A stretch of DNA of 57,165 nucleotides, filler included, from Jimgerdemannia flammicorona (taxonomy: Eukaryota): NCBI GenBank assembly GCA_003990765.1. It is 2 parts of 2 records of this genome, joined end to end, with 100 filler letters (N's around TTAATTAATTAA, not from the genome) between each part and the next. Parts side by side here need not be neighbours in the genome. Positions count along the whole stretch, not along the records: positions 1 to 28,542 come from RBNJ01000554.1; 1 more part is not named here. One strand, given 5' to 3'. The translations under genes were made by a program, and so were the position numbers. A model generated the notes under the pieces. The model was not told the origin of the DNA. It worked only from the letters and a program-made list of their open reading frames with translations, and did not search any database. Shown here piece by piece: positions 1 to 57,165 of this stretch (within the stretch, counting starts at the first letter, position 1; every line of letters begins with the position of its first letter).

Positions 1-666
1 TGGTTGTCCTAGGTCGCTCGGATTTGTGGAGCTGACAAAACTCTTGTTGAGAAGAGTAAAGAAGGCTTCAATAAGACCTTCTTCGTCTTGACTTGCTGGG
101 TGTAGTGCAAGGAGTTCGGTGAATAGGATTTCGCCTATTTGCTGGTTTAACTTGAGTACTTCTTTCTTTGAATGAAGTTTATCCCACTTGTTGCAGGTGT
201 GGAGGTCAAATTGCCCTTGTACATCAGGTTCAATTCTCTCCAGATTGTCGGATGGTTCAGGATAAATTCCAGTTCAGAGGTTGGACTTTATACCAACTTA
301 TAGGAATTTGCAGAGGGGTTTGTAGCGAGGTGAGGAAGCGTCTTGAAGCGGAATTGGATTGTAAACTGCTGCTACCAAGTTGTAAGAGGGTTACTTTTTA
401 GGGTAACCGTTATGTAGTTCTGGAAAGGTTTTCTGGATATTCTGGATGTTCTGGAAGACCATTTTCTTATGGTCAAGATCAATTTCGTATGGAGTATGTC
501 CTCTACGCTTATTGATTTCAAGATCGGTTGACGTCTCAACCAAAGTCCTTTTCTGGACTAGTTCTGGATGTTTAGGATTTTCTGTATTTCAGGAAGTTCA
601 AGAAACTAAGACCAGCTTAGTTGAATTGGCATATCGCTGCAGATAATACCTAATTAGGAAATTTCG
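1..666 (-). mobile_element. 5' internal region (leader and probable start of gag) of gypsy element 1, running off the window start
   Basis: Lies directly downstream (minus sense) of LTR 667-2452. A minus frame near 1-170 reads as coding-like (KERVLKLNQQIGEILFTELLALHP...), but no diagnostic gag motif is visible. Confidence 0.45.
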
Positions 667-2452
667 TGACAGGGTTAGGAGTGGGACCTAACAGAGAGCG
701 GATTTACTTAAGAGTGGTTTGTGGGTTATGAAATAGGTTTATTTGCTATTCATGATATTGCTATACTAGGAGTATTTGTGTGAAGGGGTATTGTGGGAAA
801 GTGCTCAGGAGTTGTGTTCGGATTGTTCAAGTCTTTCAAGTCTGAGATTCTGAGGTCCGGGGGAGGGGGTATTTATACTAGTGAGGGGCTATCTGGACTA
901 GGCTAGATATGGATGTAGCACTAAGTGCTTTGCTGAGTCAGAATGCAGTCACGTAGTACAAGTGTGATCTGAAATGTCAAGAGATTGTCTGACTGCTGAG
1001 TCAGTTCACAGTCACGTTGTACAAGGCTAATCTAACTATACTATGACTGCTAGACTATTTATAGGTTTAGGCACTATCTGGGTAGTCCTCGATGACATCA
1101 CCATCGGTTGCATCATCTCTGATGAAGTAGTTGTCTAGGAATAATGGTTCGCGGATTACTTCTCCTTATTGGCTGAGATAATAATACATTGGAACTTCAT
1201 CTCCGTCCCACAGGATAGCATCATCTATTTTGTATGCTGGATAAGGTGTTGGTGGGTGAAGGATGGGTGTACTGTCTTCGCTTTCATCGGATTCACTATC
1301 TGCGTACCTTCTATAGGTTACAGCACTATGAGTCGTGGGGTTGTAGTAAGCTGGCGGCTGTGGTTCAAGTCGCTTGTACTCAGGTGGTGGTGTTGTTGGT
1401 TCAATCTCGAGGGTTGTCTGGAGGTACAGGTTGTGCTCTCTGGTCTCTTCATTGTAGTTGAAGTAGTTGGGGGTGAACGCGGGTTGGTATTCGTGCCAGT
1501 GGTCATTGTCTCAATAAGTCTCGTATGCAGTTATGAACTGTTGTAAGTTCATCGGCAAGGTTGGTGGAGTGATCAGGGTTGGCAGAGATCCTTGGCTAGA
1601 GGTCATGTCGGCATCAGAGGGATCATTGTCTTCTGCTTCATCTTCGTCGAAGTGGATTATATTGTAGACGTCCTTTATGGCGTATCCGACTTGAGGCATT
1701 TGTAGGATATGGTCATCAGGGTGCGGGAAGGTTCTGTCTGTGGTTTTGACATACTCGAGGTACTTGTGGTTAAGTTCTTATATCATGTCATCGATTTGGC
1801 CATAGGACAGGGTAGCAACCATTTCACTGGTAGTGACTCGGAGGTGGGGAATAAAGGTGTTGTACTCGTAGAAGAGTTCTCGATGTTTGCGGGTGATGAG
1901 CTTCTGGTGTTGAGACATCTGGGTAATATCTGTATCGTGGTGGTGTTTGACCATGTCTTCTAAGAGGCGGCCAATCTGGTAGTAGCTTGAGATTTGTCCT
2001 ATTCGGTGGGCCTCGCTAAGTATGTTTAGGGCATTCCATCAGGCTTCCACGAAGTAGAGGGGTGCCAGGCTATAGATATTCATGAGGGGCAGAGGGGGTG
2101 TGGCTCGGTTGACAATGGCATTCCAAATGTCAGCACGGATGCGGTTGTAGATCTCAGTGGTCATGTTTGTGTGTTTGGAAGTTGTAGTTGTTGCTTGTTT
2201 TGGTTCTCTGATTCGATGCGTCTCGGTGCTCAGTATATATGCATTTGGTCCTGATTGGTAAGATTCTGTTGGTGTAGATCTTGTATTCCGTGACTTCGTA
2301 TTGACTCAGCTTTGTGCGCTGTGACTTCGGTTTGACTCAGCTTCGTGATCAAGCAGGTGATTTCCAGATTTGTTTGGAGGTCACGTGTGATTTCAGTGGC
2401 TTGTTCAGAGGGTGACGTATAATTTCAGTGGCTTGGAGGTTGTGCGCTTACA
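667..2452 (-). mobile_element. LTR (~1.8 kb) of gypsy element 1, with an internal ORF
   Basis: Minus strand starts TGTAAGCG at 2452, flanked by gtac. TATA-like tataaata near 869-876. Homologous to the decayed LTR at 2512-3164 + 18423-19242, which is preceded by a PPT. The 3' end (..TGTCA at 667) is approximate. Confidence 0.7.
1067..2164 (-). pseudogene. LTR-encoded ORF of unknown function (family 1), 366 codons with 4 internal stops
   Basis: Single frame MTTEIYNRIRADIWNAI...SSYYQIGRLL...FIPHLRVTTSEMVATLS...DVIEDYPDSA*. The internal stops are TGA/TAA, compatible with CGA/CAA C>T changes. Includes ORF 1511..1699. Confidence 0.65.
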
Positions 2453-2511
2453 GTACTAGTAAGAGAGTGAGATTTAACTTTTCTGCTACTACTAATTATA
2501 ATAAATATATA

Positions 2512-3164
2512 TATTATAGAGAATAATTATATTTATTAAAGTATGAGATTACTTTAATATAGTTAAGTCAGATGAAATCTAAAACTTAGACAATATACAT
2601 ATCAGCAAATGTTCAAATAGAAATATTTGATTAGATTTAAAGAATAGAACTTAGAAGGTTTAATTACCTTTAAGAGATTTAAGTAAAAATATAATAACTA
2701 ACTAGACTTACCTTTATTGAAGTATTCAGAGAGAATATTTATATAAGAGAAATAGAAAGAAAAAGAAATAAATAGAATATTACTAAGCTAGATAGTAAGC
2801 AATGAGTCATACTTGACAGAACTTAGTAGAATATTACAGAGAGTTACTAAGTATTGATTAATAATTGACAAAATCTTAGCTAAACTATTTAGGAAACAGG
2901 TTCTTAGCAAATAACTAAGTAATTCCATACTATTCTAAGCAATTCTGAAATGTTCTACTGAGTAATACATATGACAAAGAAAAGATAATAATTTAGAAAA
3001 AATAAAAATAGAATATAGAGGATTATTATACTATCTAGACTAGGCTTAATATAGATATAATACTTTAATATTTAATAAGTTAGAATATAGTTATATAGAA
3101 CTAACTAATCTAATTATACTAATGACTGCAAAGATAATTATAGATTTAGACACTGTTTAGATAT
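2512..3164 (-). mobile_element. Distal part of the decayed 3' LTR of gypsy element 4 (family-1-like), split by element 2
   Basis: 3120-3164 aligns with 1043-1084, and the alignment resumes at 18423. AT-rich C>T/G>A decay. The left boundary is approximate. Confidence 0.6.
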
Positions 3165-4678
3165 TGTAACAGTGACCCTAGAATTATGACAACAGTACAA
3201 GAGATATTCTTTTCTTACAAGCCACCAGATCAGAGCACAAGTAGATCATACAGTATATGAGATGAGCAATGATGACCAACTATGAGTTATTGTGACCACA
3301 GTATGGGTATCTTGAGGAATATAAAAGAAGGATTAAGGAACTACAGTAGCAGTAACCAATAAGACCCACCAATCTCAAAATAGCTCAAAGACTTACCACA
3401 AATAAAATGCCTGCTGCTCACCAAACCTCAAGGTCAAGAAATCACCAAGGTACCTCAGTTGAAGAAAGGATGTTCCAAGACATCAGAAGAGCCATGAGGA
3501 TCTACTCAAGAAAGACTCCTAGTATCAACCTGGGTACTAGTGACCCTTGTCATTATATCCTCTACTGTCATGAAATGGAAACAAGGATCACTATTGCTAC
3601 CAAATACCTCCAAATGTGGCAGGAGTATGAAATAGGAAATCTCCTCTACTGGGAGTTCCCATAGGCCAGCTCTCAAGAGTTACAAGATGTCACTCCCATA
3701 GATATATATGAAGTAAAGATAGCTAAGAAGATCCATCAGATCTTCAGGCATGCACCATGGTCAATCCCCAACTTGGAGTATATTAGAGTCTCAGATTTCA
3801 GAGACCTGTCATCCTGCTATATCAATGTACTAGAAACCAGGGTGGCTACAGAAGCCCAGTCCACTATTATCCTCAATAGTGATGAAGTAGAAGACTTCGG
3901 GCATCCCATCCTCCAGGACAACCCAGACCAATTCCTGCAAGGATTGATCTTAGTATTTCAAGGTCCAAGCATCCAGATTAGACCTCTCCAAGACCCTACA
4001 TTTGTCCCCTATTTTGTAGAAGAGAACCTCATAGACTGGAGAGCCCCAGACCTTCTTCTCACTACTACTAAATATGATGACATCATTGGCGATGATGTCA
4101 TCCTGTGTAATATTGAAGTATGTGAAATGTGCAATGATGATGAATTTGCAATCTCATCTCCTTCAGTGATGATGAGGATGAAGCCCCTATCATCTTGAAC
4201 ATTCTGCTCTAAAGTTCTTTAGTTATACTGAGTTATACCAGTACTGGCATTCTGATATAATACTGAGTTATGCCAGTACTAGTATTCTGATATAATACAG
4301 AATTATTCCAGCACCATTTTTCTGTACCACTATCAGTACCAACCCTGGAACTTAGCAGTTTTTCCTGTCCTGGCATATCATTTTAGTTATTGGAATTTAT
4401 ATTTAGCTTTATATCTTAGCAATCATTGAATTATATTTTGTATAAATACTCCTCTTATTTCCTTTAAAATAAAGTCAGTTCCAGTTCACTTATACACAAT
4501 CTCTTGCAAGCAATCTAAGAGATAACAAGATAGTTTAAAAATAAGAAGTTTGAGAACTATAAGACCTTAGGAAGACACTCCAATAAGAACTTGCTTATAA
4601 CAAACTTAAGTTAGTCTAAGAGATATACCTTGAAGAGAATCTGGCATATTTGAAGAACTCAGCAACTACTACTTGACA
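3165..4678 (+). repeat. 5' LTR of element 2
   Basis: Direct repeat of 10372-11086/17613-18422. TG...CA ends, TATA tataaata at 4441, aataaa near 4468, ~35-bp tandem repeats at 4222-4310. Confidence 0.93.
3407..4212 (+). pseudogene. LTR-encoded ORF of unknown function (family 2), ~268 codons
   Basis: ORFs 3407..3664 and 3773..4198 are in one frame separated by a TAG. Other copies (17613-17952, 41929-42156) give the C-terminus EDEAPxxLNILL*, implying a small frameshift near 4150. Confidence 0.75.
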
Positions 4679-4700
4679 ACTTGGTACTCATTGGCTGGTA
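4679..4700 (+). promoter_or_regulatory. Putative primer binding site
   Basis: act-TGGtactcattggctgg immediately after the LTR terminal CA. The cognate tRNA was not identified. Confidence 0.5.
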
Positions 4701-4734
4701 ATTTAAGATGAATCTCTCACTTTCAAGTTGAAAA

Positions 4735-5974
4735 ATGAACAACTCCCACAACAACTACTCTGACTACAAGTGTCACCCCTGCAAGAATTCAAGACAAGAT
4801 GGAAATACATCTCTCTACATTTTATAGATATACTACTGAAGAGTCAATTCTGACCTTCATTGAAGACTTAGAACAATTCGCTGCTATACAAGCCCTTGGT
4901 GTGGATGTACAATTGGCCCTTCTACCAGTCAGCCTCAGAGGATCTGCCAGAGATAAGTTCAATGCAGCTACTATTGCTGATAATGGTGCAGCCAAACTTA
5001 CCAACATGAAGGCCTTCCTCAGAACAACATACTATATTGAAGAGATCAAGCAAGCTCTCAAGGATCAACTCAACACTATCTGCAAGAGACTCAGTGAAGA
5101 TCCCAACTTATTCTATACCTGAATCTGCCACCAGATTGTCTTGGCTGGCTATGATGATGCCCTCAAGGAACAAATAGCAAATTCAACCTTCCTCAAAGGA
5201 GTTCACCCTGAAATTGCCCTAACAATCCAGTCTACCCCAGCTGCACTGACCCTTGATCAGAAAGTGGTCTTTGTACAGAGATATTGGACTGCCAGACACC
5301 CTGCCAAACACTCAATGGAGAAAATAACTAGTATCAAGATAGAGCCATCAAAGCCAACTAGTATCATACCTGCTATAGTAATAAACAAACAACCAACCCC
5401 ACTTATCTCCAAGGCAGCCAAAGCTGACTCAGTGGAGGAACTTGCCAAGCAGTTTGCCAAGATAACAGTATACCTTAGTGATGTTGTTAGAGAAGTCCAA
5501 AGTGCCAACAGGAGACCAGTGCAGAGATTTGCAGCTACTACAGAAGAATGCAATATCACATGCTTCAGATGTGGAGAAGAAGGCCACTATACAAAGAATT
5601 GCATGACCAAAACAAGATGCAAAACCCAACCAAGCAATGCTAGCAGAATCAGAGAACAAACTAATGCAGTAGTCATCGAGGAGATTGGTGATACTGATGA
5701 TGAAGAATACTATGAAAAGCTTGAATTCTACCCTGCTACTGAAGGTACTAGAACCTGGTCCAAGCCCTATAACAAGAAGAGCAACAGCAAGCCAGTTGGA
5801 AGACCAAAGAAGACCCCAGCTATTACTATTCAAAGCAAGACTCAACTCAAGGAGATTGATCAAGACATGGAGTTAGATGGAGCTGTCTGCCAAATCATTG
5901 AAGGTACTACTCCAGTCTCAGGAGAAAGTGAAAGCAAGAAGAAACAGAAGCTGTGCAAGACCAAGATCCACTAG
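4735..5974 (+). pseudogene. gag: gag (capsid plus CCHC zinc knuckle), disrupted
   Basis: ORFs 4799..5122 and 5141..5974. Knuckle CFRCGEEGHYTKNC. Confidence 0.85.
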
Positions 5975-6169
5975 TATGATATCTACAAGGACCTCAGTCA
6001 ATGCTACTTTTGGACAGCTAGCCAAAGTCCCTGCCTTCAGACAGCAGCTGAGAGTAGGACTTGTAACTACTGCCAAGAATCAAGAGTACAAGATTGTAGA
6101 AGCTCACAATGTATAGGAAGAATCTGAAAACTCAGGTGAAGAATCCAAAGAACAGCACAAGACATCAGC

Positions 6170-8818
6170 CTATATCTCATATCAGATCAAAGACTATATC
6201 TTTGATACCATTATTGATACCAGTGCTGGAGGATGCCTCATAAGCAAGAAGACAATTGACCATCTAGGCTAGGACATTGAAGAGTTCACCAAGATGGTCT
6301 ATATTACAGCAGATGGTATACGAGCTACCCTCCTTGGCAAAATCTGAGAAGTCTCCATTAAGATAGGAGGAGCTACCATCTCAGTAGATGTGATTGTTAT
6401 AAGTACCACCAACTATGACATTCTCATTGGCAACCAATGGCTTCATAAGGTCAAGGCCATCATTGACCTCAATGCCCAGAAGATGCAGATCAACTATAGA
6501 GGAAGAAAGGTATGAGTCTCTATCAATGTCCACAAAGGAGTCCTACCAGACATAGAGGAAGGAGATGAAGAGAACACAGAGGTCTTCATGCACTCAGTGA
6601 ACAAGAACAAGAACAAGAACAAGACACCTAAGCTCACAGATGAGCAGTGGTACAACAAGATCATCAATAGCTATGCCTCTCAAGGAAGATGCCCCCATGG
6701 TACTAGGATGTACTGCTCTGAACACCTGAATGACTGCTGGTCCTATATCAGTGAAGTCAGGAAAATCCGCCAACAGAAACATGAGCAAGAAGCCACCAAA
6801 GTAAAACGGAAAGCCAAAGATTATGACCAGCCCCCAGAGCTTCAAGCTGACAGTAATGATGAGGAGGAACAAGAACCAGATATCACCCTTAAGGTCAAGA
6901 AGTTCTACCCTAAAGCCAAGATCCCAGAATATAAGACTGAAGGAGCCATAGAAATAGATCTTGCCAGCATTGAAGATGCTACTCTGAAACCACAGACCAC
7001 TATCCTACTTAGCACTGGAATTGGAGTCAATCTGCCAGAGAACCATGCCAGAATTATCAAGACCAGGAGCAGTCTGGCCAAAAGTGAAATCTCAGTTGAA
7101 GGAGGAGTAATTGACCCTGATTATACTGGTAAGATCTTCCTTATAGTCAGAAATCACAACCCTACCACCCCATTCAAAGTCAAGAAGTATGACAGGATTG
7201 GCCAGATGCTGATCCATAAAATCAAGAAACCCAAGATTGCTGAAGCCATTGAACTCATCAAGACTAAGAGAGGAGAACAAGGCTTTGAATCTACTAGAAG
7301 AGGAGCCTATGTCACCACCAAGATCACTAAACTTGAGCATAAGAAAAATAAGGATCAGAATAAGCACACATATACTATTGGAGAAAACTTTCCCCTAAAA
7401 GAACAACTTCTCAAGATCCTGCACCAGAATGAAGGAGTACTTGCTACAGACTTCTGGGATATCTATAATCAAGAACCCAAGTACTATTACAAAGTTGACA
7501 CTGGTGATACCAAGCCCATCTACCAGAAAGCCAGACCCATACCACCTGCCAACAGAGAATGGCTGTGAGCAGAACTCAAGGAATTGGAAGAAGCCAGAAT
7601 CATCAAGCAAGCTATCAGTCCCTGGGCTTCACCCATTGTCCTTGCCCCAAAGAAAGGAAGCAAACCTGGAGAGTTTGCACCAAGATACTGCATTGACTAC
7701 AGGAAGCTCAATGCCATCACCAAGAAGGATAAGCAGCCCTTGCCAAATATTCAAGAAATCCTTACCACTCTTGGAAGTGAAGCCAAATACTATACCACCT
7801 TGAATCTGTTCTCAGGCTTCCATCAGATTAGTCTCACTCAAGATACCAGTGAGAAATCAGCCTTCATCACACCTAATGCCACCTATATCTATCTGTAAAT
7901 ACCATTTGGAATGTGCAATGCCCCAGCAAGTTTCCAGCAAATGATGAACAGAGTCTTCAGCAATGAGATTGGAAAATGGCTCTTCATCTATATTGATAAT
8001 GTGATCATCTTCAGTAACACTACACAGGAACATATCAATCACATACAGCTAGCCCTCAAGAAGCTCAAGGATCATGGCCTCTACATCAAGCCTAAGAAAT
8101 ACAAGTTTGCAGCCCAGGAATTTGCCTACCTAGGACACCTCATCAACCAGACCAGAATCCACACAGACTCCATAAAGATTGAGGCTGTTGCAGCCTACCT
8201 GAGACCCAGAACAACCATAGAAGTCCATGCCTTCCTTGGACTGGCCAGCTACTATAGAATATTTATCAAAGGATACTCTAACATTACAGTACATATCTAC
8301 GAGCTACTGAAGAAGGAAACCAAATTTGAATAGACCAAGGAATGCCAAGAAACCTTCAATGAACTCAAGACCAGGTTGATCCAAGCACTATCCTCAGAAG
8401 ACCAGATTGGAACCTAGAATTCATCCTGCAGACAGATGTGGGTACTATAGGACTTGGAGCAGTCCTAGCTCAGAAGAAAGATGAACATGAATATGTCATA
8501 TCCTATGCAAGCCAAGGTACCTATGGAGCAGAACAGAACTACAAGCCATGCAAGCTCGAATGCTTAGCAGTAGTTTGGGCAGTAGACAAGTTCCACTACT
8601 ACTTAGCTGGGAAACACTTCACCATTCAAACAGACTATTCCGCTCTTGCCTGGCTATTCCACACTCTGAACCCCAAAGGAATATATGCCAAATAGATCTA
8701 CAGGCTGCAAGAGAATGACTGTACTATCAAGCACCACTCAGGAAGAACCAACACCAATGCTGATATACTCTTAAGGACACTCCGAAACACTCTCATCAAA
8801 ATTACTCAACATGAATAA
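6170..8818 (+). pseudogene. pol: pol: aspartic protease, dUTPase, reverse transcriptase, RNase H (stops and frameshifts)
   Basis: PR IIDTSAG (~6210). RT SPWASPIVL, CIDYRKLN, PFGMCNAPASFQ, YIDN (decayed YxDD). RH GLGAVLAQ, KLECLAVVWAV, TDYSAL. Confidence 0.92.
6880..7305 (+). pseudogene. dut: dUTPase domain between protease and RT
   Basis: In ORF 6588..7568: EIDL, TRSSLA, GGVIDPDYTGKI, DRIGQML, RGEQGFEST, matching trimeric dUTPase motifs 1-5. Confidence 0.9.
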
Positions 8819-10058
8819 GGAGTTATACTATGGATTGATCAGCTACCTTGAGCAGCAGAAGATGCTCAACCACCTTGAACCCTGGACAATCACCATCATC
8901 AACTGAACTTGGAAACAGTTTGAACTAGACAACACTACACTCAGAAAAGGAGGAAAGCTAGTAGTACCCAAATACAAGAAGTATCAAGTAATGAAGGAAG
9001 TATATGAGCAAGGATATCTAGGAAGAACAAACACATATGACAAGGCAAGAAGAACCATGTGGTGGCCCAAGATAGAAGAAGACCTGTACCAATTTATCAA
9101 AGGGTGTGACAAGTGCCAAAAACAGAAACAAGATCAGCAAGACCAGGCACCCAAGTCATCAAGAATTGAGCCTATCCCCTTCCACTACATCACAATAGAT
9201 ATAATTGGGCTACTACCAGTAATTCTATCATAAAATAACTATATTATAGTTATTATAAACCTCTTTACCAAATGGATAGAAGCAGGAGCAATACAAGAAG
9301 CCAATGCCCTCTCTATAGCTGACTTTCTGTACTGAGAAATTATCTGCTGCTACAAGACACTGAAGAAAATCACAACAGACCATAGCACAGAATTTGTTAA
9401 TGGATTCCATGATATAATGTATCAGAAATACAAGATCCAGTATATCAAGACCACTGCATATCACTCTCAAGGAAATGGACAGACAGAGAGAACCAATAAG
9501 ACCCTCAAGAACATCCTGGTAAAGATCTCAGAGATATATGAGAAATGAGATAACTATCTTCCAACTGCTCTCTCTGTCCTATGAGATATATGGTCACAGA
9601 GCACATACTTTACCCCAAGAGAACTGCTCTTTGGAGAAGAAGATTCTGATGTAACCTCAGTCACAAGTCTAGACCTAACTTGGAGATAGGTTGATGCAGA
9701 AATCCAAAGACTACACCAAATCAGAATGAAGGCTGAAGATTACATCATCAAGTCACAAGCACTGACAAGAAAGAATGCAGAAAAGAATCACAAGACTCTA
9801 GAATCCATCCAAATTGAAGAAAAGGTCCTACTGTATTGAAATATGGTAGAAGCCTCATGGTCATGAAAACTGAAGCCCAAATGAGAAAGACCCTTCTACA
9901 TGCAAGATATCAAGAGAACTACCTTCTGGCTTAGAAAAATCTCAGAGACCATACTGCCTACTACAGTACATAGAAACAGACTCAAGAAGTACCATGAACC
10001 TATAAAAGAGAAGCAAAATATAATGACCACCCATGAGGTTCTAGTCTGCAAATTGTAA
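8811..10058 (+). pseudogene. Integrase, as a separate ORF starting MNKELYYGL
   Basis: ATG 8811 is in frame with ORF 8991..9233 (WWPKIEED, CDKCQ, IDIIG). Later motifs: ITTDHSTEF, TAYHSQGNGQTER, decayed GPY/F motif, VHRNRLKKY. Confidence 0.85.
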
Positions 10059-10371
10059 CAGCATGTCCTGTGACCAGCAGGCTATCTGTCTGGACCAATC
10101 TCTAAGGGATATAGCACTAGCAACTACTCATCCATGAGACTTTCAAAACCAGAGGAGTTTGAACTGTCAACTGATTGGTCAAGATCAGAATCAAGCCCTT
10201 ACTCTATATGAAGGGAGCAACCCTTTACCATTACACCAAAATACAAAGAGAAGACACCAGTCCATAAATACCACTTTTCGACCCCTTGTTAGAGGTTATG
10301 GGATCAGCAAATTTTTCAAGACTGGACTAATAAATAAGGATGCTTGAGAAGATCCTTATTCAGGAGGAAAA

Positions 10372-11086
10372 TATAACAGTGACCCCAGAATGATGACATC
10401 AGTACAAGAGACAGCCTTTCCTTACAAGCCACCAGATCAGAGCACAAGCAGATCATACAGTATATGAGATGAGCAATGATGACCAACTATGACTCATTGT
10501 GACCACAGTATGGGTATCTTGAGGAATATAAAAGAAGGATCAAGGAACTGTAGTAGCAGTAACCAATAAGACCCACCAATTCCAAAATAGCTCAAAGACT
10601 TACCACAAACAAAATGTCTGCTACTTGCCAAACCTCAAGGTCAAGGAACTACCAAGACACCTCAGTTGAAGAAAGGATGTTCCAAGACATCAAAAGAGCC
10701 ATGAGGACCCGCTCAAGAAGGACTCCTAGTATCAACCTGGGTACTGATGACCCTTATCATTATATCCTCTACTACTATGAAATGGAAACAAGGAGCACCA
10801 TTGCTATCAAATGCCTCCAAATATAGCAGAAGTATGAAATAGGAAACCTTCTCTGCTGGGAGTTCCCACAGGCCAGCCCTCAAGAGTTACAAGATGTCAC
10901 TCCCATGGATATATATGAAGTAAGGATAGCTAAAAAGATCCATCAGATCTTCAGACATGTACCATAGTTGATCCCCAACTTGGAGTATATTAGAATCTCA
11001 GATTTTAGAGACCTGTCATTCCACTGTATCAATGTACTAGAAACCAGAGTGACTACAGAAGCCCAGTCCACTATCACTCTCAATAG
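10372..11086 (+). repeat. 3' LTR of element 2, left part
   Basis: Matches 3165-3879. Interrupted by the hAT insertion. Confidence 0.93.
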
Positions 11087-11189
11087 TAGTGCTCTGAATG
11101 AGTCAATTCAAATCAAATCTGGATTTGATTTGTCACATGATGGTTTGATCCGAATCTCAAATCTGAAGCCATCCGAATCAACTTGGATT

Positions 11190-11440
11190 AATCCAAATCA
11201 CCCCATCCAAATCACCCCATCCAAATCACTCATCCGAACCACTCCAATCTGAATCACTCAATCCGAATCACTCAATCTGAATTACTCAATCTGAATTACT
11301 CAATCTCAATCACTCAATCCGAATCACTCAATCTGAATCCTCCAATTCAAATCCTCCAATTCAAATTCTCCAATTCAAATCCTTCAATCTGAATTCTCAT
11401 CCAAATTCTTCAACCGAATCCTCCAATCCAAATCCTCCAC
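11190..11440 (+). repeat. hAT subterminal array of ~15-bp units (aatccgaatcactc-like)
   Basis: Visible tandem aatc(c/t)gaat(c/t)actc units. Related gatc/aatc motifs occur at the right end (17480-17600). Confidence 0.85.
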
Positions 11441-11539
11441 ATAACTCATATGCCAGATGCATCCACAATACAATATACACACACCCATACATAATACACA
11501 CACACACATATACATGTACATGCAAACATACAAACACAT

Positions 11540-14140
11540 ATGTTGACAGATCAGTCTTCAACAGTTCACAGTACTGATGATGCTTTAAGTCAAACATCCC
11601 TGATAGTTCCATACCTTCCATGCAATCCTTGCTCTGAAATCTGGCAACATTGTGCTAAAATAAGAGATGATGTTGTTTGTAATTATTACAGGTAAAAAAT
11701 TAAGATGTACCTATTGACACTTTTTGTTTGTTTTGACACACACATGATATTGTTTCATCCACCCCCATGAACTGCACCAGCTAGAAGTTCAAAATGCTTG
11801 GGGGTATGACTTTGAACATAAATTGACACATAAAAGACAAGTACTCTGACAAAATCAAAAAGAACACAGAGATAAATAAAATCGACATCCAAGCTGTGGT
11901 GGGTACATTTATCCGATTGCCCAATCATTTCTGTACCAACAACACTGTTTAATCAAAAATATTTAGTCATACTCTTTGGCAGAATTTTGAAATCAGCTCA
12001 TTTGCTAGATTGTATGCACAAACCAGCCATTCACAACCATCGAGAGTGATCAATTGCATAGCATCTTTGGCCTCCTCAAGCATGATTTATATTTGCCAAG
12101 TGCTGATACTATTTGCAAAGATGTCCTGGAGGCCTATAGGAAGGAGCATGACAATCTCTGCCAGACACTTCAGGTAAAATAAGGGCAGCACTGTGACCTT
12201 TGCAAGCTGAATTATATAAAAGAGCTCACCAATTTAACCTCACATTCAATAAGCAGAATTCAGCAGGCAAAATTTCGTTTATGATCAACACATGGATATC
12301 CCCTAGTGCAATTTTGTTTCTGGGCATTACCAGTCATTAGATTGACCTCGATTGGCAGCTTAAATCTCTCACCCTTGACTTCATCAAACTTGCTGGCCCT
12401 CATTCTGGAGACAACATCGTAGATGTTTTTATTAGTTGTATCTGGGAGCTTGGGATCACCACTAAGGTAAAAAAGGGGGGCTTGCTATCAGGTCAGTATT
12501 TTGAGTGAGGTCCTAAACCAAACCAGATTTTATTGGTTATTTATTTTTGCATAAATTCGCTGACTGAATATTTCAAGTACAGATTTTGGCTATTATGATG
12601 GATAATGCCACAAATAACTCAACATTTTTCAAAGTTTTAGTGGCCAGCCTCAAACAGAAAAATGTGGCCTTTAGTGCAGAAAGCTACCATGTGCAATGCC
12701 AGGCCCACGTACTGAACCTCACTGTTCAGGACTATCTTATACACATAGATAAAACATCCAAGAGAGGAGGGGTCCTGAGTATAATTTCCAAGCTGTGCAA
12801 TCTGGTTGTATTGGTCTGATCATCCCCACAATGATGAGACAAATTCACTGCATAGTATAGAGCAATCAGTTTAGCCTTGAAAGAGCTTATATTGGACATC
12901 TGTATATATTGGAACTTAACATTTACAATGATCCAGCATGTGCTGGAGTTTGCTGTAGTATGTGTTCTTTTTTTCTTCGGTTGGCTGAAGCAACTTGTTT
13001 TGGATAATTGAAGATTTATTAAAAAAAAAAAAAAAAAAAAAAAAGCCAATAGATTCAACAGTAGCTGTCAATAAGGAAATACGGGCTGAGGCTATAGGTG
13101 AAAGTGAGTGAGACATACTTAGGAATGTTGTCAGAGTTTTGGAAGTAAGTGGTGATTGCTCTGGCTCTACACTCATTTTGTCAGCCTCCACACTTGTTTT
13201 GTCTGTCTCTGCACAATGCAACACCTCACCACATATAACTACCAGTGTTTTGATGATTGTATGAAGGATATAGTCAAACAACAACCCCGACAATAAGCTT
13301 GGCAATACCAGTATACAACCTTCTGATTGACCAGCTAGAGGATAAGCTTGAGGACAGGCTAGAGGGTTGCAGTGATTTATGGTTGAGCCCGGATCAGAGA
13401 GATGCCATAGAGGTTGCTCTTAGCAAGCTCAGAAAGTACTACTCCCAAACAGATACTGCCATATACTCAATCAGTACAGGTATGTCGATGTCAGTGTATA
13501 GCCATTGTCCCTTCCAAAACAGAGAAACCCCCATAAAAACTCACTCTCTCCTCTCCTTCGAACAGTGCTGGACCCATGCTTAAAGCTACAATACTATAAA
13601 GATCAGGACTGAGAGCAGCACTTCATTGAGAGAACCAAGCAGGCCATAATCAAAGTGTACTGGAAAAATGACATGCTGCTGCAAGGTTCCAGCCAAAGTC
13701 CAGATGAATATGCTGAGAGATCCCTCCTGTCCTACATTTACTTCAGCAGAAAGAGGAAGAGGGAGTCATCAGTCGAAGTGCTGCTGTCAATAGACAAACT
13801 TACCATTTACCTTACCAGTGACCACATGATCTTGCTGGAGGGTGCAGAGGTGCTCAACTGGTAGAAGGTGGGTTGTCAGGTGGGCATTGGGCCAATTTAA
13901 CCCACCAATCTAACTACTGCTCTATCCACTGCTCTACCCACTGGGACATGCAGCTGTGTCAAATGGACTTCCCCAGCCTGTGTGGTATGGCTCAGGACTA
14001 CCTGGTGATTTCTGCCTCTAGCGCTCCTATCGAGCAGATGTTCTTAGGTGGGGTGGACCTCATTACTCCAAAGAGGTGTGTGCTGAATACTGAGACAATC
14101 CGGGCACATATATCTGAAGTCTTGGTGGGACTCAGGCTGC
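11540..14140 (+). pseudogene. hAT transposase, multi-intron, decayed
   Basis: BED-like SEIWQH..VVCNY, FLGITSH, MDNATNN, HVQCQAHVLNL (CxxH), YWNLTF (RWNST-like), dimerization domain FPSLCGMAQDYLVISASSAPIEQMF. GT-AG introns at about 12174-12256, 12467-12582, 13480-13565 and 13868-13953. Confidence 0.9.
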
Positions 14141-14261
14141 TAAAATTTGGCAGGTCCTGGGGGTTTGTGGATAAGTTGGTTGACCTTGTGGATTATTTAA
14201 TACCTTTCAAAAATAATAAAAAGGTAAAAACCCTGAGGACTCGGCCTGGAGTTTACAGTCT

Positions 14262-14915
14262 AAGTGGGCAGCAGTTGGCAGGGTTGGCAGCAGCGGCAGA
14301 GGGAGCGTGCAATATTTGTGGCCCTCTACCAGTAGCAAGGGGCAGCCCCAAGCTGTCAGTGCCCAGGTCGGTGGGTGGGTCAGCAGAGGGAGCATGCAAA
14401 ATTTGCAGCCCTCTGCTAGCAGCAAGGGGCAGCCCCAAGCTACAAGTGTCCTGGTCAGAGAGGTTGGCAGAGGGAGCATGCAAAACTTATGGTCCTCTAC
14501 CAGCAGTGAGGGACAGCCCCAAGCTGTCAGCACCCAGATCAGTGGGTGGGATTGGTGGGCATGGGGTTGGTAGAGGGAGTATGCAAAATTTGCAGCCCTC
14601 TGCCAGTAGTAAGGGGCAGCTCCAAGCCGCAAGTGTCTGGGACAGGTGGGGCAGGTGGAGGGAGCATGTAAAATTTGCAGCTCTCTGCCAGCAGCAAGGG
14701 GTAGCCCCAAGCTGTCAGCACCCAGGTCAGTGAGTGGGGTTGGTTGGCAGGGTTGGTGGGCACAGGGTCAGCAAGGGAGCATGCAAAATTTGCAGCCCTC
14801 TGCTGGCAGCAAGGGGCAGCCCCAAGCTGCAAGTGTCTGGGATGGGTGGGGCAGGTGGAGGGAGTACACAAAATTTGCAGCCCTCCACCAGTGGCATAGG
14901 GGCAGCCCAAGCCAC
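14262..14915. repeat. GC-rich minisatellite inside the hAT
   Basis: About 7 units with core gagggagcatgcaaaatttgcagccctctgccagcagcaaggggcagccccaagctg and two alternating tail types. Confidence 0.9.
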
Positions 14916-15177
14916 CAAGGAGTCCGGGGCAGAGGGTGCTTCTGGCAGTCAGAGGGTGCTTCTGGTGGTCGGAGGGTGCTTCTGGCAGTTGGAGGGCATT
15001 TTTGGCAGTTGAAGTCCATCACAGATTTGGGCCCCATCACCAGTTTGGGTCCCATGGGCACCCTGGCCCTGTGCCACAGCACTGCACCGGTAGCACTGCA
15101 GAGCAGAGCCAAGGGGCTGGTAGGGCCCTGCATAACGGCTAAGCTAGTACTACAGATGAGGTAACCCCCAACATAAG

Positions 15178-15268
15178 ACTGCCTAACCTGCACAAAATGA
15201 CTGCCTAACCCTCATGAAAGACTGCCTATCTCTCACAAAAGATTGCCTAACCCTTACAAAAACTGCTC
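15178..15268. repeat. 4-5 tandem ~21-bp units actgcctaaccctcacaaaag
   Basis: Seen directly, at the 3' end of the minus-strand passenger gene. Confidence 0.8.
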
Positions 15269-17150
15269 CAACCACTAGTCCTAGGCCTTGATGAGCCTAT
15301 CATCTGTTGTGAGTGTGATGACTGTTGTGTCTGAGCTCTCCTTGAAGGTGACAGTACCATAGTGGTCATGTGGTTGGAAGAGGATGGCCATGTTGGCCGC
15401 AAACAGGACCCTGAAACCATAGGTGAGGTCATACCAGACTCTGCTGCTATCCTCTCAGGTTGGGCCCTTCCTTTCCAGGATGTAAAATATTACCAGGGTG
15501 ATATTGTTGTCTGTATATGTAGGCAGAGAAAGGTTGTGCCCGACATATCCTGATGTGATGCAAGCATACAGTTTGGTGAACCCTTGGCACAGGACCTCAT
15601 ACTACTAGGCTGTGCTGGTGGATGCCTGCTCTTGGTCCAGCGCTGGGAGCCCTGGCTTGGAAACCTGCCAAAACGGATGACAACCAGTCAGTCCTTTTTG
15701 CGTGCAGGGGGGCAGAAACCCCCCAGGCCACAGAAACCCCCTGGGCTGCAGAAACCCCCTGGGCTACAGCACCCCCAAAAAAGCAGAGCTCCTCACCTCA
15801 TACAGTATACTAAATTATACCAAGAATGTATGTACAGCCATACTGAGATCACCACTAAGCTGGCCTACTGCATACTCTACCAATCTGCTCAAAGAACCCC
15901 CAGATCATAGCCACCATCACCACACAGGTCATGTCATGCTTGTGCGCAGTTTGCTCTTTGACAGTATTTCTAAAGTTCTAGTAGGGGTATAGAATCTTGT
16001 ATATCCCTGGATTTGTATCCAAAAGAGTATGTCGGTGAAGAGTGTGATTTATCTGGGAAGGAGTAAAAAAAAAGGGAGACAAGTGTGGGGGATTTGAGAA
16101 CTCCAGAACCCACCCTTTGCCAGTGTTGCAGTATATCCAATTCCTGTCCAAACTCCCCCTCCTTGCTTTTTTCACCCCCTCTTTCCTACAACTCAGTATT
16201 TGATGCAATCCTTGCAAATCTCATTGATGTGGTGGTGAAGCTCATCACCATAGAGGTTCCTTACCACCATCACAACCACCTCTCTACATTTGTTAATAAA
16301 GATATGGTTCTTTTTGTCATTGGTTACTCCTACTGGCCAATGGACCTCTTGGTTAAGAACAATTGGCTCTGATTTGAATGTAGACCCCCAAGCCTTGATG
16401 ATGATACTGGTACTACTCATGCTGAACATCTTGCCCTCAAATTTCTCTATTTGATTAGATACTAGACATGGTTGAACTCAGGTAACTTTGAACTCTTCTT
16501 TCCAATGGAACTGAGCTCTGATCTGAGGGACCGAGATAAGTGTGTAGACAGGTTGCATGCAGATGGGTTGCATATGGATGGGTTGTGTGCAGGCGAGTTG
16601 TATGTGGGTTGGTTGCATGTAGGTGTGGGTGTTTTTTAGGGGAAGACCATGTAAAAAATAAAATTAAATAAAACATAGAGATGGGTATTTCAGAAAAAGA
16701 GTATGAGTGAGTGAGTGAGTGAGTGAGCTACATGCTGACAAGTTGCATGCTGATAAGTTGCACAAGTTGCACAAGATTGCTCATGAAGGCTTGCTTCTGT
16801 TCCTTTTGAGACCTCTACCACACGATACATTGACTTAACAGCTCAGCCACCAAAGGCATGCTCTGCAATGTCCTCCAACCTTTCTTCATCTTGACCAGAT
16901 GTTGTGAATAAAGTCAGCAGATCTCACCATAGAGCTGTGGACCCTAAGAAGAGAACAAGGTGAATTGGGTTGTGCTGGGGGAATTTAAACAAGTAAAAAG
17001 TAGTGGCAGAAAAGAGCAACCTACATTTACTACTGGCTGCTCCAAAAAGGCTGCCATGTATAGCTGTGAGGTCTGTGAATTCTGAGGTCTGAAGGGCTGC
17101 CGTAAGTTGTTGCTGGAATTCACCCTCATTTCTGCCATCATCATTGCATT
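15254..17150 (-). pseudogene. Multi-exon passenger gene, probable 2OG-Fe(II) dioxygenase (TET/JBP-like)
   Basis: Last exon 15664-15254 reads ...LPT[Y<H]TDNNITLVIFY...WYDLTYGFRVLFAANMAILFQPHDH[Y<H]GT. Upstream exons give VVMVVRNLYGDEL and TYSFGYK. Motif recognition by eye only. Confidence 0.5.
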
Positions 17151-17612
17151 GCCATCACCACTACCATCACCCCTTTGGCTCTTGATGAGCAGCTTATGTG
17201 CTACCCATATGAGAAAAAATCTAACATTGTCAGCAGAGAGTGTATTTCCACCTTGAATACTCCTTCTTTTGATGATTATTGCAGGGTGAAAAATGAGTTG
17301 ACTGGACCAACATATGAATTAAGGACTGCTGTTTTGTTTCCTCATGATGTGGTAGGAAAGAACAAAGAAAAATAACAAAGAAAAGAGAGAGAACAAAGGA
17401 AAGAGTGATGTCACCAAAGTGTGGTAGGAAAAAAAAAACAAGAATGAAATGAACAAAAGAAAGAGTGATGTCACTAAAGATTTCAATCCGGATGGATCAA
17501 TCTGGATCAATTTGGATCAGATCACGAGACCAATCCAAGTTGATTCGAATCCATTATATGATGAACCTGAATCAAATCTCATCCAGATCAACTCCATTCG
17601 TTCAGAGTACTA

Positions 17613-18422
17613 CTCAATAGTGATGAAGTAGAAGATTTCTGGCATCCCATCCTCCAGGACAACCTAGACCAATTCCTGCAAGGATTGATCTCAGTATTCC
17701 AAGGCCCAAGCATCTAGGTTAGACCTTCCCAAGACCCCACATTTCTCCTATTTTGTGGAAGAGAACCTCATAGACTAGAGAGCCCTAGACCTCTTTTCTG
17801 CTGCTGCTGAATGTGATGATATCATTGGTGATGATGTCATCTCATGTGACATTGAAGTATGTGAAATGTGCAATGATAATGAATTCACAGATCTCATCTC
17901 CTTCAGTGACAATGAGGATGAAGCCCCTATGGTCTTGAACATTCTGCTCTAAAGTTCTTTGGTTACACTGAGTTATGCCAGCATCAGCATTCTGATATAA
18001 TACTGAGTTATGTATACCAGTACTGGTATTCTGATATAATACTGAATTATTCTAGCACCATTTTCCTGTACCACCATTAGTGCTGACCCTGGAACTTAGT
18101 AGTTTTTCCTGTCCTGGCATTTCATTTTAGTTATTGGAATTTATATTTAGCTTTATATCTTAGCAACCATTGAATTATATTTTATATAAATACTCCTCTT
18201 ATTTCCTTTTAAATAAAGTCAGTTTCAGTTTACTTACACACAATCTCTTGCAAGCAATCTAAGAGATAACAAGACAGTTTAAAGATAAGAAGTTTGAGGA
18301 CTATAAGATCTTAGGAAGGCACTCTAATAAGAACTTACTTATAACAAACTTGAGTTAGTCTAAGAGATACACCTTGAGGAGAATCTGATATATTTGAAGA
18401 ACTCAGCAACCACTACATGATA
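17613..18422 (+). repeat. 3' LTR of element 2, right part
   Basis: Matches 3872-4678. Ends tgata (decayed TGACA), followed by atat. Confidence 0.93.
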
Positions 18423-21400
18423 ATATATATTTCTCAATAAGATTACTATTGATAATATTATCTCTAATAAAGTAGTCATCTAGAAAGAGTGGTTCTTAGA
18501 TTATATCTCTTGATTTATTTATATAGTAGTATGTTAGAATGAAGTAATCATCTTATAGGATGGTATTATCTATCTCATATACTGAATATAGTATTAGTGA
18601 GTAGAGAAGAGATATGTTATCTTCACTTTCTCAGATTTGCTATCAGTGTATCTTTAGTAGATTATAGTACTACAAATTATAAGATTATAGTAAACTAGAG
18701 ATTATTCTTTATATTGCTCATACTCAGAAGATAGAGTTATTAGTTCAATCTCAAGAGTTATTTAGTGATATAGCTTATATTCTCTTGTCTCTTCATTATA
18801 GTTGAAGTAGTTAGATATAAATATAGATTGATACTTATACTAGTAGTTATTATTCTAATAGGTCTTATAGATAGTTATAAACTATTATAAGTCTATTGAT
18901 TAAGTTAATAGAGTGATCAGAGTTGGCAGAGATTCTTGGCTAGAGGATTTCTTAGTGTTAGAGATATTGTTGTCTTCTATTTTATCATCATCAAACTATA
19001 TTATATTATAGATGTTCTTTATAGTATATAGTTGTTATTTAGTTTGTGATAATTCTCTATTTTGATATATTGTATACTAGGTACATATATCTTTAATCTT
19101 AATTGGTAAGAGTTTGTTTTTATGAGTCTTATATGTATTTTGTAACTTTGAGTTAACTTAGCTTTATGATCTTATATGTGATTTCTGGATTTATTCTGAG
19201 AATGATATATAATTTCAGTAGTTTAGAGATTGTATACTTATAACTCTCTTTTTTTGTTTTGTTTTTGATATCTTTGTTAAGTTCTTCTAACTTAATCTAG
19301 TATTATTATATTATTTAGATAGTCAAAAGACCTTTTTTTCAGAAAGTAGTATACTTATAGTATAGTTGCCTAACATATTAAATTCATATATTAAAGAGTT
19401 ATATATTCAATACTATATACCAGAAGTAATTATGATGTCATTCACTACTGGAGAATTTCCTCTAAGGAATCTGTTTAAATGTTTATACCTCACTTTCCAC
19501 CAGTGATATAGAGAGAATAGACTGACTTTCAGTTATGCTTTTTTTATTTTTATTTTTATTTTTTTTTTTAGAAAACTAGTATTCTTCTATCTTAATTTTG
19601 CTAAGAGTGTAGCAGAGTTTTTAATTTATTTGTAATAATTATAAGAGTGCTTAATAGTATTTAGGAGGAGTAATATATATAATATAGCAATGGTTAATAT
19701 AGGAGTACTTTAACTAGTTTTTCAAAGAATTATATTCTTGAACTAAGTTAGTAGTATTCTAGAGATTTGTTCTGAATTTCTATATAGCATTATGGATTGA
19801 TAACCTTTCTATTTGATAAGGTATTCTGGATAATTCTTGTAGCTATATTTGTTGAGAATTTGTTCAACTTTGTATTTATTATAATCATTATATAATAATG
19901 ACAGATGCTGGTGGTTTTATAGTCTAATTTGGAAATCATTCATTGTTATTTTCATTATATTACTTAAAATATTAAATATTGAAGACTGGGTGAATTTTGA
20001 TAGTATCTAATAGAGCTAGTTTATAGAATATTAGAGAAATCTGTATAATAACTTCAAATAGTCTGATGAACTTACTGTTTAATATTATAAAAGATCTGTA
20101 CTTGAGGTTATCAACTCAGTATCCTTAGATATCTAGTAGAACTTTTTTACTGACATTAAAAGATTCTTCTTGGTAGTACTAGTTAATATACTGAGATTGT
20201 TGGTTTTGGGCTTGAGATAGATTCTCAATTGTAATTTGGCTCAAGTTGTATATCAGAGTAGAAATTCTTCAATAGCTTCAATAATAGAGATTTTATTTAT
20301 AGTTCTGATAAGAGTCAGATAGGTGTTTAGATTTTGTCCTATATTAGTAAAGAATAAGATTATTCTAAGTGAAGCTTGTTTGCTATTATTATAGATAAAC
20401 TCAACTGCAGTAAGGTATTCATACTAATTATCTTATTTATATAAAATATAGTTTCTTAGTATCTAGGGTTCAGTTTATTCTTTCAGTTTGGCTATCAGTT
20501 TTAAGATAAAAGACTATAGAGGTACTAGTTTCATTCTAAGTTATGAGTGTAGAGCTTTTCAAAAATAACTAGTGAATTTTTGATCTTGTTCACTAATAAT
20601 TATCTTAGAAAGACTATAATAATAGAAGATGTTATTAAGTAGAAGAGTGGTAATTTCAGATACTATTGCAGTTATAGTAGTAAGTATGAAGTAGGCTTAT
20701 TTGCTAAGATAATCTATGAAGAAAATAATAGCATCCTTTCTGTTCTTGATTTAGGATAGTTATATAATGAAGTCTAGAGAAATTTTTTTTCAATTAGTAG
20801 ATAGTACTGAAATAGAATAGTAGTCTAGGTTATGTAAGATTGAGGACTTATTGCATTAGTAGATATTATAACAAAGTGTCCTTCATGTGAAATGTATATG
20901 AGATGTATTATGCTTAATTGAGTGTGCTGATATAAGCTGAGTCGATGGGTTTGGTGAATATGGAAGTATGTACTTCCCAGGCCTACTATTCATATAAAGC
21001 GAAGAGGCTGCACATTTATTGTTCCTTCTCCAAAAGAGAAGGGCAGGATGGATTGCATAAACTAATTGCAGGAACTAATTAAGTATACAGGTGTAGTCTA
21101 TATGCTTGATTGTTAAGATGTGATACATACTCAGTCACTTAGAGAGATATTACATATAATGCATACTGAAACATTGCTAAGCTATTTGCCACTGACATCT
21201 TGCCAGGGAACTGAGACTAGGCTAACATTGTATAAGAAACTGCACAATGGGAACTGAGACTGAGCTAAGATTGCATAAGAAATGGTGTGGCAGGAAACTG
21301 ACACTAAGCTAAGATTGTATGAAAGACCTAAAAGATTGCATGATAGTGGTTTTTCTATGGCTTTGGCCACTTTGCCGAAGTTTGAGCTATGTTCATAACT

Positions 21401-23203
21401 CTAAGAAGTGATATAGGTTTTCAACTAGTTTGCCATATAGAGTCAATAGAAGTTTTGAGAGATAACTTTATAATATTTATTAAATCCTAAATGTCTAGCT
21501 GTTGGAGCATTATAATATTTAAACAGAATAGTTCTTTGAAGATCATAATTGTTAGAGATATACAATCTGTCCTTATAATAGATAGTTTTATTCTTTAATT
21601 AGTATTGATGATACTGAGAATATTTACTGATATCCTAATTACTCAGGATTTTCTGAAGTGCTTGAGCTTCTTTATTATCAGTATATACTGTAATAATTTG
21701 TTCTATAATGGAATTGATAACTAAGGTGAGAGTTTATATAACTTCTTTAATTGATGATCTAGAGATAGTATCAGTAATACTATTTTTTTTACCATAATAG
21801 TATTGGATTTTATAGTTGAAATTGGTGAGAACTTTCATCTATCTAGCTTACTTTCAGGAAAGAGTAGTCTGGGTCTTGATATTGATCAATTTTTTATAGT
21901 CTATTAATACAGTAAAGTATGCTTCTTTGAGATATATATAGATACTATTTAATCAGGGTGTCTACAATAGCTAGTATTTTTTTCTCATAGGTGGCATAAT
22001 TGATCTTGATACATATTATTAAACTTATAAGAGTAATAGGCCACAGAATATCTCTTATATAAATACTACTCTAAGAGCTAGGTCAGAGATATCAGCAGTA
22101 ACTTCATATAGCAGAGCAAGATTTTTAGCTTAAAGTACTGGAGTAGTTATCAGGATATCTTTTAAGACTTAAAAGGCTGTATTTTATTCCAGTCTCTATT
22201 TAATAAAGTTGTTAAAATCTTTTTCTTACTTTGTTATCAAGAGTTGTTCTTCTTTTTTACTATACTTAGTCAGTTAGGGGAAAATAGTAGCAATCTTAGC
22301 AAAGTTTACAGTAATAATTTGCTAATTCTAGGAATAACTGAAGGTCTTTAAGCTTCTTAGGTCGGGCCCATTTCTTGATTATAAAGATTTTGCTAGAATC
22401 TAATATAATTTTATTAAGAGAGGCAATATGTCTAAAGAATTAAATTTCCTTTAGAAGAAATTCACATTTACTAAGTTTTGCATAAAGTTGATTTTTCTAA
22501 AGCTTCAGGAGTACTAGTTCAAAATATTCAAGATATTCCTCTAGGGTTTTACTGAAGACTAGAATATTATCAATATAGATAATAATAAATTTATCTAGAT
22601 AAGAGTACAGGATAGTATTTATCAGAGTCTGGAAGGTTGTGAGAGTATTAGTTAAACTAAAGAGCATAACTAAGAACTCAAAATGTTTATAATAAGTTCT
22701 GAAGGCAGTTTTGTAGATATCTTCTTTCTTTATAGCAATTTGCCAATAATTATTTCATAGGTCAAAAGAGCTCATGAATTGTAGATTGATAAGTCTGTTA
22801 AAGATTTTATCAATTTGAGATAATGAACAATAGTTCTTGATAGTCTATTCATTGAGATCTTAATAATTAATATATATTTGAAGGTCTCTTCCTTTCTTGA
22901 TGATAAAGAGAACTAATACACTAAATAGTAATATACTAGATCTAATGAATTCTTATTCTAGGAGTTCATTTATCTCTTTCTTGAGTATGTTAATTTCTCT
23001 AGAAAATATATAGTAGATTGACTTGAAGGTTGGTTTGACACCTGATATGGTCTTGATTATATAGTCAACTACTCATTTAGATAGTAGCTCTTTGAGATAT
23101 TCTTGAAAATATATCTCAAAATTTTTAAAGTAGAGATCTTACATGACTATTAACTTTGGAAAAATCTTCTTTAAGATTCTCTAGTTCTCCTTTGAATAGA
23201 TAT
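18423..23203 (-). mobile_element. Heavily decayed Ty3/gypsy element 4 (RT-RH-IN remnants, PPT, proximal 3' LTR 18423-19242)
   Basis: Minus frames give DIYKTAFRT, YIDNILVFS (RT, ~22560-22720) and IISEQDQKF (IN, ~20580-20610). A purine tract at 19243-19260 abuts the LTR start, which is homologous to 2452. Confidence 0.75.
20867..21397. mobile_element. Probable solo LTR or small insertion within the integrase remnant
   Basis: Less decayed ~530-bp block with decayed TG..CA-like ends and three ggaactgagactaggctaa-like repeats. No clean TSD. Confidence 0.45.
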
Positions 23204-23414
23204 TGTGGCATGCAGTTAGTATAATGAACTTCAACTGCATGGCTCAATGTGTGCCACTAGTGAAGCGCGCGATGGATAACTGAAGGCATTGGTGACATTT
23301 GCGGGTTGATGGTCATGTGACAGGTCGTTCGATTCATACGGTAATTGATAATAGTGGGAGCTCCATTGTTCAACGATGGCTCAATTGTTTGATGATGAGG
23401 TCATTCGGTTGTTC

Positions 23415-23531
23415 AAAACTTGCTCATATAGGGCTATCCACTCAGGAAGATAGTGTCATCCTTGTGCAGGGGCCATGCTAATCTTCTCTGTATCATTCCA
23501 ATTTTTTCAAGTATCAGCAGTCCTGAAGGAC
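23415..23531 (-). ncRNA. U6: U6 snRNA-like gene or pseudogene with a divergent 3' end
   Basis: Minus strand: GTCCTTCAGGAC (5' stem-loop) ...AAAATTGGAATGATACAGAGAAGATTAGCATGGCCCCTGCACAAGGATGACAC..., i.e. ACAGAGA box, AGC triad and ISL of U6. Ends at TTTT. Confidence 0.9.
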
Positions 23532-24249
23532 TTGACTCATTCGGTTGTTCAACGATAGTGGCTCAATTGTTTAGTAGATAAGGGCATTCCTGGCGGCAAT
23601 TAACTTGGCAGCGAACTTGAATTTATGCGGCAATGGCCTTGGCTTTAAGCGGTTTGTGGTGCCATAGGTCGGGAATCAGTCGATGGCTTGCTCATCCGTC
23701 TTGACTTGTTAACTTGAAAGGGCAAGATAACTTGGGTCTTTGGTGGTCATTTGAGTATCTTGGCAGTGGGTCGGTCTTTGGCGGTCTAGTATCCTTTGGC
23801 TGGGTGTCCTTGGGTTTCTGGGTCTTGAATCTCGAGTGGCGGTCAAATGGCGGTGGTCCGAATGGTGGTCTGAATGCACGGAGGTCATAGTCTTGAATCC
23901 TTGGCTGGGTCTCGGGTCTCGAATGGCGGTGGTCAGGTAACATTTTCTTTTCGTAGCAAGAGAAAATTCTTTAACTCAAACTTCTGAGTGATCCATTGCT
24001 CTAGGTTGTTATCTTGTTCTCAGAATTTATCTGGTCTCTTGGAGGCAGTGAAGTTTCTCGGTAATTCCTTTTTACTTTTAAACACAAACTGGCTGAGGTT
24101 TATTCACTCTAAGAATATGGGTTATTTATACAAGTTTGCTAGCTATGGGCGCGGCTAAGGTATACTATATTGTGGCAAACATTTGCTATGCTATTGGCTT
24201 GCATGATGTGAGGTGCAGGCTATTGTTTACTACAGATTGGGTTATAGGG

Positions 24250-24515
24250 GATAGCAATGCTGAATTTGGACCTGCTGACAAGATGCTGAAAATGGTGGTA
24301 CTGAGTAGCAACACTGGATTCAGATGAGCTGACATGATATGATGATTGTTGCCAGAAGCGGTTGTGGAGGGTGGCAACACTGAATTCAGACCTGCTGACA
24401 AAAATGCTGAAAACAGTGGTACTGGGTAGCAATGCTGGAAATGGACTTGCTGACAAAAATGCTGAAAACGGTGGTACTGGGTAGCAATGCTGGAAACAGA
24501 CTTGCTGACAAAAGC
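24250..24515. repeat. ~55-bp tandem repeats in U3 of the element 3 LTR
   Basis: Repeated tgctgacaaaaatgctgaaaac(a/g)gtggtactgggtagcaatgctggaaa. Confidence 0.85.
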
Positions 24516-24607
24516 CGGGTTCTCATGGCTGATGAGCGGTACTCTAGAGGGAATAGTACCCTTTGTCTATGGCAGGCAAATCTTGCTGGGTTGTGATTTC
24601 TTCTTCA

Positions 24608-25534
24608 TCATATGTATCTCTCCTCAAAGGGGGGAAGCACTGGCCAAGAGGTGAGGGGGTAGAAAAGTGGCCAGTCATCTTCAACAACATTTTCCAGTCC
24701 CTGAATTGCTTGAATGTGGACAGAGGACTGGTAGACTCTCTGTTGCTCCTCTTCTTCTTCTGAAGACTCGTCAGTTTCAGTGTCAGAGGGGGTTTCTTCA
24801 GGGGCAGGGCCTTGGAGTTCTTGGGCCTCCTCTTCAAAGACAGGAACCTCTTGGGCTTCTTCTTGATTCGGTTCCCAAATGATGAGGTGTGAATTGTGGC
24901 TGACAAGGTGGTGGGTGGTTGGGGTAGCTCCAATGGGTGCTTCTATGGTAATGGGCGGTCCTTCAAATATCTCCATAAGACTCATTAGGTGACCTTGATG
25001 GTTGTCTCGGAGTGGGGTGGTGTGGAAACCTGGCTGAGTAGGTTTGGTTTGTTGGCTTCCTATAGCGATGCAGTTGCTGCCAATAGCATTGACTACTTCA
25101 GATTCTATCCAGTCAGCATCTTCAGTTGAAAGGCAGGAGAGGCTGCCAGCCATTACTCCTTGCAAGTATGCTATGACCCAGGGAATATGGTGGAAGATTT
25201 GGTGGACACGGAGGGCTCTCTTGATTAGCCGGCTAGTGGTTATCAATTCAGTAATAAGGCCTTCCCAGTCGTCTTCTTGAGTCTCATTGCAAAGGCGGTA
25301 TCTGATTTCGTAGTCATGCCAGAGGGTCATTCGTTCAGTAGTGTCTTTGAGCTATTGGGTCATGATATACTGGTAGTTGATGAAGTGTCCAAGGTCCTCG
25401 GTGTAGAAGTTCAAGTGTTCGGAAGTATCTGGGTGCCAGATGGCCTTCTTAATAGCTTCAAAGATCAGGGTCTTTGGACCAGGCAAAGGGGTAGAGTGGC
25501 GGGAGGTCTGGTTGGTTTGGCGAATGGGAGGCAT
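24608..25534 (-). pseudogene. LTR-encoded ORF of unknown function (family 3), 309 codons with one internal TAG
   Basis: ORFs 25352..25573 and 24608..25330 are in frame: MPPIRQT...LWHDYEIRYRL...RVHQIFHHIPWVIAYL, then an acidic tail. Confidence 0.8.
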
Positions 25535-25939
25535 TGTGTGGTGGGTACTTGGTTCTTTGGTGCTGATCCCCAAGGCAGAGTTTGGTTTCTTTAAATAATG
25601 TGGTCTTCATTTTGGCTCGGATCATCTTGTCTTCTTTTAGGATGATCACCTAATGGATCAGGCTGTCTATTTGATTGTCATGCCATTATGTCATCTGATC
25701 TTAGCAGTCACCGGTACTCCATTGTCAATTGTGTACGTCACATCTGCCCCTTGCAAAATTAGAGCCATTCTCAGTGGTGAAGGTTACACAGAGTTGGGTG
25801 GTCTTAACTCCATGGACGAGCAGAGTGTCGGCACATTTGTAAGGACTGGCCATCCTTGTCTAGGGCGAGGGCTCCCATAGTGACAGCTGGGGGTTCGAAC
25901 CCATCAGAAATAGTATTACTTGTAATCTGAGGCAATTTC

Positions 25940-27288
25940 TTAGTAATAATGTCTGTCATGTGGATGGGCTTGAGTCTGGTTCCAATGCTGTTGGCTTTTT
26001 TGAGTTCTAAGTGAAACGTCCGTCGTATCTCCAACAGAGATGACACAGACAGAGTGAACAGGATTGTTCAAATGCATTTTGCTTCTCTTGAGTAGTAGAG
26101 TCTTATGCAGTTGTGGTGTATCTTGGTCTTGAGTATAACTCCATCCAAGGTCTTGAGTTGATAAGTATGGTTTGAGAATACTTGGTGTATGAGATAGGGG
26201 CCTTCCCATTTTGGTTCAAGCTTGGCACTTCAATTTCCTTCTATGATGGTACGGTACACTAGAACCTTTTGTCCAATGAGCAGGGGTTCGAGGTCGGCTT
26301 TGTGGTCATAGTACCTCTTTTGTCATTCTTGTGCCTTGGCGATAAATTCTTGTGCCTGCTGGTGTACATCGTGTAACCAGGTAATCTCTTCTGTGACTCA
26401 CTTTGACAGGTCTAGCTGGACTGGTTCAGTAGGATCTTGTGCTTCTCGGCCATACACCAAATAGAAGGGGGTCTGTTGAGTAGCAGTTGCCTTAGAGGTA
26501 CAGATACTAAACAGAATTGCCAGTAGATAGGTATCCCAGTTTAGTTGATCTCCGGTTCTACTGAGACCTCACTTGATGGTCTGGTTCATTCGTTCAGTGA
26601 GTCCATTTGCCTGTGGGTGATAGGCTGTTGTTGGTCGTAGCTTGATCTTGAAGTTGCTCACAAAGGTCTTCATGGCTTGGTTGACGAATTCTTGGCCTTG
26701 GTCTGTAATGATTTCCTTGGGCACACTATGGTGGCTGAAAACTTCATCATACAGGATCCCAATAATTGTCTGAGCATTGGCCATCTCAATGGCAAAGGCT
26801 TCAGGCCATTTTGTCAGGTGGTCTTCAATGGTGAGGATGTAGCATTTTCCTCAGCTGGTTACTGGTAGGGGTCCAATAATATCTATTTCCAGTCTTTGAA
26901 AGGCTCCAGCTGGTGCTGCGATTGGTATTAATGGTGCTCTGTTGGTAGGCTTCTGTCGGTATCTTTGGCAGGTATCACATTGTTGAATGTGTGTTGAAAT
27001 TTGTTTTCTCATCTTGGGCCACCAGTATCGCTTCTTGATTCTTGCGATTGTGGCACCAATTCCTCAGTGTGCATTTTGGTCATGATTTGTTGTCAGGATC
27101 TTCAATATTTCTTTTTCTCTTGGAACTCGGATATACTGCTCTCCTTCTACTCTCCAAAGTTCACCATCGCCTTCTTGGAATTTCTTGAAATTCCTTTGGA
27201 TAAACAACTTGTGGGCTGGTTGGATTCCTTTCTTGAAGCTTCTATGGTGCAGACTCCAGGTGAGGGCAAGGTGCAATTCTTGGTTCAT
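25940..27288 (-). pseudogene. Integrase of element 3, separate ORF starting MNQELHLAL
   Basis: The ATG overlaps the RH stop (ATGA). Motifs YWWPKM, CDTCQ, ITDQGQEF, WEGPYL. Confidence 0.85.
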
Positions 27289-28542
27289 TTGGGTGAGCGG
27301 GAAGTAGCCTTCTCTTGTGGGGGCTCCTTCCCTTCTTGTTGGTTTTGCAGGATTCTTGACAGGGTATCGACATTGGAATTCTTAGTACCTTTCTTGTAGA
27401 TAATAGTGAACTGATATTCTTGCAGAGACATGATCCATCTAGTGAAGATTCCTGAGGGCTCTGGCTTATTGAATAACCATTGTAGAGCTTAATGGTCAGT
27501 AATGAGGGTGAATCTCTTTCCCAAGAGATAGTGTTGGAAGTGGTCCACAGCCCAAACTACTGCTAGGCATTCCAACTTAGTGGCTCCATAGTTCGCTTGT
27601 GTTTCATTCGTGGACTTGCTAGCATATTCGATAACATGCTCCCTCTTTTGGTCATCTTGCTGAGACAGAATTGATCCAAGTCCTAAGGCTGAGGCATCAG
27701 TTGCCAGGATGAATGGTTTGCCAAAGTCTGGTCGCACCAGGACAGGGGCTTTGGTAAGGGCCTTCTTGAGTAGGTCAAATGACTTTTGTTGTTCTTCTTT
27801 CCAGTAGAATGGTTGGTCCTTCTTGGAGATGTCTTGGAGAGGTGCTGCCTTATCTGAGAACCTTGGAATGAATCGTCGATACATAGTAGGATGCCAGCAT
27901 AAGGAAAGATAGGGTCTCCTTTGCTGAGGTCGGGGTTGGGTAGTTCTTGACTTTCTCCACCTTGCGGGGGTCGGCATGTGTTCCTTGAGCTGAGACAACA
28001 TATCCCAGATATTCGACTTGATATTTTCTGAAGAAGCACTTCTTGGCATTGAGTCTGAGTTCTGAATTTCGAATGGTATTGAATACTTCGCGGAGGTCTT
28101 GCAAATGCTGCTCAAATGTCTCAGAGTAGATGATTACATCATCTATGTACACTAGTACATTTCTTCCAATGAGGTCCTGGTAGATATAGTTCATCATTCA
28201 TTGGAATGAGGCGGGTGCATTGCAGAGTCCAAAGGGCATTTGTAGGTATTCATACTGTCCTCGTCTGGTGATGAAGGCCATCTTGCAGATATCTTCTTTG
28301 GCAATGGGTATTACTTGGAATCCTTGGAACTGGTTGGTAGTGGTCATGTATTTGGCTTTTCCAAGGGCATTGATGAGGTCATCAATTCTTGGCAGTGGGT
28401 AGGCATCTTCTGTTCTGACTTTGTTGAGTTTTCTGAAATCCACGACTAATCTCCATCCTCCTTTCTTTGGTACTATGATTGCTGGTGAAGCCCAGGGGCT
28501 TGATGATGGTCTGATGACTCCATTTCATAGCATTTCATCTAT

Positions 28543-28642
28543 NNNNNNNNNNNNNNNNNNNNNNNNNNNNNNNNNNNNNNNNNNNNTTAATTAATTAANN
28601 NNNNNNNNNNNNNNNNNNNNNNNNNNNNNNNNNNNNNNNNNN
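28543..28642. other. Assembly gap or artificial linker
   Basis: 44 N, then ttaattaattaa (stop codons in all frames), then 44 N; exactly 100 bp. Confidence 0.95.
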
Positions 28643-31600
28643 TTTTTTTATAGTCCCTTGGACTCCGTCTTTATTCCCAATCTATGAATAAGTATACAAA
28701 AACACCACCCTCTACCCTATCCCCATCGGGGGACCTCTCCCCACCTCTTCATGTGTAAAGACCACCCTCTCACCAACAACTCCAACCCTCCCACCACTCT
28801 GACCACAGATTTTTACCACCAAGCGGTGCCTCTGACCCCCCTGCAGCCCCCAACCAAGCCACCAGCCTGTCAAGGTATCCTCCATAAGGTACTGCCACTG
28901 TGATAACTGGCTCCCCAAGCTCTGTTGCCTCCCCTTCTTAAATACAAATAGCCAGTGACTGGCCAGCCCAACCCAAATAGCCAATGCCCAGTCTAGAGTA
29001 ATCTACTCCTCCCCTACCCCTCCTATCAATCAATCCCTCAGATCCTCCCACCTCCCCCATATATCATCACCCCTATGCCTTACCCCCAAGCAGTCCCCAA
29101 TGGCCCGCCAAAAGTCACCCAACACCTCACACTCCCCAAGCCAATGTTCTGGTGTCTGTACAAATCCCCCTTCCTGCCCTACATTATGGCACTTCTCACA
29201 GTCAAAGCAGCCCCCCACAACAAGGTGTCCTGAGCAGAAGTTAAGCATCACATTTCTCCTCAGTACATGCTACCAGACCACCCAGTACTTCAGTGGCATC
29301 CAATTTTTCACCATGGCACTCCAGGTCCAAACCCCCTGCCAGTCCCACTCCTCACCAATTCCAACTCCTTGCCAACCACTAGGCTACAGATCCTGGCCTG
29401 GTCCCCTTTGGCATTTGATTCCATCACCAATGTCGAACTCCAGTAAAGGCATGCCTCCCAGAAGAATGCTGTCCCATCTCCACATCACCAGGCCCCAAGC
29501 CCTCTCCCCCTTATCCCCTTGCCAGCGAATATCAATACAGTATACCCCCTCAGCTATCCCCCACCAGAAGCCTTTATATCGCAGTTGCTCAGTATTCTGA
29601 AGCCCAACTAATGAAAAAAGATCACCAGTCAAGCCTCTTGGTGATGTCCGCCTCTCCCATACCTTCTGCAGCAGAGGAACCCAGCCCCCTCCATGCAACT
29701 CCACTGCCCTCCTAAGCCACTATGCCCTCAAGCAGTGTAGTCTTTTGGGGAAGTCCACCAGCCCAAGACCACCTCTCACCCCCAGTAGGGACAGTGTCTC
29801 CCAACCAATCTGACTCTGTCTGCCAGCCCAAATCCATCCCTTGGCCACCTTCACCAATCGCTTCACCACCCAGGCTGGGAAGTCCAGATGATAAGCCAAA
29901 TACCACAGTTTCAGCAGCCAGTATACATTCAAAATCGAGATCCTTCCTGCCAGAGAGAAGTGTCTTCTCCCCCAACCCCACAGGTCCTCCTCCCAAATTC
30001 CAATCCTCTGCTCCCACCACAGCCTGGGCAGAACAGACCCATAGACTGACAAATATATGCCCAAGTACTGCACTACCTCTCTGGTGGGGAAAATTGTTCC
30101 AATAATCTCTCCGCCCACCAGTCCATTGCCTAGCACCATCGTTTTGCACTTGTGCCAATTCAGCTTCACCCCAGAGTTCTCCTCATACCACTCCACTGTC
30201 TTCTTGAGCTCCTCGACATCCACAGTTACTCCCAAACCAACCACCATGTCATCTGCAAAGACTCCAACTTTTCAGCCAATTCCATAGATAGAAAGCCCCA
30301 CAATCCTCCGCCAAATTCGGTCCATTAGAGGCTCCAAGGAAAGTGTATACAAAATGGGGGACAGTGGGTCCCCCTGGGGCACTCCCCTACCCAGAGGGAA
30401 TGCTACCCCTCTATGTCCATTACACACAAGCGCAGCCCTACTTATTTCCAGTAGGCTGACCATCACCACCTGAAATGGGACCGGAACCCCAATCCTATCC
30501 AACACTTTCGCCAGCCAGACTCACCACACTCAGTCATAAGCCTTCTCCTGGTCCAAGAAGACAAGATGCCCATCCAGTCCACAGGCTCGAGCACCCTCAA
30601 TAACTTCATATACCCAGGCCATGCTATCTCAAATAAGCTGACCCCCTATGAAGCCCCTCTGCTCAACACCCACAATTTGTTGGGCCACCTTCTGCAGCCT
30701 TGTGACCACCACCTTAGTCACCAACTTTCTGTCCATATCTAGCAACATTATCGGCCGCCAGTTCTTCCAATCCTCTCGCCTTCCCTTGTTCTTATAAAGT
30801 AGTATCACCAGTCCAAGATCCTGCTCCCCCACCCATCTCCCTGACTGCAATATAGAGTTACACAGTGCTGTCAACTCTCCCAATATGTCCAGGACTCCAA
30901 CCATTCGCTTCCAGAAGTCCAAGGGGAGGCCATCCTCCCCAGGTGCCATATCTGAGGCTGTCACGGCAAGAACCTGGTGGATCTCGTCCTCCTTTACAGG
31001 TATCACCAGGTCACCTAATCCCTTAGCTCGTGGAGGGTACCAATCTTCTAATGTTTGTTCAATGGCTGTAGCATCCACCCCACCCTCCTCCTCACTCCAC
31101 AATCCACTCCATCACACCTTCAGCATTCCAAGGATATCCTGTACACTATGCACTAGTCTACCATCTGAGTCAAGTACCCCTTCCCACTGCTGCTGTACCC
31201 TTCTTGCTCGAAGTGTCCTCGTAAGAAACTTGGAAGGCCTCTCCCCTTCCTCCAGCCCCTGCCAATGAAGCCATGCCACCAGGCCTTATACCCTTGACTC
31301 TTCCTCTTCCCACAGCACCTGTTGTAGTTCCCCAACCTCCATCTTTACTCTTGTTATTCTCCAATCCTCCTCTCCCTCCACTACTGTCAGACTCATCCAC
31401 TCCTCCAGAAGCCTAGCCAATCTAGTAGAAGCCCAATGTACTCTCTGCCTTCACTGCCTCTCAGCCACTCTGCCAGCCTTGCTCCAATACATCCTGACCA
31501 TCTCTTTTATTCTCTTCCACTGAACCCCAATTGTGGCCCCTTCCTGCCACCAATTCGCCACCTTCATCTAAATGTCATTTGCCCACTCCTCCCACTGGGA

Positions 31601-34509
31601 CTCATCATTCAACAAGGAGGAATTCAGGCGCCAATGTCCAGGCCCATCACCACTTCCCCCAAAACACCCCTGTCCCAAAAGGCCCCAGTGGTCTGACCAC
31701 GGACACCATTCTACCTCTAGCACCTTCTAAACATCATGGCCCCAGCAGTCGGCTGTCAGAATCCAGTCAATTCTTGTCCCCAGACCTCTAGCCCAATGCG
31801 TATATATCCTCCTGTCTACCCAGTATTCCCTACCAGTATCCACCAGTGCTCTTAGCCTTTCGACCTCCTCCGACATTGCCAGCCCCCCACTCCTGCTCTC
31901 AGCACCCCATCCTCCATTAGTTCTATCCAGCCATACATTCTGAACCATATTGAAATCACCTCCAAGTATATCCAATCTAGCTTCAGCAAGGATCCCACTC
32001 TCCAGGAGCCCTTTCACCCAATCCACATGCTCCCCCCACACAGCAGGGCAGTAACAGGAGCCAACTGTAACTGGCTCCCAACCTGCATGAATCCACTCAC
32101 CCCAGACCAGTCTCTCCCCCCAGCTCCTCATATTCTGTATCTCCCCTCTGCCTTTCCAAACCAGAATTCCAACCTTGCTGTTCCAAATCGCCATGCCACC
32201 CTATTCCTTAGTCCATTCTATCCTATCAGAATCATCCTCACACCTGACATCCTGCAAGAGGAAGAGATCAGCCTCCAATCCCTTCAATCAAGTAAAAATG
32301 TTCCTGCATCTAGCTGCACCCCTTAGCCCATTCACGTTCAAAGAAAAAATATTGGTTGTACTGTTCATAATGAAATATGGTTTGTATGCAATCAATCTCT
32401 ACTGCTCCATGCCCATCTCCTCCTGTGCTGTGTCCAGATTGTGTTCAGCCATCACCTCCTCCTCTTCAGCCCTCTGAGCCTCCAGTCCAGCCAACAGCTC
32501 ATTCATCTCCTCATCAGCCTTCTCCTCAAACTCCTCTCTGTACTTGATGCAAGCCTTCTGCCAAAGCTGCAACCCATGACACCTGTTCCAACAGTACTCA
32601 GCCTTCTCTCCAGTGACAACTGCCAACTCTGCCTCCCTCTCCTTGTCCACCTCATACCCTTTCTCCTCCAGATATACCGCAAGAATTTCCACCTTCAGTG
32701 CCATCACCACTCCTTCCCCCTGCAAAATTCTTGCCCAGTGCTCGTCACCCATCCCACGCAAGTCTACCTCCTCCAGCTCTTCTGCCACCAAGTTGTTCAT
32801 CATCTGGCACATCCAAAGTAGGTTCCCCACCTCCTTCCCACCAGGGGTCACTGGCCTTCCTCTGTCCAGCATCATGGTGTCAGCTCCAGCACTCACATCC
32901 TCATCCCACACCTCCGGGACATCCACCAGTTCCTCCTCCCTGGCTGCCACTACCTGGTCCCCATCCATTACCTCTGGAACACTGAATTTCACCTACTGGG
33001 TCTCCAGCATCGACACATCCTCCCCAGATTTGTTCCTGGAAGCTGGGCCACGCCTGATAAGAGGGGAAGGGGTGGGGGAGTTCTCCCAGACTTCCTCCCA
33101 AACCTCTAAGGTGCCATCTGCATATGGGTCATTAATCTTCACCTCCTTTGCCTTCCCTGTCTTTGCCCCATCATTCCCACTCCTCTCACCAGCCCAGACA
33201 CTCACTTCGGCCCCTTCTGCACCCATCTTCATGCTCGCATCCTTCTGTGGTCCACCCCCCAGTTTAGCCAGCAGATTCTTCTGCCTCTTCCACCTCTGAG
33301 CCCTTTCCCACTGCACCTTGTCTACTTGAATCCTCTTCCCATCCACTATCTCCAGGTGTGTCAACTCCTCAAAAGTCTTCCAGGCCTTGGCATGCCATTC
33401 TACAGCCCCATCCAGCTCCTCCAGCACTTCCAATAAATCCTCCTCCTCTTCTTCACTTCCTTTCACCCACGTCACCTTGCACAGGAATGCACCCCAAACC
33501 ATTGCTGAAGGCCAGTCCCACATCTTCCCAGTAGCCTCTTTTCCGGCCAGCTGAATCCTCACATCCACATCCCCAGTCCTGAGTGTGGTCCCTTCCCAGA
33601 CCCTGAATCCGATATTCACCACCTCACCATACTCTGCCATGACATCCTCCACTCTCTTCCTCATCTCCATTGCCATCACCATGGGGACTCCTTTTACCAG
33701 CAGTTGGACCACCCTCAGATCCCATTTCAAACACCTCGCCATTGGAACACACACCTCTCCAACCACCAGCCCAACCCTCAGTGCCTCCTCCAGCAGTTCA
33801 ACCTCCTTAAAACCCACCTCCACCTCCTCTATTCCCTTCAAGAACTTCACCGAAGCTGCTCCAGCCACCTGCTTAGCGATAAGCCCCAACACCATTTTCG
33901 CCGTCACTGCTAAGCCCCAGAAACACAGTGTAACTGCAAACGCTGAGATCGACTTCTTGAGTAATAGAGCCACCACCAGTTCTGTTACACCATCTGCCAG
34001 ATCCCCGGGCCTCGTGCCCTTCCCACCATTCGGCTCACCATCAGTAGTCCCATCTAGATTTTTTTCCAGATCACCTGTCACACCCCTATCAGCAGTCCCC
34101 GCCCCAGCTGCTACCCCCCCAGCTCCCCCCCTATGGCCCTCTAGAGAGGTACCCCCAAGAGGTTGCTGCCTGGCAGCCTTCACTGGTACCTTCCCCCCTC
34201 ACAGCCAGCTCTCCAGTCCAGCCCCTTACCGACCCCCCTTCACCTTCTCTGCAAATCTCACCCTGCCAGACCCTTGATCTCCAGCTCCGCCCCCTCCTCC
34301 ACTATGGCCTCCCACCAGCAGGCCCCTCATACTTCCCCCCAAGCCAGGGCCTCTCCCCACTTGCTGCCATTCAAACGCTCCAGGGCCACCCTGCCCAGTA
34401 TGCACCTCTGGATGCTTGTTGCTCACCATAATACTAGTAGCTTTTCTCCAGAAACTGTATTAAAAGTATTGCCAAAGATCATGTAACCTGAATGTTACTG
34501 GAGAAAGGT
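28643..34509 (-). mobile_element. L1/Tx1-like LINE copy A, essentially full length
   Basis: ORF1 ~34183-32399 (RRM-like EYGEVVNIGFRVWEG, acidic tail). ORF2 32368-28712: APE MNSTTNIFSLNVNGL, GGDFN, TRIDW; RT KNWRPI, GVPQGDPLSP, FADD. aataaa plus A tail at 28643. Confidence 0.92.
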
Positions 34510-36920
34510 GCGCTCCGAGTTGCCAATATACCAGCCTCTTTCAAGCTACAAATCCATTCCACTCTCTCCCCTCTCTCAGCTGGGCAGTAACAGGACCCAA
34601 CCATCAGTGAGCCCCATCCAGGCCTCTTCCACACTCCCCACACCACCCGAGACCCCCAATGTCCAATGTCCCCAATGTCCCCCATCCCTTTCCGAATGAG
34701 AATACAAACTTTTTCCCTCCATACTGCTGCACCCCCCCATTCCTTAGTCCAATCCTGCAAGTCCACATCTGCCTCATAACGAACATCCTGCAACAAGAAG
34801 AGGTCTGCATCCAGTCCCTTAAGCCAGCCAAATATATACTTCCTCCTAGCTGCCCCCTATAACCCATTAACATTCAATGAGAATATCCTAGTTGTACTGT
34901 TCATATTGAAGAAATGTTGCAACAGAGACCCCAATCTATAATTCCATGCTCATCTCATCCCTCACCAGGTCCAAGTACCACTCGGCTTCCAATTCATCCT
35001 CTGCAATATCCCAAGCATCCAGTGTCCCCAAGATTTCCTGACACTCCACCCTGTCCACCTCCTCTATATCCACCCTGTAGTCTAAGCAGACTGCTCGCCA
35101 CTTCTCCAGTCCCTTCCTTGAATTCCACAAGAGAAGTGCCCTGTCACTCACAACCCTCCTAAGTTCTTCCTCTTGCTGATCATCAACTTGATATTCAACC
35201 AACTCCAGGAGGACAGCCAAGATCTCATTCCTCATCTTCCTCGACACCTCCTCCCCCCTTAGGATCTCCTCCCAATGCCTCTCCTCCATCACCTGGAAGT
35301 CCTCACCCCCCAGCTCTTCAGCTGCTATCCCTTCCAGAGTCTTCCACATCCACTTCTCCTCATCAACCGCCTCTGCTGCCCCCTGAGCAATTTGTCCCCC
35401 ATCCACCTCGGGGTCCACCAGCACGCTCCTCCTCACTGATTCATCCCACTTCTTATCTGGCACATCCATCAGCTCCTCCTCCCCTTCTGCCCCATCCAGA
35501 ACACTATACTGAGGGTGCACACCCTCATCCATTTCGGCATCAACCTCCAAATTGCCCTCCCTCTCCTACCCAACTCCAATCCGAGCCTTGCCCTGGGCCA
35601 TCTCTCCTCCCTCAGCCCAGGCGCTCTCCTGCAACCCTGCAACCCCCTTCTCTGAGCTTCCACCTGCCCTACCCTCACCCAACTTTGCCAGCAGCTCCTT
35701 CTGGATCCTCCTCCCCTGCATCTTCTCTCAGGCCCCCTTCTCCATCTGGACCCTCTTCCCATCCACCTCCCCCACTACCATCCAGGCCTCAAACTCCTTC
35801 CAGGCTAATCTCCTCCTTGCCACCACCCCTTCCAGGTCTTCCAGCACCTCCAACAGGTCCTCCTCCTCCTCCTGAGTCTCCTTCACCCTAGAGACCTTAC
35901 ACTCCACCGGTCCCCACTTCAGCATTGCTGGCCAGTCCCTCGACTTCCCCATATTCTCCTTCCCAGCCAGCCTCACCCTGACATTGACATCACCAGTTCT
36001 AAGCTCCATACCCTCCCAGACCTTGAACCCAACATCTATGATCTCACCATACTCCTTAATCGCCTCCACAACCAACTCCCTGGTCCTTTCCTTGGACACA
36101 GTAGGGAGGTCCAACACTATCAACTGTACCGCTCAGGGGTCCCAGCACATACACTGGGCCATAGGGACCACAACTCCACCAACCATCACCCCCTTCTCCA
36201 TGGCTGCCAACAAGGCATCTTTCTCCTCAAACCCCACCTCAACCCCTTCCTTTCCCCTCAAAAACTTCACCGATGCTGCTCCCTTAGCCTCCTGTGCCAC
36301 CAGCCTCAGAATCATCCTTGCTGTCACCACCAAGCCCTGGAAGCACATTGTGACCATGAATTCCGACCTTAATTTCTTGAGTAATGGGGCCAATACCATG
36401 CCCATTACCCCATCAGCTAGGTCTCCAGGCCTCATGCCTACTCCCAGACCTGAATTGCCAACCACCATCACATCTGGATTTTTTGCCCGATCTCCAGTCA
36501 CAGCCCCATCAACAGTCACATCTCCAGCCCCTACTCCCGCTCCTTCCCTGCCACCTGAGACTCCCCTGGGTACATCTCCCTGTCCCCCAGCAGCAGCCAT
36601 CGATGCTGTCCCCAAGCCCAGCCAACCATCAAGGCCTGAGACCATCTTCTCCATTCTGACCTTGTTAGCAAAGGTTGACCTCTCCCCTCCTCACTGCCAT
36701 AGCCTGCCCCTCCCTCTACCACCAGGACTACAGCTAGCCATCAAGGCCCCTGACATTCTCAAACCATCTCCCCTCCTCCCTACCTACTGCCAGCCAAAGG
36801 CGCCATCACCCTCCTGGCCAGTATGCTCACTAGTTCGATTGTTGCCGTCTATGTTAATAGTCGCTGGACACCAAAAACATTGTAAAAAGTGTTGTTTGAG
36901 ACTTGTGTCACCTGAATGTT
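34510..36920 (-). mobile_element. LINE copy B (5' UTR, ORF1, start of endonuclease), interrupted by copy A
   Basis: ORF1 36654-34936 is homologous to that of A. ORF2 starts at 34904 and breaks off at GILATR, at A's 5' end. Confidence 0.88.
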
Positions 36921-39900
36921 CTAATAACATCCCCTCCCATCAGGCCATTACCCAACACCATTGTTTTATACTTGTGCCAGTTGAGTTTAGCCCCAGAGTT
37001 CTTCTCATACTACTCTACCATCTCCTTGAGCTCCTCAACATCCACAATAGACCCCAGGCTGATCACTATATCATCTGCAAAGGCCCCAACTTTCCACCCA
37101 ATTCCAAAGATAGAGAGTCTCACTATCTTCTGCCTGATTCTGTCCATTAGGAGCTCTAGAGAAAGAGCATATAGAATGGGGAACAGTGGGTCCCCCTGGG
37201 GCACCCTCCTACCTAGGGGAAATAATACTCCTCTATGTCTATTACATATAAGTGTAGCCCTACTCTCTTCCAGTAGGCTGATCATTGCTGACTAGAACTG
37301 GTGCAGTACCCCAGTTCTATCCAATACTTTTGCCAGCCAGACTCACCACACCCAGTCATAAGCCTTCTCCTGGTCCAAGAAGACCAGTCACTCATCTAGT
37401 TCACAAGCTCACACCTCTTCAATAACTCCATGTACCCAGGCTGTACTATCCCTAATGAGCCAGCCTCCTACAAAACCCCTCTGCTCAATACCCAAGACTT
37501 GCTGGGCCACCTTCTGTAGCCTTGTGATCACCACCTTAGTCACCAACTTTCTGTCCATATCTAGCAGCATAATCAGCCACTAGTTCTTCCAGTTCTCTTA
37601 CCTTCCTTTGTTCTTGTAGAGCAGTATCACCAGCCCCAGATCCTGCTCCCCCAACCCATCTCCCTGTCTGTAATATAAAGTTACACAATGCCATCATCTC
37701 ACTCAGTACTTCTAGGACTCTCACCATTTTCTTCCAGAAGTCCCAGAGCAGACCATCCTCCCCAGGTGCCATATCTGGGGTTGTCACAGCAAGAACCTGG
37801 TGAATCTCTTCCTCTCATACTGGCAACACTAAGTCACCCAGCCCATCTACTCATAGAGAGCACCAGTCCTCCAATATCTGGTCAATGGCAGCAGCATCTG
37901 CCCCACCCTCCTCCTCACTCCACAATCCACTCCATCACTCCTTTAATAAACCAAGAATGTCTTGTATACTATGCACCAGTATACCATCAGAGTCAAGCAC
38001 CCCCTCCCACCTTTGCTGTACTCTTCTTACCTGAAGGGCCCTCATGAGATACTTAAAGGGCCTCTCCCCTTCCTCCAAACCCTGCCAATGAAGCTATGCT
38101 GCCAAGCTTTGCACCCTTGCCTCCTTCTCATCTCACAGTACTTGTTGTAATTCTCCAACCTCCATTTTCACCCTTATTACTCTCCAATTCTCTCTCCCCT
38201 CCATCATCACTAGCCCTGCCCAATCCTCTAAGAGTCTAGTCAGTCTAACAGAAGCCCATCTCATCTGTTGCCTCCTCTGCTTCCCAGCCTCTCTACCAGC
38301 CTCACTCCAGTAGACCCTGGCTATCTCTTTCATCCTCATCTACTGAATACTAACTGGGCACTTTCTTGCCTCCAGCTCTCCATCCTCAGTTAAATGTCTT
38401 CTACCCACTCATCCCACTGGATTCTATCATCCAATAAAGAGGAATTGAGGTGCCAATGTCCAGGCCCATCCCCACTCCCCCCAAAATGCCCCCACCCTAA
38501 CAGCCCTCAATAATCTGACCAAAGACACCATTCCACCTCTAGTGACTTCCAAACATCCAAGCCCTAGCAGCTGGCTATCAATATTCAGTCAATCCTTGTC
38601 CCCAGACCTCCTGTCCAGTGTGTGTATACCCTTCTATTCCCCCAATACTCCCTACTAGCATCTACCAGAGTACTTAGTCTTTCTATATCCTCCCATGCTG
38701 CCAATCCTCCACTCCTACTCTCAGCTCCTTTTCCACCATCTGTTCTATCCATCAGTGTATCCCAGACCATATTGAAGTCTCCACTAAGCATATCCACCCC
38801 AGCCTCCACAAGGACCCCACTCTCCTGGAGACCCTTCACTCAATCCATATACTCACTCTATATAGCAGAACAGTAACAGGAGACCACTGTAACCAGCTCC
38901 CAACCTGTATGTATCCACTCTCCCCAGACCAATCTATCCCCCCAGCTTCTCATATCTTGTATCTCCCCTCTGCCTTTCTAGACCAGAATCCCAACCTTGC
39001 CCTTCTAAACTACCTCACCTCTCCATTCCTTTGTCTATTCCAGCCTATCTAAATCATTCTCACATCTGACATCCTGCAAAAGGAAGAGATCAGCCTTCAA
39101 TCTCTTCAGCTAAGTAAAAATGTTCCTATATCAAGAAGCACCCTATAACCCATTCACATTTAAAGAGAAAATATTGGTTGTACTATTCATAATGAAATAC
39201 AATATATTATCCAGTCTATCCCTACTGCTCTATATTCATCTCTTCCTGCACCATGTTCAGATTATATTCTGCAGTCACTATCTCCTCTTTAGCCCTCCGA
39301 GCCTCTAATCCAGCCAATAGCTCATTTATCTCTCCATCTGCCTTCTCCTCAAACTCCTCTCAGTACTCCAGACAGACCTCCTATCAGAGCTGCAATCTAT
39401 GATGCTTGGCCCAGCAGTATTTAGCCCTCTCACCAGCAACCTCTACCAGCTCTGCCTCCTACTCCTTATCCACCTCATACCCTTCCTCCTCCAGATATAC
39501 TGTAAGGATTTCCATCTTCAATACCAACTCCACACCATCCCCCTGCAGGATCCATACCCAATGCTCATTGCTTATTACTCTCAAGTCCACCTCCCCCAAC
39601 TCTTCAGCCACCAGGTTATTCATCATCCTATATATCCAAAGTAGGTTCCCCACCTCCTTTCCCCCAAGAGTTACCAGTCGCCCTCTATCCAACATTGTGG
39701 TGTCAGCTCCAGTACTTGCAGACTCATTCCACACCTCTGGGACATCCACCAGTTTCTCCTCCCCAACCACCACTACTTGTCTCCCATTCGCAACCTCAGG
39801 AACTCCAAATTTCACTTACTGGATCCCCCACATTGGTACATCCTCTACCACCCTACTTTGGGAAGTCAGATCTTGCCTGATAAGAGAGATAGGGATAGGT

Positions 39901-41327
39901 GATCTCTCCCATTCCTCCTCCCAGACCTCAAATGTACCATCAGCATATGGGTCCTTGCCAGTCACTTTCCTGTCCTCTTCTGTCTCCTTTTCTGTACTCC
40001 TGCTATCCTCGCCAGCCCAGACACTCACTTTGGCACTCCTCATCTCCACTATTCCACCCACATCCTTCTGTAGTCTATCTTTCAGCTTAGCCAGCAGCTT
40101 CTTCTGACACTTACATCCCTGAGCTCTTTTCCACTGCCTCTTGTCCACTCTAATCTGCTTTCCATCCACTACCTCTAAGTGCATCAACTCCACAAAAGCC
40201 TTCCAAGCCTTTGTCCACTGCTCCACTATACCACTCAGCTCTTTCAGTACTTTCAACAAGTTCTCTTCCTCCTCCTCACTCTCCTTTACCCTTGTCACCT
40301 TGTACAAGATTGCCCCCCAGACCATCACTGAAGGCCAGTTCCTTGCCTTTCTGGTAGCTTTCTTCCCTGCTAGCTGAATCTGTATATCAACATCTCCAGT
40401 TTAAGTGAGGTCTCTTCTCAGACCCTGAACCTGATATTCACTATCTCACCATACTCTATCATGACCTCCTTGACTCTCCTTCTTGTCTCCAATGCTATCA
40501 CCATGGACACTCCTTTTACCAGCAGTTGTACTACTCTGGGGTCCCATCTCAGACAATATACTATAGAGACACACATCTCCCCAATAGTCAAACCAACCTT
40601 CAGCACCTCCTCCAAAGACTCAGCCTCCTCAAAGCCCACCTCTACTCCCTCCAATCCCTTCAGAAACTTTACTGATGCTTCTTCAGCCACCTGCTTAGCA
40701 ATAAGCCCCAGCACTATTTTTGCTATCACTGCTAGGCCCCAGAAGCACAGTATAACTATAAATACCAAGATCAATTTTTTGAGTAATGGGGCCACCACTA
40801 GGCCTGTCACACCATCTGCTAAATTTCCCTACCCTCCAAGCCCCTGCTGCTCAGCTATGCTATCAGTAGTCATATTTGGATTTTTTTCCAGATTGGCAGT
40901 CCTATCGCCATCAGCCATCATATTCACCCCAGCCACTATACCCCCAGCTCCACTACCCTCACCACCAAGGGCTACTCCCCCTGAACTGCTGCCTTCTTCA
41001 TCTCCTTGCCTTTCCTCAACCATCCCTCTAGCCCAGATACCTGCTATCTCTCCTTCACCATCTCTGCAAAGCTCACCCTTCCAGACTTCTGTCCTCCACT
41101 ACCTCCTTCTCCCCTTCTACATCCTCCCACCAGCAGCCCCCTCATACCCCCCCCCCCAGACCAGGGCCTCTCCCCACATGCTGCCAGTTGAATGCACTAG
41201 GGTCACCCTGCCTAGTATATATTTCAGATTGCCTGTCAGTTACTATGTTGTTAGTCTCTTTTCTCCAAAAATGATGTTATAAGTACTTTCTAAAGATTGT
41301 GTAACTCAAATGGTACTGGAGAGAGGT
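36921..41327 (-). mobile_element. LINE copy C (5' end to RT), interrupted by copy B
   Basis: VPQGDPLFP, GAFADD, SGDFN, ORF1 fragments. 5' end acctctctccagtacc at 41327. Confidence 0.9.
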
Positions 41328-41433
41328 GTATCTATAAAATATAAGTTCATACTTATATTAAAGAGTTCATATATATCTATTATTAATAAAAAAAAAAAGG
41401 TTATATTTATAGCAAATATTTGAATTTATATAT

Positions 41434-43388
41434 TATTATATAAGAGATACTAAGTTTTCTAATTCTCTTCAAGGTATATCACTTAGATTAACTACAAGTT
41501 TCTTATAAGCAAGTTCTATTAAAGTGCCTTCCCAAGGTCTTATAGTCCTCAAACTTCTTATCTTTAAACTATTCTGTTGTCTCTTGAATTTATTTATATG
41601 GAATTGAGTAGAGGACCGGAACTTTTGTACTCTTGAGTAGTTGGGTACTTAAATGCTTGAGTGTTTTAATACTGACTTTATTTCAAAGGAAATAAGAGAC
41701 ATATTTATATAGAATATAATTCAATAATTGCTAAGATATAAAGCTAAATATAAAATTTAATAATCAAATAAGCTATTTGAATATAAGAAACTTCAGGTTA
41801 TAAGTACAAATTTAAGTACCTATATAATTAGTTACATAAGATCGGAATGCTGGAATAATTTCTAATAGTTATATGAGATCAAGATACTAGAATATTTAAG
41901 TGTTCAAAAAAATAGTTATATAAATAAATTAGAGTAGAATGTTCAGAATCCAGGGGGCTTCATCTTCATTGCTGTCATTAAGGCTAGAAGTTGGAGACAG
42001 GATGACTTCAAAGAAAATAAGGTCAGCAAATATTTCTGTTTCATTTATTTTATGTATATTGATTAGTGGAATGATATCATTGCTAGTAATATCATCATGT
42101 TCAATAGCAGTAGGAAGGAGATCAGGAGCTCTCCAATCTATGATATTTTTTTCCACAAAGTAGTAAATAAAGATAGAATCTTGAGAGGGTCTGATCTAGA
42201 TACTGGAGCCTTAGAATACTAAGATTAATCCTTGCAGGAATTGATCTGGATTATTCTTGAGAATGAGATTCCGGAGCTCTTCTATCTCATCACTTTTGAG
42301 AGTAATAGTAGATTAGACTTCTGTGGCCACTATAGCTTCTAGTGTATTCATACAGTAGGCTAATAATTCCTTAAAGTCTGAGACTCTGGTATACTCTAAG
42401 TTAGAGATTGACCAAAGTATATATATACCTAAAGACCTGATGGATCTTTTTGACTACTCTCAATTTATAATATCTATAGAGGTAGTATCTTATATTTCTT
42501 AGAGACTAGTCTAAGAGAATTTCTGGCAGAAGAGGTTTCTTATTTTGTATTCCTGCTACATCCAGAGATATTTGGTAGTAGTAGTGATCTTTGTCTCCAT
42601 TTTATAACAGTAGAGTGTAAAGTGATAAGAGTCACCAGTACTCAAGTTGAGGATAGGGATTCTTCTAGTATAGGTCCTTATGACTCTTCTGATGTCTTAG
42701 AATATTCTTTCTTAGACTAAGAAGCCTTAGTGGTTCCTGGATCTTATAATTTGGCAAGCAGTAGGTATTTTGTTTATAGTGAGTCTTTCAAACTATTCCA
42801 GTCTTATTGGAGTTACTACTACTGTAGTTTCTTAGTCCTTCTTTTATATTTCTTGAAATATCTATCTTGTAGTTATCATAACTTATAATTGGTCATCATT
42901 GCTCATCTTGTAGCCTGGGTAAGTTATACTGTATGATCTTCTTGTGCTCTGATCTGGTAACTTGTAAGGAAAGGCTGTCTCCTGTGATGATATCACTATT
43001 CAGAGATCATCATTATATCTTCCTCCTAAATAAGAATCTTCTCTTGAACATTCTTATTAATTGATCTAGTCTGAAAAATTTTCTGATCCTATAACCTCTG
43101 GCAGAGAGTTGAAAAGTGATATTTATGGGCTGGTATCTTTCTTATATATTTTGGCATAATGGTGAAGAATAGCTCTCTTCATATAGAGCAAGGGCCTGAT
43201 TCTGATCTTGATCAATCAATTGATGATTTGAACTCCTCTGGCTTTAAATGTCTTATAGATGAGTAGTTGCTAGTGCTGTATCTCTTAGAGAATAGTCCAG
43301 ACAGATTATCTGCTAGTTACAGAACATGCTATTATGATTTATAAACTAGAACCTCATGAGTGGTCATTATGTTTTGCTTCTCTTATAT
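41434..43388 (-). mobile_element. 3' LTR (41434-43017), PPT and 3' UTR of another family-2 gypsy copy
   Basis: Reverse complement of ~10005-11086 plus the rest of the LTR. Carries the LTR ORF (41929..42156). atat flank at 41430-41433. Confidence 0.88.
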
Positions 43389-43394
43389 ATTATT

Positions 43395-46300
43395 CTATCT
43401 CAAATCAAACAACTACCAACAAAGCTCTTCTGCTCAGCCCCTAGTATGTATCTGCTGAGTCACTCCTTACAGCCTGGCCACCAAAATCTTTATCACTAAC
43501 TTACAATCCATATCCAGAAGCATAATCAGCCTCCAGTTCTTCCAATCCTCTCTTCTTCTCTTATCCTTATACAATAGAGCTAAAAGTCCCAGGTGCTGTT
43601 TCTCTGAGCTAATGACTTCATTATATATCTATACTATCTCCTCCAATATAACCTCAATGTCTGCCATCTTCTTCCAAAAATCCCAAGATAACCTATTCTC
43701 CTCAGGGGTCATCTCTATACTTATTATTACCAAGACCCAATACACCTTCTCTCTACACACTGGGGCTCTAAGTTCATTCAGGCCTATAGCTAGATCTAGG
43801 TGCCAATCCTCCAACTACCTTTCAATAACTAGGGCATCTTCTCCGCTCTTCTCCTCACTCTACAGCTATCTCTAGTAAGACCACAATAAGTTCAAGATCT
43901 CTGGTATCTCAGTTACTATATTCTCTATCTCATCCAATATTCTTTCTCTGCTATTTTGTCCTCCTTACCTATAGTAGCCTTGACAGAAATTTAGTAGGCT
44001 ACTCCCCCTTCTCCAAACTCTGCTATCTTAGCCAAGCTGCCAGCCCTTTCATCTGCAATTTCTCCTCCTGTCTAAGCAGTCCCTTCAGTTCTTCCACCTC
44101 TCACTGGATTCTCTGAATCCTCCAGTCCCCTTTTCTGTAGTCCTCTAATGATCCAGTCCACCTCTCCAGTAATTTCTCCAGCCTCTATAAAGCCCACCTA
44201 ATACTATCTCTGCTGGGCCCCTCTTTCTCTTCCAGCCTCACCCCAGTACTGCTGAGCATCAGATTTCAACTACTACCACTAATCTCTAATCTCTAACCCC
44301 CTGCACTCTCTAGTCAAAAATCTTAGTACTAATATCTATCACCCATTCTCTTCATAAGATGCTATTCCCCAGCAGTGCAGTATTCAAGTATCAATGTCCA
44401 GGCCTGTCTTCACTACTCCCAAATCTCTATCTACTCAGTAACCCCCAGTAGTCTGACCAAGGGCACCAGACCATCTTAATCTCACTCCAGACATCTGTAC
44501 CCTAGCACTTAGCTATCAACATCCAGTCTATCCAGGATTCCAGTCTTGCTATCCAGTGAGTATAGACCCTATGATCTGTCCACTCAAGTTACCCAGCATC
44601 TACCAAAGAACTCAGTCTCTCAATCTCCTCTCAGTCTTCTATCTCTTCACTCTTATCTGCCATACCCCTTTCTTCATCAGTCCAGTCCAGCCTGTTATCA
44701 TATATCATGTTAAAGTCATCTCTCAGACAGTTGTTCTCTATATCTGCCAGAGCATTAGCCTCTTATAAACCCTGGATCCAAATCCACTTATTCCCCCCTT
44801 TCTGCTAGACAATAGTATAATCTAACAGTCAGAAGACTTCAGCCCAGCCTCCTTCTTACTCTCTACATCAATTGGCTCCCCAATATCTAATATCCCCAAT
44901 GTCCCCCACTCTTCCTGACCAGAATGCCCATTCAACCCTGCTACATCACTATACTGCTCTATTCTCTTGTCCAGTTCAGTAAGTTCAAGTCTACATTATA
45001 ACTCACATCCTATAATAAAAAAAGATCTGCATCTAGCCCCTTCAACTAGTTAAAGATATTCTAATATCTCATTGTACCCCTCAGTCTATTGATATTCAAA
45101 GAGAAGATTCTGGTTATACTATTCATATTGAATAATGTCTTTTGTGAGTAAGTGCCCACTCTATAATTCCATGCTTATTCCATCACTCACAAGATCCAAG
45201 TTTCTCTCTACTGTAAGCTTGTCTGCCTCCCCCTGCTGAGCATCTAGTGCTGTCAAGATCTCCTGACCATCCACCCCATCTATAGTCTCTATCTCTGCCC
45301 AATACTACTTGTACACCACTTGCTACTTTTTCAGCCCCTTCCTTGGATCCCACATATAAGCAGTATGATCATTTGCAATTACCCTAAGCACTACCTCTGT
45401 CATCATCTACTTGATAGGCCTTGGCCTCCAGCAGTACCACTATTATCTCATTGTAGATTTTTCTTAGCACCTCCTTACTATGTAGGATTTCACCCCAGTA
45501 CCTCTTGCTTAATACCCAAAAGTCCTCTCTCTCCTGCTCCTCTACTGTTATATTCTCCAGTATTTTCCACAGCTACTTCTCCTTGTCCACAGTCTTCTCA
45601 ACTCTCTGGGCCACTCTCTTCACCCTCTCTATCTGCCCTCTCTCAGTATTCTGTCTCACTAACTCATTTCAATTCTCCTCTAGCATATATTACAGTTTCT
45701 CCTCACCAGTTACCCCACCTGGTACTCTATACTGAGAGTGCTCCCCCTTGACCATCTCTGCATCATCTATGACCACACTCAACTCAGAGCTATCTTCTAC
45801 TCCCTGGGTCCCCTCTGGAGCCACTTCCTTCTCCTCTGCTTAGGTACTTACTTATGATCCAGTATTTTTAACAGCAGTCCTCTCTGCCATCCCCCCTCTC
45901 AACTTCACCAATAGCTCCTTCTGAATCTGCCTCTCCTGCACCCACTCCCAAGCTGTCTGATCTAGCTACACTTTCTTATTATTGACAATCTCCATAATCA
46001 TCTTAGCCTCATATTCTTTTCAGACTAATTTCCTCCTTTCCACAGCTCCAACCAGGTCCTTCAGCATCTCTAGCAAGTCCTCTTTATCCTCCAGCATCCT
46101 CTTCACTTACAAGACCTTATACTCTACAGGGTTCTACTTTAGAACTACTGATCAGTCCCTTGTCTTCCCCATATTCTTCTTTTCTATCAGCTATACCCTG
46201 ACATCCACATCTTCAGTTCTGAATTCAGTACCCTCTCAGACCCTAAACCCAACATCCACAATCTCTTTATCCTCCTTGATGGCCTCTATAATCAACCCTC

Positions 46301-47154
46301 TGACCATTTCCTTTGATATGGTTGATATATCTAGTATCATCAACTATATCACTTGAGGATTCCAGTATAAGCACTGTGCCATGGAGATTGCTACCCTCTC
46401 TGTTACTACTCTCTTCTCTATTATCTCTAATAACACCTCCTCCTTCTTGAAGTCTACCTCTACTCCTTCCTATCTCTTCAAAAACTTCACCAAAGTGGTC
46501 TCCTTCACCTTTTGAGCTAGAAGCCCTAGAATCATTCTTGCCATATATAACTACCAAGTCTTGGAAGCATAATATGATAGTGAATTTAGACCTCAATTTC
46601 TTAAATAACAGTACTACTACCAGTTCTATCACACTATCTGCCAAGTCTCTGGGCCTTGTGCCTACCCTCTGTTCAGATCTACCATCAACTATTACATCTG
46701 GATTTTTTTCCAGATTAGTAGTCCCTCCACTATCAGTAGTTCTATTCCTCTCAGCCACTACTCTCCCAGCCCTGCTGCTCTCATCTCCATAGACCACTCC
46801 CTCAGAACCCACAGCCCTTGCTGTCTTCTTGCCCTTCCTCAGCCAGCTCTCCAGCCCAGTTGTCATTATCAGTCAATCTCTCTTCACCTTATCCATGAAG
46901 CTCATCCTCTCCATTCTCTGTCCTCTAATACTACCCCCCTCTCCTTCTACATTCTTCTGCCAGCAAGCCCCTCATGCTTCCCCCCAAGCCATGGCTCCTC
47001 CCACATACTGTCAGTCAAACACACTAGGGCCACCCTGCTTAGTATATATCTCAGAATACTCTACAGATACCATATTGCTAGTATCTTTACTTTAAAAACA
47101 ATGACTTGAGAGTTGTTTGAAGTTTGTATAATCTGAATATTACTAGAGAAAGGT
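43395..47154 (-). mobile_element. LINE copy D, decayed and 3'-truncated
   Basis: 5' end acctttctctagtaatattcag at 47154. ORF1 fragment 46267..46866. ORF2 remnant WDFWKKM (43629..43814). Confidence 0.85.
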
Positions 47155-48897
47155 ACCTCAATATGTTGAATCTTAAAGAATCTCTATAAGTATTCTTCAT
47201 TAGAATTTAGAAGAGAATATATACTACTAAGTTCAGTACCACTAATCAAAATATTATTGGTCTAATGATCTTTATGAATAGAATCTCTCTCAATATTTCT
47301 CAGTATATTTACATTCTTAGTATTAAGAAACCTGATAAATAAATAGATACAGACTAAGAATACTTTGATATTAAGTAAGAAACTACTTGAAATAACAATA
47401 AGAAAAAAGATAAGAAAGATCTCTTAGTCAAGACCCTCTAAGGAATCCTTTAAGAAAACATAAGAGAGAAGCAATCTACAAAAGAATAAAAGAAGAACAA
47501 GAATAAAATCTTAGACCTCAGCTCTAAACTAGATCAATTAGTTAAGTAAATAAAAAAAAAACTTATCATATATAAAAATCAGAGCTATCTATAAGATAAA
47601 AGAAGTTATATATTACAAAGAAACCAAGACTACTCACTCAGAGATAACAGGAGCTACCAGCTATAAGAAGAAAAAAAGTATCTATCTCAAGATAGAGCTC
47701 AAGCTCAATGCTTTTACTGTGGATATTTTAGATACTATGCTACAGAATATAACAATAAAAGAAGTAACTAAAGAGACTCAGAACTACTAAATTAAAATAA
47801 TATAACCCAGTATAAGAAAACTGAAGTCTACTCTATAAAGACTTTGAGAAAAGAAATAGTGAAGGTTATGGTGATCTGGATCTATATCTAATCAAGATTA
47901 TCTTTAGAAAAACAGTCTACTCTACCAAAGAGAGGAAAAGACCAGTAGAAATACCATCTAGAGTAGACAGAAGAACTATTCAGAAAGAAGATGAAGAAAA
48001 TATAGAAAGATAGATCAAAATATCTCTCTGGTCTCTTTTATCTTTTATCTCTGAGACTATAACTTAGGAAGAAAACCATTTACCTGAAGATGAAGAAATA
48101 GAGCAGAAAGAACAAAGGCTCACTATTCTAAAACTCAAAAAGAAGTATACCTCAAAAATCATACTCTGAGATATCTATAATAAAGTCTGATAAAAGATTC
48201 AAAAAGTCAAGATAGAAGTCTCTTATAGTTCTTATAATTGATACCTACTAGAGTTTAAAACAAATTATTGAGAACTACCAGATCTAGTACTAGTCAAGTC
48301 TTAATTCTATAATAAAAACTTATATCAGCTACTATCTAGACTGCTGAAAGATACATCAATATATATATATACCTGTATAGAGATATTAGAAGATAGTAGG
48401 TAAAAATCCTCATTAATATAGGAGCAGTTATCTATATCATTGCTAAAAGATTTCTAGACACCCTTCAGTAGTCTATTGATAGACTATCTAATCTCAGTAT
48501 TATAGTAGTAAATAGAGCCCAAACTCAATCCTTAGGAGAAGTATAAAATATTACTATTACTTTTAGACACATTTAGTTCTCTATTCTAAAAGCTATTATC
48601 ACTGAAGCTATTACCTGTGATATAGTTCTTAGTACCAACTGGATGAAAGAGATGAATGCAGTTATTGATATTAGCCAATAGATACTCAAATTTGACTATA
48701 GAGAAAAGAAGTACTAAATCAAGATAACTAGATATAAGCAATCTAAGAAGAAGAAGATTACTATCTAAAAAAAATATACCAATAATGAAAAATCTACTAT
48801 AGAGAAAGAAAGATAAAAATAACCTTAGGTTTTACCTATAAATTAATCTAATAAATAATAAGCTAAAAGACAATATCTAGATATAAGATATAATTCT

Positions 48898-48938
<41 letters not shown>

Positions 48939-49042
48939 GAGTTATAACCCTCATAGTTTTTATTAGAAGGAAACCTAGACTATATAGATCAAACCCCTCT
49001 TCCACCCCAACCCTAAGTACTGTCTCTCTATTAATCTAAGCT

Positions 49043-49377
49043 TAGTATTTCTAAATCAAATTAAAGATCATTCAAATTGAATCAAATTGAAGATTTTTGA
49101 ATTTGAATTGAATTCAAATTGAATTAAATTTAAAACAAATTGAGGTCTGATTTAATTTGAAATATTTACTCCAAATTTAAAATATAATAATTTAATAAAA
49201 ATATGTCCAAATTTAATATTCTTTATTATATTAGATTTTCTATCATAAAATATATTAAATAAGCTAAAATTTATTAAATTTAAATATATTTTGATCAAGT
49301 TATTGAATTTTGAAAAATTAAATTTAAATTAGACTTTGAATTAAATTGGATCTCAATTTAATTTGTTCTAAATACTA
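49043..49377. mobile_element. hAT-type MITE
   Basis: TIR tagtattt..aaattaaa. Flanks tctaagct/cctagact both derive from cctaggct, which occurs once at the empty site in the 56085-57165 copy. Confidence 0.75.
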
Positions 49378-49501
49378 CCTAGACTAGCTATTATTCCACA
49401 ACTCAACTATGCTGGGTACAGTAGGACTGAATTACTCATATCTCATTCTATACACTATACTCTTTTTATTATTAGAGAGAAAATGACTATTTATCTATAA
49501 C

Positions 49502-49777
49502 TAGTACTCTCAAATAAATTAAATCAATTTGAATCAAATTGAATTAAGGGTTATTTAAATAAAATTGAATTGGGGATTTTTTAATTCAAATCAAGTTCAA
49601 ATTTAATTACCTTTAGCTTGTTAGATTCCTCTTATATAGAGGAATCTAATAAGCTAAAGATTATTAAATTTTGACATATTTTCATCAAGTTATTATATTT
49701 TAAAAAATGGAGTTTGAATTAAATCTCAAATTAAATTAGATCTTTGGTTTAATCAATTCAATTTATTGAGAGCACTA
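49502..49777. mobile_element. hAT-type MITE
   Basis: TIR tagtactctcaaataaatt / (rc) tagtgctctcaataaatt resembles the hAT ends. 8-bp TSD tctataac/cctataac. Confidence 0.85.
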
Positions 49778-52700
49778 CCTATAACTGAAGATATATGCTC
49801 ACAATCTCAATATATATATATAAGGCTATACTCAAGCCAATTTGTATAGTCTCTGCCATCCCAAAGAGAGTGATAGATAAAAAAAAAAAACCTCTCTCAA
49901 AGTACAAAACAGTGAGCAGGGCCTGGTTCTCTCAAATAAGATAAGTAAAAGACTTATACATAAGGTGAAAGGAGATCCTCAATACCCCACTACTCAAGTT
50001 TGTAAGCCTTAATTATATTATTATATCAGTTCTTAGTTTTAGTTAAGTGTAGCCAAAATATCTGATCTGGGTAGCCTCAGGCCCTCTAATAACTCTCAAC
50101 AATCAGAGCCTAACTATATATATTACTAAAAACTACTAAAAGTAATACCTACTATCTAACTACTCTATACTAATCAGAAGGTCTCACCAAGTAGTATGTA
50201 TCTATATTAGCCCTGATAATCATCTTTAGTCTAGTATCCTACTAGTTTATCATTATTACTCTTCTTTCTATCTATAATGACCATCTCTCCTCCCATTCTG
50301 ATTTTATCTAAAAAACAGCCATCTATATCAGAACTATACTTACTAAGAAGTTTGCCAAAGCTCAGAGAGCTCTATTACAGATACTGATAACTTGTAAGTA
50401 ATCTATACTAATACTTGATACTCAAGGTTAGCTAACTTCTTATATAATATATGATATATTATAATAATATCTTATTGATAATAATAAAAGAAAGAAATAA
50501 ATCTCTAATAAGTCAAAGATATTAGAAACTATGAAAAAGTAAAAAAAAAAGTACTGATCTAATACTGATAAAGAGGCAACTCATCACCATTATCTTTCTC
50601 CTACTATCCTGCAATAGGTATAGTAAACTAACCTAAGATAAAAAGGATAAAAGTTGTGAAAAAGAGACTTAGAAGATTGCTTATCAAATCTTGTAACTGA
50701 TATAGTAGTGGGAAATAGAGCTCTATAAGATATAATTCTTATTACAATTAGTGCTATTACTAGATAAACCAAAAGATATCTCACTTATCTCAAAGATATA
50801 AATATCCTGAATACTTCTCTAAGATCATTAAAATAAGAAACTCTTCTGATACAATATGCTCTGAATGTAAAAAAAGAAAGAAGAAATACAACTACTTACA
50901 GAAGACACTTATAACTGATATTGTAGAAGTATAAGTAATCTGGGAATAAAAATTAGCTAAAGAGGAGATCTTTGAACTAGAAGAACTCTCACTGAACACT
51001 ACTAGAAGGTGGTGATTTCTAGAATACTAAAGAAGGATCAAGTATAGTTACCATTGTTCTAAGATAAGAAATGAATCAAAAAAGAGCTTTTTAGCTAGGA
51101 ATATAGTAGTATCAAATGGTCTTCCACTCTTTTTGAGACTACTACTATCAGTACTACTTATTGGATTAGCAAAAAAGACAGAGATATTCTGAGCTAATAT
51201 CTCTAATAACTATTGTACAAATAACTACATTCTAAGAAACTACCACCATACTGACTAAAAAATCCTATAGAAGAGATCACTTTATCTGTACAGAAGTATA
51301 GTCTTTAGCTATCCTTTCTCCTATTTATAATAGGAATGACTGTCAATTCTCAAGATAGTAAGAAGTTAATAACCAAAAATAATATTTCTAAGTAATAAAA
51401 TACTATTACCACCTGAGCTGCTAAACTTACTAATATGAGAAGATATATCTCAGCCAAGATATCATAGAATATATATTCAAAAAAAGAGATGATAGAACTA
51501 AAATTTAAGAAGTAAGCCAGGAGATCAAAAAAAAAGGACCCTCAAGATCTATAATCTAGAAGATAATATCCTAGCTCTCATTAGACATACAACTAATCAA
51601 GGATTGATAAAGAATGCTATCAACTTTATAAAAGCTCTAGACTCTAATAAAAGAAGAGAAATTAACTACCTCTAAGATACCTCTACTAAAGCCAGATAGC
51701 TATATCTCAATATTAGAGTATAGAAACTTACAACCATAGGAGCCTTGGCTTAAGAACAATCTGTTCTTAGTAAGAATATTATATAGTATGTCTTACTATA
51801 CTCTAAAGCCAGACCCTCAATAAAATCCATAAGGAAGATATAGACTATGATTTTTGTAATCTTTGAGATAAAACTATCAGCCTTAGAAGTATAGTACTTC
51901 TTAGTATAGAACTTACCATATAGCTATCCAAAAGAACTTATATTCAACTGACCACAAGATCTAAACTTGTAAAATAAGGAGTTACTATAGATGGAGAAAC
52001 AATAGACCCTAGATATATAGGTGAAATCAAAATTATCTTGAAGAATAGTAGCTTTAAATAGATTTGAATCTATAGAGGAGAGAAAATTTCCCAAGTAGTT
52101 TTCATGAAGATCAAGATACTCCAACTTCAGAAAGTCTCTGAATTGACCCAAGGTACAAAACAGACTAAAGGATTTGGAAGCTCAAATAGAAAAGAGATAT
52201 ACCTCCTTTAAGTCAATTACTTCAAGAAGAATATACCTTGATAAGTATACTGTCAATCAGTCAAACTTCTCAAGAATCTTATCTTATAGTTAGAAGAATA
52301 GACTATCTTCAAAATCTTCCCACTATCAGATCCCAGAAATCTCTTTTTTGAATTAAATAAAGATCTCTGAAATCTTAATATAGAGGATATATATTCTCTA
52401 ATAAGATGAACTCTATATATTTCTGAACAATTAACTAAAGCTAAGATAGTCTCATTTTGTTAAAAGAAACTATCATAGATTATCTTGTATCCTGTCTCAA
52501 TCAAATATATAGAGAAGTCTATAAACTAAATCTATTAGAAAATAGCAAAAGATTCCAGAAGAAAGGAAGGACCTCTGAGAAAGTGAAGTCTTCTATCAAT
52601 ATTGAAGAAAAACTGATACATATCTCAGCAGTAATAGTAGCTAGTAGAACTCTTTCATAAATATTAGGTTATTTTTATTATAAACTATAGTAATCTACTA

Positions 52701-52835
52701 TATAACTCATTATATTACTATAGTCTAAATATAGGAAATATAATATCTATCTAATAGAAGTCTTATATAATACCCTACTTCTAAAGATATTTAAGAAAGA
52801 ATATATTTAAAAACTCTTAGACAATAGAGTTATCT

Positions 52836-55800
52836 ATCTTTCTCCAGTACTATTCAGGTTATATAACCTTCAAAAAGTACTTATAATATTGTTTTTAGAG
52901 AAAAGAGACTAGCAACATAGTAACTGACAGACAATCTGAAGTATATACTGAGCAGGGTAGCCTGGGCATGTTCAACTGACAGCATGTGGGAAGAGGCTCT
53001 GGCCTGGGGGAAAATATGAGAGAGCTGCTGGTAGGAGGATACAGAAGGGGAGGAAGCAGCAGTGGAGGACAGGGGTCTGGAAAAGTGAGCTTTGTGGAGA
53101 TAGTAAAGGAGAGACAGCAGGTATCTGGGCTGAAAGGATGGCTGAGAAAAGGCAAGGAGATGGGGAAGGCAATAGTATATGGAGTAGCCCTTGGTAGTGG
53201 GGGCAGTAGAGCTGGGGGTGTAGTGGCTGGAGTGAATATGACAGCTGATAGCAATAAGACTACCAAGCTGGAAAAAAATCCAGATGTGACTGTTAATGGC
53301 AGGGCTGAGTGGTTGGGGCTTGGAAGACAGGGGGGTTTGGCAGATAGTATGATGGACTTGGTAGTGGCCCTATTATTCAAGAAGTTGATCTTAGAGTTCA
53401 TGATTACACTGTACTTCTGGGGCCTAGCAGTGATGGCAAAAATGGTACTGGGGCTTATTACTAAGTAGGTGGCTAAAGTAGTATCAGTAAAGTTTCTGAA
53501 GGAATTAGAGAGAGTAGAGGTGGGCTTTGAGAAGACTGGGTCTTTAGAGGAGATACTGAAGACTGGATTAACTATTGGGAAGATATGTATTCCAATAGCA
53601 TATTGTCTGAGATAGTATCTCAGGATAGTGCAACTGCTAATAAAAGGAGTACCCATAGTAATAGTGGTAGAGATGAGGAGGAGAGTCAAGGAGGTCATGG
53701 CTGAGTATGGAGAGATAGTGAATATCAGATTCAGAGTCTGGGAAGAGACCTCATTCAGGACTGGAGATGTGGATGTGAGGATTTGGCTAGCAGAGAAGGA
53801 AGCTACCAGGAAAGCAAGGAACTGGCCTTTAGTGATGATCTGAGGGGTAATCTTGTACAAGGTGATGAGAGTGAAGAGAAGTGAGGAGGAGAAAGAGGAC
53901 TTATTAGAAGCACTGGAAGAGCTGAGTGGTGTGGTAGAGTGGCAAGTAAAGGCTTAGAAGGCTTTTGTAGAGTCAATACATTTGGAGGTAGTGGATGGAA
54001 AGCAGATTCAAGTAGATAAGAAACAGTGGGAAAGAGCACAGAGATATAAGAGGCAAAAAGAGCTACTGGCTAGGATGGAGGGTAGACCACAGAAGGATAC
54101 AGGTGGAATTGAGGAGGCAAGGGGTGTTAAAGCGAGTGTCTGGGCTAGTAAGGGTAGAGAGATTGTAGAGAAGGAGACTGGAGAGGACAGAGAGGTGACT
54201 GGCAATGATCTATATACTGATGGTACATTTGAGGTCTGAGGGGAGGCCTGGGAGGACTCACCTATCACTACCCCTCTTTTTAGGTAAGGTCTGGCTTCCC
54301 AAAGCAGAGTGGTAGAGAATGTGCCAATGTGGGGAGCCCAGTGAGTGTAATTTGGAGTTCCAGAGGTGGCAAAAGGGGGACAAGTGGTGGCGGTTAGAGA
54401 GGAGGAACTGGTGGATATTCTGGAGGTATGAGATGAGTTGGTAAGTGCAGGAGCTGACACTACAATGCTGGATAGAGGGAGGCCAGTGACTCCTAGAGAG
54501 AAGGAGGTGGGGAATCTACTTTGGTTGTATAGGATGATGAATAACTTAGTGGCTGAAGAGTTGGGGGAGGTGGACCTTAGAGTAAGAGTGATGAGCATTG
54601 GGCATAGATCCTACAGGGAGATGGAGTGGTGATGGTATTGAAGGCAGAAATCCTTGTAGTGTATCTGGAGGAAGAAGGGTATGAGGTAGATAAGGAGTAG
54701 GAGGCAAAGCTGGTAGGTATTACTAGTGAGAGGGCCAACTACTGCTGGACTAAGCATTATAGATTGCAGCTCTGGCAGGAGGCCTGCCTGAAGTACTGGG
54801 AGGAGTTTGAGGAAAAGACAGATGGAGAGATAAATGAGCTTTTGGATTAGAGGCTAAGAAGGCTGAAGAGAAGAAGGTATCTGTAGAACATAATCTGGAC
54901 ATGGTACAGGAAGAGATAAATATGAAGCAGTAGAGAATAGACTTGATAACATACCATATTTCTCTATAAATAGTATAATCAACATTTTTTCTTTAAATGT
55001 GAATAGGTTGCAGGGCTCTTCTTGATATAAGAACATTTTACTTAGCTGAAGAGATTGGAGGCCAATCTCTTCCTCTTGTAGGATGTTAGGTGTGAGGATG
55101 ATTTGAATAGGCTGAAATAGACAAAGGAATGGGGAGGTGAGGTAGTTTAGAAGGGCAAGGTTGGAATTCTGGTCTGGAGAGGCAGAGGGGAGATACATGA
55201 TGTGAGGAGCTGGAGAGATAGATTGGTCTGAAGAGAGTGGATACATAAAGGTTGGGAGCCAGTTATGGTGGGCTTCTATTACTACTCTGCTATATAGGGT
55301 GAGTGTGTAGATTGAGTGAAGGGTCTCCAGAAGAGTGGGGTTCTTGCAGATATGCTTGGTGGAGACTTCAATATTGTCAGAGATATACTAGTAGATAGAA
55401 CTGATAGAGGACAGGGAGCTGAGGGTAGAAGTGGAGGGCTGGCAGCATGAGAGGAAGTGGAAAGGCTAAATGCTCTAGTAGATACTGGCAGGGAGTATTG
55501 GGGGGATAGAAGGGTGTACATACATTGGGCAGGGGGCCTAGAGACAAGGATTGACTGGATTTTGATAGCAAGTTGCTGGGGTTTGGATATTTAGAAGTTA
55601 CTAGAGATAGAGTGGTGTCTATGGTCAGATCATTAGAAGCTGTTAGGACAGAGACATTTGGGGGAAGCAGGGATGGGTCTGGACATTGGTATCTCAATTT
55701 CTCTTTATTAGATGATAGGGTATAGTGGAATAAGTAGGCTGGGGACATTCAACTGAGGGTGGAGGGCTGGAGACAGAAAGGTATCCCAATTGGTGTCTGG

Positions 55801-56084
55801 TGGATGAGGATGAAAGAGATGGCCAGGGTCTACTGAAGTGAGGCTGATAAGGAGGCTGGGAGACAGAGGAGACAATAAGTGATATGGGCTTCTGTTAGAC
55901 TGGCTAAACTCTTAGAAGATTAGACAGAACTAGTGATGTTGGAGGAGAGAGAAGATTGGAGATTAATGTGGACAAAAATAGAGATTGGTGAATTATAATA
56001 GGTATTGTAGAAAGAGAAAGAGGCAAGAGTGCAGAGTTTGGTAGCATAGCTTCATTGGCAGAGTTTAGAGGAAGGAGAAAGGCT
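52836..56084 (+). mobile_element. LINE copy E (same subfamily as C, opposite orientation), interrupted at 56085
   Basis: 5' end atctttctccagtactattcagg. ORF1 fragments 52986..53468 and 53628..53843. Endonuclease GGDFN and TRIDW. Confidence 0.9.
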
Positions 56085-57165
56085 GCTCCTTTCTCCGCTA
56101 CCTTACCGGTCACAAGGTTTGGTAGGCGACCTTCCGAGTCCCCTTTCCCCTAATATTGCCCCCTCTACCTTGGGTTGGTTTGCTGTGCCTGCAGGGGCAT
56201 GGTGGGAGGAGGGCAATGGTGATGAGTTGCCCCTTTATTGGTGTCGGATCGGTGCTTCCTCCACTTTTTCGCGGATTCTGGTGCCTTCAGCTGCGTCTGG
56301 GGTGTACCCGTTTTGGTGTGGCACCTTCTTCCTTTTGCCGTTGCCAACAAGGAGTTGTCTCAGTGTGTCTCGGGCTACGTAGGGAGTCAGCCGACCTTGG
56401 GCGTCAAGTGCTCAGTGTAGGTTACCTGCAGGTCCTCGGTGCCTGTGGTGGGGCCCTCTGGCTTTGGCGAGCTTCCCGGCGAGCGCGGTTCTGGCGTAGG
56501 TGACTGCTTTTCAGATATTGTCGGGATGGGAGGGGAGATGGCTGTCACAGATAGGAGGAAGGGCGATTACGGTGAACCAGTAGGGTGCCAGGCTGGGGGC
56601 GGTCGTCGGGGCTGGAGCAGGTGCTGCTTCGGTGGGGCCTTTTGATTGGTGCAGCGTGGTTAGGTGGTAGGTGTCACTCTCGGCTTCTTTTGGCAGGTAG
56701 CAGGGTGAGGCCCCAGTCGTCAGGGGGGGTTGGGGGGCCCGAGGCTACCCATTTCAGGCATCTTGGCTGCACTCAACTGGAACCGGGAGCTGACATGGCA
56801 ACATGATCGAGGCCCGCAGGCTTGAGTAGTGGGGTATTGGGGATTTCCTCCCACCTCACGTGTAAGTCCTTTACTCACCTCGACTGGGAGAACCAGGCCC
56901 TACCCACCGTGTTGTACTTTGATGAGGGTTTTTCTTTGTCTGTCATTCTCTTTGGGGTGGCAGGGGCTATTCTATTCGGCTCGGGCGTGGCCTTGTACAT
57001 ACGTTGGGTTCTCAGGCGTGTGCTTTCGGTCGTTGGCATATGGTTGGGTTTCCCCTGGTGGTAGGGAGAGCATGGTGCGCAGAATGAGGTGCGGGCTTAT
57101 CAGCCCTGCTGCGCCTGGCATGGTCGAGCTGCTGGACAATAGCTAGCCTAGGTTAATGGGGGGGC
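56085..57165 (+). mobile_element. Young CpG-rich copy of the non-coding retroposon, running off the window end
   Basis: Starts gctcctttctccgctacc, at the same 5' point as the 50721 copy. Abrupt compositional shift from LINE E. Confidence 0.82.

Follow-up and report, generated by a model that had tools for sequence, protein, structure and literature searches.

Why do the long terminal repeats (LTRs) of three different gypsy elements each contain a sense reading frame, and do these frames belong to one gene? The question arises in a 57,165-nt stretch of the Jimgerdemannia flammicorona assembly (the window), where a first-pass annotation had reported such ORFs inside the LTRs of three gypsy lineages. 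We confirmed that observation. Our reading, which we hold at a probability of about 75%, is that the ORFs represent a previously undescribed accessory family of ~270-365 aa, encoded as a sense-strand U3 gene and shared within one genome by three or more divergent Ty3/gypsy lineages. The host is probably a RIP-competent fungus.

Reading frames within the LTRs

LTR limits were derived from one LTR pair, polypurine tracts, TG/CA ends and primer-binding sites, which gave LTR lengths of ~1.5-2.1 kb. The coordinates earlier given for the LTRs proved to be those of the ORFs. The true LTRs are larger, and all three ORFs lie within their limits:

381..2452, minus: element 1 5' LTR, ~2.07 kb, TGTAAGCGCAC...CTCTTACA
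1067..2164, minus: LTR ORF, E1 type (P0003), 365 codons, 4 in-frame stops
3165..4678, plus: 5' LTR of element 2 (gypsy with dUTPase), 1514 nt, TG...CA
3407..4212, plus: LTR ORF, E2 type (P0001 spans 3407-4195), original stop 4210-4212
4679..10371, plus: element 2 internal region, with gag with zinc knuckle, dUTPase, RT, RNase H and integrase (Pfam)
10372..11087, plus: element 2 3' LTR, first part, TATA at 10527, ORF copy from 10614
17620..18423, plus: element 2 3' LTR, second part, past a hAT insertion, TATAAATA at 18185, AATAAA at 18212
18424..19242, minus: second E1-type LTR (copy B), RIP-mutated, resuming at 3164 down to about 2457
23900..25742, minus: element 3 3' LTR, of which only the start (25742) is fixed, by polypurine tract and TGTGACG
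24608..25534, minus: LTR ORF, E3 type (P0002), 308 codons, 1 in-frame TAG
41440..43017, minus: LTR of a related element, ~74% nucleotide identity to the element 2 LTR

The 5' LTR of element 2 is followed by a TGG primer-binding site at 4682 and is repeated at ~90% identity as 10372-11087 plus 17620-18423, where the polypurine tract AGGAGGAAAA (10362-10371) adjoins the 3' LTR. The internal region between them is degraded by stops. In element 3, integrase, RNase H and RT (26572-28524) lie upstream of the 3' LTR, and the polypurine tract AAGGGGCAGA (25752-25743), downstream of integrase, adjoins TGTGACG at 25742. Starting with TGTAAGCGCAC at 2452, the element 1 LTR runs to a terminal CA at 381, beyond which TGGTAGCAGCAG occupies 377-366. 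Copy B has the same LTR start at 19242, preceded by a purine run, and is interrupted by the element 2 insertion. The three LTRs had been described as showing no obvious DNA similarity, and blastn with a word size of 11, an E cut-off of 1e-10 and a minimum length of 100 nt indeed found no alignment among them; a short TATAAATA/AATAAA core was the only alignable DNA.

The three reading frames were found where the annotation had placed them, though each carries at least one stop; the E2-type ORF is damaged by one in-frame TAG (3662-3664) and, near 4150, by a frameshift. The quoted peptide motifs were present as well, except that 'KHRELLYEY' actually reads KHRELFYEY. The sense frames of the three ORFs contain 4, 1 and 1 stops, whereas each of the two alternative frames on that strand contains 11-28; counts this low were reached in 0 of 2000 composition-preserving shuffles. 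All six ORF copies in the window are dead through RIP-type stops, frameshifts, an inserted transposon or a deletion, with RIP-type changes (C-to-T and G-to-A) as the main cause. The remainder of the ORF copy in the element 2 3' LTR (about 17620-17950) is spread over at least two frames, the copy B ORF is without codons 1-160, and the copy in the related LTR (42768-42055) has 12 in-frame stops and has lost its start codon.

The predicted protein and its possible role

The N-terminal domain of ~135 aa was modelled as all-helical (pLDDT 83.7, pTM 0.76), while the tail is disordered in the model (pLDDT <50). The acidic tails noted earlier were borne out: they contain 20-30% Asp+Glu and 15-20% Trp/Phe/Tyr/Leu, with a net charge of -14 to -33. 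The E2 type has a basic N-terminus and a hydrophobic, leucine-rich tail end (...LNFLL); terminal motifs are not conserved among the three ORF types. Neither a signal nor a membrane segment was found in the protein, which looks nuclear or cytosolic.

No Pfam family matched any of the 16 members, and the protein gave no significant match to a known family or fold; the best match among viral models was a DUF3102 protein (E 0.29). Among the best 50 structural matches listed, eight were ParB/SopB/KorB/VirB DNA-binding domains, including ranks 1-3, with Z 2.7-4.3. The N-domain model (residues 69-154) matched SopB with Z 4.3 (rmsd 4.5 over 80 residues), followed by VirB (3.9), P1 ParB (3.6), KorB (3.3 and 3.1) and Spo0J (3.0), all of them below the tool's own noise level (Z <8). 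Helix-turn-helix domains of the ParB/SopB/KorB type are thus the best structural matches of the model, but they have no sequence-profile or Foldseek support, and searches of Pfam, PDB sequences and Foldseek gave no match backing DNA binding. We treat a ParB/KorB-like DNA-binding relation, which comes from the model, as a lead only.

We tentatively propose that the protein may be a nuclear regulator whose helical domain would bind the LTR and whose acidic tail would activate the genomic promoter. We consider it about as likely that the family acts post-transcriptionally or against host defence, either in export or packaging of the genomic RNA (as do Rev and CERV of Cer1) or in silencing suppression. 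The basic N-terminus and leucine-rich tail end of the E2 type would suit such a role, no DNA-binding match was significant, and accessory export factors are known from LTR retrotransposons (PMC10309623). However, domain searches yielded neither an RNA-binding domain nor any known suppressor domain, the terminal motifs vary across the three types, and the structural matches, weak as they are, favour DNA-binding helix-turn-helix domains.

Relatedness of the three ORF types

The E2 and E3 ORFs are clearly homologous by sequence (BLASTP 2e-14, 26% identity across 199 aa). The position of E1 had to be judged at the profile level, where its N-terminal ~120 residues alone scored 19.7 bits against a 17-sequence family profile. 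None of 5000 shuffles reached this score (maximum 8.4), and unrelated ORFs of the window stayed at or below 4.3 bits. In a six-frame search, the E1 site (2167-1784) was the only match with i-E <1 besides the known E2 and E3 copies. When E1 was compared with the family, hhalign aligned 118 columns collinearly (probability 66%, E 5.8e-5), and the alignments of E1 to several family members keep the same register. These statistics, moderate and obtained for one sequence, suggest that the E1 ORF belongs to the family. The shared N-terminal domain claimed for all three types is therefore strongly supported for E2 and E3, and moderately for E1.

Two unrelated families of LTR-borne ORFs, with E1 mimicking the others through composition and helical propensity, would account for the borderline pairwise BLASTP values of E1 (E 0.058 and 0.61), for the hhalign probability of only 66%, and for the C-terminal two thirds of E1, which bear no likeness to the other types. 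In addition, the N-domain is present in just one element 1 sequence. We consider such mimicry unlikely, since the profile score lies far above both the shuffles and the unrelated ORFs, several members align in the same register, and E1 agrees with the others in its location within the LTR and in the order of TATA, leader and ATG.

Public data contain intact relatives, among them proteins of 271, 325 and 342 aa. The E2-type ORF is 69-76% identical to intact proteins of 247-271 aa, the E3-type ORF is 77% identical to one of 325 aa, and residues 115-365 of the E1 ORF share 64% identity with the public protein P0013. One metagenome contig shows the order TATA, ORF, TATAAATA, AATAAA again, its ORF being intact and 323 aa long, and intact ORFs are still found in relatives at about 25-30% identity. 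The family is very sparse in public data: the three ORF queries matched 3, 6 and 1 proteins in a set of 5.8 billion, and 12 matches at E ≤1e-3 were found among 1.84 billion representatives.

Transcription layout, selection and known systems

The annotation had also placed each ORF behind a TATA-like motif of its own and upstream of the main TATA box. Both points hold, as the motifs were found at 3320, 25597 and 2240, and a second conserved TATA and an AATAAA lie 3' of each ORF:

3320..3327, plus: E2 upstream TATA box TATAAAAG, 87 nt 5' of the ATG
25597-25589, minus: E3 TATA-like motif TATTTAAAG
2240-2233, minus: E1 TATA-like motif ATATATAC
4225..4324, plus: element 2 tandem repeats (35-nt), between ORF stop and main promoter
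4441..4473, plus: element 2 main core promoter, TATAAATA at 4441-4448, AATAAA at 4468-4473
24513-24387, minus: element 3 tandem repeats (55-nt) downstream of the ORF, then TATAAATA at 24130-24123 and AATAAA at 24104-24099
877-870, minus: element 1 main TATAAATA, with AATAAA at 743-738

The upstream TATA lies 55-87 nt from the ATG across the ORFs, and the leaders are ATG-free. Within the E2 box, GAATATAAAAG is unchanged in all four aligned copies, one of them the metagenome relative, and the bases immediately 5' of the ATG are likewise invariant (4/4). TATAAATA with AATAAA is the sole block conserved in the LTR tails of elements 2 and 3 and of L001, and in element 2 we take it as the U3/R border. 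The main TATA is separated from AATAAA by 127 nt in element 1 versus ~25 nt in elements 2 and 3, so the layout differs somewhat among the three elements. With its own TATA, an ATG-free leader, and a second TATA and AATAAA downstream, each LTR has the look of a self-contained U3 gene.

As read from the motifs, the upstream TATA would start a monocistronic mRNA of ~1.1-1.2 kb ending at the AATAAA of the LTR, and the second TATA, ~25 nt 5' of AATAAA in elements 2 and 3, would start the genomic RNA. With the proposed regulator, this could form a two-promoter early/late circuit by analogy with foamy-virus Tas. A gene that is its own transcription unit inside each LTR would be copied to both ends at every retrotransposition and kept in solo LTRs.

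Were the upstream TATA instead the genomic promoter, the ORF would lie in a very long R/U5 leader and open the genomic RNA as its first cistron ('ORF0'), rather than being a U3 gene with an mRNA to itself. The invariant TATA and pre-ATG sequence and the leaders free of upstream ATGs would fit this, and extra ORFs 5' of gag are described for plant elements such as Retrosat2 (excerpt of PMC3485330). We nevertheless judge it very unlikely. The AATAAA, which lies 3' of the ORF but 5' of the primer-binding site, would terminate such RNAs within the 5' LTR, and an R of ~1.1 kb would be required. Moreover, apart from TATAAATA with AATAAA, no non-coding stretch is conserved among these LTRs, which otherwise cannot be aligned, and tandem enhancer-like repeats stand immediately 5' of that block.

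Between lineages, differences by codon position were 90/63/136 and 60/45/93 in two comparisons (third > first > second), with omega values of 0.14 and 0.22, which are approximate because the best comparison has reached synonymous saturation (pS 0.72) and which include CpG and RIP-prone sites. The two LTRs of one insertion gave a flat pattern (12/20/16, omega 0.61). This shows purifying selection on the coding sequence between lineages. Since all copies in the window are broken, selection holds for the history of the family and not for these copies. The earlier interpretation is thus supported in part, namely for an accessory gene under selection in every LTR, on the grounds of profile similarity, dN/dS and LTR boundaries; these were the three points on which it had been said to be refutable, and none of them spoke against it. 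It is hardly tenable that the frames play no part in the life cycle of the elements and are just relics in decay or accidents of an A/C-rich strand: this view would suit the six broken copies and the skewed composition of the sense strand, but is largely refuted by the stop shuffles, by a purifying pattern that is absent within one insertion, and by intact ORFs in distant relatives.

[quoted passage not shown] The phrases 'in the LTR' and 'within the LTR' do not occur in the review PMC7264820. Unlike the ORFs described here, they are not LTR-borne, and there is no sequence relation. Gypsy elements with dUTPase from basidiomycetes and Tuber (PosPlaTy3-5, Tmt1 and others) are described in PMC2864245, where, in the text excerpted, 'add. 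ORF' appears in a figure legend only. Element 2 resembles them in having a dUTPase (Pfam E 5.7e-25) that separates the protease region from RT.

To our knowledge, a gene-in-LTR layout is otherwise known mainly from complex retroviruses, for example mouse mammary tumour virus (MMTV). Foamy-virus Tas/Bel1, encoded between env and the 3' LTR from a promoter inside env, has an acidic C-terminal region and acts on the LTR. The proposed likeness is a regulator with an acidic C-terminal region that has a promoter to itself, 5' of the one for genomic RNA, and acts back on the LTR. No similarity to Tas was detected, the function here is only proposed, and the whole unit would lie within the LTR. The MMTV sag ORF encodes a superantigen in ~300 codons, sense in U3, and stops a short way 5' of the main TATA of an LTR of >1.2 kb; its product is a type II membrane glycoprotein expressed via splicing. 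In contrast, our elements are env-less retrotransposons, probably of a fungus, and their protein has no sequence or fold relation to Sag, lacks signal and membrane segments, and would depend for its expression on a promoter of its own. What they share with MMTV is a sense U3 ORF of similar size, 5' of the main TATA in an unusually long LTR, with a copy in every LTR.

ORFs within the LTRs and their host elements

Our main reading, to which we assign a probability of about 0.75-0.85, is that the LTRs of three gypsy elements (elements 1, 2 and 3) carry an accessory gene family that is under selection. The first-pass annotation had described three reading frames, each with characteristic peptide motifs, and we recovered both, apart from one miscopied letter. 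The ORFs, termed E1, E2 and E3, are listed below.

The three LTR ORFs
2164-1067, minus strand: E1, four in-frame stops in 365 codons
3407-4212, plus strand: E2, one TAG and a frameshift near 4150, which masks the original C-terminus ending at 4212
25534-24608, minus strand: E3, one TAG in 308 codons

None of the three frames is intact, yet their low number of stops is far from what chance would give. The other two sense frames contain 11-28 stops over the same stretches, and 0 of 2000 shuffles per stretch were as stop-poor as the sense frame. Several stops in E1, E2 and E3 coincide with Gln or Trp codons of intact relatives, a placement that fits C-to-T and G-to-A damage.

Self-comparison and Pfam scans resolved the window into a nest of transposable elements with a GC content of 41.7%. 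Element 2, on the plus strand, is of the Ty3/gypsy type, and Pfam identified in it gag with a zinc knuckle, dUTPase, RT, RNase H and integrase. The models follow one another as zf-CCHC, RVT_1, RT_RNaseH, Integrase_H2C2 and rve, with dUTPase before RT, which is the domain order of Ty3/gypsy (Metaviridae) elements. Pfam gave no match to a protease model or to a chromodomain in element 2, including after the integrase. Some fungal gypsy elements, including ones from basidiomycetes and Tuber, are known to have a dUTPase between protease and RT (PMC2864245).

Element 2 and the related LTR
3165-4678, plus strand: 5' LTR, starts with TGTAACAG and ends with TTGACA, then AC
4682: TGG primer-binding site TGGTACTCATT, after the 5' LTR
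6516-7565: dUTPase domain, upstream of RT (Pfam E 5.7e-25)
10362-10371: polypurine tract AGGAGGAAAA, directly abutting the 3' LTR
10372-11087 and 17620-18423, plus strand: 3' LTR, split by a hAT-like transposon
about 43017-41440, minus strand: LTR related to that of element 2 (~74% identity)

The two LTRs of element 2 are in direct orientation, have TG...CA ends and are ~90% identical, with transitions at the ends of the 3' copy. ATAT flanks the element on both sides (3161-3164 and 18424-18427), within AT-rich RIP-mutated DNA. A second E2-type ORF copy begins at 10614, in the 3' LTR. The hAT-like DNA transposon (~6.5 kb, 11088-17619) sits inside the ORF of this LTR. Its terminal inverted repeats are TAGTGCTCTGAA / TAGTACTCTGAA, and its 8-bp target duplication, CTCAATAG, occupies 11080-11087 and 17612-17619. 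It has a GC-rich middle (56%) and internal tandem repeats (14274-14937), as well as a weak match to the hAT dimerisation domain (13822-14730, E 4e-4) slightly below the Pfam cut-off.

Elements 1 and 3
25752-25743, minus strand: polypurine tract AAGGGGCAGA of element 3, abutting TGTGACG at 25742
2452-381, minus strand: LTR of element 1 (copy A), starts with TGTAAGCGCAC at 2452 and ends with CTCTTACA at 381
19242-18424, continuing from 3164 to about 2457, minus strand: copy B, a second E1-type LTR, heavily mutated

E3 is located downstream of the element 3 integrase (26850-26572, minus strand), between the LTR start, with its polypurine tract and TG, and the TATAAATA/AATAAA block. The TGTGACG at 25742 is 208 nt before the E3 ATG. 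Two 44-N runs (28543-28586 and 28599-28642) are found just upstream of the element 3 RT. Because of the N runs at 28543-28642, the 5' half and the 5' LTR of this element are not traceable. A further RT fragment is present at 29723-30271 (minus strand). The end of the element 1 LTR is followed by AC and then by TGGTAGCAGCAG, which resembles an initiator-tRNA primer-binding site. The start, the end and the following TGGTAGCAGCAG thus indicate a 5' LTR of ~2.07 kb, and the rest of element 1 lies beyond the window. LTR repeats, polypurine tracts and TG/CA ends bear out the earlier claim that the ORFs are within LTRs, in sense orientation and upstream of the main TATA box. The LTRs had also been described as lacking obvious DNA similarity, and we obtained no mutual blastn alignment.

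Copy B has the same start as copy A, immediately behind a purine run, and is interrupted by the insertion of element 2. C-to-T or G-to-A changes account for 169 of its 248 mismatches to copy A, and changes are found at 72% of CpA sites and 70% of CpG sites. This is a RIP-like signature, and it points to a RIP-competent fungal host. The window contains two AT-rich blocks (18000-23000 and 47000-53000; GC 23-31% versus 42-57% elsewhere), and copy B lies in the first. Codons 1-160 of the E1-type ORF are missing from copy B. It is a deletion derivative (18424-19100), with the 5' leader joined nearly directly to codon ~161; the conserved N-terminal domain is lost and the tail-coding part kept. A sequence resembling a primer-binding site, ~35 nt before the end of copy B, was dismissed, as the alignment places it inside the LTR. 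Copy B seems to end (CTCTCTTACTA) with just 4 nt (GTAC) separating it from where the unmutated copy A begins (2452-2460), forming a head-to-tail LTR-LTR junction at which the mutation load changes sharply. Here a later insertion may have landed exactly next to the old LTR end, or the junction may be what is left of a tandem or circle-junction arrangement.

A degraded RT remnant (22904-22311, minus strand) lies ~3 kb upstream of copy B and probably belongs to the old element that has copy B as its 3' LTR. It is 27-30% identical to both the element 2 and the element 3 RT, a figure deflated by RIP. Elements 2 and 3 are 41-50% identical in RT, RNase H and integrase. By these comparisons, the three elements that host the ORFs are genuinely divergent from one another. 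Elsewhere in the window, a repeat of several kb occurs in three copies with 74-81% identity (30095-34510, 36917-41328 and, inverted, 56083-52838), two of which are 6.8 kb apart. Its long ORFs, on both strands and up to 424 aa, had no Pfam match. There is an extreme GC skew (-0.35 to -0.57) across 29-47 kb, mirrored as positive in the inverted repeat copy.

Relationship of the ORFs and selection

The N-terminal domains had been proposed to be related, and the support is strong for E2-E3 and moderate for E1. E2 and E3 share 26% identity over 199 residues (BLASTP E 2e-14), and tblastn against the window gave their relation at 7.6e-12. E1 was borderline in pairwise BLASTP (E 0.058 and 0.61). Against a 17-sequence profile it scored 19.7 bits, which was reached by 0 of 5000 shuffles (shuffle maximum 8.4), and unrelated window ORFs scored at most 4.3 bits. 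When the window was searched in six frames, the sole match with i-E <1 besides the known E2 and E3 copies was the E1 site (2167-1784). The alignment of E1 with the family by hhalign covered 118 collinear columns (E 5.8e-5, probability only 66%), and weak pairwise matches of E1 to four family members were all in the same register. These sequence comparisons suggest that E1 is, with some residual doubt, a distant family member through its N-terminal ~120 residues. The long C-terminal part of E1 is unrelated to E2 and E3; it is conserved in P0013, a public protein of the E1 type (64% identity), and in copy B.

Public relatives are few, with 3, 6 and 1 matches for the three ORF queries. A profile searched against 1.84 billion representatives matched 12 at E <=1e-3, half of these (6) at <=1e-10. 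Among the public relatives are intact proteins with lengths of 271, 325 and 342 aa; P0021 and P0023 are examples of distant members. Scans for related loci were queried with a 9-sequence family alignment. In the metagenome scan 54 stretches matched the pattern, 3 passed tblastn and one was accepted, namely the contig L001, which has an intact 323-aa ORF. The other two were a 15-residue chance match (L002) and a contig rejected for its bacterial ORFs (L003). None of the 152 stretches from viral contigs was related, and the 31 stretches from prokaryote genomes yielded only a 15-residue chance match as in L002, in a bacterial genome.

For the E2-type ORFs we counted differences per codon position and calculated Nei-Gojobori omega, using L001 and the window copies, among them the copy at 42768-42055 (minus strand; the 42-kb copy) in the related LTR.

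Differences at codon positions 1/2/3 and approximate omega of E2-type ORFs
E2 vs L001 (between lineages): 90/63/136, omega 0.14
E2 vs 42-kb copy (between lineages): 60/45/93, omega 0.22
Element 2 5' vs 3' LTR (since insertion): 12/20/16, omega 0.61

Omega was thus 0.14-0.22 between E2-type lineages versus 0.61 within the insertion, values that are approximate since synonymous sites are saturated between E2 and L001 (pS 0.72) and CpG and RIP-prone sites were kept in. This contrast of lineage divergence with post-insertion decay holds as the one that would be expected of purifying selection on an active gene, and it supports the accessory gene under selection that had been proposed.

LTR anatomy, predicted protein and possible function

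All LTR types follow a common plan: ~145-215 nt, a TATA-like box, a leader, the ORF, repeats or motifs, TATAAATA, AATAAA and U5. The TATA-like box that had been reported ahead of each ORF was found in all three LTRs.

Upstream TATA-like boxes
3320: TATAAAAG, element 2
25597: TATTTAAAG, element 3
2240: ATATATAC, element 1

The leader between this box and the ORF is 53-77 nt long, A/C-rich and without ATG, and the start ATG has an A at -3. The four E2-type copies, L001 included, show no variation in GAATATAAAAG or in the 20 nt preceding the ATG. Downstream of the ORF there are tandem repeats in element 2 (35 nt x 2.5) and element 3 (55 nt x 2.3), in place of which element 1 has two TGACTCA-containing motifs; TGAGTCA/TGACTCA is the Gcn4/AP-1 site. 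Two TGACTCAGCA motifs are located upstream of the main TATA of element 1 (930-1010, minus strand), and paired repeats (GCCACTGAAAT... twice and GCTGAGTCAA...GAAGTCAC twice) lie upstream of its first TATA (2300-2450, minus strand).

The TATAAATA/AATAAA block is the sole conserved non-coding stretch among the E2, L001 and E3 LTRs. The spacing from TATAAATA to AATAAA is ~25 nt in elements 2 and 3 and 127 nt in element 1. With AATAAA ~25 nt past TATAAATA, a genomic RNA started at TATAAATA would have the signal absent at its 5' end and present at its 3' end. A poly(A) signal that is lacking at the 5' end and carried at the 3' end of the genomic RNA is the classical retroviral solution. Read in this way, the second TATA box would be the genomic promoter, so that the ORF would lie within U3. 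The first TATA box would drive a separate mRNA, monocistronic and about 1.1-1.2 kb long, that ends at the same poly(A) signal as the genomic RNA. Every LTR, solo LTRs included, would then be a complete gene.

AlphaFold2, run with the family alignment, gave a model of the whole protein and a model of the N-domain alone. The former has a confident all-helical domain at residues about 15-165 (block pLDDT 78-98), and the latter reached a mean pLDDT of 83.7 and a pTM of 0.76. The N-domain is followed by a short conserved segment (DNPDQFLQGL..F.GP) and then a small hairpin. The tail is predicted to be disordered (pLDDT <50), as is the E1-type tail in the Atlas model of P0013 (pLDDT 0.39). The tails had been noted as acidic or Pro-rich; they contain 20-30% Asp+Glu, have net charges from -14 to -33 and include 15-20% Trp/Phe/Tyr/Leu.

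No Pfam family matched the three ORFs and 16 family members above threshold. At E <=10 no family was common to the 16 members, and there were only four single-member chance matches. Bovine lentivirus Vif (Lenti_VIF_2) was rejected, with 13.1 bits against a cut-off of 22 and E 0.061 in one of the 16 members. A PDB sequence search returned only two chance matches to ATP-synthase b-subunits (E 1.9 and 5.3), Foldseek gave no match at E <=1e-3 for either model against PDB and viral models (best viral-model match a DUF3102 protein, E 0.29), and the ESM Atlas gave no match of at least 0.9 for P0015. In VIA-align wide, the whole model reached a best Z of 3.9 and the N-domain one of 4.3. The best structural matches of the N-domain were ParB-family DNA-binding domains, 8 among the 50 matches listed with Z 2.7-4.3 (SopB 4.3 and 4.1, VirB 3.9, P1 ParB 3.6, KorB 3.3 and 3.1, Spo0J 3.0, ParB 2.7). 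All structural scores are below the noise level of the tool, so this ParB-type likeness is a lead and not a finding.

Acidic tails with many bulky hydrophobic residues are typical of activation domains. Such a tail, combined with a possible DNA-binding helical domain, makes a transcription regulator or transactivator acting on the LTR our preferred function, though a tentative one that is less likely than not. The protein may instead have a putative role in RNA export or packaging, or in anti-silencing. A secreted effector was rejected, as no hydrophobic N-terminal stretch was seen in the sequences by eye.

A wider and somewhat more doubtful extension of the transactivator function is that this fungal gypsy clade consists of 'complex retrotransposons', in which each LTR would be a putative DNA-binding transactivator gene in an early/late two-promoter circuit. 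The ParB/KorB-like helical domain and the acidic activation tail would make a sequence-specific transactivator that turns on the element's own genomic promoter. Since solo LTRs keep the gene, they could form a reservoir of dispersed trans-acting activators able to wake silent relatives.

Significance and comparison with known systems

The usual description of LTR retrotransposons is that of gag-pol elements with purely regulatory LTRs, and accessory genes, notably inside U3, count as a hallmark of complex retroviruses. If the LTRs of several fungal gypsy lineages do contain a conserved gene that is under selection and has a promoter of its own, such complexity would have arisen outside vertebrate retroviruses, and solo LTRs could be protein-coding genes and not inert scars. 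The latter bears on genome annotation, since protein databases contain almost none of these ORFs. For TE biology, the family would also offer a new and tractable candidate for the regulation of retrotransposons, whether of their activity or of how this interacts with RIP and silencing. Since the confident predicted fold has no significant match, a structure would be informative.

In a limited search of open-access literature we found no non-retroviral LTR retrotransposon with a protein gene in its LTR, which does not prove that none exists (PMC7264820, PMC3485330, PMC5408684, PMC10787394, PMC12037069, PMC2864245). On this basis we see it as a known kind of gene, an LTR-borne accessory gene, that occurs here in fungal-type gypsy elements and encodes a new protein family. 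A figure legend of PMC2864245 names an 'additional ORF', and internal promoters are known in Oikopleura Tor elements (PMC4402516). The extra ORFs of plant retrotransposons sit in the internal region, unlike the LTR ORFs described here (PMC7264820 and PMC3485330). By gene position, the closest case is MMTV sag in U3. It is unrelated in sequence, and the Pfam scan of 16 members of the LTR-ORF family showed no similarity to the MMTV superantigen family model; the likeness is one of gene position only. In the proposed logic, foamy-virus Tas, which has a promoter separate from the genomic one, comes closest, and it too is unrelated in sequence.

Follow-up and report, generated by a model that had tools for sequence, protein, structure and literature searches.

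The window analysed here, i.e., the whole stretch of 57,165 nucleotides from Jimgerdemannia flammicorona, contains a complete hAT element of 6526 bp (nt 11087–17612, plus strand), inserted into the 3' LTR of a gypsy retrotransposon and delimited by terminal inverted repeats (TIRs) and a target site duplication (TSD). The left TIR, TAGTGCTCTGAA (nt 11087–11098, plus strand), matches the right one, TAGTACTCTGAA (12 nt, nt 17601–17612, minus strand), at 11 of 12 bases, the sole mismatch being a transition. The 8 bp preceding the element, CTCAATAG (nt 11079–11086), are exactly repeated at its right side (nt 17613–17620), and a single occurrence of them is found at two empty sites (nt 3872–3879 and near nt 42293). 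Flanks are contiguous in both of these empty-site paralogues, which lie within the window and show flank identities of 90.6/89.8% (site 3879|3880) and 72/66% (site 42293|42292), and they fix the TSD length at 8 bp. Metagenome contigs also pass from nt 11086 directly to a sequence resembling that after nt 17620. Allowing at most one mismatch, the TIR pattern occurs five times in the window versus 1.06 expected; two of these occurrences are the termini of the element, and another pair surrounds a MITE-like, non-autonomous relative of 276 bp from the same hAT family (nt 49502–49777), with ends TAGTACTCTCAA and TAGTGCTCTCAA and flanks TCTATAAC and CCTATAAC. Subterminal 14-bp repeats resembling AATCCGAATCACTC were detected on the plus strand at nt 11190–11437. 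TIRs, TSD and empty sites support the hAT identity proposed in the original prediction as well as the location, inside the element ends, of the second gene described below. Overall, nt 11087–17612 is a full-length but dead hAT copy, with the 8-bp duplication of the canonical hAT type.

The transposase gene (nt 11600–14150, plus strand) is decayed, being split over all three frames with many stops, and was followed by read-through translation. A match with the hAT C-terminal dimerisation domain (PF05699) was found at nt 13960–14112 on the plus strand (E 4e-4; E 9e-4 for the read-through translation), with 20.6 bits, just below the 21.4-bit cut-off. The motifs DNATNN and CQAHVLNLTVQD are located within nt 12568–12819, and we take DNATNN and CQAHVLNL of the transposase to correspond to hAT blocks. 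A GC-rich tandem-repeat spacer (nt 14294–15266; periods of 87, 20, 18 and 21) lies between the transposase and a second gene, whose convergent orientation had been originally described.

This second gene consists of three exons on the minus strand (nt 16429–15254). Exon 1 (nt 16429–16114) starts at the ATG at nt 16429, which aligns with the start Met of L001, an intact relative from a metagenome, and codes for a predicted strand EVVVMVVRN, a Gly/Arg-rich motif and GYT; it carries premature TGA codons at nt 16195 and 16174. The VVMVVRNL stretch attributed by the original prediction to an upstream exon does lie in a genuine one, exon 1, as supported by tblastx against L001 (E 3e-7) and by the alignment with this relative. 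On the contrary, YSFGYK, also proposed as exonic, falls in intron 1 (nt 16113–16007; gtgggt...tccag), in a frame without homology. Once intron 1 is removed, exon 2 (nt 16006–15821) aligns residue by residue with exon 2 of L001; its lesions are a premature TAG at nt 15980 and, near nt 15897, one extra nucleotide in a run of G. The base at nt 15897 is missing from three metagenome contigs, and without it the exon 2 frame is open to the GTATAA donor. Intron 2 (nt 15820–15665; gtataa...ggcag) has its acceptor at the same protein place as in L001. Exon 3 (nt 15664–15254), whose boundaries and frame had been correctly predicted, reads ...LPTYTDNNITLVIFY...YGFRVLFAANMAILFQPHDHYGT..., includes both metal-site motifs and ends at a natural TAA stop (nt 15256–15254), but it also carries five in-frame stops that had gone unmentioned (nt 15607, 15604, 15457, 15283 and 15277). 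The gene had been extended to nt 17150; the last exon stands, while the coding start is the ATG at nt 16429, and nothing in support of exons was found between nt 16430 and 17150. The whole gene would encode a product of ≈303 aa, compared with 318 aa in the intact relative, and has eight premature stops and one frameshift due to the 1-nt insertion.

At the two positions expected for the iron-binding histidines, the window copy codes for Tyr, in both cases with a TAT codon (nt 15517–15515 and 15361–15359, minus strand), as had been noticed together with the fact that each is one step from His. The first of these positions (HxD/N) is occupied by His in nine out of nine relatives, followed by Asp in six of them and by Asn in the remaining three, which are decayed copies; the distal position is His in all seven relatives that cover it. 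In L001 the triad is H228/D230/H278, with HxD at residues 228–230 and a spacing of 50 residues. HTD is present in the protein relatives P0001 and P0002, and HVD in L001, L002, P0004 and P0005. The HxD...H facial triad is present in the relatives, with Tyr at both His positions in the window copy, and, judged from the aligned sequences, both Tyr are ancestrally His and the ancestral motif is HxD...H.

The relatives were retrieved from several searches. Among 1.84 billion representative proteins, the exon 3 frame matched three (P0001–P0003; E 2.5e-47, 1.2e-19 and 7.4e-6), while a profile search led to seven metagenome proteins, to which two metagenome loci are added. No longer relative of P0001 was found among 455 candidates, a near-length search returning P0001 alone, and a pattern scan of genome contigs gave 23 matches, none of them a relative. 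The locus L001 has three exons with GT-AG introns, adding up to 957 nt coding for 318 aa, and is stop-free once spliced; exons 1 and 3 of the window align with it, at ≈30% protein identity, and intron 2 sits at the same position in both. Eight premature stops and the lack of any Pfam match in the window copy could suggest chance ORFs in repeat DNA rather than a gene, a reading with practically no probability left: homologues with E values from 2.5e-47 to 7e-6 and an intact three-exon relative of 318 aa, with GT-AG introns, a shared intron position and ≈30% identity, refute it. The gene is real and conserved.

Other copies of the gene were seen through short metagenome contigs, 150–220 nt each, all from one soil-metagenome DNA run. 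Such contigs are found in each of the 30 bins into which the hAT element was divided, and the depth over the gene exons is of about the same order as that over the transposase, although depth cannot rank the parts. These data bear on the alternative that the gene derives from another mobile element, or from a fragment of a host locus, that landed inside a single hAT copy. It would account for the fact that no second full-length copy with both gene and transposase was seen, that none of the metagenome contigs (150–220 nt) bridges the two, and that the intact L001 lacks a transposase within 3.7 kb. Against it, neither inverted repeats nor a duplication bracketing the gene were found inside the element, and the coverage of all the bins, at comparable exon and transposase depth, speaks in the same direction, with the above limit on ranking. 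Furthermore, L001 ends in AAATCAAATC-type repeats, resembling the hAT subterminal region and placed on the same side of the gene; this link to the window element is suggestive only, as the TIR pattern is at chance level in L001 (five matches at three mismatches versus 5.4 expected). On balance we regard such a nested insertion as very unlikely, and the gene as probably carried by the hAT element itself.

The element shows a marked signature of decay. CpG is depleted, with an observed/expected ratio of 0.15, and TpG/CpA reaches 1.42; transitions account for 546 of the 574 differences that separate the window copy from the soil-metagenome copies. The premature stops of the gene fall at positions that are Trp, Gln or Arg in the relatives, which fits with C>T/G>A decay. 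Neurospora-type RIP was ruled out in the element (TpA/ApT 0.69; (CpA+TpG)/(ApC+GpT) 1.61), and the TCG-specific hypermutation of rusts was not seen, all four NCG contexts being depleted (0.06–0.25).

As for the nature of the encoded protein, single-exon scans with Pfam at E ≤ 10 retrieved no family, either for exon 3 of the window and the ORF that includes the larger part of exon 1 or for P0001–P0003 and the three L001 exon ORFs. Tet_JBP (PF12851), the family named for checking in the original prediction, and 2OG-FeII_Oxy_6 (PF20515) are among the families without a match. Sequence profile searches against the PDB retrieved no oxygenase, the weak rows being designed repeat proteins (E at least 0.22) and TFIID, Brat and TERT (E at least 0.099), while one further profile gave no row at all. 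AlphaFold2 modelling of exon 3 gave pLDDT values of 33.9 with four sequences and 35.0 with nine, so that the putative double-stranded beta-helix (DSBH) fold is read here from the ESM Atlas model only. In this model of P0001, covering exon 3 only (pLDDT 0.69), the third feature neighbour, which is also the best named one, is a cluster of ‘Tet-like 2OG-Fe(II) oxygenase’ proteins from basidiomycetes (score 0.91; 178/256 shared), with PF20515 in 72% of its members, and the ten structural neighbours include eight clusters of the 2OG-Fe(II), Tet_JBP or prolyl-hydroxylase type (TM 0.54–0.63). L001 exon 1, searched in the same way, gave RNase III and DUF clusters with a best score of 0.84 and was not informative.

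Such neighbours would also be compatible with a 2OG-Fe(II)/cupin-type oxygenase not acting on DNA bases, for instance a prolyl-hydroxylase-like or small-molecule oxygenase, captured from the host and having no role in methylation. Indeed, prolyl 4-hydroxylase, HIF-proline dioxygenase and 2OG-FeII_Oxy_3/5 clusters reach TM values of 0.54–0.63, equal to the Tet_JBP-bearing cluster, and the Tet_JBP Pfam match is absent. We nevertheless consider this captured-gene explanation unlikely. First, the best named feature neighbour is the ‘Tet-like’ one, with PF20515. Second, the gene family was found only as multi-copy, transition-mutated sequences, resembling a transposon gene. Third, by eye, motifs matching the PE-type proteins of other fungal DNA transposons extend outside the generic HxD...H core, namely the N-terminal strand-helix, SAG, LPRLD and the C-terminal RL.

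In TET2, the 2-oxoglutarate-binding Arg (RxS motif) is located ≈15 residues past the distal His, and this Arg is absent from the aligned place in the window family. At that place, aligned by eye with ‘SRLGLS’ of the PU type and ‘QRGLAF’ of Agaricus bisporus PE, the three lineages of the family have Thr, Thr or Gln. Two of the three lineages have a conserved Arg further on (DDRL/DERL, His+21), at a column where the L001 lineage has none; this Arg matches SSRL, PVRL and GGRL of the PE proteins listed by Kojima (2025, Biology 14:1741; PMC12730594). According to Table S1 of the same paper, the pezizomycete PE proteins also lack an Arg at the aligned place past the distal His.

The reading as a Tet-like 2OG-Fe(II) oxygenase is partly supported, by the ESM Atlas neighbours and by the motif likeness to the PE type. 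The original proposal of a TET/JBP-like dioxygenase is retained on these two grounds, while no Pfam family at E ≤ 10 sustains it; fold and Tet/JBP kinship are inferred, as are the substrate of the enzyme and its advantage for the transposon. The explanation we favour, with fair but not full confidence, is a dead, full-length hAT with 8-bp duplication that carries a convergent three-exon gene, whose product is most likely a Tet/JBP-like Fe(II)/2-oxoglutarate dioxygenase. Where a copy is active, this enzyme would act by oxidising 5-methylcytosine, either on the element or genome-wide, and this oxidation would counter both silencing by CpG methylation and the subsequent C>T decay. In the window copy, both genes have been destroyed by CpG-type C>T mutation: CAT>TAT changes turned the iron-binding His pair into Tyr, and stops took the place of Trp, Gln and Arg codons. 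If so, a transposon with its own 5-methylcytosine oxidase would represent a rare and direct counter-measure of a mobile element to host epigenetic silencing, and the window would preserve the end of the story, that is, a copy inactivated, with loss of both iron-binding His, by the very decay that the enzyme is thought to prevent. The family is nearly invisible to standard annotation: the lack of Pfam matches and the fact that 1.84 billion protein clusters yielded no more than three lineages suggest that such fungal passengers are probably under-counted.

A hAT association of TET/JBP genes, of which the original prediction knew no example, was first published in 2025, PMC12730594 describing 20 TET+ hAT families in Puccinia; the window element would then be a further hAT with such a gene. 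The Puccinia elements, hAT7, likewise bear a TET/JBP-type dioxygenase beside the transposase, and their fungal host, too, has repeats hypermutated by C>T changes. Membership of the window element in hAT7 did not hold: hAT7 duplications are 7 bp long (section 3.1.2), compared with exactly 8 bp here, and hAT7 consensus ends start with CAACGGTGGGCC or CAGCGATGGGC, compared with TAGTGCTCTGAA. In addition, the hAT7 genes described there are of the PU type, with the motifs WGGKMWGIGWRK, PHKDHND and RLGLS, to which the window gene is not closely similar. The KDZ (Kyakuja/Dileera/Zisupton) and Plavaka systems, whose TET/JBP genes are reported by the same source in Basidiomycota, where CcTET was shown to oxidise 5mC, follow the same proposed logic of a DNA transposon with a 5mC oxidase; they differ in transposase superfamily and in enzyme type (AG), with no sequence-level match to the window gene in the material compared. 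Section 4.2 of the paper presents the transposon-borne TET/JBP enzymes as being without experimental validation.

The encoded enzyme is most likely closest, judging from sequence motifs, to the PE-type proteins, with HxD in place of HxE. Like the window gene, those reported in PMC12730594 are carried by fungal DNA transposons, are ≈270–320 aa long and are too diverged for ordinary sequence searches, as the window family is without Pfam match. By eye, the two have in common the motif order E[LV]V..V.RN, SAG, LPR[ML]D and metal motif, followed by GG..[FY]...YG[IF]R[VI]..A.N......P.D.HGT and then RL. The correspondences, again by eye, are EVVVMVVRN in the window family versus ELVLVVIRN in PE, VSAGY versus YSAGS, LPRLD versus LPRMD and DDRLIKA versus SSRLPRA; around the distal His, YGFRVPFAANTAVLFQPHDLHGT and the PE sequence YGIRVRAAANTLIAWQPKDWHGT are identical at 14 of 23 positions, an unscored, by-eye count. 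On the contrary, HxE is the hallmark of the PE type (section 3.4), whereas the three lineages of the window family have HxD (HTD, HVD). The solved structures reported as closest to the PE and PU types are CMD1, NgTET and human TET2, with CMD1 of Chlamydomonas being the nearest for PE (HHpred E 1.4). The window family has the HxD...H triad in common with these three enzymes and presumably the DSBH, but it shows no PDB profile match and lacks Cys-rich or DNA-binding extensions.

A PE-like enzyme with HxD, without the usual Arg past the distal His and near-absent from protein databases could also represent a fourth, undescribed clade of transposon-borne Tet-like oxygenases, residing on 8-bp hATs of soil fungi, a possibility we hold to be unlikely. 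Its co-substrate might then be, as for CMD1, other than 2-oxoglutarate, or its product other than 5hmC, in which case the transposon would mark its own DNA instead of being simply demethylated. With respect to the systems described in PMC12730594, the window element adds a canonical hAT lineage with 8-bp duplication, carrying a PE-like gene of predicted function that bears HxD instead of HxE.

The passenger of the hAT transposon at 11087-17612 is a real gene, lying on the minus strand and convergent with the plus-strand transposase gene. Three minus-strand exons were recognised in the window copy. Exon 1 (16429-16114), aligned to the metagenome contig L001 from the Met to the donor site, contains the VVMVVRNL sequence that had been placed in an upstream exon; YSFGYK, also proposed as exonic, falls instead in intron 1 (16113-16007), with its tccag acceptor at 16007. 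From this acceptor, exon 2 (16006-15821) reads GIYKILYPY-stop-NFR versus GMHSCITPYRNFK in L001, and matches L001 exon 2 residue for residue. Intron 2 (15820-15665) has its acceptor at the same protein position as the last intron of L001 (PGLPALD versus PTLPRLD). Exon 3 (15664-15254) reads VSKPGLPALDQEQASTSTA, two stops, YEVLCQGF...LPTYTDNNITLVIFYILERKGPT, a stop, EDSSRVWYDLTYGFRVLFAANMAILFQPHDHYGTVTF...LIKA, a stop, D, a stop and WLEQFL before the final stop. The original prediction had the text and frame of this last exon right, with both Tyr encoded by TAT (15517-15515 and 15361-15359), but had missed its five in-frame stops; the extension of the gene up to 17150 found no support as coding sequence between 16430 and 17150.

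The exon 3 frame, with stops as X, matched three proteins among 1,835,955,588 representatives, P0001 (75% identity, E 2.5e-47), P0002 (45%, E 1.2e-19) and P0003 (31%, E 7.4e-6), to which a profile search added P0004-P0007, variants within the P0003 lineage. All seven are short metagenome ORFs with no names and no Pfam domains. Among JGI metagenome contigs, a scan retrieved L001 (3666 bp) and L002 (2870 bp). In L001, three ORFs joined via canonical introns (gtaagt...tatag; gtgaga...ccag) give a spliced sequence of 957 nt, coding for 318 aa with zero internal stops, and tblastx paired window 16282-16112 with its exon 1 and window 15451-15335 with its exon 3 (E 3e-7). Downstream of this gene, L001 carries further ORFs of 93 and 94 aa (2320-2945, plus strand) with no Pfam match, and upstream (L001/L002 1-700) a segment of about 75 nt is duplicated in L002, itself a transition-mutated pseudogene copy of L001 (TGG>TAG, CGA>TGA). 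Compared with L001, P0003-P0007 form an AT-rich lineage in several copies with transition-type replacements (D>N, R>C/W/Q, G>S/R, C>Y), so that a second organism, too, has the gene in multiple copies undergoing C>T decay.

Premature stops interrupt the window copy at eight places (TGA at 16195 and 16174; TAG at 15980, 15607 and 15604; TGA at 15457; TAG at 15283 and 15277). Where relatives are comparable, seven replace Trp, Gln or Arg; the stop at 16174 is the exception, standing opposite a Lys of L001. Near 15897 a run of G has one base more than in three metagenome contigs, and without that base the exon 2 frame is open up to the GTATAA donor. All polarisable lesions of the gene are C>T or G>A.

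Both Tyr of the window copy stand where the relatives have His, as had been anticipated for a consensus of the proposed HxD...H iron-binding triad: at the protein level the first His is kept in 9/9 relatives (P0001-P0007, L001 and L002) and the distal one in all seven that cover the site, P0005 stopping short and P0007 being out of frame. The predicted triad of L001 is H228, D230 and H278. The acid is Asp in six of the nine and Asn in P0003, P0006 and P0007, which carry other transition-type changes too. As to the caveat about a missing Arg after the distal His, at the column aligned by eye with 'SRLGLS' of PU and 'QRGLAF' of Agaricus bisporus PE, two of the published types of transposon-borne TET/JBP protein, the three lineages have Thr, Thr and Gln. 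Pezizomycete PE proteins, in the available text of Kojima 2025 (PMC12730594), likewise lack Arg at the 'SRLGLS' column. At 21 residues past the distal His, a further Arg (DDRL/DERL) aligns by eye with SSRL, PVRL, GGRL and NRL of PE, and is shifted in the L001 lineage (LKRY).

As regards the kind of protein, the Pfam search, for which Tet_JBP had been proposed as a profile, returned zero families at E<=10 among the scanned exons and relatives; PDB profile searches gave no relevant match, and an ESM Atlas search with exon 1 alone nothing informative. Two AlphaFold2 runs on exon 3 reached pLDDT 34-35, and the Atlas model of P0001 pLDDT 0.69 and pTM 0.59. The first two feature neighbours of P0001 are unnamed basidiomycete clusters (0.95 and 0.93), followed in third place by 'Tet-like 2OG-Fe(II) oxygenase' (score 0.91, 178/256 features shared, PF20515 in 72% of members); a phage cluster, 11% of whose members bear Tet_JBP, scored 0.88. 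By structure, 8/10 rows were 2OG-Fe(II), Tet_JBP-bearing or prolyl-hydroxylase clusters (TM 0.54-0.63). The Atlas search treats neighbour scores of this kind as leads, and the reading they suggest is a probable oxygenase kinship.

The hAT carrier was also borne out. The element ends, recognised by eye, are TAGTGCTCTGAA at 11087-11098 and a near-complement at 17601-17612, and CTCAATAG flanks both. When the flanks were compared with the window by blastn, the left flank (10374-11086) is 90.6% identical to 3167-3879 and the right one (17621-18400) 89.8% identical to 3880-4656, two matches that abut as an empty site; a third, older copy of the flanks abuts at 42293/42292. Since the matches abut in paralogous copies, they set the precise limits of the insertion at 11087 and 17612 (6526 bp) and the length of its duplication at 8 bp. 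Metagenome contigs pass from 11086 directly into sequence resembling that after 17620. The plus-strand gene appears to be a ruined hAT transposase (dimerisation domain E 4e-4, 20.6 bits versus a 21.4 cut-off), with blocks DNATNN and CQAHVLNLTVQD that fit hAT motifs. A 276-bp MITE-like relative at 49502-49777, within a 28% GC stretch without any CpG, has the terminal 12-mers of the hAT, each with a single mismatch, and is flanked by an 8-bp duplication (TCTATAAC/CCTATAAC) whose copies differ by one transition.

The insertion lies in the 3' LTR of a gypsy element, whose LTRs (about 3100-4700, and 10300-11086 plus 17621-18400) are about 90% identical. Its plus-strand genes (zinc knuckle, dUTPase, RT, RNase H and integrase; about 5100-10000) were recognised by a domain scan of 105 of the 123 window ORFs of at least 90 aa, the other 18 (in 10968-17318) being sampled in a separate scan. 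The dUTPase domain (ORF 6516-7565, PF00692, E 5.7e-25) sits between gag/protease and RT. A gypsy element bearing a dUTPase, a combination known from basidiomycetes, suggests together with the short introns and the Atlas taxa that the DNA comes from a fungus, probably a basidiomycete. Elsewhere in the window, extreme G versus C strand asymmetry extends over many kb (GC skew -0.35 to -0.57 at 29000-41000 and 43000-47000, +0.48 to +0.54 at 53000-56000); no tandem repeats were found in these tracts, which overlap minus-strand ORFs of LINE-like type (endonuclease/RT remnants at 29700-32200) as well as long ORFs that lack a Pfam match.

Methylation or mutation had been called evident in the window, and CpG observed/expected is indeed 0.15 in both the element and the whole window, next to the C>T/G>A lesions. 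From the sequence itself, the pattern is read as decay by deamination of methylated CpG. TpG/CpA is 1.42. Neurospora-type RIP was rejected as the cause on TpA/ApT 0.69 and (CpA+TpG)/(ApC+GpT) 1.61 in the element, and the TCG-specific pattern described for rusts (PMC12730594, available text) because all four NCG contexts are depleted. In a soil-metagenome run, 2085 short contigs, 80-99% alike, covered 30/30 bins of the element; transitions make up 546/574 differences counted by kind. At 31 of the best-supported 40 places the window has T or A and every contig C or G, among them the TGA at 15455-15457, read TGG by the contigs. AT-rich blocks (17613-23000, 41000-43000 and 47000-53000; GC 0.23-0.34, CpG observed/expected 0.00-0.04, TpA/ApT >1) look more heavily decayed than the adjoining blocks of 42-57% GC.

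In the proposed working, the transposase would move the intact element, the convergent gene would provide a putative Fe(II) oxygenase oxidising 5mC, and this oxidation may relieve silencing and slow C>T decay, a working that the available text of PMC12730594 hypothesises for all TET+ transposons. Transposase and passenger of the window copy have both lost the race against decay. The finding is real and the core inference of the original prediction good.

TET/JBP passengers, hAT carrier included, are already in print. In the available text of PMC12730594, such genes lie inside complete elements of 11 fungal DNA-transposon lineages, including 20 'hAT7' families, from six species of Puccinia, with 7-bp duplications and PU-type genes, so the association with hAT, of which the original prediction knew no case, had been described. 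PE, a third TET/JBP type found there in Pezizomycetes and Agaricales, has diverged strongly (HHpred against CMD1 gives E 1.4) and has HxE as hallmark. By eye and unscored, the passenger family matches PE sequences of its Table S1 over the full length of the domain: EVVVMVVRN with ELVLVVIRN, VSAGY with YSAGS or LSAGS, LPRLD or LPALD with LPRMD, YGFRVPFAANTAVLFQPHDLHGT with YGIRVRAAANTLIAWQPKDWHGT (14/23 identical) and DDRLIKA with SSRLPRA. Compared with PE as described there, the passenger family has HxD in place of HxE and is carried by a hAT with an 8-bp duplication, whose ends differ from the consensus starts of hAT7. The novelty lies in a canonical hAT combined with a putative PE-like HxD enzyme, and in a passenger family that annotation pipelines miss.

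Follow-up and report, generated by a model that had tools for sequence, protein, structure and literature searches.

The window, that is the whole 57165-nt stretch of DNA analysed here, carries on its minus strand a real, full-length U6 snRNA sequence, which we regard as probably a processed, tailless U6 snRNA retropseudogene lying in retrotransposon-derived DNA. In an Rfam scan of the whole window with 4227 families, U6 (RF00026) was the single match at gathering score; with 80.6 bits compared to a cut-off of 44, an E-value of 6.4e-19 and an alignment over model positions 1-105 of 105, the sequence qualifies as a member of this family. The core (AAAUUGG...GAUGACAC) is identical to the Rfam consensus at 50 of 52 positions. 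The ACAGAGA box, the AGC triad and the ISL are all intact, and both the 5' stem-loop (GTCCTTCAGGAC, 23531-23520) and the 3' oligo-U (TTTT, 23418-23415) are present, which bears out the description of a minus-strand U6 with these elements in an earlier note on this DNA. The register of the 5' stem in the cmscan alignment differs from that of the stem-loop read by eye. The ctatc/gatag hairpin, described in the earlier note as a new element of the 3' segment, does appear in the MFE fold (23453-23448 with 23439-23434), and the MFE of the whole unit has a z of -0.04. This 3' hairpin is atypical for the lineage. The same note had proposed a pairing of the 5' and 3' arms through atatgagca and tgctgatac. 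By inspection, 7 of these 9 positions are paired; the best duplex between the U6 5' segment and the 3' tail reached -9.4 kcal/mol, a value equalled in 11% of 1000 shuffles, and the proposed pairing is thus within chance.

The retropseudogene reading is based to a large part on the limits of the insert. As pointed out before, a 16-bp direct repeat starts at 23401 and at 23537. Its two copies are exact, are the only two exact occurrences in the window, lie 136 nt apart and both flank the U6 unit directly. When up to 2 mismatches were allowed, shuffled sequences gave a mean of 0.03 matches to the 16-mer, and 1 of 100 shuffles reached 2. The length of 16 bp fits the direct repeats of ~7-20 bp that flank retropseudogenes. 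Between the repeats, the insert (23536-23417) has 120 nt; it starts 5 nt ahead of the 5' stem-loop and extends to the oligo-U. Its limits agree with the termini of the mature RNA, as expected of a retropseudogene; the absence of gene flanks is deduced from the continuity of the target motif. This continuity is seen in a local repeat, the spacing of which is 182 nt at present and 46 nt without the 136-nt insertion. Since the same local motif is found on both sides, 46 nt apart without the insertion, the flanks were formerly one continuous sequence. The insert has no A tail. Its GTT end runs on into the TT of the 16-bp repeat, and the resulting 2-nt TT overlap between the 3' end of the U6 RNA and the start of the repeat is too short to be significant alone. 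At the 5' junction, there are 5 extra nt (GTCAA) and there is no microhomology.

Table 1 Features of the U6 locus and of the remainder of the window discussed in the text. Positions count along the whole window.
Feature	Position	Strand	Remarks
Rfam RF00026 (U6) match, full model	23527-23424	minus	80.6 bits, E 6.4e-19
120-nt insert, full-length U6 copy	23417-23536	minus	GTCAA + GTCCTTCAGGAC + ACAGAGA + AGC + ISL + 3' hairpin
Upstream 16-bp repeat copy (TTGAACAACCGAATGA, minus sense), read as target-site duplication	23537-23552	minus	exact match
Downstream 16-bp repeat copy	23401-23416	minus	exact match; first two T complete the U6 TTTT
Second unit of pre-existing local repeat (aaacaattgagcca..tcgttgaacaa)	23366-23390	minus	partner at 23545-23572
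TATA box TATAAATA	24123-24130	minus	~594 nt upstream of U6 insert; followed by AATAAA, 24104-24099
Tandem repeats upstream of TATA box	24240-24513	minus	55-nt unit 24387-24513 plus weaker copies
ORF-X, conserved ~325-aa frame within proposed LTR	24611-25534	minus	ATG 25534-25532
Purine tract ggggcaga then TG, putative LTR start (TGTGACG at 25742)	25741-25750	minus	proposed from the sequence alone
Lower end of GC ~0.45 block (...GCCACA)	23204	minus	sharp composition change
Older, degraded, AT-rich gypsy below 23204	RT 23108-22311, IN zinc finger 21598-21446	minus	
Degraded Ty3/gypsy pol (RT, RNase H, integrase)	26101-28542	minus	5' side cut by piece end
Artificial spacer N44-TTAATTAATTAA-N44	28543-28642		joins two pieces
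LINE, other piece	29723-32200	minus	colinear RVT_1/RT fragments; second copy ~6.8 kb further on

According to the reading that we favour, a U6 RNA of mature length would have been reverse-transcribed directly at a staggered chromosomal break, and the enzyme was most likely a LINE endonuclease/reverse transcriptase acting by target-primed reverse transcription. Priming may have involved pairing of the last two U of the RNA with AA on the nicked strand, and repair of the stagger would then have produced the 16-bp target-site duplication (TSD). The insertion would have gone into non-coding DNA within the 3' portion of a block of retrotransposon origin, and this portion may represent R/U5 of a gypsy LTR. 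Such a one-off retroposed U6 with a 16-bp TSD was the second reading offered in the earlier note, and it is supported by the exact repeat, the limits at the RNA ends, the lack of a promoter carried along and the LINE in the window. The RT ORF of this LINE (29723-30271) matched residues 696-876 of human LINE-1 ORF2p with an E-value of 1.4e-7; the element, located on the other joined piece, is of the endonuclease type according to this L1-like RT. Exo_endo_phos (AP-endonuclease) gave a weak match of 19.4 bits, under the cut-off of 24.5, and the piece carrying the LINE ends in A7 (28649-28643). Since the window contains a LINE whose reverse transcriptase is L1-like, a one-off, tailless U6 retropseudogene is the best reading of the locus, and the LINE is a candidate source of the machinery.

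Several observations weigh against the retropseudogene reading. As the window consists of two joined pieces, sequence above 28642 need not adjoin the U6 locus, and the LINE, lying across the artificial spacer, marks the presence of such elements rather than adjacency to U6. The implied nick site on the primed strand, GTTCAA/CGAT, is unlike the L1 consensus TTTT/A (Doucet 2015, PMC4476161), the GTCAA at the 5' junction is left unexplained by the model, and full-length, tail-less U6 copies flanked by a TSD are not a main class in the human survey (table 1 of PMC4476161).

The CpG content of the insert raises a further point of this kind. The 120-nt insert contains no CpG, and its flanks are CpG-normal with observed/expected ratios (o/e) of 0.92 and 0.83. 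With 18 CpG in the 427 nt of the flanks, ~5 would be expected in the insert (Poisson P ~0.006). All 4 alignable CpG sites of the U6 consensus are TG or CA in the copy. Decay of the U6 copy in place through methyl-CpG was rejected, as both flanks keep normal CpG levels, and the decay of a TTCG that the earlier note had assumed likewise lacks support as an event in place. A CpG-less insert between CpG-normal flanks argues that the source RNA was already CpG-free, which in turn implies either an unusual true U6 in the host or a template that was already a variant copy, and this implication also counts against the retropseudogene reading.

U6 genes have an upstream TATA near -30 together with a PSE/USE, or A and B blocks of the yeast type. 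By inspection of the flanking sequence, there is no TATA near -30 of the unit, and the nearest B-box-like string downstream of it matches only TCGA; judged by this inspection, the unit lacks the Pol III promoter of its own that a functional U6 gene would have. With no TATA at ~-30 and with the 16-bp repeat lying directly against the unit, an upstream Pol III promoter did not come in together with U6, and whatever upstream signal there might be would belong to the host or a TE. ARAGORN detected 0 tRNA genes in the window. The U6 copy is probably inert.

The block surrounding the insert shows signs of an LTR between 25742 and 23204, namely a PPT-like ggggcaga followed by TG, an end in ..GCCACA, tandem repeats and a TATA box, the last of which the earlier note had placed upstream of U6 and which is indeed found there (TATAAATA, 24130-24123). 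The proposed LTR would measure 2539 bp. We consider these limits doubtful, since a conserved frame of ~325 aa, termed ORF-X, would be enclosed by them. The LTR reading is also weakened by an R+U5 that would have ~890 nt, by the missing second copy (see below) and by a switch of the CpG o/e inside the segment, from 0.09-0.18 over 24204-25203 to 0.7-0.9 over 23204-24003. When positions 20001-30000 were compared to the window by BLAST, 6 rows were obtained, 5 of which were internal to the tandem repeats at 24240-24513 and one of which was a stretch of 50 nt with 82% identity (27529-27578 versus 8601-8552). This comparison revealed no second LTR copy, the 5' side of the gypsy element being cut by the piece end, and no match of the U6 flanks elsewhere in the window.

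ORF-X contains one in-frame TAG (25354-25352) and a frameshifted C-terminus. Using BLASTP with the ORF of the window, three relatives with 76, 76 and 66% identity were found, the first of which is an intact protein of 325 aa with the same starting Met; the cluster has 6 members. In view of these relatives elsewhere, the block around U6 represents a repeat family. ORF-X belongs to no Pfam family, a PDB profile search produced nothing below an E-value of 0.49, and the Atlas search gave no usable match. Alignments against viral contigs and genome contigs resulted in 50 and 16 pattern matches, respectively, 0 of which were confirmed, and the AlphaFold model was left out of the analysis at a mean pLDDT of 34. 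In the vicinity, the Rfam matches on 23560-26600 were two weak ones, both far under the gathering score, and a 92-aa ORF at 23695-23970 had no homologue in a protein search. All 8 of 8 loci found with a 20-nt U6-junction pattern in metagenome contigs were due to chance, with no similarity beyond 20-24 nt. Among sequencing runs, four soil metagenomes came up, with word shares of 0.10, 0.09, 0.06 and 0.00, and none of them is recorded as RNA. A 40-aa frame in the flank (23296-23415) had 4 matches with 30-35% identity to long repetitive proteins, which were judged spurious.

We regard it as unlikely that U6 entered the progenitor of an LTR/TE family, by either mechanism, and is now present in all or many of its copies, be it with a Pol III or regulatory role or as a mere passenger; that the unit is carried by every copy of the family is quite improbable. 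The U6 core is nearly perfect, the unit and the gypsy pol share their orientation, a TATA box and tandem repeats in a U3-like layout lie upstream of the unit, and the block has relatives, as judged from the three for ORF-X and their cluster of 6. Moreover, LTR elements bearing small RNAs are known: the TRIMp3 elements Cassandra (5S), Helenus (tRNA) and Ajax (5S) described by Kojima 2024 (PMC10886601) likewise harbour a sense-oriented sequence derived from a Pol III small RNA within LTR-retrotransposon-derived DNA. The literature searched for LTR families with small RNAs, including the Discussion of Kojima 2024 (PMC10886601), yielded 5S- and tRNA-bearing ones only. As described by Kojima 2024, however, TRIMp3 elements are non-autonomous and measure 311-1263 bp; every copy has the small RNA, in each of its two LTRs, and the RNA provides an internal Pol III promoter (PMC10886601). 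For U6, an internal promoter is not reported. The U6 locus is no such short element, as the neighbouring gypsy encodes RT, RNase H and integrase and the proposed LTR alone has 2539 bp, and the 16-bp duplication on either side of the unit is typical of a later insertion. A family-wide Pol III module is mechanistically weak, since the unit contains its own Pol III terminator, the TTTT of which would stop Pol III, since the neighbour is a long autonomous gypsy and not a TRIM, and since the 5'/3' arm pairing that would compensate is within chance. In a region filled with TEs, a random U6 retrocopy in TE DNA is to be expected. The two copies of the 16-mer are identical, CpG included, compared to 9 stops in 738 codons of the neighbouring pol, and this weakly favours an insertion younger than the element copy. 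From prior expectation and such weak age arguments, we infer that the insertion happened once, in the present copy, and not in a family progenitor. The locus would be notable only if genome-wide data placed the U6 unit in all sibling copies. It would then represent the first LTR-retrotransposon lineage found to have a spliceosomal snRNA module, situated in the transcribed leader, where this module could affect how the element RNA is packaged, spliced or silenced.

Two further explanations concern the origin of the U6 unit itself. Ty3 integration targets Pol III genes, and U6 does adjoin LTR-retrotransposon DNA here, so that one might think of a genuine, functional host U6 gene beside which a gypsy element came to lie by a similar targeting. 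The catalytic motifs are all intact, a Pol III terminator stands at the end and both flanks are CpG-normal in a window with an overall CpG o/e of 0.15. In the Ty-type case, however, the LTR is the newcomer beside a genuine gene, whereas here U6 is the newcomer and is bracketed by a duplication of host sequence. This exact 16-bp duplication lies within a once-continuous repeat motif, there is neither a TATA near -30 nor an LTR end (..CA) abutting the start, the window has no other Pol III gene (no tRNA by ARAGORN, U6 as sole Rfam match) and the surroundings are degraded TEs, and we therefore hold a functional U6 gene to be highly improbable. Little credence is also given to a capture in virus-like particles, in which the gypsy RT would have switched template twice, thereby copying co-packaged U6 RNA into element cDNA, and the 16-nt repeat would be a re-copied stretch instead of a TSD. 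Copies of snRNAs associated with LTR retrotransposons, some of which were possibly formed together with the LTR insertion, have been described (Giles 2004, as cited in Doucet 2015, PMC4476161), selective packaging of U6 by HIV-1 was reported (PMC1885669), and the 2-nt TT overlap at the 3' junction would be compatible with a switch. On the other hand, a clean 16-nt duplication exactly around an RNA of full length is what the repair of staggered nicks classically produces, template switching does not explain why the enzyme should go back to a site 16 nt behind the one it had left, and the 5' junction shows no microhomology.

The retropseudogene reading has parallels in other genomes. Doucet 2015 (PMC4476161) describes snRNA pseudogenes with flanking TSDs, the priming of which took place on the snRNA itself via complementarity at the 3' junction, and for which the terms 'template choice' and 'tailless retropseudogenes' are used (PMC4476161; Schmitz 2004 cited therein). 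The U6 copy resembles them in its RNA length, its TSD of the 10-20 bp class, the lack of a promoter carried along and possibly a short complementarity between RNA 3' end and target (PMC4476161). It differs from them in that the implied nick site is not TTTT/A and in its host, which is no mammal and which, to judge from the TE content and from relatives of soil type, may be a fungus or another soil eukaryote. In humans, U6 copies flanked by a TSD (table 1 of PMC4476161) are L1/Alu chimeric, poly(A)-ended or 3'-truncated, whereas the present one is full-length and ends in its own oligo-U. In the fungus Magnaporthe, Gogvadze 2007 (PMC2104539) found chimeric retrocopies made by a LINE (MINE) with flanking repeats of 10-20 bp. 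These share with the U6 copy the small non-coding RNA, the copying by a LINE RT (presumed for U6), the non-mammalian genome and the direct repeats of 10-20 bp, but they are chimeras in which the WEIRD RNA is joined to the MGL LINE or Mg-SINE (PMC2104539), whereas no LINE or SINE tail lies between U6 and the repeat here. As read here, the U6 retrocopy is an ordinary by-product of retrotransposition, in which the reverse-transcription machinery of a TE-rich genome would have made a DNA copy of a Pol III snRNA. The retrocopy may serve as a snapshot of the host U6 at the time of insertion, CpG-free and with an extra 3' hairpin. Annotators should label the locus a U6 pseudogene, and neither a U6 gene nor a feature of the LTR family.

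As to the neighbouring gypsy element, its RNase H ORF gave no match against viral contigs and, in a protein search covering longer proteins only, 84 matches with a best identity of 54%, and thus no close sibling pol of at least 376 aa. The pol contains at least 2 frameshifts and, in 738 aligned codons, 9 in-frame stops, 8 of which are TGA. A reassigned TGA codon was considered and rejected on the basis of the CpG depletion of the window and of one TGA, the only one of the 8 placed in the alignment, which corresponds to a conserved Arg (FQR) and fits a change of CGA to TGA.

The U6-like unit on the minus strand of the first record was identified by Rfam as U6 spliceosomal RNA (RF00026) scoring 80.6 bits where the gathering score is 44 (E 6.4e-19). 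This match covers the full model (1-105), is the sole Rfam match in the 57165-nt window, and from AAAUUGG to GAUGACAC equals the U6 consensus at 50 of 52 positions. The description of this unit in the earlier note was real and accurate in most respects: the ACAGAGA box, AGC triad and internal stem-loop are intact in the Rfam alignment, the 5' stem-loop GTCCTTCAGGAC and the closing TTTT run are present, and the ctatc/gatag hairpin in the non-consensus 3' part is included in the minimum-energy fold. The suggested duplex of the two altered arms (5' with 3'), on the other hand, is not above chance (best duplex -9.4 kcal/mol, equalled in 11% of 1000 shuffles), and shuffles fold as stably as the unit as a whole (z = -0.04).

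Positions of the features discussed in the text
Feature	Position in window	Strand	Remarks
Degraded Ty3/gypsy pol upstream of U6	RT 28542-27883; RNase H 27935-27354; integrase 27072-26101	minus	
T-arm/B box-like site	~25905-25890	minus	GGGTTCGAACCCCC
Putative LTR	25742-23204	minus	
ORF-X	24611-25534	minus	~325 aa, downstream of the gypsy integrase; ATG 25534-25532; in-frame TAG 25354-25352; 247-aa ORF 24611-25351
Tandem repeats in putative LTR	24387-24513		55-nt units
TATA motif upstream of U6	24130-24123		TATAAATA, then AATAAA
16-bp repeat copies	23552-23537; 23416-23401	minus	TTGAACAACCGAATGA
Insert	23536-23417	minus	120 nt, bracketed by both 16-bp repeats
U6 match (RF00026)	23527-23424	minus	5' stem-loop 23531-23520; TTTT 23418-23415
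Older, more decayed gypsy	RT 23108-22311; integrase zinc finger 21598-21446		7 stops in 266 codons of RT
Further gypsy element	3160-10666	plus	300-nt direct repeats 7207 nt apart, 91% identical
303-aa ORF in GC-richer patch	13822-14730	plus	weak hAT C-terminal dimerisation match, E 4e-4, just under the Pfam cut-off
Spacer (artificial)	28543-28642		N44-TTAATTAATTAA-N44
Two LINE copies	29723-34340; 36917-41155	minus	direct orientation, ~6822 nt apart, 71-80% identical

The 16-mer that the earlier note had seen flanking the unit occurs exactly twice in the window, spaced 136 nt, whereas dinucleotide-preserving shuffles gave a mean of 0.03 matches with up to 2 mismatches. At its 5' edge, the insert carries five extra nucleotides (GTCAA) ahead of the U6 stem-loop; its 3' edge is GTT, and the downstream repeat supplies the rest of the oligo-U run with its two leading T. 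Outside the repeats, both flanking sequences share a local motif, aaacaattgagcca(cta)tcgttgaacaa, whose copies (repeat families D1 and D7) are 182 nt apart today and 46 nt apart if the 136-nt insertion is removed, and thus the flanks were formerly one continuous sequence. An RNA-length U6 copy has been inserted into this sequence, duplicating 16 bp. No TATA-like box was found near -30 of the unit, which the repeat directly abuts; an upstream Pol III promoter was not brought along with the insert.

The unit is best explained as an ordinary U6 retropseudogene that landed in retrotransposon-derived DNA and duplicated 16 bp of its target site. Such a processed pseudogene would have formed at a staggered break, as the RNA-length insert, the lack of gene flanks and the duplication suggest, and reverse transcription may have been primed on the oligo-U end of U6, with which the 2-nt TT overlap fits, although it is too short as proof. 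Two details of the insert fit less well: the implied nick site differs from the TTTT/A consensus of L1, and the 5' junction carries five extra nucleotides. Doucet et al. 2015 (PMC4476161) describe snRNA pseudogenes flanked by target-site duplications as products of 'template choice' ('tailless retropseudogenes'), for which the snRNA itself is the initial template and base-pairing of the nicked target with the RNA aids the start of reverse transcription. The human U6 copies with target-site duplications in their table are chimeric, poly(A)-ended or 3'-truncated, whereas the copy in the window is full-length and tailless. In a fungus, retrocopies of a small RNA flanked by 10-20 bp repeats were reported to be made by a LINE (Gogvadze et al. 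2007, PMC2104539). The LINE present in two copies on the second record has RT fragments in colinear order and matches an AP-endonuclease weakly; one RT ORF matches residues 696-876 of human LINE-1 ORF2p (E 1.4e-7), and this piece closes with a short run of A (A7) after AATAAA. Both copies lie in DNA with a strong strand skew (G-rich/C-rich).

The alternative that the unit is carried family-wide by sibling copies of the LTR or transposable element is unsupported, and we consider it quite improbable. In the search for relatives of the site, a scan of metagenome contigs gave 8 loci, all of them chance matches, no relative was found in the viral and prokaryote-genome collections, and protein searches with the frames beside the U6 site gave no usable match. 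The literature searches turned up no LTR family reported to contain U6; what comes nearest is a passage of Doucet et al. (PMC4476161), which cites Giles et al. 2004 for a few human snRNA copies associated with LTR retrotransposons. As indirect evidence on the question, the known LTR elements with small RNAs, Cassandra, Helenus and Ajax, are described as TRIMs of 311-1263 bp that use the internal Pol III promoter of the small-RNA module (Kojima 2024, PMC10886601), whereas the neighbour of the U6 copy is a long autonomous gypsy element and the unit closes with its own terminator. According to Kojima 2015 (PMC4494074), reports of an internal promoter are lacking for snRNA genes. Furthermore, the two 16-bp repeat copies are still identical and keep one CpG each beside a pol with 9 stops, and a random retrocopy would hit transposable element DNA regardless, the window being almost wholly composed of it. 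The U6 copy would become notable if genome-wide data placed the unit in sibling copies, and is of low interest otherwise.

With regard to its template, the insert contains no CpG in 120 nt compared to six in the Rfam U6 consensus, and all four alignable consensus CpG sites read TG or CA. The flanks (213 and 214 nt) have CpG observed/expected ratios of 0.92 and 0.83, with 18 CpG in 427 nt, a density at which about 5 would be expected in the insert (Poisson P ~0.006 by our own arithmetic). These CpG-normal flanks speak against decay in place. As the insertion cannot be older than its flanks, the template U6 RNA was CpG-free before copying. It came either from a variant copy or from the genuine U6 of the host, which would then share these variants as well as the additional 3' hairpin.

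The LTR limits proposed by the earlier note have evidence on both sides. The start is a TG preceded by a purine tract, the end is ...GCCACA at the change in composition, and the tandem repeats and the TATA motif followed by AATAAA together resemble a U3 layout. Against the limits, R plus U5 would measure ~890 nt, the CpG ratio is 0.09-0.18 at 24204-25203 compared to 0.7-0.9 at 23204-24003, and a conserved reading frame, ORF-X, is enclosed; no second copy of the putative LTR was found within the window. The 247-aa ORF-X frame downstream of the TAG has three relatives in the protein collection (76, 76 and 66% identical to the window ORF by BLASTP), and thus the block is a repeat family. With the first relative as alignment reference, identities of the remaining three rows are 86, 74 and 79%. 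This relative is intact and 325 aa long, its start (MPPT...) coincides with the ATG in the window, and the 90% cluster to which it belongs counts 6 members, of which one comes from a 19.4-kb contig. Differences between the copies are mostly changes of R to H, C, W or Q, as CpG decay would give; no Pfam family was matched, and the searches assigned ORF-X no function. The relatives were found in metagenome-type sources. Whether the block is an LTR carrying an ORF in its U3, an element of its own or a mosaic matters little for U6, whose target is in each case retrotransposon-associated non-coding DNA. The T-arm/B box-like site, which lies past the end of the integrase and ahead of the putative LTR, gave no tRNA by ARAGORN and nothing by Rfam.

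Over 738 aligned codons (26101-28542), the gypsy pol on the U6 side carries 9 in-frame stops, 8 of them TGA, and it has at least 2 frameshifts. The only one of the eight TGA that was placed stands at a conserved arginine, which fits a CGA to TGA change given the window-wide CpG observed/expected ratio of 0.15. This pol is truncated where its piece ends, and gag and the 5' LTR fall outside the data. The central TTAATTAATTAA of the spacer puts a stop into each of the six frames. As the window is two pieces joined at this spacer, features to its left and right need not be genomic neighbours. Below 23204 the composition falls to AT-rich, and the stops in the older gypsy RT are mixed TAA, TAG and TGA in AT-rich sequence, as after RIP-like mutation. 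The further gypsy element at 3160-10666 encodes a zinc-knuckle gag and, upstream of RT, RNase H and the integrase zinc finger, a dUTPase (E 5.7e-25). This domain also occurs in several of the database sequences most closely related to the U6-side gypsy. The 303-aa ORF may be a DNA-transposon remnant. Appreciable CpG was seen only at 1-3000, 54001-57165 and the U6 flanks, with 2 CpG in 42001-45000, none in 45001-54000, and a GC content of 0.26-0.39 across 42001-54000.
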